Below, one piece after another: positions 1 through 45,523 of a DNA stretch of 45,523 nucleotides. Made by a program: the position numbers and the translations under genes. The stretch comes from Neolecta irregularis DAH-3. Taxonomy: Eukaryota. Location of the stretch: assembly GCA_001929475.1 (NCBI GenBank), contig LXFE01001251.1, positions 1-45,523 of the forward strand, in the 5' to 3' direction. The notes under the pieces were generated by a model, which saw nothing but the letters and a program-made list of their open reading frames with translations, made no database searches and had not been told where the DNA came from. Every line of letters starts with the position of its first letter. Within the stretch, counting starts at the first letter, position 1.

Positions 1-187
1 ATTAAAAATTGCATTCGATTTGATGTTTCCGAGATCCCTCATGTTCTGAACTGAATAAAAGACATTGATAGAGAATTGCCATACGTCAATTTGATGGGGT
101 TGCCACGAATCCAAGCTGACACTTTTAACTTTTGATATGTGTCTCACACGTTAGTCTCTATACTAGACGCGTTCCTACGTTCCCATT
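1..187 (+). repeat. Terminal direct repeat, copy 1 (copy 2 at 45337-45523)
   Basis: Base-by-base match to 45337-45523 with 4 substitutions (positions 67, 72, 88, 121). Confidence 0.98.
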
Positions 188-390
188 TTCCGATGAAACC
201 CTGCACATCTCATACAGATGAAAATGCCGAGGGACCAGGATGTCCACTGAACTTGCCTCGATCTACAATCGGCACATAAATCGTTTCCCGGTACTTCACG
301 TTTAGCAATAATTCAGACAACTGATATACAAGTCATAAGTGCCCTAAGTTGTGCTTCGTTTTTTGCAAAGGAACGTCTTGAAGCAGACAT
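1..390 (-). CDS. ArfGAP zinc-finger protein (Gts1/Ucp3-like), 5' half; continues at the far end of the window
   Basis: Manual minus-strand translation from ATG at 390 across short introns: [70 protein letters not shown]. This is the ArfGAP CxxC-x16-CxxC-x4-R motif. Not in the ORF track. Confidence 0.92.
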
Positions 391-1046
391 GTTGGGAAAG
401 GGGAAGCCGTTGGGGTAATCACCTCTACGAATTTGGTCCGGCGCAGTAGCTTTGTCAGACTCGGCGTAATAGAATGACCCCCCTGAAAGCCCAGTCTATT
501 CCTCGAAACCTATTATCGCGCGTGAATCGTAATAGAAATGATCCGAATTTAACAGACTAACCGCGATGGGTTCGACGTGGTAGGCCACTTTTGGAATAAT
601 CTATCTATACTCGTCCAAAACGACTATTATATCCATTTTAAAATCGGCTGGATTCGAACCGTATATTCCATCTATATACATATACTCTCAAGCACGACAT
701 CCAAGATGGTGCATATCTGAAATGTAGGTGACTGGCGCTTTGATTGATACAAATACCAGCCTTAAGTATCATCTCAAATGTCGGTCTGCCAGAACAATAT
801 AACGCTGTGTCTTGTAGAATCTAGACGCTACGCATGAATTGATTCTGGTGCATTGTTAAAAGATGAAATTATTTTCACAAGTAACCGCATTTTTAAAAGG
901 AAATTTGATGTAATTGATACTACATGACTACAGCTCTCATCTACGTCATTCTAATTGATTCTAAATTTAATATGAATTAAAAGGATGTACCTTACCCTAA
1001 TCTCAATTCCTAAAGTTGGTATATGTAAAAAAGGGACTTCAACTCT

Positions 1047-1525
1047 ATGCCAAGCGACCTAGAATATATGCGTCTCGCTTTATCTGAAGCAAATAAATGC
1101 AAACCAACTCGTTCAGCATTTTGCGTAGGCGCAGTATCCATCTACCTCTAAAAGTCCTGAAATAAACAAAGGTTCTAGTCAAACATGACCGAATTATATC
1201 AACGGGGTATTCACGCGAACTAGATGGAAATACACACGCCGAAGAATGTGCGTTTTTGAAATTATCTTGCAAGGAAGAAGCAAAAGGATGTACAATGTAC
1301 ACAACAATGGAACCATGCGGTCCAATTCGCTTGAGCGGGAAGAAACCTTGTACGCAATGGTGTATTGAAGCCGGTGTTGAGCAGGTTGTAATTGGAGTAC
1401 GAGAACCGGGTACATTTGTTAAATGTGAGGGAATTGAGATGTTGAGGAGTAACAGGATCCAAGTTTTTTGTTTGAATGAAATGGAAAGTGAATGTTTAAA
1501 AGTAGCAACAAGAGGTCATATATAG
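1047..1525 (+). CDS. Stand-alone RIB2-type (DRAP) deaminase, cytidine/dCMP deaminase fold
   Basis: MPSDLEYMRLALSEANKC..AFCVGA / intron / VLVKHDRIISTGYSRELDGNTHAEECA..YTTMEPCGPIRLSGKKPC..GVREPGTFV. HAE and PC..C zinc motifs; the GYSRELxGNTHAE signature matches the Rib2 C-terminal domain. Confidence 0.85.
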
Positions 1526-1616
1526 ACTAGAAATGGCATTTTGTTTAGACTACCGCCGCCGTGCACTCGAAGAAAATCTTCAAGTCAGTACAAGTTCTTT
1601 TAATCCAAATTTTGGA

Positions 1617-3992
1617 CTATTGCCGGCGTCCACTGGGTATCTGCAAAAGAAAATCTACGAGTGAATACAACTCTTTCAAGAGACATACCTTCTGCCGCTT
1701 TCTTCTGGGCAGGCCTAGAACCAGGTCTCGTCCTCGCCGCTTCATGATTTCTCAATTCATCAGGAACTTTACTAATACTACTCTTTGAAAGCATCAATCT
1801 CAAATCAAAAAAGGTATCTTGGTCGTCATTTGTAAGCAAGGTGATCGCCACACCGGATTTTCCTGCACGGCCCGTTCTACCGATTCGATGAGTATAATCT
1901 TCGATATTTTTGGCCATGTTGTAATTTACGACAAGGGAGACATCAGAGACGTCGATACCGCGTCCAGCTAGATCCGTAGCGACGAGGATATCAGCGTTAC
2001 CCGCTCGTAATTGAGAAAGAGCAGCTTCTCTTTGATCTTGGGATTTTCCTCCGTGTAGGGTAACGGCTCGCCAGCCGAGGTTGCTTAGAACTTTGGCGAG
2101 ACCGTCGCAGTTTCGTTTAATGTTTACAAAAATTATTATAGGGGCAGCGAATTCATTCGAATTGAGCATTTCTTCAAGACGTTTCCTGGACGATATCAGT
2201 TTTTGGTAAAGAGTATTGCATACTTTTTCTTATCCTCGGGGACAAATTCTACTCGTTGTTCAACTGTATCGACTGCTTGTCCAGCATTTCCAATAGTAAC
2301 GATTGCAGGTCTACGTAAATACTTTCTCGCCAACCTCTCCAAACTATTCGGCATCTACAATTAACAAGGGAGAAACAAAGGGATGAATACGGTAGCACTA
2401 AACATGACAGTTTGTCGATAGCGTTCCTTGCCACCAATCCATTTACTCATTTTCACAGGATTTTCTGCATCTTCGGTATCCGGTTTTTGATTTTGAACAG
2501 GCAAGGCTTCAAGGATACCCTGCACCGCCTCTTCAAATCCCAAATCGATCATACGATCAGCTTCATCCAAAACGACATACGCGCATTGATTTAAAACTAG
2601 TACCCGACGTTCAAGACAATCGATAAGTCTACCGGGAGTGGCAATAACTATTTCGGCGCCTTCGCGGAGATTATAAGCCTGTTCTTCGATCGTGTGACCG
2701 CCGACTATACTAACACATTTAAACCCTACCGGTTTCGCAAATTTATTCGCTTCGAGTTCGATTTGTTGCGCTAGTTCACGGGTAGGCACAAGGGCTATTG
2801 CGTACGGTCCATTCGTCTTGTTAAAATCGTCTAGTGGAGGCATTTCCATGATATAAGACAACATTGGCAGGACAAATGCCGCTGTTTTACCAGATCCGGT
2901 TTCAGCTATACCGATTATATCTCGAAGGGCAAGACCGATTGGGATTGCGGCCCGTTGAATGGGAGAGGGTTCTTTATATCCTACTTTTGCTATTAATTCC
3001 ATTATTGTTTTAGGTAAATTCGATTCTTTCCAGTTTCGAATAGGGTTAGGTATACCACCACCTCTAGATTAGCCATCTCAACATGAGAAAAGAACACCTT
3101 TAGTCACAATACTGAAATCTTCTTTAAATATCCGCCAATCGCGTTCTTTCATTTGATCCAAGGGTTTCTCAAACCAAGGACGATCCTGCCAATCGACCTT
3201 GGCAGCTCTCCGTTGCTCCAATTCCATCAACCGTCTTCAAAATGAATATAAAAGAATAAACATGGATATACCTCGTTCGTTCTTGGTCTTGGCCATCTTT
3301 AACAAGTTCCGCAACATATGCAGTTCTATTCTTGTGTAAATCAACATCATCGAATCCAGCCAATTTTCCTCTGCCGTAAAATTGGGCGTCGTGACGGTTG
3401 GCGTAGAGTGGGTTGATATCAGTTGACGTATCATCTTGTACATCCCAATCGAAATTGAACTTTTTATCATTAATTTTGCGTTTCTTCTTCTTGGGTTGTT
3501 CCAAGCCGAGGTATTTATCCTGGGATTAATAGATATAATTTGACATGGTACTTTGAGGGCTTTTGCTTCTTCTTGTTCCATTGTACGGGGTTCTCCTTTT
3601 GGCAGCTCTTTAGGAGGGGGAGGGGGAGGTGGCGGCATATCGGGTCTAGTTCTTCCCGGTCTTTTATTTCTCATAGATGATGGTCCAGTGGGTGGACCTC
3701 GTGTGCGAGGACCCGTAGGAATAACACCTTCCATAGCCTCAGTAGTATGGGCAAGAAACTCTTGGAAGAGTTTCTTGCCATTTTCTTGTTTTTCTCGTTC
3801 TAGTTTGACTTTTTGGGATCGCCGTTCGAGAGCTAGAGCAGCTCTCTCTTGTTTTGACAAAAATTTGGGTTTTGAATTTGCAGCTTCCTCTTCTTTTTTC
3901 TTCTTGATTAGTTCTTCTAGGGATGGTATTGTTCTGCTGGACGGGGGTTGGGGGAGTGGAGGAGATTTTGGTGGAGGTGGGATGGCATTCAT
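1617..3992 (-). CDS. PRP28: Pre-mRNA splicing DEAD-box helicase Prp28/DDX23 (multi-exon)
   Basis: KPKFLSK N-terminus, [46 protein letters not shown]. Last exon is ambiguous (see findings). Confidence 0.95.
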
Positions 3993-4091
3993 GGTGTTGG
4001 TTGAACAATGACCTGTGTTCACATGCAGTAATTTTTGACAACTATAGAAAGATGTTTCTAAAGTTATTTGTTTCCAAAATTGTAGATAGCG

Positions 4092-4199
4092 GGGTTGAAT
4101 TTGCAGTTTCTTCTTTTTTCTTCTGGTTAGTTCTTTGAGGGATGTGATCGTTCTGCTGGGCAAGGGGGAGTGGAGGGGAATCTGGGGAGGTGGGATGGC
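4092..4199 (-). repeat. Degenerate duplicate of the PRP28 5' coding end (source about 3867-3986)
   Basis: Aligns by eye: GAATTTGCAG..TTCTTTTTTCTTCT..TTAGTTCTT..AGGGATG..GTTCTGCTGG..GGGGGAGTGGAGG..GGAGGTGGGATGGC in both places. The copy has indels and lacks the ATG. Confidence 0.8.
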
Positions 4200-4257
4200 T
4201 GACCGAGTAATACAATAATACAGTCTTAACTATAAAAGACGGTTCTAAGATTTGAAA

Positions 4258-5153
4258 TTAGGTATCACGAGGTTCATATGCAGGTAGATAAAGCTCTTCT
4301 TCAGCAGGTACGGTTATATCTGGGGGTCTAGTAGAACTGGAAGGGTCAAGGGGAGCACTAGCTCTTGAACGGAGGTCAGCTTGTTGTGGGATGGATGGTT
4401 TTCTAGGATCAATTTGGGAGAGAATGTCGAAATCGTCTGGGTTTGCTGGAACTGAAGGTTGCACGGGGTGACATTGTCCTGGTGGGCAGGGAGGGGCAGA
4501 AGGGAGGAGAGCTTGTTGCGCAGCGACGAGTTGGGCTTTTGTGTCCGGTTGGGGCGGTTGTATGGGAGAAGGTTGTATGTGGGCAGTGTCTGGTGTGACT
4601 GGAATGTCTGGTGAGTCTGGCATGTGGGGAGTGACTGGATTGGTAACCGGATTCTGGGAATTCCTTAAACTGTCGACGGTTCCGACGACGACTTCAAAGA
4701 GAAAAGTGTGGACGCCGCGTTCTCGCCGAAGACGGTCAGTGTCGAGGGTGCAGTGGTCGTCGCCAGGGGTGTCTGACTGGTCTCCTGCAGGTTTCCTGAT
4801 GTCTGACTGGTCTATGGTAGTTTTCCCGGAGAGGTCGACTACGATCTCGCAAAAGTAGCTGAAGGAGGCCAGGGGGGCGTTTGCAATGGTGGGAAAGACG
4901 TCAGCGGGGAGCCTGATGCGCGGGGTGGCGGAGAAGTCGAGGGATTTTGGGTCTATGAAGAGGGGGACGACGACCTGGGCGAGGTCCTTTCTGTAGGACT
5001 GGCGGGTGCTGGGGTTAGGCTGGGGGGGTGGCGGAGGAGGAGCGTACCCCTTTGCGTGTATTCTGGAGAGGCGGTAGAGGGTGACGATGATGCCGCGGAG
5101 GTTCTTGAGCGGCCTGGCGTGGGAGATGTGGACGCAGATGGCGAGGGCGTCGC
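4258..5153 (-). CDS. RIM8: pH-signalling arrestin PalF/Rim8, 3' part only (5' part lost in the assembly gap)
   Basis: Manual translation across one intron: GDALAICVHISHARPLKNLRGIIVTLYR..SYRKDLAQVVVPLFIDP..RLPADVFPTI..FSYFCEIVVDL..LDTDRLRRERGV..FEVVVGTVDS..EELYLPAYE. These blocks match my recollection of the PalF arrestin C-domain and its C-terminal LPxY motif. Confidence 0.85.
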
Positions 5154-5192
5154 CTGGCGGTTAGGGCGGGGGGCTTTGGGGGGGGATCTGGG

Positions 5193-5202
5193 NNNNNNNN
5201 NN
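5193..5202. other. Scaffold gap (10 N); true size must be larger
   Basis: Run of N. The 5' part of palF/RIM8 is absent on both sides. Confidence 0.95.
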
Positions 5203-5557
5203 AACTGCTGACTGGTGGGTACTGGTATGGTATACTGCTGACTGGTGGGTACTGGTATAGTATGCTGCTGTACTGGTGAGTACTGGTATAGTATGCTGCT
5301 ATCCTGGTGGGTACTGGTATAGTATACTGCTGTACTGGTGAGTACTGGTATAGTATGCTGCTGTACTGGTTGGTACTGGTATAGTATGCTGCTATCCTGG
5401 TGGGTACTGGTATAGTATACTGCTGACTGGTGGGTACTGGTATAGTATGCTGATGTACTGGTGGGCACCGATATAGTATGCTGCTGTGCTGGTGGGTACT
5501 AGTATAGTATGCTGCTGTACTGGTGAGTACTGCTGTACTGCTCTCCTGGTGGGTACC
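5203..5557 (+). repeat. Minisatellite with a 30-31 bp unit, at least 10 copies, truncated by the gap
   Basis: Consensus CTGGTGGGTACTGGTATAGTATGCTGCTGTA repeated head to tail with recurring variants and no spacers. Confidence 0.97.
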
Positions 5558-5597
5558 GGGTAGAGGTGTCAGGCTGGCCGCCCCCGCACTCCACCAA

Positions 5598-7369
<1,772 letters not shown>

Positions 7370-7469
7370 CAGCATTTTCGCATTGTGATTTGGAGAGAAA
7401 GATGTTTGATTGTCTGGTATTATTCGTATAAATTCTTATTCGGGTGGGGAAAACAATATTTTCTTTTAA

Positions 7470-8016
7470 TCATTTGTGTTCTTCTTGATCTTTGCGTTTT
7501 ATATCGTTACGTGAACGAGCCGCGAATGGTGTTGATCTTTTCGCCTCAGGATGTCCAGATTGTTTCATCCAAGCTTGAGATTCCTTTTCAATATCCAGAA
7601 TTACTGCAAAATCAGCCCAAAGTCGAACCCACCCAAAACGTACATTCTTCCCAACTTTTTTCACTTTCTGGATTTCCTGTTCCTAATTCCTTTTTCAAAT
7701 CGACTTTTTGCCCGGTTTGTATGCGTTGAATAACATCTTTTAATATCTCAATCTTGCACTTTGACCAAACCAAATATTCGGAATAAGATTGTTTTATATG
7801 TAATAAATGGATAGCTTGTGACCCGAATATAAGCCACAGAAATAAAAGCGTGGTATTGGAATTAAATAGCCATTTCGTTTTATTGCTGGTAGATTGAACT
7901 GGAGAAAAAGAGTCTGGTGATGATGAGGATAGCAAACGGGATGACAACCGTGAGGTGATTTTGAAATTGAGGCTTTTGGAAATTAGGAAGCGAGGGAATA
8001 TATGTGACATAAACAT
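7470..8016 (-). CDS. Small predicted mitochondrial membrane protein, DUF5321-like (2 exons)
   Basis: Presequence-like N-terminus, one hydrophobic segment, and IFGSQAIHL..KIEILKDVIQRIQTGQKVDLKKELGTGNPESEKSWEE. A GTACGT..TGCAG intron joins it to the 7470-7664 frame. Confidence 0.7.
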
Positions 8017-8123
8017 TTGTCGTTCGTTAAAAGTAGAGGAAAAACACGTTTGTTGAACGGATTTGAAAAGGGGGTGGGAGATTGGTATAAATTTTCAACA
8101 CCTTGTAATTATCACATTTCACA

Positions 8124-9349
8124 ATGAAAACTATGCATGACTCGTATAATGACGAAAAACAGCCTTGTATCGTAGGAAAAGTCGATCGGTCATCGTTAGA
8201 ACAAAAATTTGGAACGCGGTATCTTGTTGATATCGAAAAGGCATTTGAATATAATGCTTGGTATTTTCCTGTTTTATCAACAATTTTCTGATAATAAGGG
8301 ACCACATCGATTGGGGAGATGAACATGAGGAGTATGCTAAAGAATGTATTGCACGGCAAAAGAAAGCTCCTGTACAGCCTCATGATCGAGGTATTACGAT
8401 ATTCTACGATAAAGAGTTTGCTAAACCCCAACAAGAACAGGTGATGAAAGATCCAGCTGGGTTTTGGAACACTTTCTACTCCAACTGTACGAATACATTT
8501 TTCAAAGATCGACATTGGATTCAGAGGGAGTTTCCGGAATTATTGGAATGTACAACTGAAACAGTGAATATAATATTTGTGATGATTTAATGGCTAGGCT
8601 GGACGAAAGTATATCGTAGAAGTCGGGTGTGGAGCAGGAAATACCATGTTTCCGCTACTCAGTGCGAATCGAAACGACAGACTTGTCGTGCACGGAGTAG
8701 ATTTTTCAAGTGTTGCAGTAGATGTTGTACGGTCGAATGAGCTATTTGCAAAACATGCAGCCAACGCCCGAGCGAGTGTATGGGATCTTGCAGACCTAGA
8801 TGGAAAGCTCCCAGCGGGAGTGGAAGAGAACAGCGTAGACGTCGTCATCCTGATCTTTGTATTTAGTGCGCTGGTGGGTACATGGGCGTGCGTGTATGCT
8901 GACAATAAAGGCACCAGAACAGTGGAGACAGGCAGTCGACAATGTGTCTAGGGTATGAAGAAGGGTTGATACCGGCCAACCTGGACAGATGCTTCGGGCG
9001 GGAGGGGTTGTGCTGTTCCGGGACTATGGCCGGCTGGACATGACACAGCTGCGGTTCAAGGACCAGAGGCTGCTCGACGACAATTTCTACATGCGCGGGG
9101 ACAAGACGCGGGTGTATTTCTTTGACGCGGGCAAGACGGGAGGGCGAGACACGGCTGACACGGACAGGCGAGGTTGCAGGGGCTTTTGGACGGCGATTTG
9201 GGATTGTGCAGAACACTGTAGACCGGCGGCTGCTGGTGAACCGCAAGCGGGGGCTGAAGATGTACCGGGCGTGGGTGCAGGGCAAGTTTGCGAAAACACG
9301 CGGGGCGGCCGGGGGCGAGGGCCCGGACGGAGAAGGGAGGGGTTTCTGA
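8124..9349 (+). CDS. TRM140: tRNA m3C32 methyltransferase (Trm140/METTL2 family)
   Basis: [91 protein letters not shown]. Confidence 0.92.
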
Positions 9350-9429
9350 GGCGGGGAAGCGCGGCGGCGGAGAGCGTATGGGCCGCGAACACCAACCTTT
9401 AAAGCTCGCCCTGCCGCCGCTGCCGAGTG

Positions 9430-10999
9430 ATGGCTTTGCTTGTGTCTGCACCGGCCAAGTGCATCCTTTTTGGCGAACATGCAGTTGTGCATGGCACTGT
9501 ATGCGCTGCCGCGGCTGGACTGACGCGCCCAGAGTGCGATTGCGGCATCCATCTCGCTGCGTGCGTACCTGCTTGTCGCTGCCCGCCCGCCCGGCAGTGC
9601 GGTGCAGCTGCTGGTGCCTGATCTTGGCCTGAATCTGGCCTGGCCGGTGGATTCTCTGCCCTGGAGCCAGGTGCCTGTCGCGCGCGGGTTGGCCGCTGTT
9701 GCAGCGGGTAGTAGTGGTGGTGCCAGTAAACCTACTACTGCGGGTAGTAGTAGTGCCAGTAAACCTACTCTTGCGGCCAGTAGTAGTGGTGCCAGTAAAC
9801 CTACTACTGCGGGTAGTACAACTACTACTACGGCCTGCAAACCTACTACTGCGGGTAGTACAACTACTACTGCGGCCAGTACAACTACTGCTAAGGCGAG
9901 CACAGCACCGTCCGCTGTTCCGTCCGCGCTACACCCGCCGCTGGTCCGCGCCCTCGAATCTCTGCTCGCCGGTACCGATCCCAACCACTTCTCGACCGCC
10001 TTTGCCTTTCTCTATCTCTACCTGCATCTCGCATCCCGCTCGAGCCCCGCCGCTTTCCTCGTCCGCTCAACCATCCCGCTCGGTGCCGGCCTCGGATCCA
10101 GCGCCGCCTTCAGCGTCTGTCTCGCCGCCGCCTTGCTCTTTGCAAATGGCCATATCGCCCGACCCTGCACTGGTCCGCCCTCTCCAGCCGCCCGCATCCT
10201 CATCGACGAATGGGCCTTCCTCGGCGAGTGCTGCCTCCACGGAAACCCCAGCGGCATCGACAACGCCATCTGCACTGCCGGCGGAGCGATCCTCTTCAAA
10301 AAAGGCGCTTCAGGGGAGAAGCCCCGCAAGACCTTCATCCCAGAGTATCCTAACCCCTAACTCCTAAACCTAATCCTCAAGCTTTCCCTCAATCCCCCTC
10401 ATCCTCACAAATACCTTCCAGTCACGCCAAACCGCAAAACTCGTCGCCAAGGTCGCTGCCTTGCGCGACTCCCATCCCTCAGTCGTTGCCCCGGTCTTCA
10501 ACGCCATCGATGCCACTGTAACCCAGGCTTACCAGCTCCTGACAACCTCGCAGACTGATTTGACCGCAGATCGCACCTCCTGGACCGCAAGACTCGGTCA
10601 ATTGATAGACATCAACCATGGCCTCCTAGTCTCTCTCGGCGTAAGCCACCCCAAGCTCGAGAAGGTTAAAGAGGTCGCCCATAAAGGAAATGTCGGTTGG
10701 ACAAAACTGACTGGTGCCGGTGGTGGTGGTTGTGCTATTACAGTGCTCCGAGATGGTAAGATCCACATCTATTTTCACTGACCCCTTGAGGCGTCACGAG
10801 AGAGGCCCTGCGAGTACTAGAAGGGAAATTTTTAATTGAGGGTTTCGAAATGTTTGAGGTTGTGCTCGGTGACAAGGGCGTTGCCGTTCATGGTGCATAC
10901 ACACCAATCACCGAAGCAGCCTTCCTTGGGGCAAAAACACATAAAGATCTTCTCGCACTACTCAGTACAGAACACGTAAGGGGTTGGGAATATTGGTGA
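9430..10999 (+). CDS. ERG12: Mevalonate kinase
   Basis: SAPAKCILFGEHAVVHG, STIPLGAGLGSSAA (GHMP ATP loop), HGNPSGIDN, LGVSHPKLE, KLTGAGGGGC. Confidence 0.96.
9704..9892 (+). repeat. Imperfect minisatellite (about 33-42 bp units) inside ERG12
   Basis: Units like GCGGGTAGTAGT(GGT)GGTGCCAGTAAACCTACTACT, 4-5 copies, all length changes in multiples of 3. Reads AGSSGGASKPTT / AGSSSASKPTL / AASSSGASKPTT / AGSTTTTTACKPTT. Confidence 0.93.
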
Positions 11000-11138
11000 T
11001 GTATACTTGCGATTTCATAGTAGAGTTGAACAGCCTATCATCTGAACCACATTGTCTCTTTCATCTATCCTGTTTAGATTGTTTGTAAATTCATTGAAAT
11101 TGTCCCTTCCCCCCAAGTTTTCCACAAACAAATTCCAC

Positions 11139-12300
11139 ATGGATGACCAAGAAGAATATGTACTGGTTTGGGTGTCCGTTGCTAACTTGTAGAAACCCTT
11201 GAATTTCACAGACGGATCTTGGGACGACATCATTCCCATTCCTCAGGAAGATGACCCGCATTCCATCGCCGAAATTGCCTATACCCAAGAATACAAACAA
11301 GGAATGTCATATTTGCGAGCGATCATGGAGAAGGAAGAGTTTAGCGACCGAGCATTGGACTTGACTGAGTATATTATCGCTATGAATCCGGCACATTATA
11401 CTGTATGGTAAACAAGGTCCGTCAATATATCCCGCTCATGCAAACAGGGCTTATAGAGCAAACATTCTTTTCGCTTCGAACGAAGATCTCCGGGATGAAC
11501 TGAAATATATTGAACCTTGGGCTGAGCGCTTTTCAAAAAATTATCAAATATGGTAACTCCAATTCAAGTCGAGACCTAATAACAGGCATCACCGGCAGAC
11601 TATTATTAAAAATCTCAGAGATCCCTCTGGTGAATTGGGCTTTACAGCTACAATTCTCAAAAAAGATCCCAAGAATTATCACATTTGGACATACAGGTCT
11701 CGCGAAGGTCTGTTGAGTATCTACTGATATACAGGCAATGGGTTATTCAGGAATTCAGCCTATGGGAAGACGAGCTTGAGTTTATCGAGAAACTACTGGA
11801 AGAGGATGTGAGAAATAACTCTGCCTGGAACCATCGGTTCTATACCACTTTCTTTCGACAAGATAAACTACCGGAGAATGCTATAATTCAGCGGGAGATT
11901 GAGTAGCTCTATATCCTTTCGATTGCTAATCGATAGTTATGCCAAAGCCTCAATACCTATTGCACCACAGAATCCTTGTCCATGGAACTATCTAAGGGGG
12001 TACCTATTATTTCTCGCATTCAGCTTATGTTTCAGGATATTTGAAAAGACCGGTACTCCGCTAACCGAACTGGAATCTCTATGTCGTCCTTACGTTCCCG
12101 AAGATAACGGACAAGAGTGCCTGGTTTCGCCACAGGCTATGGATTTGTATGCCGATATATGCGTCATTCAAAAGAATATACAGAAAGCGCAACTCATCTA
12201 TGACTTACTTGCACGTCTGTACGACCCTATTCGCGAAAATTATTGGAAATACAAAAAAAGTCAGTTGACTAAAGTCGACTCGGCTGCTGAGGCTGTTTAA
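11139..12300 (+). CDS. RAM2: Protein farnesyltransferase/geranylgeranyltransferase-I alpha subunit
   Basis: WDDIIPIPQEDD, YLRAIM..EFSDRALDLT, NPAHYTVWAYR, KNYQIWHHR, KNYHIWTYRQW, DVRNNSAWNHR, PQNPCPWNYLRG, YDPIRENYW (PPTA repeats). Confidence 0.95.
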
Positions 12301-12477
12301 GTGTCAAACTCCAAGTCCATAATTATTCTGTAAAGCAAATTTTTGAAAGCAATCATTTTCAACCCACATTTCCTCAATTTAATCTCTTCTGTCTGTGATG
12401 TGCAGCTTTGGGTTGTTGGGAAGGCAATCGAGGTTGCGAAATTAACGACCATATTTGTTTTTCCGGTCACATACGAG

Positions 12478-12485
12478 TATATAAA
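12478..12485 (+). promoter_or_regulatory. TATA box of the U4 snRNA gene
   Basis: TATATAAA starting 35 nt upstream of the inferred U4 5' end. Confidence 0.6.
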
Positions 12486-12512
12486 CCCTCCTTCCCGGCC
12501 CAAATTACCCCT

Positions 12513-12640
12513 ATCCTTGTGCTAGGGTTTTAAGCGTGACGTTGAAGGGCAACCTGAGTCCGTTTTATTGCTGATTGAAAACTATTTCATGACCGCTCGC
12601 CGTATCCTTCGGGATATGGTGGAATCTTTGGAAAAACCTA
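12513..12640 (+). ncRNA. U4 spliceosomal snRNA
   Basis: 5' AUCCUUGUGCUAGGG is complementary to the conserved U6 stem-II sequence. Kink-turn stem-loop GAC-GUU-GA-AGG-GCAA-CCU-GA-GUC. Conserved UUAUUGCUGAUUGAAAACU (stem I). 3' hairpin CCGUAUCC-UUCG-GGAUAUGG followed by Sm-like AAUCUUUGG. 3' end approximate. Confidence 0.9.
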
Positions 12641-12836
12641 TTTTGTTCATTTTACAGTCGTTGGGGCCGTACGCGGTTCTGGGGTCTGTAAAGGACAGGG
12701 CAGTTTTTTAAATAAATTTCATTCCAACATACAATTACGTAGCCGCGTGTTACACCTGAGATATTTGTTTTATCTGATTTTTTGGATTATTTAACCCACG
12801 CACCATTCCTTACCGTCTTTGAACATAATCTCTTGA

Positions 12837-15800
12837 ATGACGGATGCCATCTGTTTCTATTTTCAAGAGCGCCCTCGCTCATTCGCTCTTAGAGCAGGCG
12901 ACTACGCTCTTGTGTTTCTTTATTCCGATGACGAGGAGCTGGTCCCACGTTGTATCGTCGAGTTCTGTCCTTGGCAAGATGTCAAGGAGGACAAATTTCG
13001 CCAATTGACGCCTCCGCCTATCTACGGATGTCTTGGACTGATTAACAGTGGAGAAGGTATAACAAATTCTCATCTTGCAGCATTTTTCTTACCCTAGATG
13101 TCTTTCTTTGTCTAATTACCGGTTGCAGCAAAACAGCAGTCATTCGAAAAGGGGAAACAGCAAACAAGATTTTCGCCGTCGAATTTTACTGTATCAATAA
13201 TTCAAAATGGGATAATAGCATTCTTGGAGGCTACGATGTGGATCAAATAAATCTAGAGGCCAATATTGAAATCGAAACTGAACAATTATGCAGTTCACTA
13301 CAACGACTTTTGACCGATGGAACGTTTTATTTCAGCGCAGATTGCGATCTTACTACAAAGCTGCAAAGCAGGGAGGACCTTGACGATTTGATCAAGAATT
13401 AACCCACCAGACCGCTCAACGCAGATTACGATATCGATTCTTTTGATGAATCGTTCATGTGGAATAAATATATGATGGGTGAACTGTTGACTTTTCGGTC
13501 TCATCTTCCTGAAAAGTCAAGGAAGGCTTTAGATCGTTGTCGCTTTCTGGTATGGCCTCTTTAGAGCTTCAACGCAATATTAATGAAAGACTACTGTTAT
13601 CCGTGGTTTTGTGGAAACTTTACCATGTAAAGCAAACATGAACATGACCATTATCTCACGCCTGAGTTGTCGAAGAGCAGGTGCATCAATAATATTCCAA
13701 AAAATCTGCTTATTCTGGAGGAACACGATTCAACTCGCGAGGTATCGATGATGAAGGAAACGTGGCGAATTTCGTCGAAACTGAAACCCTATTGCAGAAT
13801 TCCGCCTCTTGCTTCAGTTTCTGTCAAATCCGAGGGAGCGTGCCTATATTTTGGGAGCAGGTTGGAACACAGTTACTTGGTCAAAAAATTCAGATCCCAA
13901 GATTTCTAGAAGCAACACAGCCAGCCTTCGAAAAACATTTGGAGTCACTTATCGAATCATATGGCCCAGTCCATGTAATTAATTTGCTAGGATCCAAAGG
14001 CGACGAGCCCACCCTCAGTGATAGATACGAGCGGCACTTGCGAAATCTTGGGGATTTGGGAAAGCAAACTAAATACACGACCTTTGACTTCCACGCAGAA
14101 GTGAGGATTGGTGGATACGAAAATGCCAATGTGATTCGCGAGGTTGTTGGCAATGACGCTGAAAGTTATGCCTTTTATTTGGAAGATAATGATATGATTA
14201 CGATGAAACAAACTGGCATTTTTCGCACAAATTGTCTTGACTGGTAAATTCTATTAGCTTTCAACAAGCTCATTCAAGTCTCGATAGAACCAACCTTATA
14301 CAAGGCATATTATCTCAGATGGCCATTGAGGGTTACCTAATACAGCGCAAAATTGTGGCCGGTGTGGAATTCTGGAGGCGGCATAATATCCTTTGGGCAG
14401 ACAACGGAGACGCCTTGAGTCGAATATATGCTGGTACAAATGCTTTGAAAACTAGCTACACAAGGAAAGGCAAAAGTACCTTTGTTGGGGCTTTATCAGA
14501 TGTTACAAAAGTACTCTTTATCGATTATCATCTAACAGCTAATTTTGCAGAGCTTTGGGAGACTCTACATCAATCAATTCCTTGACAAGGTATTTGGTTA
14601 TCTATTGGAAGCTCTCTGACCTTAAAAGGAGAGACAGGTCCAGATTGACTTTCTTTTGGTAAATCTTCCACTGCAGAAAGTGGTTCATCGGTTCTCCAGG
14701 GGCGACTTATCAATCAAAGACCAGTGCAACTATTCGACCCAATCAGTGACCACGTTAATCAAGAATTATCGAAACGTGCCTGGGAATTTTCATCCACCAC
14801 CGAGATCAAGATATTTACAGGTACATATAACTTGAATGGTCGTATTAGTGAAGAGAGTATCGAGCCTTGGTTGCACCCAGATGGTATAAATCATTTTAAT
14901 TAGACTGTCTAAATTAAAGATTCCCCGATGGACGCTGACCTTGTTGCAGTTGGCTTTCAGGAAATCGTGGAACTAACTGCACAACAAATCGTCAACGCTG
15001 ACCCCGCCAAAAGGCTTGGGCCTGACTTACTTGCTATTGACTTTGTAGGGAATATTGGGAACAGCGCGTTCTTGATACACTGAACAAGGGCAAGAACGAA
15101 TACGTTATTCTGCGGAGCGGTCAGCTTGTGGGCGCTGCTCTCATGCTTTTTGGAAAGTCTAGCTCATTGTCTGCCGTTAAAAATATTGAATGTTCAATCC
15201 GCAAAGTAAGCTCATTTCTTGGATCTCTTATAACAAGAGACTGGCTTGAAGGGTATGTCGGGAAATAAAGGCGGTGTATCCATTCGGCTGGATTACGAAA
15301 ATACTCGGCTTTGCTTTATTACTGCACATTTTGCTGCTGGGCATGCAAATTTCCAAGAGAGAGATGACGATTATCGAACAATCGCCCATGGCCTCAAGTT
15401 TCAGCGCGGAAGAACAATAGAAGATCATGAGTAAGTTTTCCCTCCTTTCCATTGGCTGATGATGGTGCAATCATTTGGCTTGGAGATTTCAATTATCGAA
15501 TAGCTTTGATGAATGATGATGTTCGCCACTATATAAATAAAGGAGACATTGGTGTACTCTTCACAAACGACCAGGTTTTTATTATACCACATCTCGCACT
15601 GAAAAGTATAGCTTAATCTCCAAATGAGTGCAAATAAAGCATTCACAGGATATCAAGAGGCACAAATCACATTTCTTCCTACGTATAAGTTTGATAACGG
15701 GACAGACGATTACGACTCATCTGAAAAACAACGGATTCCTGCATGGACTGACAGGATCTTGTCGCGTGGCTCCATTGTATGAATTTTGCAAAGTTCCATC

Positions 15801-16541
15801 TGATCAAATCGCAGCTGGAACAAACTGCATATTATTCAGCACCTCTGCGGTTTTCAGATCATCGTCCTGTGTATGCATTATTCACTGCAACAATTACGAA
15901 AATCGACGAGGATATACGAGAACAACTGGCCAAAGAATTATATAATATGCGGAAAACAAAGGTAGGAGATGATCCTGCCTTAAAGCAACCGAAAAAGCCA
16001 AAGCCGCCTCCTCCAAAATCGCGAAACGCATCGTCAGCGCGAGCTGAAACTTTTTCACTAGCCCCTACAGGGGATCGTAAGCCATCATTATTTGACAAGA
16101 GTCTCAGTTGCAGTTATATCATTCAAGCCGGGTCTTCCCCCCAAGCCTAGGTTAATCCCAATCCAATATAATGTGCCAGCAATGGAATCAGAACCTGACT
16201 CACCAGCAAAAAATACCGTCGATACAGACCGCCGGGATAGGAATTTGCCAAAGCAACACGCAAATCCCCCTCCACGACCCTCAAGGCGTTCTGCTACAAT
16301 ACAGGAGGCTGGTGAATCACGTCCAGTCCAATCGCTTCAAAGACCGAATACAGTAATTTCAGAGAGGGACAAACAACAAGCAAGGATAGAATCCGCGGAG
16401 CGCGAAAATAAACAGGATCAGCCGAACACCGATGAAAGAAGAGCACCGCCACTTCCCCCGCGGATCGGCCGTTCTAAAGCGAAGTTTGGAGAGAAGCTAA
16501 AATGTCAGACTGATCTGGCACTACTAGAGTCGAATGATTAG
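12837..16541 (+). CDS. Synaptojanin-like polyphosphoinositide phosphatase (Sac1 + 5-phosphatase; Inp52/Inp53/Syj1 family)
   Basis: [49 protein letters not shown] (CX5R), [62 protein letters not shown], Pro-rich tail. Confidence 0.95.
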
Positions 16542-18142
16542 TGCAATAAATAGAATCATGTGTTCCGCGTGAAATGTAAAACACGCGAAACGTAAAGGGA
16601 AATAACCACCGCCACTGCACCCACTCAAAGCTTTGCCTATACCCACCCAGACCTGTTATCCGTGATCCACCTCTACAAGAACCAGAAACGCTATTAATAA
16701 TGCATACGATTGGATTCTAAAGGCTCATCAAGATCCGAACCATGGTGCAATAGAAAAAACTTACCTTGAACCGAAGAAGTATGCATATGGAATTAGCTGA
16801 GAGAATATCAAGTGGCTATTGCCATGTTGTATTGTCTGTCAGAGTTAAATGCAGCAAGTAAATAATATTTAGAAGTGACTCAACAGAGCCCACTTCCATG
16901 CTGTAAGAACCATGGTTGCCCTAACAACTAATTTGAAGGAAAGAACAGATGGAATGCCTGTAGCAAGCTGGGTCAATCATATGCAAGGTGTAATCTAAGA
17001 TTCACTACCATTGCTAATTCCAAAGAAATACAATGGATTGTTTGTGAACTTTCTCAAATTAGCAAATGGGTCTGTGATATCATTCATCGAAAACCTTGTG
17101 AGGGAGTTTCCTTGCTGTAGAGATGAATATAGGGTTGAGAATCGAACAGGCATTCGTCCATGTAAATGTTTTTATTGGTAGTGAAATTTTATATGGCAGA
17201 TATATGGGCAGTCGTAGGGGTCCTTCTGTGACATAGATCATATCACAATGTTCGCATTCTATCGGTAAGGTACTTAAACTTCGAGGCAGTTAGTTCATAG
17301 GGTACCTCAAATACTCCATACCTTGAATTGTATTTGTTATTCACCTCATCTCGAGAGCGTAATCAAAAGCCAAATTGTGATAGAACCTAGTCATCCATAC
17401 GAGATCCAGCTACGCGGCACATCAATCCGAGGTGTTGAAAAGATTCGTCAAGATTGTAGGGTTTGGGTATATTAATAATAACGCTATCCTGGTTGACTTT
17501 TTCCTCTGGGATACTGCTAAAGAGATACAAGCAAAGAATGAGACCAAACCAATCCCATGCCATAGAACTAGGAGTATATTCTACTTCTCGTCTCTTCTAA
17601 TCCAAGTTCGAACTTCATCATGAAGTCAACCCATCCCTTTGGGTTCTTCCTCAAACACTCAATAATAGGTTGACATGCTTCTCTCGTAACACCATAAGGA
17701 GCCAGCGCTTCGAATATCGAGATAACAGGCATCTAGGTGGGTATAAGCAAGGCTATGAGTGGGCGTGGTGGCGGTGGTTATTTCCCTTTACGTTTCGCGT
17801 ATGTTACATTTCGCGCGGAACACATGTCGTAATATCGGCGGCGCTTGTTAACCAGTAGCACCATTCCGACTTAGACCTGCTTAAAATTGGTCGGATGTAT
17901 TTGACTAAAACAGGAATAAATCATATATAACAATTGGCCGTATGTCTATATACGGAAAACGGAAATACGAATAAACATTTGGCGTGTAACCTAAAGTAAG
18001 GCTGAGACCCCTTGGAAGCGTGCTTGGCGTTTAGTGCTTAACTTGGATCGACACTATTTGGGTGACGTGCACGGGTATTTAACTTCCCTCGCAGGCTTGC
18101 CATTTCCCTCCAACTGCATCTTGCATTCCTTCCTTACTGACT

Positions 18143-20517
<2,375 letters not shown>

Positions 20518-20584
20518 GCTATCATAATTTTGTTGGATTGGTCAATAAGTATTACTGTGATTTGTTCGTTTGTATTAATTGAAA

Positions 20585-20640
20585 TAACCAGGTTCCAACA
20601 GGATTCGAACCTGGTTACGAATCCTGTTGGAACCTGGTTA
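20585..20640. repeat. Perfect 23-bp inverted repeat with a 10-nt loop, containing a tRNA-type B box
   Basis: TAACCAGGTTCCAACAGGATTCG-aacctggtta-CGAATCCTGTTGGAACCTGGTTA, between the convergent 3' ends of GFA1 and hxB. Confidence 0.92.
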
Positions 20641-20668
20641 CTTTTCGATTAATTCTAAAACAGTGATT

Positions 20669-20692
20669 ATGTACCCATGTACCCATGTACCC
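20669..20692 (+). repeat. Short tandem repeat (ATGTACCC)x3
   Basis: Read directly from the sequence. Confidence 0.9.
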
Positions 20693-20721
20693 AAACTAGC
20701 ATCAGGAAAATACATTCTAGC

Positions 20722-23177
20722 CTATTCGTCGATGTATATTTTATCCCCTACCGTTACCATAACATCTCTAGGCGGAGTCCGAAGTGTGAGATGCTGACCA
20801 AAGAGGATTCGGCCCTATAAGGTTACCAATGGGTCTTGACTAGCATATACATTTTTTTTCCGATGTTTGCTAAGAGTTACGAAAGGGTCGACGTCTTTCT
20901 CTCCCGTAGATTGATCAAGGCACACCATATGACATCTTCTACAACTCCCAGCAACGGTAAAACTATGGTTTGATATCGTAACTGAAGTCCAAAAATCTTC
21001 TTCATAAGCATGCAAATCCGGCCCGCTGATCACAAAGTTTCCTCGAAATACGTCTGCCAGGACTTTTTTTCCGTTTGTTTCGGCTATCTGAGCATTCAGA
21101 GCGTCGACGCTAGCTTGCGAAATAAGAAGAAATGGACTCTCATTCGACAAAGAGATTGGTTGTTTGATACTATAATCCCTGTTTAATTGTCGTAAATGGC
21201 TCTTTGCCTGTCGCATGTCTGAATCTGGTGGATATAATGCTAAGGTCGATGGGACTTGAAGGAATTTGGTAAAGAACTGTTCTATTTCCGGTTGTGTATA
21301 CAGTAGTGCTTCTATTGTTTCACCACAGACAGTAGACCGAGTGGTAATAGCAAGACCCTGTCCAGCAGGATTTATCGGCACTCGTATAATCTCGGATGTC
21401 TCGTGCCACTGTATTTGAAGATGATCTGTAGTTATTGTAGGTCGAATCAAAGTCATTCTGGGATATTGCTTTTGATTCAAAGCTCTACCAGTGCCTTTGT
21501 GGATCACGAACCACTGACGGTCGTATCGCAAGCCATATGGTTCAATCGGCCAATATGTACCTCGAGGTATATCGAAACAGTGACACGACTTTATGGGATC
21601 TACTAGATGAATACACCAGAACTAGATAGAGCCATACATATACTAATACGATTGATAACTGCAGATTTTTTCGTGTGAAGGAAGTCGTGTTCATTGAGAA
21701 CCTTTTCATCGAGATAGAACTCACGAATGAAGGCTATGAGAGACAGAGCATCTTCAGTGGTAGACATTGCACCAAGACTGACTCTCAAAGCTCCCATAGG
21801 CTTTCCTTCCACTATGTCATGATCGTCTCCACAGACATGGCCTGCCTAACTCAATAAGACCATGAATTAAGGAGCATAAAGTTCACCTGATAGTTTCGTT
21901 GTATTTCCCATGGCTTCAAATCAATCCATTTCTCAACACCTCCAGGGTTGCATAGCCCCCCTGACCGAATATGGATACCTTTCAAGGCTGCCAGCTTTTC
22001 AAATTCAGTATACCCAACCCATATACCATCCTTGCCCGATACGTTAAAACATATTATTGGTCCTTGAGTCTCCGAGTCTTCAAAATTACCACCTGTGTAG
22101 ATAGAGCAAACTTTCCGTCCGTTTCCGTGTTTGAGTTCTCGAAGTTGAAGGTACAAGTATTTGGCGAGAGCAGCAGTATGTGCAGATATATTCTCCATAG
22201 ATCCATAAAAGCGTTTCTGTATATTGATCGCGTGATCCAGCGCTAGGACTGAATGGAACGGAATGGTCCCATCCTCCAAACGCGAATGAATTTCGTTTTT
22301 TGGAACTGACCATTGGGAAGAGGCAATCAGTGCAGCGACTGTACCTCCGCCAAAGTACTTACGACGTTCAAACACATGTGCGGCAGATCGTTTGACAATG
22401 AGACTCCCAAGATCCGGAAAACCGAAAATTTTATTAAAACTAATAGCTGTGAAATCGGGAGAATTTACAGGATCTGAAAGGTTGAGAGAACAGGTTGAAA
22501 CAAGAGCAGCTGCATCGAATAACGAATAAGAGGTTTCTCGACCTATCAGATGTTTCGTCCAATTCGCAGGAAATCTTTCTCCAGTGAAGTTCGATTGACC
22601 TGGCCAAGCAAACAATGTCGTTGCATTTTCTCTCTGTGGGGTATTCATATGGGATATCATTGCGAATTTGGATAGACATTTTGATGAAGAGGACCATTCT
22701 CGCAATCCGATCATGCTTGTATGCGAGTCTTCTGAATAACAATATTCCCAGTTCTCGAGTTCACGAAAAGCCTCCCCGACGAGTTTGATTGCGGCAGTAG
22801 CGTTGGCTACAAAGACCAGGTCGAAACACTCTGGATCCGCGTTGAAAAGCTGCAAAACTTTAAGTCGAATATCATCGATGCGCCGGCAAGTAAGCTGACT
22901 TGCAGGCGACTTTGAATGCGGATTTCCAAATAAATCTGCACATAACTCTGCAGAGTATTCATGGATCAAAGAAATAGGGTATAGGGTCGTCCCAGCATGG
23001 TCAAGGTAGGTAATATCTAAAGCATAAGCCCTTTCCCAGTGACCTAGATATACTTGCCAACTGTGGATATTCCTGGCGTCTAAAGTCTTCGAACCATTTG
23101 ATATCACGATAGCCATATCCTATTGTTGCTGGTAAATGCTCATCCAAAATGTTTGTGTAAGGTGGCAATTGTTTCAT
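20722..23177 (-). CDS. hxB: Molybdenum cofactor sulfurase (PLP aminotransferase class V + MOSC domains)
   Basis: RRQEYPQL/intron/ITYLDHAGTTLY, FGNPHS, FVANATAAIKLV, SFNKIFGFPDLG, FGGGTV, LEDGTIPF, RSGGLCNPG, YPIKSC, YDRQW, FRGNFVI, CRRCHMVCLDQ. Start placed at ATG 23177 in a different frame from the ORF track. Confidence 0.93.
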
Positions 23178-24029
23178 GTAAGGAAGCGGGGTTGAGAGTC
23201 CGGATCAAAGATGAAAGTTTTAATTGCAGTTCATGCTATCCGTTATCCTGGTTTGTCCATAAAACTGGTTGCATTCTTAATAAATATACCGCATGTCTAT
23301 GTTGCAAAGCGTGAAGGTAATTGATGAGTTTTTAGTCCATTCCACGGCCCCATCCCAAACATCAACATAGGATGGTTATTTTATCGACAAGAACACAATT
23401 AATTCTATACTATTCTGCCCTATTCCTGCTCTCCTACCTTCTGATTCAAGATCCAGAACTATTATTGTCACAAGGTCTGGTATTTATCTTCGGTCGATCA
23501 TTACATCTTGTATAAAATATTATCAAGTCATCGTCTCTAATTATTTTAGCCAGATTATCCCGGAAGTAATAGATCATTGAATATTGTGGGGTGGATCGTC
23601 TTGAGCATAGCCACATACAATATATTACCACTAGCTCGAGGTGATTTGGATCCTTATAGACGTTTCTGTATCTTTACCTCTCTTTCATATTTTGTTCTGA
23701 CACATCGAAGCATCTTTACGGCTTGCGATATGTTTTCCCTTAACGGCAGCAACTTACCTACTGCCTAACTCGTACTTTTCTAATTCCCTGACGTTTACCT
23801 TGAGTTTCCTCGATTTGTCAATGCAATTTTGGCTTTATATCTCATTCGGGCAGGAAAAGGCATTGCAACGAGACAGAGAAAGTAGACAAAATCATCTATA
23901 ACAATCGACTATTACAAAAATAGAAATATGCCAGCTCATTCATGCCAAGCTAAAACCCCAATAGCGCTCCAAATCCCACATATGCTGCGGATGAACAACA
24001 TGTACAGCGTATGATATGCTTCATGCCAA

Positions 24030-27000
24030 CTATAAACTAGTAGTAACAGTCAAATTCTTTGAATGGATTAACAAAGTCGGTGGTAATTCTTCACAAAGTA
24101 TTTCAAGCCCTTCGACATATTCCAAGCTCCTTTCAGTACTCCTGTACGTATTGGCCGAAGGACTTGGTAAAGTTGTAAAAACAACGGCGGTATCGTGCGA
24201 ATTTATTCTTATCAGCTCGTTAACTACAAGATGTTGCGCTTTGGATGGAAGATCGTTGAATCCAAGCGTATTGCCTCGTTCTTCAACAAGGGCAGAAACT
24301 GGACGTCTTAGTGGGCGGACGTCCCCTATAAATCTAATTGACGGTCGGCCTTCTTCTACGCCCTCATTTTGAATTTCCACCTCCGGAATAACAACAGATC
24401 TAAAAGATGGAGGAGGTTGTGGACTCTTACCAACATCAATCCCGCGCAACTCATCTGGTGATAATGGTCTATTTTGTAAAGTGTGCGATGATACTCCTAG
24501 GGGTGTTTGCGATAGCGCAGAGAGGTTATCTGTTGGTGACTCAAACATGACGGCATTGCTTGCGGCCATTAGCATATTACTGGAGGCATTTCCAGATTCC
24601 AGCGAAGCAGCGAATAAAGGCGAATTCTCGAGAATATCGTACGTTGATTCATCACTCGAACTTGAATCGTCTTCATAAAATCCAGCGGGATGGGGAACAT
24701 TGACTCGCATGCTCATTGGTAGCGAATGAGGCATATTAAGGAGAACCTGACGCCGTCCTTTCACATGCGCAAGATCAAAACTGCCTCTCGTCGTAGATCT
24801 CGACATCTCTATGCCCGTACATGCCGTACTACATCGTGACGCAGGGTTCGGGATTGTTTTTGACCCGCTACTATCCGTTCTAAGTTGCTCTATCTCCACC
24901 CGCCATGGGTCCTCTCGTAGAACATTTTTAATGCGTCCAGAACGATCTTCTTTACCGTTGACAATAGTTTCATAAGTTTGTAGGTCCCCATTTGCAAGAC
25001 TAAGTACAACTAATTCGGCAGGTATACGAAGGTTGTCTAATAGACCCTTGACTCGCTGTGTTTCATCGGAAATATCCGAGGTGTTTTCAACAAAGACTAG
25101 AACTCGCAAGCGGAAAGCATTTCTCCAAGCGGGAACCATGTGAAGAATACAACCCTGAGAAAATTCAGTCCAAAATTATTGAACGATGATATACCATCTG
25201 TAAAATCATTGCATACGTATCGAAATTAGTTGTCAAAAGTGAGGGGGTCGAATCGCTTTTGCCGCCCTGAATTTCAGTAGACATCTGAATTGGCCAAAGA
25301 TCGATGTATCTCTTATTTAATTCGCCGTCCTTTGGGAGCTTGAGGTTATGGAAGCCTTTGGCAATCCTGAGCCAGAGTTAGAAACTTAGCAAGAATAAGA
25401 CAGAAAACTAACGCAATATTTGACCCGATTGTAAGCAAGACATCCTCCACAATCTCACACCAATCGCATAGACCAATGGGGTTTTCAGATCTACAGGAAT
25501 CCGTAGGAAGCTTATTCAGACCTGATTGATCCGACTGTGATAATTCTCTCACAATATGGTCGAGTGTCTCACTGGTTTGGTTTTTTCGCCAATCTCCCGC
25601 GTTGAAGAATCCAAGCACGACGATATTGGGTCTCATTCCACCAAGTCCAGCAGTCTTTCATATCATGAGCCCAAAACTTACTGCTGGGAAGATACCATAA
25701 CAAGGTGTCGAACTCCACACACCTCAGAGGGACTAACAGTGATGTGGGTAAAAGCCTTGACTTTGGCAACATCAATAAGACGTAACCATGAAACCTGTTG
25801 CCTCTTGAGCTCTGGAACAGCTTCTTTGAAATCTTCGCCTACAATGATATGACCAATCATATACAGGGCGCTCTTTTTGAGGGCGTTGCAAAACATGATT
25901 AGATTCCAATTTCGTCGAGCATCGTTGACGAGTAGCAGAATTTGAGGTCTCCAGAATTTGACATGATCTTTTCTAACATCCAGTCGCAGTAGATATTTGC
26001 GAACTTGATGATAGATCAAACTCTGTCCTACATCGCCCCAGTGCTTTGGGGGTGCTATAAAGTGAATAACGAGGAATAGCGCTCCAGTGACACCAATGGC
26101 AATGCTCGCGTAGAGAGAATCAACCTATATATGATAAGTGAAAGACCGTTCGTACTCACATACGAAATACATTGTAAGAAAACAAGAAGCCATCCCACCA
26201 GCAGCAGTCCACCAGCGGAACCAGTGGAACCGAGGCCTAATCAATGAGAAAGCGCACAATAAAAATTATTGGTACCGAAAATTCGGAGCGGAGCCAATTT
26301 TCAACAAAAAGCAAGCAATATTGACACAGAGGAACGTTAACAAGTATGTCATCGTGACAAATGACGCAATCTGATTGATATCCGACAAAAGGGTGACTTG
26401 GGTAAGAATATACGTGATAATAACTGCCAGGGTTGGTTCGTCATTTTCCGTTCCTTGACCAAAAATTGAAAGTCCTGGTAGAAGCGAATCGCTATTGAAT
26501 CACTAAAGAGTTCGAATGAGATAAAGATACCGAGCAATGGCTTGTAGCAGTTTGGCAGAACCATAAATTCCAAGCAGTGCTGAGAAAAAGGATGTCGAGA
26601 ATACACCTGCCATAATGAGATACTTTGAAAGATTGACCTGACAATTAGTTTGATTCTCCGAAAAGATCGTACGTCTTGAAGGATAGACGTATCAGTATAC
26701 AATGCCTCCCGAGGTATTGAGACAACCATGGAAAAAATGACGCTCAGATAAATCAGGAACGTGACGAGCATACCACTCAGCGTTCCACGAGGTATACTTT
26801 TGCCTGGGTTTTTAAGGTCCCCCGATATGCTTGCCCCAGCAAAGATACCGACAGTTGCGGGGAAGAAAATTCCAAAAATAGATTGCAATGTTTCCCTGTC
26901 TTTTCTCTCACTACCGGCCGCGCCCTTTTTGAACGTTGGCAACATGTTCTCGGAAAACGTCGACCAAGAAGGGCCTGTATAAAGAAAACCTCCGTGATCC

Positions 27001-27903
27001 CTTGATACAAATGGTCTCAGGAAAATCGTAGAAAGAGGTATAGAAAGTACTGAAACCATAAGAACAACGAATAAGGCTGTGGACGTTTTGGAAAACAACT
27101 TCGAGCCAACTAAACATATGGCAGTGCAGACCAAGAGTAGCAATGTTCCATACAGTAATACCCACCACTGCAAAATGTCAAGATATCCCCCAAAATATGA
27201 AGAATATTACATTAGATTCAGGGAGTACGTTGATTGTATCCCCGTCAGATTTGCCAAAATTGGCCATGAGAGCCTCGACAAAACCAATCACATTCATCCC
27301 AGCATTCAAAACTTGGCCAAGGTAGAAAACTATACCGATAGAACCGCCGAATTCTGGTCCGAGCGATCGACTAATCATGTAGTAAGTTCCACCACCTTCG
27401 TTTAGGATTTTATGATTAATAGTGGTACGATACCTCTGACTGTCCCATTCGTTGCAATAGCACTAATGGATAAGGTAGTCATCAAGTCGATGAAATAACT
27501 ACTGTCAACATACCGTTACAGTCACGCAATGACACCTGATAACTAACATGCCAAGCGTCCACAAAAAGCCAACTTGACCCAAAATGAACCCGAATCGCAA
27601 AAACATTAGAATGGATATGATGTTGAGTGTGACCGGGACAAAAACTCCACTCAATGTACCCATCTTTGGGCTCTCATGTATTTGTTTACGTCTAGTCTCT
27701 TCGGTAAAGGTGATGCTGTTCTGCAGATTCGACCAGACAGGTTCGTTCGGGCCATTTTCGATATCCCCGTTCCTAGTCCTAGTCCTGGTCCAGGTGCGAG
27801 GTCGAACTCGTACGTTAGGGCTGTCAATATTGGTAGCGCGGCGTCCAAGATGAATGACTAATTCATCGAGCTGTCGACCAGCGGACTGGAATTTGCTGGC
27901 CAT
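24030..27903 (-). CDS. SLC12 cation-chloride cotransporter (Vhc1/YBR235W-like), multi-exon
   Basis: [114 protein letters not shown]. Confidence 0.95.
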
Positions 27904-28453
27904 TATGAGATAGAGGCGTTAAAGGTTGAGAGTTCCATCATGTGCAGTGTTATGTTTGTAGTAAGGAGTCCACTCGAGGCTGTGCTGTCCAATGCTCCTT
28001 CATATTTGGCGGGTCTGAAAACAGACTTCCTTGGTCCCCATAATCTCCCCTCACATCGCTCTCGGGCTATAGCTAGGACTAAGTGTACGGTGGTTAGATA
28101 TGTATTTTAATTAATATTAGAAAGATCTTCTCGATAGTGTTGAACGAGAGATGACTATGATTTGTCTTTTCGGATAGGCAGGTAAGGATCTGAGCTGTAT
28201 TATGTTTTCGAAGGTCATTGTACTGCCTTAAAACTATTCGATGTTACCCTATCTTCAAATCTATTAAAGCTATTGAGACTCCTAGAATAATAATATATCT
28301 TTCGAAATCTTACTAAGAGAGTACTAAGCAAATAGAGGTCACTCGACACTGAACTCGAGATGGTAGTAAGATAGAAGGGTATATAAATGGGTATGATAGA
28401 ATGCCTAGATTTCTTGTACTACCGACTAAAATAATTTACAGTGTTGGCCGTAT

Positions 28454-28696
28454 TTAAAAGAACAGTCTAAATACTTCCAGAATTATTCCCCCAGCCAGCA
28501 AAAACAACAGAATACCTAATTATCAGACCTAAGGCACAATTTCCATCTACATACCAATCCAGAATGGAGAAATGGAAGGCTTTGTTTTCTCGGATTTTGG
28601 GACGACATTAGCGCCCCGTTTCGCGGCTTCACGTTTCGCGTAGATGTTGTTCGCCCTGCGCTGTTTGGGTAATTGTGCTTGGACAGTGGCAGGCAT
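28454..28696 (-). CDS. YSY6: RAMP4/SERP1-like tail-anchored ER translocon-associated protein (2 exons)
   Basis: MPATVQAQLPKQRRANNIYAKREAAKRG..KPSISPFWI / intron / GILLFLLAGGIILEVFRLFF-stop. Confidence 0.85.
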
Positions 28697-28814
28697 GATC
28701 CAGAGATGAAGAGATGAAGGGGCTCGGTTAGGAGGGGGCGTTGGGAGGACGGGCGCGTAGATCCCAACCCGGCCCAAACCGGAAAGGCGGACCCCTATTC
28801 AATCTCAATCGTCT

Positions 28815-29190
28815 ATGCTGCGACACTTCTTTCCTGGCAGGGGAATGAGAAGACTGCCGCTGCTGAAGCCATATCTCAGTGTTCAAATACGCTATGATTC
28901 TACAGTACCCGCCGGAGAAAACCGTCATGTAAGGAGTTCCAGCCTATGCACCGGCACTGACTAGAGACCGGCTTCTATGCTCAGTACGGTTATGCAACCG
29001 GCAAAGTTCTCCTGATATCTATGATTACCTACGCAAGTCTCGAATATGCTTGGTACTACTTGGAGCTAGAAGAGCTGAAAAGAGAAAAGACAGGTATGGG
29101 TTTTCGACATTAAACAATCTGAGCCTAGGAGTGGAAATTGCAGAGCTGGAGAGGGCCGTCGCTAGATTCACAACAGCCGCCAACAGCTAA
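28815..29190 (+). CDS. Small mitochondrial inner-membrane protein, INA17-like (3 exons; absent from the ORF track)
   Basis: MLRHFFPGRGMRRLPLLKPYLSVQIRYDSTVPAGENRH / TGFYAQYGYATGKVLLISMITYASLEYAWYYLELEELKREKT / GVEIAELERAVARFTTAANS-stop. Presequence, one TM segment, coiled coil; donors GTAAGG and GTATGG. Family assignment is from memory. Confidence 0.72.
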
Positions 29191-29399
29191 TCAATATACT
29201 CTGTCTCTTCAGATGGTAGCATCATAATTTAGAGATTTTGGGAAAAGCAACTCGAATCTTACACGGTGTGCATGAGTTGTCAAAGAGGAGTCACCATGAG
29301 ATAGCAGAATGATGTAGTTAAGTGAGAAAAGCGCGAGATCTTTTCATTGAGGTTTTGATTGGATTAAATAGATTTTTGATTCGAGTGTTACCTATATAA

Positions 29400-29734
29400 G
29401 GGTGCGTTTGGTGCGCGCCAAATTTCATAGAATGTGGCTTTTAAAAATTTCAAATTTTTGGGCGCGCGTTTGGTGCGCTCCACATTTTATAAAATTTGTC
29501 CCCGCAGGTTTGGGGCAACGCCACAATACGCCACATTTAAGGAGGATCCTCACCAAACGCGCGCTTAAAATTCAAATTTTTTATAAAATGTGGTGCGCAC
29601 CAAACGCGCGCTGATAATATGAATTTTTTAAAAAGCCACGTTTATAAAATGTGGAGCGCACCAAACGCACGCCTGAATTCGAATTTTAATAAAAAACCAC
29701 ATTTCATGAAATTTGGTACGCACCAAACGCACCC
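29400..29734. mobile_element. MITE with PIF/Harbinger (Tourist)-like terminal inverted repeats
   Basis: 335 bp, non-coding. Starts GGGTGCGTTTGGTGCG and ends CGCACCAAACGCACCC, with about 90 bp imperfect TIRs. The GCGTTTGGTG core occurs twice on the left and four times inverted on the right. Left flank TAA, right flank TTG, so no clean TSD. Confidence 0.8.
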
Positions 29735-29835
29735 TTGGCAATCGATCTTCAATTACCCAAACCCAACTTATATCACTTATCCCTCTTATGGGTATTGTGC
29801 GCCGTTAGTCCTAATTTCGTCACACATGCAGCAAA

Positions 29836-32800
29836 ATGCAAGAGTATCATATCGACAGCGGAGACGTCAATATAGTTGATGGCGAGATCTTGCAAAAGCT
29901 TATTAGAAAAAGTCTCAACAATGTACCCAATTTTGATAGCGAACGACCAACAAAGAGGGCAAAACTTCAGGAAATTGGCGCCGATCGCAGTATCAGTATT
30001 CCGATCCTCAAGGGAACATGTCTCTTCGATCTTGGGCCATGCGGTGATCTCCTAGAGCCCTTTAATGACTGCTTCACAAGTTCCAAAGAACAATACCTTT
30101 TGGCTTCTCAACTTCGATTTAAGACCATTAATTCAGAGAAATACGTTCAATTCCTTTACAATGACGAGCCAAGTAACCATTGCACTGCCATAGCCGCAAT
30201 TCAAGTTAAGATTAGCGACTCTACCCACAGTAGATTCCTGCATTCGATGTGTTTCCGTTACAGCACATCCAAAAGAGCTTTCCAGGATCTCGTGAATATG
30301 ACCTCAGAGCCATATTTATATCGTTCCGGTAGTCGATTTTATATCAGATGCATCTTTAATTTTACGATGAATCGGGTCACTGAGTGGACGACCCAAGTGT
30401 TCGCAATGAGTCAGGAGAGGTATAGCGTGCGATTATTAGAGGCCGCATTCCCTGTCCGCAATGCTACGGACGCTATCACCTCGAGGTCTTTTTATGACTG
30501 TCTGGATCGAGAGCTGGATATCTTCAATTTGATTGATCAACCAGTTGAATTGGAAGGAACATTGTTGCCTTTTCAAAGGCGTACTCTCAGCTGGATGTGG
30601 CAACGTGAACATCCCTTGGAGAAATCGAATTCCCTACCTTTGTTGTTTGAGAAAGTGGAGAATCAAGACGGCGAAGAGTTGTATCTCTCGAGGCCATTGG
30701 GATTGGTTCAGAGAGACATTGAATCTGCACAAGCTTTGATGCCAACTATTCGTGGAGGAATACTTGCGGAAGTATGTTAATTTTTCGATCTTCAAGATAT
30801 TGAATCTAAAGGAAATGGGTCTCGGGAAAACGGTTGAAATGATCAGTCTAATCCTGAAACATAAATTCCAACTTTCCGATGTCATTTTTGAAGATGATCT
30901 TGAACATATCAAAACAACTTTGATAATCACTCCATCATCTATACTTCAGCAATGGATTGAAGAACTACGTAAATTCGCTCCTCACTTGAAAGTCTATCAG
31001 TATGTCATTCACCCTTCATGTTGTCGTTGACGGACAAGCTATTGTGGTGTAAATCACCCGACAACGATCGATGAGAATTACGGAAAGTACGATGTGGTTT
31101 TAACAACATACCAAGTTCTCAGGTGGGATGATCTCTATTCTCTACTGAGTCCCCTCTAGTTGTGAATTTTATCACGCAGGAGTAAATCCACCCAGAAGTC
31201 TACGATATGACAAACAGTACATTCATAAGGTTTCTCCTCTCGTTCAATATGTTTGGTGGAGGATATGCCTTGATGAAGCGCAGATGATTGATTCTGGAGT
31301 CAGTAAGGCAGCAGGTTCTTTCTGACCCGGTTACATTTGCTTACCTCTTAGCTGTCGCAGCTCAATTACGCAGAATTAATGCTTGGGCGGTCACTGGAAC
31401 ACCTATTAAGAACGGTCTCGTGGATCTGTATGGCCTTTTGATTTTCCTTCGTTTCACACCGTTGTCTCAAGCACCATTCCAGTGGTTCCGATTAATCCAA
31501 TTGCCTTCTTGTCAATCCCTTTTTAAACCCCTTTTTCGTGAACTAACCTGTCGACATACACTGAATTCTGTAAAAAGCGAAATGCTTCTCCCGCCATATA
31601 CTCGAGTTCTCTTTCAGCTAGACTTGACCGTGGCAGAAGATGAATACTATCGTCACCTCTTTCGACAAATGCTTGATTTCATAGGACTCACAGAACAACT
31701 GACTCCAATTTACTCGGATTGGTCGCTCCAGCAAGAGACTGAAAAAATGAGGAAGTGGTTAGTTCGATTGAGACAAATATGCGTCCATCCAAGAGTTGGT
31801 CAAGCCAATCGAACTTTGATGAAGGAGGCAAGACCATTACAAACCGTCGAGGCCGTCGTTGATACAATGATCGAACAATGTCTCACAGCTTTGTGGAGAA
31901 ATCAACGCCATTTCCTATCAAACAAGATTAAGAGGGGACAGTTATATGAGCAAGTGGGAGATAAGGAGAGCGCATTACACACATGGAATGATGTATCGGA
32001 GCTTGTCAAAGTCATCATTGAACCACTACGCCGAGAGGGCAGGGATATGCTTGAGGAGAAGAGCTGGCTTGTTGACATGAATGATGTCGAAAAGAGCGAA
32101 GATAAAACAGTTCATGAAACAGAAAAGCTTGAACGCTTCAAGAAAGCTGAGACACTCCAAACGAAAATAACTGCCCTTAATAAAAGGCTTCGCATCTGGC
32201 TGGAATTCGAACATAGAGTATTTTCGTTGTTGTTCCCTAGTTGACCGTTAAGGCATTATTCTTCATTGCTAGTGTTCATTTTGCGCAAGGAAATACGGAA
32301 CAAGAGAACATATTTTATGAGAAAGCAGAGATTGTACGGCATGAGGTATTTCAGTCCTTCGATGCAATATTGACCAATGAGATTCTTAAAGAATCTGAAG
32401 CCAATGCAATGCGACTTATGAAAGAACTCCGAATTCGCGCTGAAAAAAAAGACTTTGTTATCATACCTGAAATATCGGACGTGACCTCTACTGGAAGTGG
32501 TGTTTTCGAGCGCATCCAGTTAGTTGGCAGAATTCTCAATGAACAAGCACTTCAACTCGATAAGTGGCGTCAGATAATAATTGATTTCCTCACAAGCAAG
32601 ATTGTGGATAACGACACTACACCAGATGGCGAGGAATATACAGAAGGTCTTGACGCACAAGGGGAGTGTACGTCCTATCTTGAGGCATTTCGCAGATCCC
32701 TCATGGACCGAACATTTTTGATTCTGAATACGCAAAGTTCGCTTCAAGAATATGAACATTACCATCGCCACATGGAGGTAGTTACTGAGCTTGATAATGA

Positions 32801-34402
32801 GCTCAGAAAAGTACGGAAGTCATTTCTGGATATTCCTCCAGCTACAAAAATTGTTGATCAAGAACCGGTTGATACGCTAAAGAATTTGGATGATACTTTG
32901 AAAGATTTGTTTGAAGCAGATCTAAAAGCTGAAGAGCTTGAGATGATTTGGAAGGAACGAGCTCGATTGGACGACGTAAAAAAAAGGCAGACCAAAGCCT
33001 GTAGAAGCCTAGAGAAGTAGGGGAGATAACTTTCAGTTCTTATCTAACATTGGAAGGGAGTACGAAACAATGAGGTCTCTACTAAATTCGAGAATCGAAT
33101 ATTTTCGTCAACTGCAGCAGATAAGCGACTCTGTTGTTCAGTATACTGTTGAAGAACCAGACATGGAAATTAATCGGTTGCTTGATGAAGAAGCCATTGA
33201 ACTTGCCAAAATCGAGCAGGCTGAATCTCGCTATCGATATTTGGTCAATTTGAAGGCTGAGGAAACTAGTGATCAGTTCCTGCTACAAAAGCCTACTACG
33301 TGTATTATTTGCACGGACACATTCGATGTCGGAGCAATTACAATCTGCGGTCACATCTTTTGCGACGACTGTCTGAAACGATGGTATAAAAGTCATCGCC
33401 GATGCCCATCATGCAAGGTATTTTTGACTGTTCTCGCGATGATGGGCTAACTTCTTGGACTGTCATCGATAGCAACGACTTCCGGATGATTGGGTTCCAA
33501 AAAAAGGGCAATTATTTGTCACTTGATGCAATCAACCCTGCATCGCAAACGATTTCCTCCTATGGTTTTTACATGAATGCGAACCAAGAGCTGGTGCAGG
33601 AGGTTCGAAAGATTGATCTCAAAGGTTCTTTCGGCACAAAGATTGATTTTATAACACGCCATTTAATGGTCCGTCGTATTGTAATTTGCCTGGATAACAT
33701 GATTAGTATCTACAGCAGAAAAAACCAGAGGAAAAGTCGGTGGTATTCTCCCAGTGGGTGGATGTTTTAGAAATCCTACAAACAGCGCTGAGTACAAACG
33801 GTGTGAAATGTATTCGGTTTGATAACAAAACTGTGAAACGACGGAGCACCTATGATCCGGCATCTAAATTCAAGGCAGATCCCGAGGTACTACGCTATGA
33901 GAAGAATTGCACTAAGTTCAGATCCGAGTGTTCATGTTACATTCTAGAACACAATCGTATTATTACCTGAAAATCCATTTTTAATTTCTTTTAGGTCTGG
34001 CTTGACCTTGGTCAATGCTAGGAATGTGTTTTTATGTGAACCTTTGTTACAATCTTCAATCGAAGCGCAAGCTATTTCACGAGTTCATCGCATGGGTCAA
34101 AAACATAAAGTATATGTTAATAATATAGCAGTCACGCTAATAAGTAGATAAATGTATTCCTGTACACGATCAGAGGGACTGTCGAAGAACGAATACATGA
34201 ACGAGCAATGCATAAACGTGCAGAGCACGAACAAATCAATCAGAACCATGCAAGAATGCCTTCTGGGGCTGACGGAGTTGATGAGACCACAGAAATGCAG
34301 CAGAATGTTGCGAGTCTTGTCAGTACACTGAAATATGGAGGAGGGGAAATTGTCGAGGATAAAGACTTACCAATATGTCTTTTTGGGAAATGCTTGGAAT
34401 AG
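29836..34402 (+). CDS. SNF2-family helicase with C3HC4 RING finger (SHPRH/Irc20-like E3 ligase)
   Basis: [107 protein letters not shown]. Confidence 0.92.
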
Positions 34403-34485
34403 GGTTGATAGTAGACGTAAATTACAGGATAATCTGCACATAAATTTTGCGTGTTGATTGTCATGATCGACCGACGTTGTGTCTG

Positions 34486-34491
34486 ACGCGT
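34486..34491. promoter_or_regulatory. MCB element (ACGCGT) upstream of CDC6
   Basis: Exact ACGCGT 100 bp before the inferred ATG, with a second CGCG nearby. CDC6/cdc18 are established MBF targets in yeasts. Confidence 0.55.
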
Positions 34492-34585
34492 GGAGTTCGC
34501 GGATGTTTAGCGCAACGTCTGAACGAGCCTCCAACGACGTTCTCTCTCCTCCTAAAACTTCCTCCTTTACTTTGGACTCAGTCCA

Positions 34586-36266
34586 ATGGTCTCTATACTC
34601 GGGAAGAGGGACAGATGCGTTTCACCCACCCGTACGATGCTTCGCAGAATACTCTTACCATATAGCAACTTCGAGGTCTGAACGCGCAAAACGTCGAGCG
34701 TTAGAGAGGGATGAGAACAGTCCTCCTGTCATATCGAAGACGCTACTGACAAAAACTCTCTTATCGCCCTCCAAGATCACTTCGGCCTTCAGGGCCACCA
34801 AAATCACGAGTCCACTGGCATCGAAATGCGCATATCTCCCAGTTGTCCCTTTGACTCCTCGACGTTCAAAGCTTCAATTCTCTGGTTCCGGAACACCAAA
34901 GACGCCTTCCATGCCATCTACACCAACCATTTATACTGCAGTCAAATCAGTTCTTCGAAAGGGCGCTTTGCCTAATCAGATCGTTGGCAGAAACAACGAA
35001 AGAGACATTCTGAAGCAATTCATCTCTTCACGGATTTCTTCAAAGAAAGGAGGATGTCTATATATCAGTGGACCGCCTGGAACGGGAAAATCTGCAACAG
35101 TGACTGACGTATTAAAAGCATACTCAGCAAATAAGTCACTTACAGTGCTCAACTTGAACTGCATGGCTGTAAAGGAGGCTCGGCATATCTACACCAGTTT
35201 GCTGGAAAGGATGGACATAGATGCTGATACAGAGTCGTCAGCTGTTATCAATGAGCTTCAAAAGGCATTTGTTGGCAAAAAAGGTTCTTTATGGTATGTC
35301 TATTAAATTGTCGTTGCTCATTCCATGCAGCATCCTCGTTCTGGATGAGATGGACCATCTAATTACAAAAGGGCAAGACATACTTTACCAATTGTTCGAG
35401 TGGTCATTATCAAAGGCTTCCAGATTGGTATTAATCGGTATTGCCAATGCCCTGGACCTTACTGAACGGTTTTTACCCCGCCTTAGGGCAAAGAACGGTA
35501 AAATGTTATTCTTATGTACGAATACTTATTTCCAGCGGAGCCCCAACTACTCGCCTTTAAACCCTATAAGCCAGAGGAGATTTCTGCTATCATTACAGCT
35601 CGTTTGCAGTCTTTCCTTCCTGATTCTGGGACCAAAAGTTTTATCCCTTTTATGGATCCTAAAGCTATCGAACTTTGCTCTCGAAAAGTTGCGGCCTCCA
35701 CCGGAGACGTCCGCAAGGCTCTTGATCTATGTCGTCGATCAATTGAACTTGTCGAAGCAGAGTCCAATAATCCTGGGACGCCAACTAATCGCTCACCTCT
35801 AAGAGAGGCAATCATGAACAACCAAGAAGCCGTAATTGAAACTTCCAAGAGAGTCTCGATAAGCCACATTGCAAAAGTCTCGTCTGCGGCCTTTGGAACA
35901 TCCTCAGCAGCTCGAGTGAGGAATCTCAACCTTCACCAGAAGGCAGTCTTATGCTCATTGGTTGTCAAAAGCAAGAAACCAGCATCAACCGGCTTCTTGA
36001 CCGTTGGGAGATTATTCGAACATTACGTCGCCTTATGCAAAAGAGATAAAATGATTAAACCTCTCTCTGCAACAGAATATCGGGATGTCGTATCGACTTT
36101 GGAATCTTGTAATGCTGTTAATGTTGCACATGGGGCGTCTACCCCCTCCAGAAAAGGAGGTGAGGATATTTTGAAGAAAACCATCGGTCTTGGTGTTACA
36201 GAAATGGATGTTTTGAACGGTATCGGGGATATTGGTATTTTGAAGCGTTTTTTTGATGACAAATGA
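34586..36266 (+). CDS. CDC6: Replication initiator Cdc6/Cdc18 (AAA+ ATPase)
   Basis: Inferred start MVSILGKRDR plus a short intron; many SP/TP CDK sites; IVGRNNE, LYISGPPGTGKS, LNCM, LVLDEMDHL, IGIANALDLTERFLPRL, GDVRKALDLCRRSIE. Confidence 0.95.
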
Positions 36267-36740
36267 TGGCTTTTCCGGTATTGCATTTTGGTGTTGCCGA
36301 AGAAACCTTGTAATTCTCATTCTCGGCCTGTCGGAGACTTGCTCAGAATGAGTCGAAGAATTACATGAATAGCAGGCTTAGATAAAGTCAAAATGGTTAG
36401 GTGATATCGATAATGACACAAACAGTGACCACGAGGAGGATGGAGATCATTTCATCTTAGGAATGGCTCATTTGTTTAAGCACTCGTAGAGATCGGTTTA
36501 TAAATGCAATGCAATACAAAGAGATAGTTCATATTCAATTCATGCCCTTTTTGGGGATATAAGCTTATTTGGCCTGAATAAGTTAGTATATATAATTTCC
36601 TGTTGATCCGAGATAGTTTGCAATGAGTGACTAAATCTCTAAAAGCCCCCGTTATACCCTTTAATGTAACATTTCTCATGTACATCCGTGATCTGAATGA
36701 TCTGTTGCACAACTGCAGATGTAGTTGTCACAAATTTCAA

Positions 36741-38814
36741 TCATGGAGAGCCCTGAAGCCAATCCCATCCAAAAACCGGCTCGAACCCAGCAAAAGGGTC
36801 TAATTGTCCTAGTACATCGGTGCTTAATAAACGATCCACCCGTATTCTCTCTATGACCTCGATAGCAACGGTAGCTTGTTTGTTATCGCGAAATTCCGGT
36901 AATCGACGGAGAACTTCATGTGTTTGATCTACGAGTGCCCAACTCTCCGCATCTTTAGATGCTTTTGCAACAAGGTCAGTCGCGACGACAAGTGTGGAGA
37001 TCAGCGGTACAGTCATCATCCAAATTTGACCCATCCATCGGAACCATTCAAGCTGTCTTTCGTTCTGGTCAAAGACACATAACATTCTCATAGCCCTTTG
37101 AGCTATATCGCGACAGAGGATTTGGGAAGCCTCGAAACCAGAGCGTCGGATATACGGTAGATGGAGACAGAGGCAAAGCCGAGTGAAGGCTCCTTCAAGA
37201 ACGATTTGTCTCCACATTTTGTAGGGATCTTTCTCTGACCCATCCAACCGAAGCCATGTTGGTCGTTCCGTGTCCCATTTTTGTAGTTCTGCGTCCAATT
37301 CCAGGATTCGGGAATAAGAGACTTTCTTGCGAGAGAAAAGGGCTTTGTAAAGATAGGGGTCCAAAAGAAGGAGCTTTCCGAGTGTAACACAAAATTCCAG
37401 CCACTCACGATTTTCGCCGTCATATTCAATGTTATACGTTGGGAGAGGACAGTCCATATCATCGTGATTAATGTGAAGAGGCTGACCAGAATGCCAAGCA
37501 CCGATGGAATCATACGAAAAAATGACTTGCCATAGACGTTTACGATATTCCGCTTCGTAACCAGTAAATCCGAGAATCTCCGGATTCCGATGTAATCTTT
37601 TAGTCAGAACAAAAACCTGGACAAGATCGTACCCTAGACTCTGGGCCATCGTGATTAAAAGTCCAATACTGGAGACAACCATGGCTATAAAGTTTAAAAA
37701 AATATTGATTCAGGAAGAGGTACAGGGTGTAATGATATCTGCATTTTTTTGGTTCAAGACCAATGTTCTCACAACGTCCAAGTCATAATTATCCATGAAT
37801 CTTCCGTAGTGTAGACAGTCCGCAATTGCCTGCTGAACCTCTAGTCGATAGCTGAGACGATCATATCCTAATGAAGCATGCAAGGCAACAATATCCGGAT
37901 GGTCCTCCCGGGGATAGGCTCGTAGAGATACCGATATTACGGCCAATAGCAAAGCGATCCAGAAAGGACTGGCTTCGAGTGTCTCCCAAAATTGATTGTA
38001 TTCTGCCAAGAAGGTTTGGTGAAGCTCAAACCTAGCCCATTCGTTGACAGCGTAGTACCGATACACGAGGATATCCGTGATTGTTCTCGGAGGTAAGAAT
38101 TTAACGATGATATTTCGAATGACGTCACTGTGAATATCCATTCGTTTTGATTCACCCTTAAGACTCCACACTGGAACAGACAGTATCTCCAGTTCTGGGG
38201 AACTCTGAACTGGTGAGAATAACCTCAATATGGGATCAGATAGATTACCTCGCATAGCCTAGAAGACATATTTCCATGATAACGTTGAGCTCCGCTTTCG
38301 AGTACGGTAAGGCGACCAAAACTTTCTTTCACAACGTCTTCGGCTATAGAAACTGAAATTGGTGGCGAGTCGGGTTGAGCATAATCATACAGACTGTGAT
38401 CCTCCCGCCCGGGACCACTCTGTTCATTTGTTGAGCAAAGAGAAGTCGATGGAATATTAGTTATCTGAGGTGCTCTGGAAGTTGTCGTTCCGTGTTCGAA
38501 CTTTTGAGAAAGCGCGGCGAGTTTCATCTCTGCTTCAGATAATCGCATGAGAAGACTACGATCATCAACAATGATAGTGGACCTGTGAATAAATTAAAAC
38601 TCAAGACTATGCGAAAGACAATACTCGTCATCAAAGGTACAATCGACTCTTCGAGCTTGACATGTATTACAAGGAAACCTTCTATCACATCTAAAACCAT
38701 AAGCATGGCCCTAGAAATGAAAAGCTGTAATAAATACCTCACTCTTCGGGCACGGCATGGCTTGCATGCCAAAGGGACTCTGTTGCGTCTCTTGACCGGT
38801 GAGGACATCTTCAT
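36741..38814 (-). CDS. Zn(II)2Cys6 transcription factor with a fungal-specific TF middle domain
   Basis: After splicing: RNRVPLACKPCRARRVRCDRRFPCNTCQARRVDC (CX2CX6CX5CX2CX6C). Later AQSLG..LHRNP..EYRKRLWQVIFSYD..GQP, and LHLPY. Confidence 0.9.
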
Positions 38815-40659
38815 CTATTAACTGTTAGATTGTAAAATCGGGAAGTGAAGTACATATAAATACTCTGCGCGGAGACGAAAATGGTCTTGCAATTGCCGAG
38901 GATCTAGGACGAGCAAGAGAAGCCTGTTATGCAGGGATCGGGGAAGCGAGCGCCGCTAAGTCAGCCTCACAAAAGATCTTCTCGGCATCAGTGTACTGTG
39001 TGACTAGGCAAAAGTACACCGGGCACTTCCCGCACTTTGGCCTTTGACGAAATGACTAACATCTGCTTTGTTCAGGTTGCCCTAAGAAGTTATCTAATCA
39101 CTAGTGAAAATTCTAGCAATCTTTTCCGCTCGAAAAGCAGATATCGATGATTCTGTCGAAAATTGAGTTCCAAAAAATTGTCTCCAGAATGACGGAATTT
39201 AGCCATTTGAATTCAATCTTGTCTGCTACTTTGATTGCGGCATGAGTGTTGCACGAATTCCCATGCATCACTAGAGAGTCTGATAGGAAGGAATTCTCTG
39301 TAGAGCCATCTATCAAGTGCGACAGCGCCGTACTCTTGGATTGGTAAAACAGGTGTTAAATGACAGCACCCATAGCCAAGACTTTGATAATTCTTTTTTT
39401 AACTTTGAATATTAGCTAGTAGGAATTGAAAGGAATTATGCGCACCCAGTCATACAATTAAAGCTTGCTATGGAACAACTAAAGTAGTATGGTTGATTTG
39501 TGACATGGCTCCAAAGGGTCGCAGTCCTTCTCGGAGGAAGGTTGTCCCCAAACTCGCAAGGAACTTTCGTTTCATCATTTACCCAATCAGTTCTGAACAC
39601 TTGAAATCAACAAGAACTTTTATAGTACTGAGTCATATATATATATTCTGAAAAGACGCTTGGCCTTTCTGTGACTCTTTTGTGGTCGCGTACGAAAAGC
39701 AGCAGAAACTTCATTGCTGACTCATCCCGAGCTGTCATGTGTGTTTCAAAACGCGCTGCAGAAGGTACGCAATGCTAGCAGATGATCAGCGGCCTGGACT
39801 GCAGGCTAATTGTTTCTAAGAAATTGAGAAATAAGTGGAACCTACCAAGAGAAAGGCTGGTAGCAGACTATATGGTCAATTCCGAGGAAGAAAATTGAGA
39901 TGGTTGCGCAGGGGCACACGATTAGAATAAGGCTGCAGTGGTTGCCAAGAACTGGGAAACTGAATGATTCAAAAGCACAGATGGAGAATGTTTGTAGGGT
40001 AGCAAGCATCCTAGTTCAAAAATTTGGAGTTTTCAATTTTGTAGACTCCTTTGTTTACTCGATTCATTACACTTTCAATGGATGGCATTTCCTAATGTAC
40101 GAGTCTTACGATTGGCTGGGTATCTAGCTGCGGACAAATTTCGACAAGCCCATTAAAGCCACACGAAGCCACCCCTAGGAGGAAGGGCGGTCTCGTTCTT
40201 GGTCACAAGACCCTCCCTTTCTGTGGGACGCGTGCTGAAGAAGCGCTAGGTGGTCTGAAGCATCTTCTTTGGCGATCATGGTGTTTCCGTGGATATCTGA
40301 TTAGAACACTAGCCATCACGACCATATAAAACGAATGTCGACGCAGAGTCACGCGGAAGCAGATGCACCCACCAGATGGCGGTTCTCAAACTACCTACTT
40401 CCAGATCCGGCGCGTCGGGTCATGTGGAGTGTGCATACACAGCACAAAGCGCGTTGCAGCGGCTGTCTATAGCGTGGGTGGGTGCCGCGACGCTCGCAGG
40501 CAACGCGCGTGCGCCAAGCGATGGAGGAGCTGATATCCGCATGCGCCGCTGACGTAGCCCTGCAGCGCCGTGATTGGGGCAGAGTCAATGGCGCCTTGCG
40601 TGGCGCAGGCCCATAAGAAGCCGGCGCCTCCCCCGCACGCAGGAGTTTCCTCCCTCACC

Positions 40660-41043
40660 ATGACCAACCCCATCGACATTCCCACCCCCGCAAAAGCAAC
40701 TCCCATCCTGCCCTCGCCTCCACCGTCGCGCCGCCCGTCGGCGACGCTCTTCGGGTCTGCGTCCTGCCGCGACCGGCGCCTGTCGAACCCGCTGCTGCCC
40801 GACCAGCTGGGCAAGCTCGGCCGCAGGCTCAGCCTGGGCATGGGCGTGGGCCGCCCGCCCAGCCCGCCGCTCAGTCCCGCCAACCAGCGTGAGTTCTTCC
40901 TCTGGCTGCGAGACATTTCCGGCTGATGCGCGCCTCCAGTCCCCGCCTTTGACAAGAAACGCCTCTTTGCCGAAGCAAGCAGCCAGCGCGCGGCCTCGCC
41001 CATGGGCGAGCGCATTCTCCAAGGCCAGTTCTCGTTTGATTGA
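40660..41043 (+). CDS. Small uncharacterised Pro/Ser-rich protein (about 110 aa, 2 exons)
   Basis: ATG 40660; canonical intron 40889-40939 (GTGAGT..GCTGAT..CCAG); three RRxS motifs; ends RAASPMGERILQGQFSFD-stop. Confidence 0.7.
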
Positions 41044-41912
41044 TTAAATGCCCCTGTTTTGATGTCCCCCGCGTTTCCCAGCATCGTTATGCTAGTCTCA
41101 TCCGCAAGCAAGGTCCTGCGTGTGGCCGGTCTGCAGGGAATATGTTTGCTAAATAACAAGATTTGCCCTCTATTTGTAGCCTCTCGTGTAAATATGAAGC
41201 GCCTGCTTGATGTATGTCTTCGACTTCTCCAATACCTGTCCTGCTCCATCGATGGAGTTTCACCATCCGTACACATGCACCCGCTAGAAAACGCTAAATG
41301 AAAACTGTGCCTCTAAAATAGAAGTCCTCTTATCTCGTGGGACTAATGCTGGATTGGCCCCCCGGCCAAACTATGTACTTATCCATGCTGTGGGAAAAGG
41401 TAATTCTGCTACGCCGTAATGGATATTCTTGGGTGGCACGCGCTTATACCTGATTATACATATGAAACGTTTTCATGTTTCGGGCCTTCTGCCACACATG
41501 CTCAAATATAGGGTAGAATCACATATGCTACATTCTACGGGAAGCACTTCCAACGCCACTGAAAGTAAACCCAATTATATTCGAGATGATCAAAATATTG
41601 ATTTGCGAGAGACTGTCAACCAACCCTACAAGTTACAACTTTTATGACATGTTGGAGAAAGTTCAAAAGTAGTATATTTAAAACAGGTTTGGATGGATTG
41701 GTTTTGTTGCAGGCGAGAAGCATCTTGAATAGAGATTCCAGCCTTCTAGATAGCCTCCACGATAACAGCAAATTAATCAAATCGAGTCAAAAAAGGCGGA
41801 TAAATCAAAATCTTGAAAGGATACACAATTGTTGCAAGGATACAATGCCGGATGACAAAACTGTTTCCGAGTAGTTGAATTAAGCAGCTTGTAACAACCT
41901 CCAAAATTGCGC

Positions 41913-43614
41913 ATGTCTAAACGACCAACAAAATCCTCTTCAGACCAAATATCAGACCCATCAACACCCTCAAAACGTCAGAAATTTGAGACAAATGGGG
42001 TTGATGAAGTTCAGGCAGAGGACAACGTCTTGGAATTCTCCCCAGAAAAAGAAATCGTTCCCCCGAATGACAATTTGTATCTCGATACTGTACCAGCCGT
42101 ATCTATTGTTGAAAATAACAGTTAGATTGATCGGACCATGCTCGATTTTGATTTCGAGAAGCTCTGTTCTGTCTCATTATCCAATTTGAATGTCTACGCT
42201 TGTCTAGTCTGCGGAAAATACTACCAAGGTACTTTTCTGCGTAGCCTAAAGTCTAAACTATCGAGGTCGCGGTCAGTCATCTCATGCATACTTTCATAGT
42301 CTTCATGAAGATCACCATGTTTACATCAATTTGGCATCTTTAAAAGTTTACATTTTACCCGATGGCTACGAAGTGAAATCGGCTACGCTAAGCGACATAA
42401 AATACGTCGTTAACCCTACGTATAGCAAAGAGAAGGTCTCACGATTGGACAAGCAGCCAATTGTTGCTTACGATCTGACGAACAAAAAATACCTGCCTGG
42501 TAAGTAAGCCTGGGTGAGTCTTCTGATGAACTAGGGTTTGTTGGGTTGAATAACATTAAACAGAACGATTATTTGAATGTTGTGATTCAAGCGCTCACTA
42601 GAGTTACCCCACTACGCAACTTTTGCATGCTTGAAGATCTTTCATCGAGGTCAGAACTCGGTAATATCCAACTTGGATCTGCAGTTACTCACTGTACAGT
42701 GCAAAGATTTGCCGTCTTAATCCGCAAGCTATGGAACCCCAAATCTTTCAAAGCACATGTTTCTCCTCACGAGCTTCTTCAAGAAATCAGTGCCACATCA
42801 AACAAAAAATTCAAGCTTACAGAACAATCCGATCCGCTGGATTTCCTTGCGTGGTTTCTAAATAAGATTCACATAGATCTTGGTGGATCTAGGACGAAGC
42901 CGGGAACGAGCATTATCCACAAAGTCTTTCAAGGAAAAGTGAGAATGCAGACCCAGACTGTAAAAGTCTTAAACGAAGGAGACCGAGCTCGATTTGAGGG
43001 CCGACAAGTTACGGAGCAGATTATTCCGTTTCTGTTTCTAACATTAGAACTCCCCCCTCCGCCGTTATTCCAAGACGAAATGGAGAAAAATATTATCCCG
43101 CAGGTATAAGCTTTTTTTCAAAGATCCCGTTGCCGATTCACAGGTCGCTCTCTCAACCATCCTACAAAAGTATGATGGAGTCACAATCCAAGAACTCTCT
43201 GGCCAGCGAAAACGGTTCAAGATTAGCCAACTTTCACCTTTTCTGATCCTTCACATCAAAAGGTTTACAAAGAACAATTTCTTTGCGGAAAAAAATCCCA
43301 CGATTGTCAATTTTCCAATCAAGAACCTCGATATGGGACCATGTAATACTCTTTCAAGGGCCATCAAATAATCAATAGACGCGGAAGGCACACCGGAGAA
43401 CCAATCAACATTATATGATCTTGTCGCAAATATCACTCACGAGTCAGTAACAACACCCACAGGAGGCGAAAAGCATGTCTTCCGAGTCCAGGTACGAGAC
43501 AAGAGCAGAGATGAATGGATGCAAATCCAGGATCTCTATGTCGAAGAAATTCGAAAGGAAATGATTTTCTTGGGCGAGAGTTATGTACAAATTTGGGAGC
43601 GCCAAAAGCTATAA
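41913..43614 (+). CDS. SAD1: U4/U6.U5 tri-snRNP protein Sad1/USP39 (ZnF-UBP + inactive USP domain)
   Basis: LYLDTIDRTMLDFDFEKLCSVSLSNLNVYACLVCGKYYQGRG, GFVGLNNIKQNDYLN (catalytic Cys replaced by Asp), FKAHVSPHELLQ, EKNPTIVNFP, YVQIWER. Confidence 0.96.
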
Positions 43615-43976
43615 AAAGTAATAATATATTTCAAATACTTAATTGCCAAAGGATATATGTATTGCCTGTATTAGTCCCAACTACGTGTAAATCTGCCGAG
43701 CTAGGGTGGAGAAGCTTTTTATGGTTGATCTGCCACAATCAAGAAGTAGACCTCTTGCACTCATTAATTAAGAGTAGAGGTAGGCATATTTGTGACGTAT
43801 TTAAGGAGAAAAATAAGGGTACCGAGAGATGATATTAATTGAAAGCGTTAGTGTACAAACGGGGATCTGGAACTGTAAAAAGTCGTTGGCTGAAGACAAG
43901 TTTCTTCCAGCCCGTGACCGCTTTTTATACCATTTGTCAACCAACCTCCAGTATCTTCTAGTATGAAACTCTGTCG

Positions 43977-44399
43977 ATGAGCTACTATCAAATCCTGTCG
44001 ATATCCAAGGAATTTGCTCCGGAAGACTTAAAAAAGGCATATCATGCGGCTCTGCTAGCTTCACACCCAGACAAAACTCAAAAATCCAAAGACAGTATTG
44101 ATGCTATCAAGCAAGCGTATTGCGTTTTATCGAGTCCGAATTTGAGAAAGCAGTATGACACAAAAATTTCAAAAGGTAGGCCCCCTTCTTCTTGCTTACG
44201 TGATATAATAGATGATAAATTTCACAATATAATCGATTTGGATGATATGATTTACGATAACGGGATATTTAGTTATCCCTGTCGCTGCAGTGGCAAATAT
44301 GAGATCACAGAAGAAGAACTAGAGGATGGAAGGGATGTAGTTGGTTGCATTGGTTGTAGTCTCTGGATTCGGGTCGCGTATGAAGTTGTCGAAGGGTAA
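43977..44399 (+). CDS. DPH4: Diphthamide biosynthesis J-protein (J domain + CSL zinc finger)
   Basis: YYQIL..LKKAYHAALLASHPDK, IDLDDM, YPCRCSG..ITEEELE..VGCIGCSLWIRV. Probably contains one in-frame 36-nt intron (GTAGGC..AATAG). Confidence 0.9.
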   Translation: MSYYQILSISKEFAPEDLKKAYHAALLASHPDKTQKSKDSIDAIKQAYCVLSSPNLRKQYDTKISKGRPPSSCLRDIIDDKFHNIIDLDDMIYDNGIFSYPCRCSGKYEITEEELEDGRDVVGCIGCSLWIRVAYEVVEG

Positions 44400-44429
44400 T
44401 AGGAAATTAAAAAATAGATATACACTATA

Positions 44430-45523
44430 TTATTGCTGATAGTTTTGGTTGAACTCTTGAGATTGAGGAGGACATACCGGTTTGTTGAATAATGACATTA
44501 TTGCCTCTTTATCAAAACTTTGCTTAACTGGTTGATTTGGAATCTGTTGCTGTGGAAATGGTAGAGGTGAATGCATTGGCTGGTGCAAGTTGTGGAGTGA
44601 AACCTGTGGATGAGTTTGATACTGCACAGTTGGCAACATTTGTCGAGGCTGTGTAAAAGATTGCGTTTGACTTTGCGGTGGTTGCAACTGGATTTGTGAA
44701 GCATTATGCTGCTGAGACAATGCGTGATTGGGAACAGTCTGAGGCTGGTTATGATAAAGCACATATGGATTAAGATTCGTCTGCAGAGTCTGATTCTGCA
44801 GTGAAGTAAACGCTGTATTCAAGGGCTGTCGTGAATGCATAAAAGGATTCAAAGGCTGGCTTATTGACTGTGAAGATGGCTGGATCGGTTCACGAGTGAC
44901 CACAGTTGAAGGTGCTCGAGTCGAGGACAGTTGAGCTACTGGTTCATCAAATGGATTCCAGGGTTGGCATTGCTTTGGAAGTGGACTTGGTGGCTGTTGA
45001 AGGGCAACAAGCACTTCGATCGTTGAAGGGAGGTCTCCGTTCTTTAGTTTGAGGATTTCCAGATTCTTCGTGGCATTAGAAAAGCCCATTTCCTTCAGAT
45101 GAAGCAACTGGTTGATGTACTCGGATGACTGTGGGGATTGATTGCGTTCACTTTGAGCTAGGGACGGTTTCCGTAACGGATATCGATTGGGATCCGAAAC
45201 TTGGAAAGCCTTTCTTTCGTACTTATCTCTAATATACCGCTCCATGACCCTTTATTTGTTAGACTAACGGCTTAGGCTACACGTACTCGTCGTCATTCAT
45301 ATAACCTACGGGCATAGGATGCCGCAAGGGGTCCGAATTAAAAATTGCATTCGATTTGATGTTTCCGAGATCCCTCATGTTCTGAACTGAATAAAAGACA
45401 TTAATAGGGAATTGCCATACGTCTATTTGATGGGGTTGCCACGAATCCAAGCTGACGCTTTTAACTTTTGATATGTGTCTCACACGTTAGTCTCTATACT
45501 AGACGCGTTCCTACGTTCCCATT
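44430..45523 (-). CDS. ArfGAP-UBA protein (Gts1/Ucp3-like), 3' half; 5' half is at window positions 1-390
   Basis: HISKVKSVSLDSW, MRDLGNIKSNAIFN, MERYIRDKYERKAF (end of ArfGAP), UBA-like LKEMGFSNATKNLEILKLKNGDL, NPF motifs, Q-rich tail, DKEAIMSLF. Confidence 0.92.
45337..45523 (+). repeat. Terminal direct repeat, copy 2 (matches 1-187)
   Basis: Identical to 1-187 except at 45403, 45408, 45424 and 45457. Confidence 0.98.

Follow-up and report, generated by a model that had tools for sequence, protein, structure and literature searches.

Weak Splice Signals and Probable Branch-Anchored 3′ Splice Sites in the Short Introns of a 45-kb Neolecta irregularis Contig

Introduction

How are splice sites defined in the densely packed short introns of the Neolecta irregularis DAH-3 contig LXFE01001251.1? 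A sequence-only reading proposed that intron length and a fixed distance from the branch point, rather than site sequence, set the 3′ cut. The window analyzed here is the whole contig (45,523 nt), and every statistic refers to this one contig. The underlying splice-signal observation was confirmed; the mechanism drawn from it was upheld only in part.

Results

Intron Set and Its Support

A total of 88 introns were modelled, of which 54 have independent support: homolog-profile ranking (37), spliced transcript contigs (nine) or Pfam coordinate continuity (eight). Lengths ranged from 32 to 52 nt among the supported and from 31 to 52 nt among the modelled introns, with a median of 38 nt; the proposed dozens of 33–50 nt introns are borne out by 52/54 and 84/88 introns, respectively. 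The supported introns comprise 50 with GT-AG, two with GC-AG and two with GT-GG termini. Branch points were assigned by a YTRAY-like motif, not mapped, and distances (e.g., +7) run from the motif A to the last intron base.

Calibration with all dinucleotides allowed covered 15 junctions of the PRP28- and SLC12-like genes, with 259–518 frame-compatible solutions per junction, and a GT-AG solution lay at most 3.8 bits from the best at 15/15. On the reverse strand, the annotated model and profile ranking support the PRP28-like introns 3520–3551 (32 nt, GTACCA..TTAAT+6..CAG), 3235–3271 (37 nt, GTATAT..AAG), 2355–2390 (36 nt, GTATTC..TTAAT+6..TAG) and 2186–2223 (38 nt, GTATGC..CTGAT+10..CAG). Profile ranking supports the SLC12-like introns, also reverse, 27396–27433 (38 nt, GTATCG..AAG), 27168–27210 (43 nt, GTAATA..CAG), 26638–26672 (35 nt, GTACGA..CTAAT+7..CAG), 26492–26530 (39 nt, GTATCT..TAG), 26237–26275 (39 nt, GTACCA..TAG), 26125–26163 (39 nt, GTATGT..TAG), 25655–25695 (41 nt, GTATCT..AAG) and 25155–25194 (40 nt, GTATAT..CAG; an X2 piece ends at 25153).

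The X2 transcript contigs provided nine RNA joints among the joints listed (15/53), all GT-AG and at modelled positions. They define the forward-strand GFA1-like introns 18552–18603 (52 nt, GTACGA..CTGAT+16..CAG), 18972–19009 (38 nt, GTATTC..TAG), 19507–19543 (37 nt, GTAACT..TAG), 19850–19884 (35 nt, GTATTT..TAG) and 20368–20406 (39 nt, GTACAT..CAG), and on the reverse strand an intron of an aminotransferase-V gene (20815–20850, 36 nt, GTATAT..TAG) as well as 21846–21886 (41 nt, GTGAAC..TAG), 23017–23053 (37 nt, GTATAT..TAG) and 21600–21637, described below. For one GFA1 intron the gene finder placed the 3′ end 3 nt downstream of the RNA joint, and the by-eye model agreed with the RNA. Among the joints listed, RNA covers 9/54 supported introns, 0/14 AAG/GAG acceptors and 0/4 non-canonical introns.

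On the forward strand, a kinase gene contains introns at 6019–6060 (42 nt, in frame, stop-free, GTATCT..CAG; Pkinase positions 87/93, three residues unaligned) and 6313–6346 (34 nt, GTACTT..CTAAC+7..CAG; positions 161/163 abut), and a prenyltransferase-alpha gene contains introns at 11408–11447 (40 nt, GTAAAC..CAG; the sole GT/GC-AG solution, restoring a PPTA repeat) and 11553–11585 (33 nt, GTAACT..CTAAT+6..CAG; the only solution). Profile ranking supports further forward-strand introns of the synaptojanin-like phosphatase gene, 13057–13097 (41 nt, GTATAA..TAG), 14659–14699 (41 nt, GTAAAT..CAG) and 15777–15814 (38 nt, GTATGA..CTGAT+11..CAG), and of the SHPRH-like gene, 33887–33921 (35 nt, GTACTA..CAG) and 33957–33994 (38 nt, GTATTA..TAG; the only solution).

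Donor Sites

The splice-site information in the introns of this contig is very low, as supported by both intron ends. Donor positions +3 to +6 sum to ~1.5 bits, with 0 bits at +5, where G occurs in 14/54 supported and 1/9 RNA-confirmed introns. In 8/53 introns, a GT hexamer that matches the usual consensus better stands no more than 20 nt from the donor yet is unused.

All six degenerate donors claimed earlier were found. Profile or Pfam support is available for five of them, all on the forward strand: GTTTTT (15575–15611, synaptojanin-like, 37 nt, TAG; only solution, profile ranking), GTCCGT (33669–33706, SHPRH-like, 38 nt, TAG; profile ranking, 78.6 vs 71.7 bits), GTCTCG (11697–11734, prenyltransferase-alpha, 38 nt, CTGAT+7..CAG; the single other solution is 23 nt), GTCACC (6170–6202, kinase, 33 nt, CTGAC+7..TAG; Pkinase positions 125/127 abut) and GTTCTT (31315–31351, SHPRH-like, 37 nt, TAG; profile ranking, 154.1 vs 138.0 bits). 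At the last of these, GTAAGG lies 12 nt upstream of the used donor, and an X2 piece starting at 31350 fits GTTCTT. For GTCCTT (6581), the sole basis is a presumed kinase motif.

Branch Motif and Acceptor Choice

The best YTRAY-like motif places its A 6–9 nt from the intron end in 41/54 and 6–12 nt in 49/54 supported introns. The spacing of about 6–9 nt stands as proposed for that majority, but the motif is looser than the CTRAY originally named: strict CTRAY occurs at 6–12 nt in 16/53 introns. Since 1000 shuffles of the intron interiors averaged 1.9 such introns, with no more than 7 in any one shuffle, the branch-motif enrichment is real. Three of the 54 introns have their top-scoring motif at +4 or +5, which requires assuming a weaker one farther upstream.

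Acceptors of the supported introns are TAG (20), CAG (18), AAG (10), GAG (4) and TGG (2), and position −3 carries ~0.2 bits. AAG and GAG are thus common, as had been suggested (14/54, 26% non-YAG), although YAG ends 9/9 RNA-confirmed introns among the joints listed, which leaves homology and Pfam continuity as the support for the AAG/GAG calls. AAG acceptors ranked by profile include the forward-strand synaptojanin-like introns 13550–13589 (40 nt, GTATGG..TTAAT+6; only solution), 14244–14278 (35 nt, GTAAAT), 14590–14628 (39 nt, GTATTT..CTGAC+9) and 14884–14919 (36 nt, GTATAA; only solution), and the forward-strand SHPRH-like introns 30772–30811 (40 nt, GTATGT; an X2 piece ends at the donor) and 32218–32252 (35 nt, GTATTT..TTGAC+8; an X2 piece ends at 32217). 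A USP39/Sad1-like intron (forward, 42229–42265, 37 nt, GTACTT..GAG) joins abutting zf-UBP profile positions 21/23.

An AG at 3–5 nt after the branch A is passed over in 6/54 introns. One has an exact RNA joint without positional ambiguity (21600–21637, reverse, 38 nt, GTATGG..TTCAT+8..TAG, TAG at +5 skipped). Profile ranking places the SLC12-like intron 27499–27535 (reverse, 37 nt, GTGTCA..TTGAC+6..TAG, CAG at +3 skipped; 119.8 vs 114.0 bits) and the SHPRH-like intron 34110–34147 (forward, 38 nt, GTATAT..CTAAT+7..TAG, AAG at +4 skipped); in 15575–15611 an AAG at +4 is likewise skipped.

In three genes the reading frame had been said to force GAG over an upstream AG, with differing outcomes. 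The PRP28-like intron 3062–3097 (reverse, 36 nt, GTGTTC..CTAAT+7..GAG, TAG at +5 skipped) agrees with this in the frame view, the annotated model and profile ranking: it is the sole GT-AG solution of realistic length and has the joint-best homology score among 330 frame-compatible solutions, the other GT-AG option being only 21 nt and 10 bits lower. In the phosphatase, profile ranking places 15206–15239 (forward, 34 nt, GTAAGC..ATAAC+6..GAG, AAG at +4 skipped), and among GT donors this is the sole choice keeping the conserved K/TGLKG; however, GC-donor alternatives using the AAG exist, scoring 6.6–9.6 bits lower. The INA17-like intron predicted at 28929–28966 (forward, 38 nt, GTAAGG..CTGAC+6..GAG) is not forced, as pairing a donor at 28924 with TAG at 28964 preserves the frame with an intron of 41 nt.

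No AG at ≥6 nt after the branch A is skipped in the 54 supported introns; 52/54 end in AG, each being the first AG at least 6 nt from a plausible branch A. In the synaptojanin-like intron 14511–14550 (forward, 40 nt, GTACTC..CTAAT+8..CAG; profile ranking), an upstream CTAAC-CAG (28 nt) is unused, scoring 110.9 vs 120.3 bits for the 40-nt form.

These data bear on the possibility that the 3′ cut is set by branch distance (about 6–8 nt) plus intron length, with AG a mere preference and GG, perhaps with other ends, used efficiently and productively, a reading that we consider rather unlikely. Against it stand the AG ends of 52/54 introns and a spacing that varies between 6 and 16 nt, with best-scoring motifs at +15 and +16 in two RNA-confirmed introns. 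Moreover, 3/3 introns with a GG at +6 and an AG no more than 5 nt beyond it, at +8 to +11, bypass the GG, all three being placed by profile ranking: 13681–13720 (synaptojanin-like, forward, 40 nt, GTGCAT..GAG), 33017–33056 (SHPRH-like, forward, 40 nt, GTAGGG..CTAAC+9..AAG) and 25367–25412 (SLC12-like, reverse, 46 nt, GTTAGT..CTAAC+11..CAG).

GT-GG and GC-AG Introns

The same reading draws its strength from two introns claimed to end in TGG, both recovered from homology on the forward strand, with no RNA joint for either among the 15/53 joints listed. The synaptojanin-like intron 15431–15465 (35 nt, GTAAGT..CTGAT+6..TGG) outranks all other frame-compatible solutions (2197 in total), with a margin of 25.6 bits over the best GT-AG; no GT/GC-AG solution was found near its anchors, and the next AG, at +26, is out of frame. 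The SHPRH-like intron 33418–33458 (41 nt, GTATTT..CTAAC+8..TGG) scores 122.2 bits vs 105.4 for an in-frame 89-nt GT-AG intron ending at 33506 (16.8 lower), and its next AG, at +22, is out of frame. Under a strict first-AG rule, messages would be broken at both sites, neither of which has a usable AG. Both introns have good donors, strict CTRAY, typical length and modal spacing, both genes are otherwise intact across all exons, and each site retains the last G, altering position −2 alone. Hand-curated fungal annotation reports GT-GG at 0.041%, and 2/54 is far above this (binomial P = 2.4 × 10⁻⁴). By strong homology these two introns appear to use GG, presumably productively; such ends would be unusual if transcripts bear them out.

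Two GC-AG introns with weak donors accompany them, both forward: 15014–15048 in the synaptojanin-like gene (35 nt, GCTTGG, TTGAC+8..TAG; profile ranking, +31.8 bits over the annotated GT-AG alternative, same letters in an X1 contig) and 5902–5939 in the kinase gene (38 nt, GCATCC, CTGAC+8..CAG; Pkinase positions 60(+2)/63 abut, frame view). A third, uncertain candidate in the synaptojanin-like gene, 13363–13410 (forward, 48 nt, GCAAAG..TTAAC+8..CAG), spans an in-frame TAA at 13400–13402; no GT donor is possible, and non-canonical 39-nt solutions outscore it by 12 bits.

That the deposited GT-AG-only gene models are correct and the homology-guided junctions wrong at the odd sites seems hardly credible. 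In-frame GT-AG alternatives are indeed annotated at 15045–15088, 15398–15435 and 33384–33472, but these models drop homolog-matching segments and put unrelated residues in their place. The first two score 31.8 and 25.6 bits lower, and the SHPRH-like model loses the RING finger kept by homologs. The annotated phosphatase has 715 aa vs about 1000–1100 aa in relatives, and its start lies inside an intron.

We also consider it quite improbable that lesions, rather than a spliceosomal property, underlie the GC and GG sites: recent splice-site mutations, leaving null or leaky alleles in genes that are dispensable or in a synaptojanin-like copy under decay, or consensus errors, in an otherwise ordinary short-intron fungus. 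Relatives of both GG-bearing genes are not known to be essential in yeasts, and each of the five non-canonical sites differs from GT-AG by an A:T to G:C change. Three of the five lie in one gene, which holds 15 of a set of 85 introns (hand hypergeometric estimate ~0.04), the gene whose in-frame TAA has no clean intron around it. However, the exons of this gene have open frames and align piecewise with the homolog profile (E-values 5.7 × 10⁻⁴ to 3 × 10⁻⁸⁷); by a rough, uncomputed estimate, three splice-dinucleotide changes without a frameshift or nonsense change in ~3 kb of exon are unlikely. In a conserved kinase, one GC-AG intron interrupts the catalytic core. The X1 contigs (word depth ~400) carry identical letters at both GG sites, which also speaks for productive GG use, and no other letter over 13460–16391 or 29638–33459.

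Discussion

Our preferred explanation, which we hold to be reasonably probable, treats these introns as ordinary members of the major (U2-dependent) class, with lengths at the lower extreme of the fungal range, spliced at the first AG behind an exclusion zone. The host genome would be intron-dense, with introns most likely recognized across the intron. Beyond GT, the 5′ site would have little more than +3 A and a weakly favoured +4 T, and a loose YTNAY branch motif would sit close to the intron's 3′ terminus. Downstream of the branch adenosine, the first AG at a distance of 6 nt or more would serve as the 3′ site whatever base occupies −3, and AGs at +3 to +5 would be bypassed, presumably because their proximity keeps them from the catalytic centre. 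Such a search would be anchored at the branch with a short (5-nt) exclusion zone rather than measured by a fixed ruler. Since the signals are weak, poor-consensus GC donors would be tolerated, and an occasional GG acceptor probably too.

The proposal that length and a branch ruler prevail over site sequence is thus retained as to low site information, bounded lengths and the skipping of AGs at +3 to +5, but its ruler conflicts with the prevalence of AG ends, the bypassed GG sites and the variable spacing. Degenerate signals tend to occur in short-intron lineages, according to PMC2483917, and PMC2911113 places the branch point and 3′ site of Yarrowia lipolytica about one base apart. Known branch-point scanning with steric exclusion accounts for our data without a ruler; only the two GT-GG introns need more.

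Genes of the Window and Placement of Introns

The window is fungal nuclear DNA, in which Pfam or homolog matches named a PRP28-like helicase, a protein kinase of the germinal-centre type, a mevalonate-kinase-like gene, a prenyltransferase alpha subunit, a synaptojanin-like phosphoinositide phosphatase, an aminotransferase-V gene, an SLC12-like transporter, an SHPRH-like SNF2/RING helicase, an AAA ATPase of the ORC1/Cdc6 type, a Zn2Cys6 transcription factor and a USP39/Sad1-like protein. One more gene, named outside the Pfam and homolog searches, we take to be a GFA1-like aminotransferase. A full-length U4 spliceosomal RNA gene at 12513–12647 on the forward strand (Rfam RF00015, 90.3 bits, model positions 1–138) sits between the prenyltransferase-alpha and synaptojanin-like genes.

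The GC content is 0.49–0.54 over 4–6 kb, 8–12 kb and 40–42 kb, and 0.41–0.45 elsewhere in the window. Within one of these GC-rich islands, an exon of the mevalonate-kinase-like gene carries a long repetitive Ser/Thr/Ala/Gly-rich insertion (9533–10342, forward strand), and a predicted intron of the same gene (10345–10381, forward strand) consists mostly of degenerate CCCTAA-like, telomere-type repeats, which also give several CTAAC/CTAAT branch-like motifs. A run of 10 N at 5193–5202, upstream of the kinase exons, marks an assembly gap. At approximately 16590–17830 and at 29390–29740, the word depth of the sequencing run X1 rises from ~400 to 900–2700, with many variant letters, small indels, loose ends and joints between 17757 and 29393. 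The appearance is that of a dispersed repeat or mobile element whose copies flank gene-poor stretches.

Introns were placed in a way that was deliberately independent of splice signals. For four intron-rich genes, profile HMMs were built from homologs of other species, and exon blocks were sought in all stop-to-stop segments; at each junction, all frame-compatible, stop-free introns with any terminal dinucleotides were ranked by how well the spliced product scored against the profile. In a calibration on the PRP28 and SLC12 genes, a GT-AG solution lay at most 3.8 bits from the best of 259–518 candidates at 15 out of 15 junctions, so that homology alone places junctions almost to the base. Eight introns were placed by Pfam coordinates abutting across the intron, for example Pkinase 60(+2)/63, 125/127 and 161/163, zf-UBP 21/23 and restored PPTA repeats.

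A second sequencing run, X2, is labelled “DNA?”, yet it contains spliced contigs and behaves like a transcriptome. Nine X2 joints, among the 15 of 53 joints listed, correspond to GT-AG introns of 35–52 nt in the GFA1-like and aminotransferase-V genes, and three more X2 contig pieces begin or stop at modelled introns. A single 4.6-kb X2 contig spans these two convergent genes, so the two transcripts, or their 3′ ends, either adjoin or overlap.

In total, 88 introns were modelled. Of these, 54 are supported, namely 37 through homolog profiles, 9 through RNA and 8 through abutting Pfam coordinates; another 7 rest on protein motifs only and 3 on annotation only, 1 is uncertain and 23 are predictions only. 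The latter were proposed by a second gene finder trained on validated introns, used solely for this purpose, and were kept out of the statistics, which refer to the 54 supported introns unless all 88 are stated (a denominator of 85 is an earlier count of the modelled introns). A naive gene finder relying on GT-AG ends and codon bias was discarded, as it fused genes and produced long false introns and false exons through the U4 RNA gene.

Very Short, Probably U2-Type Introns with Weak Donors

Across all 88 modelled introns, the 5′ end is GT in 85 and GC in 3, and the 3′ end is AG in 86; among the supported introns, 50 are GT-AG, 2 are GC-AG and 2 are GT-GG. All nine X2 joints listed coincide with exact excision of GT-AG introns. 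By their termini, branch motif and removal from RNA, the introns of the window fit the major (U2-type) class of spliceosomal introns. The minor U12 type, with an extended RTATCCTT donor and a TCCTTAAC branch site, was considered and rejected: none of the 88 donors reads RTATCCTT, and the three that begin with GTATCC continue with AT, AC and TA.

Supported introns measure 32–52 nt, with a median of 38 nt, and 50 out of 54 are no longer than 41 nt. Intron length is divisible by three in 19 of 85 cases; one such intron, the 42-nt kinase intron at 6019–6060 on the forward strand, is in frame and stop-free, and its retention would add 14 residues without breaking the protein.

Beyond the first two bases, the donors carry very little information. 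Position +3 is A in 43 of 54 introns, +4 is T in 30 and +6 is T in 27, while G at +5 (14 of 54) carries none; positions +3 to +6 contribute 0.91, 0.43, −0.04 and 0.19 bits, about 1.5 bits in total. Only 3 of 53 donors match GTA[AT]GT, and a nearby GT closer to the consensus is left unused in 8 of 53 introns. The clearest example is 31315, with GTTCTT chosen although GTAAGG lies 12 nt upstream; GTTCTT has a 16-bit advantage by homology and is the only donor compatible with the position at which an RNA contig piece starts. The six unusual donors pointed out in the sequence-only reading were all present where expected, five of them with profile or Pfam support.

Branch Motif and Choice of the 3′ Splice Site

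Acceptors comprise 20 TAG, 18 CAG, 10 AAG, 4 GAG and 2 TGG (n = 54). All nine X2 joints listed are GT-YAG, with no AAG, GAG, GC or GG junction among them, which cuts against a “relaxed” reading of the splice code.

Branch points were assigned in the 54 supported introns by motif. In 41 of 54 introns, the A of the best YTRAY-like motif is 6–9 nt away from the final intron base; widening the range to 6–12 nt takes in 49 of 54. A strict CTRAY occurs at 6–12 nt in 16 of 53 introns, against a mean of 1.9 and a maximum of 7 in 1000 shuffles of the intron interiors; YTRAY occurs in 24 of 53, against 5.1 in the shuffles, and YTNAY in 41 of 53.

The first AG at least 6 nt past the branch A is the one used in 52 of 52 AG-ending supported introns, provided that the second-best branch motif is assumed in three of them. 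Among the 54 supported introns, an AG at +3 to +5 from the branch A is passed over in six, one of which (21600–21637) has an exact RNA joint, and an AG at +6 or beyond is passed over in none. Both GT-GG introns fall outside this rule.

Three acceptors had been put forward as places where the reading frame forces a GAG over a nearer AG. For the PRP28 intron at 3062–3097, this was borne out: the other GT donors do not fit, with the deposited model and the homologs in agreement on the product sequence. The phosphatase GAG at 15239 is likewise the sole GT-donor solution that retains the conserved residues, the alternatives (GC donors with a nearer AAG) scoring 6.6–9.6 bits worse. In the INA17-like gene the frame leaves a choice, since a donor 5 nt upstream combined with a TAG is also in frame. 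Apart from this one site, the initial observation of weak donors and of acceptors close behind the branch motif was confirmed.

Introns without GT-AG Ends

Two introns had been suspected of ending in TGG, and homology ranking recovered both as GT-GG candidates. The intron at 15431–15465, in the phosphatase gene, has a perfect GTAAGT donor, a CTGAT motif and an end at TGG six bases past the branch A. Only this end joins segments that follow each other directly in the profile, immediately ahead of the conserved WLGDFNYR block, and the solution ranked first of 2197 candidates, 25.6 bits above the best GT-AG solution, which is that of the deposited model. The intron at 33418–33458 has a GTATTT donor, a CTAAC motif and TGG at +8, and outscores an in-frame GT-AG alternative of 89 nt by 16.8 bits; here, the deposited model sidesteps the GG end by dropping half of a RING finger. 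Neither intron has a usable AG. X1 contigs show zero differing letters over 13460–16391 and 29638–33459, although X1 possibly consists of the same reads as the assembly. The RNA comparison reached only to 33459, one base past the second of these introns and too near it for a joint to show, with 5902–5939 and 13363–13410 outside it; the joints listed do not include those at 15014–15048 and 15431–15465.

A hand-curated annotation of Ganoderma lingzhi gives GT-GG and GC-AG introns as validated minor classes, at 0.041% and 1.85%, respectively (PMC11590231). Against these figures, the GT-GG rate in the window (2 of 54) is strongly elevated (P = 2.4e-4), while the GC-AG rate (also 2 of 54) shows no difference (P = 0.26). 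The GG acceptors, as placed by homology, would potentially be the one surprising element. The detailed survey of odd junctions covered the genes of the window other than those at 4258–5600 (−), 7470–8540 (−), 8950–9430 (+), 16600–18100 and 38830–41900.

The donors of both supported GC-AG introns lack a compensating consensus. For GCTTGG at 15014 the support amounts to 31.8 bits, and for GCATCC at 5902 it comes from kinase profile positions that abut exactly. A further site is uncertain. An in-frame TAA at 13400–13402 on the forward strand lies between two homologous synaptojanin-like blocks in the same frame, and a GT donor is impossible. A candidate GC-AG intron spanning it (13363–13410) scores 12 bits below non-canonical 39-nt solutions, and an 87-nt GT-AG intron (13324–13410) was rejected, as it removes a conserved block (105.4 vs. 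159.8 bits). The TAA could reflect a poor GC-AG intron, a non-canonical 39-nt intron, read-through or a lesion.

The five departures (5902, 13363, 15014, 15464 and 33457) are all A:T to G:C changes, namely T to C at donor +2 or A to G at acceptor −2, which may point to a bias of mutation or conversion at splice sites under weak constraint. One of the five lies within a GC-rich island. In a rival reading, the GC and GG sites could be private lesions, as three of the five non-canonical sites fall in one gene and all five share the same direction of change; against it, that gene has open, conserved exons along its whole length, and the kinase core holds one GC-AG intron.

That the deposited GT-AG-only models are right at these sites is a poorer explanation: they score 26–32 bits worse at two phosphatase sites, and at a third, half of the conserved RING finger is deleted. 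Two of the four mapped deposited models are damaged, exactly at introns that lack GT-AG ends. P0121 (13552–16147, forward strand) encodes 715 aa and starts inside an intron, whereas its relatives measure approximately 1000–1100 aa; P0241 (29836–34399, forward strand) lacks the RING domain that its relatives have. Gene finders restricted to GT-AG thus mis-model genes of the window, and the damage to these two models suggests that the proteomes of the phylogenetically important genus Neolecta, which serve in studies of fungal multicellularity, may hold systematic errors.

Scanning versus a Distance Ruler

Most likely, the pattern reflects ordinary U2-type splicing at an extreme of short introns and weak signals. 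The 3′ splice site would be the first AG at least 6 nt from the branch A, reached by branch-anchored scanning behind a short exclusion zone. The sequence-only reading had proposed a relaxed splice code in which distance from the branch point sets the 3′ cut. The weakness of the code stood, but the ruler drew less support, since the 3′ site still seems to be picked by an AG behind an exclusion zone.

Three observations speak against a true distance ruler, which would cut at a fixed spacing whatever the dinucleotide. The spacing varies from 6 to 16 nt, with two RNA-confirmed introns having their best-scoring motifs at +15 and +16; a GG at +6 is bypassed in three introns in favor of an AG at +8 to +11; and AG terminates 52 of the 54 supported introns. 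What keeps the ruler alive is solely the pair of GT-GG introns, placed by homology with ends at +6 and +8, and their excess over the curated annotation. A bolder reading would combine these elements: the second catalytic step would have lost its strict requirement for the A of the 3′ AG, a short 6–8-nt branch tether would position the 3′ end, GG could be productively ligated, and the 5′ site would be read with almost nothing beyond GTA. We regard this combination as rather unlikely. If true, Neolecta, a relative of fission yeast, would be a natural system for weighing geometry against base recognition in splice-site choice.

Splice-site choice is usually attributed to sequence: the donor is read by U1 and U6, the AG by U2AF and by contacts of the second step. 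An intron-dense fungus that pairs donors of ~1.5 bits with a branch point 6–12 nt from the 3′ end would reveal the extent to which a normal spliceosome may rely on length and geometry. The GG acceptors, if real, would be a natural departure from the AG rule that lends itself to testing.

Comparison with Known Splicing Systems

The literature matches listed contain no description of Neolecta splice signals, and the main text of the genome paper has zero mentions of intron, splice, RNA-seq or transcriptome, although its supplements could carry intron statistics.

A search for the first AG that starts from the branch point and ignores a zone close to it is known from classical yeast and mammalian work, and in budding yeast ~10 nt are needed. 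As in classical scanning, the first AG past a minimal distance is used in the window and nearer AGs are ignored; the exclusion zone spans only ~5 nt, however, and two introns have no AG in reach.

Typical fungal introns share with the window GT-AG ends, a CTRAY-like motif and the absence of a long polypyrimidine tract. Their branch site is typically found ~13–25 nt ahead of the terminus (PMC2483917, citing Kupfer et al. 2004), and introns of Cryptococcus average 63 bp (PMC8476143). The window differs in its shorter introns (median 38 nt), its nearer branch motif (6–12 nt) and the unconserved G at +5. Its GC donors, which lack a compensating consensus, also set it apart from Ganoderma lingzhi (PMC11590231).

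According to Irimia and Roy 2008 (PMC2483917), lineages with very short introns drift toward degenerate signals, with a GT(A) donor and no branch signature. Paramecium, the Bigelowiella nucleomorph and dicyemids resemble the window in their narrow range of very short lengths, in the large number of introns in each gene and in a 5′ site close to GT(A). Unlike these lineages, whose introns measure ~19–25 nt, the window comes from an ascomycete with introns of ~38 nt and retains a branch motif, anchored 6–12 nt from the 3′ end.

Yarrowia lipolytica (Mekouar et al. 2010, PMC2911113) and Giardia and Trichomonas (PMC2483917) have a branch point close to the 3′ site, as in the window, with the AG a few bases off in Yarrowia and fixed 3′ motifs in the two protists. 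Genomes of the Yarrowia and Giardia type are intron-poor with a strong consensus, whereas the window is intron-dense with donors of ~1.5 bits. In Yarrowia, CTAAC occurs in more than 92% of introns, the donor is strong and the branch motif lies about one base from the 3′ site (PMC2911113); the corresponding values in the window are a strict CTRAY in 16 of 53 introns and a spacing of 6–16 nt. The window therefore does not show the near-invariant motif, near-fixed spacing and strong donor of a fused branch-point/3′ splice site architecture. Overall, it presents a new combination of known features, in which a near-information-free donor is paired with a loose, 3′-anchored branch motif in an intron-dense ascomycete.

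Follow-up and report, generated by a model that had tools for sequence, protein, structure and literature searches.

The analysed stretch of Neolecta irregularis DNA, an entire scaffold of 45.5 kb referred to below as the window, raises the question of why two GC-rich stretches of about 2 kb each (55-69% GC against a window mean of 0.44) have silent sites and introns shifted to G on one flank of a fixed point and to C on the opposite flank. Such islands, in which the + strand turns from G-rich to C-rich when read from left to right, had been proposed in an original prediction made from the letters alone, and they proved real, with extents recomputed to about 4250-6700 (island 1) and 8750-10650 (island 2); the hand counts of G and C in 60-base windows behind the proposal (33/8, 10/28, 35/12 and 10/31) were exact on recount. 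Gene models were built for a kinase, a methyltransferase and ERG12, fourfold-degenerate sites were read as + strand letters, and neutral sites refer to fourfold-degenerate plus intron sites. As background, the fourfold sites of 22 ORFs give G372:C456 on the coding strand and a GC content of 0.39. The background CpG observed/expected ratio is already 0.93, so that a CpG-island effect is ruled out.

Table 1. Features of the window discussed in the text (positions on the + strand).
Feature	Position	Strand	Details
Island 1 left arm	4250..5192		+ strand G-rich, G384:C157, GC 0.57; within arrestin-like gene (- strand)
Arrestin_C-domain gene, 3' part only	4258..5160	-	coding strand C-rich as far as stop codon
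Scaffold gap	5193..5202		10 N
Minisatellite 1	5205..5532		31-bp unit, 10.7 copies, 87% matches; non-coding
Switch point 1, G-rich to C-rich	5560..5590		right end of 31-bp array, contiguous sequence
Island 1 right arm	5576..6700		+ strand C-rich, G199:C370
STE20-like protein kinase gene	5598..7369	+	10 exons, introns 33-42 nt
GC-AG intron of kinase gene	5902..5939	+	within island 1
Methyltransferase gene	8124..9349	+	7 exons
Island 2 left arm	8750..9300		neutral sites G69:C28 over 8800-9299
GC-AG intron of methyltransferase gene	9131..9167	+	within island 2
Island 2 core	9301..9703		GC 0.64-0.69 (highest of island 2), near G/C parity
ERG12 (mevalonate kinase)	9430..10999	+	4 exons, 487 aa, introns 34, 37 and 35 nt
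Minisatellite 2	9704..9889	+	periods 33/36 and 21/42 bp; in frame in ERG12
Switch point 2	9900..10000		maximum likelihood at 9950
Island 2 right arm	9950..10650		+ strand C-rich, G136:C286; neutral G9:C99 over 10000-10699
Third GC island	40100..41100		GC up to 0.75, richest GC peak of scaffold
Small gene in third island	40660..41043	+	fourfold GC 0.90

Island 1 has a GC content of 0.52-0.66, and its raw + strand skew passes from +0.37 to +0.53 on the left to -0.21 to -0.41 on the right. The fourfold sites change from G:C 87:13 on the left to 6:60 on the right (Fisher test, P = 4e-25), with G56:C8 and G31:C5 in the arrestin-like gene and G3:C32 and G3:C28 in the kinase gene; the right-arm sites cover 5598-6580, and the skew has faded by about 6600. 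The switch is sharp, is the strongest flip of the whole window (D = 0.78 at 5581, model centre about 5575) and exceeds every one of 500 shuffles of 200-base blocks (highest 0.72). As the prediction cautioned, this island spans a scaffold gap. The model of the arrestin-like gene begins in the middle of its domain and breaks off within an intron at this gap, so the gap hides real sequence and, judging from this gene model, must conceal 5' exons and the promoter; left-arm distances are therefore minimum values. The switch itself lies in contiguous sequence.

In island 2 (GC 0.55-0.69), the raw + strand skew runs from +0.20 to +0.34, through about zero, to -0.27 to -0.44, and the neutral G:C counts of the two arms are separated by 67:54 over 9300-9699, with near parity throughout 9300-9900. 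Over its 3' third, the methyltransferase gene has a G-rich coding strand (fourfold G38:C11), and its last three introns are G-rich as well. The core takes in the intergenic region (80 bp) together with the opening 270 nt of ERG12, and the fourfold sites of ERG12 change from G23:C15 before the repeat to G15:C59 and G5:C41 after it. The flip thus falls inside ERG12 with codons and introns following it, as had been foreseen (Fisher test within ERG12, P = 5e-7; between the two + strand genes, P = 9e-14, both at fourfold sites). In the public record, ERG12 is fused to the next gene as a protein of 788 aa. The switch is abrupt, 9950 being the sole grid value within 2 log-likelihood units, and lies some 60 bases right of the end of minisatellite 2; the proposed flip at a central minisatellite was therefore correct for both islands in that the switch adjoins an array, and inexact for island 2, where it comes past the repeat after a zone of parity. 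By size alone the flip of island 2 (D = 0.50) stands out little, at about 1 sd over the mean of the shuffle maxima, 0.44 (500 shuffles, 200-base blocks). No GC rise was present at ERG12 in 15 other fungal ERG12 loci, so the effect is not intrinsic to this gene.

Skew at silent sites, a check named in the prediction, persists at and is strongest at fourfold-degenerate and intron sites, with introns matching the local skew. All four arms carry G on the strand that points to the centre, although three are transcribed away from it and one towards it. On 750 neutral G/C sites, a model of position relative to two centres gave an AIC of 793-797, with the centres picked from the same data and counted as fitted parameters, against 933 for strand only, 927 for strand by relative position and 890 for flexible 5'/3' distance. 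This lead of 92-134 AIC units supports the predicted strand-polar process at fixed points rather than at genes. Gene terms added to the centre model lower the AIC from 793 to 778, which indicates a small but real gene-oriented term on top of the centre effect.

The last result is what would be expected if the islands were an extreme local form of the transcription-linked skew of fungal genes with a separate cause of high GC, an explanation that is unlikely but deserves serious weight. In most unicellular fungi, the coding strand is C-biased at the 5' end and G-biased at the 3' end, also at fourfold sites, promoters and UTRs, according to the available text of PMC3315797. In a compact genome such a pattern yields a G-to-C flip at each intergenic region, and by itself it predicts a flip at a tandem gene junction; the claim that transcription direction cannot explain the pattern stands only in that gene models fit far worse. 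As described in the accessible part of the 2005 study (PMC555766; see also PMC3315797), fungal gene-end skew shares with the Neolecta islands its restriction to G and C without A/T asymmetry, its presence at fourfold sites and non-coding flanks, altered amino-acid usage, the G-to-C flip at intergenic regions and the lack of an established mechanism. Three of the four arms are gene 5' parts with a C-rich coding strand and the fourth is a G-rich 3' end, and one locus of another fungus has exactly the gene-end pattern at high amplitude. However, the fitted 5' term runs in the wrong direction, ERG12 leans to G over its first 270 nt although C-bias ought to be strongest there, C-bias in the arrestin-like gene persists through to the stop codon (coding C31:G5), the methyltransferase 5' end is already G-leaning (10:2), and the remaining genes of the window have weak skews (-0.48 to +0.20). 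In that same accessible text, the gene-end skew is gene-anchored, genome-wide and modest on average, whereas in Neolecta the sign is set by two fixed points, with an amplitude of 9:99, a 2-kb GC island, a tandem repeat, which gene skew leaves unexplained, and most neighbouring genes without skew. Raw flips of similar size are frequent in other fungi (35 in 411 kb), and none of their 11 strong G-to-C flips stands at a GC excess of at least 0.08; the Neolecta islands stand out by joining a GC peak with silent-site skew and the G-to-C sign, not by raw flip size.

On the centre-pointing strand, the share of G at neutral sites is 0.56-0.71 over the first 400 bases from the centre and returns to background level by about 1.2-1.6 kb. 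The GC rise on each arm comes wholly from G of one strand, while C of the same strand is under background (0.04-0.10 in three arms against 0.17-0.21). No A/T asymmetry was found on this strand (A56:T42 at 0-400 bases, A108:T99 at 400-800).

The explanation we favour, tentatively and at somewhat less than an even chance, is that DNA breaks recur at fixed places, which are probably meiotic hotspots, and that the resected 3'-ending strands drift to G there. Each island would be a fixed site or narrow zone that is repeatedly broken and repaired by homologous recombination, most likely an evolutionarily stable recombination-initiation hotspot, since fungi, to our knowledge, lack PRDM9. Resection from 5' to 3' would expose the strand with its 3' end towards the break (+ in the left arm, - in the right arm), and over many generations this strand would lose C and gain G at unconstrained sites; G on the strand whose 3' end faces the centre would accordingly be the sign expected of resected break ends. 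The agent may be error-prone filling opposite damaged single-stranded DNA, such as C inserted opposite abasic or deaminated bases, which would turn A, C and T of the exposed strand into G and produce GC rise and skew in one step. Breaks spread across a zone would give G gain on both strands, and hence a GC-rich core without skew (9300-9900) and perhaps the entire third island. The lesser gene-oriented skew, the known fungal pattern, would be overlaid on this effect.

A comparable signature surrounds human meiotic break hotspots, where, in the available text of Hinch et al. 2023 (PMC7615360), mutation of C and A over the flanking 2 kb is strand-asymmetric, on the side left single-stranded. Shared with Neolecta are the mirror asymmetry about the site over 1-2 kb, the lack of asymmetry at the centre, the C loss on the single-stranded side and the excess of indels and structural changes at the centre. 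As presented there, the human signal comes from rare variants around PRDM9 hotspots, which are short-lived, and has barely moved composition, whereas the Neolecta footprint would be fixed and saturated; the human signature also includes A loss, whereas Neolecta has no A-versus-T asymmetry.

Several observations speak against the break reading. The flip at the richest GC peak (40.1-41.1 kb) shares the sign of the others but is weak, with fourfold C40:G25 and a left flank of about 0, and a 27-bp micro-repeat is the sole repeat there; the predicted combination of uniform polarity and a central repeat at GC peaks thus holds within the scaffold for islands 1 and 2, the only two clear mirror-skew cases, both in one 45.5-kb scaffold. 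Other mild GC peaks show no flip at fourfold sites (e.g., CDC6, G26:C26). Simple C-to-T deamination would raise T, and A/T asymmetry is absent. The island 2 switch lies 520 nt into the ERG12 coding sequence and not in a promoter, where yeast hotspots usually lie. Finally, the arms differ in reach, the left ones being about double the length of the right ones.

The islands hold more tandem repeats than their share of the window, as the prediction had supposed: they contain 5 of 9 arrays on 11% of its length (P = 0.0014), and two of the three large arrays adjoin the switches, both of which fall just right of the repeat. Minisatellite 1 has a GC content of 0.47, below its flanks, is G-rich (skew +0.40) and has a period that is not a multiple of 3; minisatellite 2 codes for an (AGSSGASKPTT)-like repeat in a variable loop of ERG12, with T-rich third positions (fourfold T27/43) between GC-rich flanks. 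Being AT-richer than their flanks at silent sites, the minisatellites are younger than the compositional drift. The words CCAGTA/TACTGG reported as common to both are real and amount to one shared 8-mer in opposite orientation, with a chance expectation of roughly 1 in 4 by a rough estimate. It is quite unlikely that the minisatellites came first, as fragile sites that stall replication and cause mitotic breaks with resection asymmetry, without a meiotic hotspot. An array adjoins both switches, the strand sign would be identical for any resected break, and such a mutational route may need no heterozygosity in a mostly haploid life cycle. Against this, neither array folds unusually as single-stranded DNA (z = -1.6 and -1.7, matched by 16 of 200 and 5 of 100 shuffled sequences), the third island has no real array, and the younger composition of the arrays excludes them as the cause unless they turn over in place. 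Under the break explanation, repair would yield tandem duplications and therefore young, AT-richer minisatellites by the switch points.

Species that lack PRDM9 are well known for GC peaks produced by GC-biased conversion at stable hotspots, as in birds, dogs, yeast and plant gene 5' ends, and these peaks share with Neolecta a kilobase-scale neutral GC rise near promoters, the absence of PRDM9 and effects on proteins. Fourfold GC likewise rises from 0.39 to 0.73-0.90 in the islands. That classical conversion made the islands, with the skew arising independently as a side effect of codon or amino-acid usage, is nevertheless improbable: the skew peaks at fourfold and intron sites, and conversion is strand-symmetric (W-to-S), which predicts neither the rise of one of G and C on each arm nor the fall of the other below background. 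The depletion of C on the G-rich strand makes simple GC-biased conversion, one of the causes first suggested, insufficient by itself; it is contradicted for the skew and is a possible contributor to the GC rise. GRINS (2021, PMC8256042), as far as the available text describes them, also show intense-skew recoding of coding DNA, linked there to gene conversion, but are repeated sequences in bacterial multi-module genes, whereas the Neolecta arms are unique genes with no mutual repeat relation.

It is very improbable that the islands act as efficient replication origins, with the flip being a leading/lagging strand jump. The G-to-C sign agrees with yeast origins, but the jumps at those origins amount to about 9%, with a relaxation range of about 20 kb (Marsolier-Kergoat 2012, PMC3459929), against about 80-90% of raw skew relaxing within 1-2 kb here, the two centres are 4.4 kb apart, and the C-rich side of island 2 has no A enrichment (AT skew -0.05). 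The same reasoning led PMC3459929 to reject replication for the Candida albicans centromere jump (74%, +/-3 kb), which resembles the Neolecta flips in amplitude and range, was left unexplained, and differs in lying in gene-free centromeres and, by the argument of that paper, probably in its opposite sign.

The islands also leave their mark on gene products. GARP residues account for 0.37-0.38 of ERG12 where it lies in the island, compared with 0.23-0.26 in 20 homologues, with parity outside the island, and both GC-AG introns among the 18 modelled introns lie within islands. The compositional pressure is strong enough to change proteins and splice sites, overriding selection.

The two GC-rich islands of the scaffold, where GC reaches 55-69%, both change on the + strand from G-rich to C-rich, as the original prediction had proposed, and the four hand counts of G and C on which it rested proved exact on recount. 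Silent-site skew, whose absence had been set beforehand as the outcome against the proposal, is present and is strongest precisely at silent sites. On the + strand, G exceeds C at the fourfold-degenerate sites of the arrestin-like gene, the 3' part of the methyltransferase gene and the start of ERG12, and C exceeds G in the STE20-like kinase gene and the remainder of ERG12, the coding-strand background being G372:C456 with a fourfold GC of 0.39. Fisher tests on the flip gave P = 5e-7 inside ERG12, P = 9e-14 when the two + strand genes were compared and P = 4e-25 for the two sides of island 1. Introns were likewise found to follow the local skew, the last three of the methyltransferase gene being G-rich and those of the kinase and later ERG12 C-rich, all of them in + strand genes.

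Gene direction and a fixed point were compared as causes by logistic models on 750 G/C neutral sites (fourfold-degenerate and intron sites) with the repeat excluded; the centres were picked on the same data and were counted as fitted parameters. The AIC was 1029 for a constant, 933 for gene strand, 927 for strand by relative position in the gene, 890 for a flexible model using the distances to the ATG and the stop codon, 793-797 for two centres with exponential decay, and 778 for centres combined with gene terms. Thus it is mainly the side of a fixed point, as claimed, that decides the sign of the skew; a small additional term follows gene orientation.

The composition around the two switch points is graded. 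Fourfold GC in the inner arms is 0.73-0.75 versus the background value, and this rise is gone by 0.8-1.6 kb from the centre. On the strand with its 3' end facing the centre, the share of G at neutral sites is 0.56-0.71 within 400 bases, 0.28-0.56 at 400-800 bases and 0.16-0.34 at 800-1200 bases. The share of C is down to 0.04-0.10 in three of the arms; in the methyltransferase arm it is 0.18-0.20. The depletion of C is mirrored, lying on the + strand left of the centre and on the - strand right of it, while A and T drop together in the arms with no A/T asymmetry; the arm skew has faded by 1.2-1.6 kb. The third GC island, with a weak flip only, has a fourfold GC of 0.90 with C40:G25. The scaffold as a whole offers two clear examples and this weak one. 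Two further skewed stretches, at 44.2-45.0 kb and 34.3-35.0 kb, were rejected as products of amino-acid composition rather than silent sites (fourfold G22:C16 and G26:C26).

Positions of the islands, genes, repeats and other features on scaffold LXFE01001251.1
Feature	Position	Strand	Description
Island 1	about 4250-6700		
Island 1 switch point	5560-5590		right end of the 31-bp array
Island 2	about 8750-10650		
Island 2 switch point	9950		by likelihood; some 60 bases past the right end of the in-frame repeat
Third GC island	40100-41100		
Scaffold gap	5193-5202		
Minisatellite 1	5205-5532		10.7 copies of a 31-bp unit, score 509
Minisatellite 2	9704-9889		within ERG12; arrays of 33/36 and 21/42 bp, scores 121-163
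Third sizeable array	29580-29732		61-bp unit, 2.5 copies, AT-rich intergenic
Short tandem duplications	4586-4639, 4770-4826		arrestin-like coding region; periods 9/18 and 30
DEAD-box 5'-end duplication	3872-3971 / 4095-4185		86-90% identity over 20-30-base blocks
Arrestin-like gene	4258-5160	-	
STE20-like kinase gene	5598-7369	+	10 exons
Methyltransferase gene	8124-9349	+	7 exons
ERG12	9430-10999	+	4 exons, 487 aa; checked against homologues
GC-AG introns	5902-5939, 9131-9167		
U4 spliceosomal snRNA	12513-12647	+	Rfam RF00015, 90 bits

Neutral sites of island 2 count G69:C28 at 8800-9299, G67:C54 at 9300-9699 and G9:C99 at 10000-10699, with G/C parity over 9300-9900; together with the switch at 9950, these counts define a skew-free, GC-rich core that takes in the 80-bp intergenic stretch and ERG12 over its first 520 nt. 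The centre of island 1 falls partly within the scaffold gap, which conceals sequence, the arrestin-like ORF starting inside the Arrestin_C domain and ending in an intron at the contig edge.

Both minisatellites are head-to-tail arrays with units in the 10-100 bp range, and both are AT-richer than their flanks at silent sites. Tandem arrays are enriched in the islands, which make up 11% of the window and contain 5 of its 9 arrays (P = 0.0014). The sequence words said to be common to both repeats come down to one shared 8-mer, which is present and not significant, and hairpin or fragile structure of the repeats was not significant either (z = -1.6 and -1.7). A - strand ORF running through minisatellite 1 was judged non-coding because the repeat period is not divisible by 3 and the sole ATG of the ORF overlaps the start of the kinase gene.

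Other duplications were observed nearby and elsewhere. The extra short tandem duplications in the arrestin-like coding region of island 1 have a CTGACTGGT-like word in common with minisatellite 1, and at the outer edge of this island the 5' end of a DEAD-box helicase gene has been copied about 220 bases upstream as a small tandem duplication. About 800 bases separate the third sizeable array from a mild GC peak (28.6-28.9 kb), and no skew flip occurs there.

The gene map of the window is ordinary by Pfam scans of long ORFs, and exon models were built for ERG12, the kinase and the methyltransferase. Introns are extremely short, 33-45 nt in all 18 modelled in these three genes and 51 nt in a small gene at 40.66 kb. 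Two of the 18 are GC-AG introns, both inside islands, and the second base is the only mismatch of their donors to the local GT consensus (GTATCC, GTAAGA). In the island part of ERG12, the fraction of GARP residues is 0.37-0.38 versus 0.23-0.26 in 20 homologues. The compositional pressure in the islands is strong. The U4 snRNA gene is the only RNA gene found, with no tRNA or other RNA gene at the island centres.

Gene prediction, too, is led astray by the composition: the public record for ERG12 (mevalonate kinase), 100% identical to the ERG12 exon 2 query, has 788 aa including prenyltransferase alpha-subunit repeats and is a fusion of ERG12, which has its own stop codon at 10997-10999, with the next gene. 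The order of the two genes is conserved, at least 15 metagenome fungal loci matching both parts. An ERG12 search for close relatives returned only the scaffold's own protein at 100%, the next matches having at most 55% identity, and a metagenome scan with ERG12 gave 80 fungal loci, all at 52% or below.

The best reading, held tentatively and at somewhat less than even chances, is that breaks recur at fixed sites, probably in meiosis, and that the resected 3'-ending strands drift to G. At human meiotic break hotspots the resected strand mutates asymmetrically over the flanking 2 kb, with no asymmetry in the centre and many indels (PMC7615360), and the islands resemble them, as reported there, in mirrored sign, an asymmetry-free central zone (in island 2) and a range of 1-2 kb. 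They differ from the resection signature in that the exposed strand shows no A loss or T gain, its counts being A56:T42 in the first 400 bases and A108:T99 at 400-800. Since T does not rise, simple C-to-T deamination is unlikely; both the depletion of C and the lack of a T rise could be accounted for if C were inserted opposite lesions in single-stranded DNA. A spread of break positions could give rise to the skew-free core and perhaps to the third island too.

A known pattern of fungal genes comes closest among the alternatives. Fungal genes in general have a coding strand biased to C at its 5' end and to G at its 3' end (McLean and Tirosh; PMC3315797), a skew also described at fourfold sites, in G/C but not A/T, and of unknown cause (PMC3315797). 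Alone, it would place a G-to-C flip at every intergenic region. The islands share with it the G/C asymmetry at fourfold sites without position-dependent A/T asymmetry. They depart from it in ERG12 at the 5' end (G23:C15), in the arrestin-like gene at the 3' end (coding C31:G5) and in the methyltransferase gene at the 5' end (G10:C2), and the gene-oriented models (AIC 890-933) compare poorly with the centre model (793-797); the Neolecta islands are thus not explained by the pattern whose features they share.

Raw strong flips are frequent in other fungi (35 in 411 kb), G-to-C flips at a GC excess of at least 0.08 numbered 0 of 11, and no GC rise was found at 15 other fungal ERG12 loci. One metagenome fungal locus (L011, at 900-3300 and 7500-11700) carries five 0.7-1.3-kb GC peaks of 0.60-0.72, with a C-to-G flip mid-gene at each. 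At three of its intergenic regions, one of them convergent, the flip is G-to-C and reaches D = 1.03, so that the locus shows the published gene skew very strongly. It also has, at 1650-2550, an AT-rich insert with a GC of 0.23 and inverted repeats.

GC-biased conversion, offered in the original prediction, would account for a neutral-site GC rise that decays from the centre as at a conversion hotspot, but its strand-symmetric AT-to-GC bias is absent, only G rising on the centre-pointing strand. Because C is depleted where G rises, symmetric conversion is not the sole cause. A yeast-type replication origin would give a G-to-C jump of the same sign (PMC3459929). Origin jumps in yeast are reported to have an amplitude of 9% and to relax over 20 kb, about half the inter-origin distance (PMC3459929), unlike the islands, whose raw-skew flips have an amplitude of about 0.8-0.9, relax within 1-2 kb and have centres 4.4 kb apart. 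In GRINS the skewed segments form a repeat family, whereas no palindrome and no direct or inverted repeats link the islands' arms within 3000-11500. A vertebrate-type CpG island was rejected, CpG observed/expected being 0.93 in the background, which is not CpG-depleted, and 0.81-1.01 in the islands.

The window is one complete scaffold of Neolecta irregularis, an ascomycete of an early-diverging lineage. The Neolecta genome has 14.5 Mb, 44% GC and an N50 of 16 kb at 199-fold coverage (PMC5309816), and GC islands with central minisatellites may partly account for such an N50 despite the coverage. A term search of the main text of the genome paper found no mention of introns, GC-rich DNA, recombination or meiosis (PMC5309816), and the literature search found no paper describing these islands.

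A wider proposal, which we regard as improbable, is that Neolecta GC islands are fossils of recombination-initiation sites, made by resection-strand-specific drift of all bases to G and not by classical GC-biased conversion, and that this promoter-proximal process, averaged over the genome, gives the fungal 5' C / 3' G bias. If this fossil reading were true, a single genome would reveal where breaks fall, how wide the break zone is and how far resection runs. If the break reading holds, recombination or break hotspots could be mapped by composition alone in an unculturable fungus. Break repair would then be shown to recast some 2 kb of sequence in essential genes, their silent sites, introns and splice sites as well as a tenth of their residues, and leave the genes intact. 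The fungal gene-end GC skew, the cause of which has been open since 2005-2011, would become approachable in terms of mechanism, and strand-specific mutagenesis would be told apart from GC-biased conversion as a maker of GC islands.
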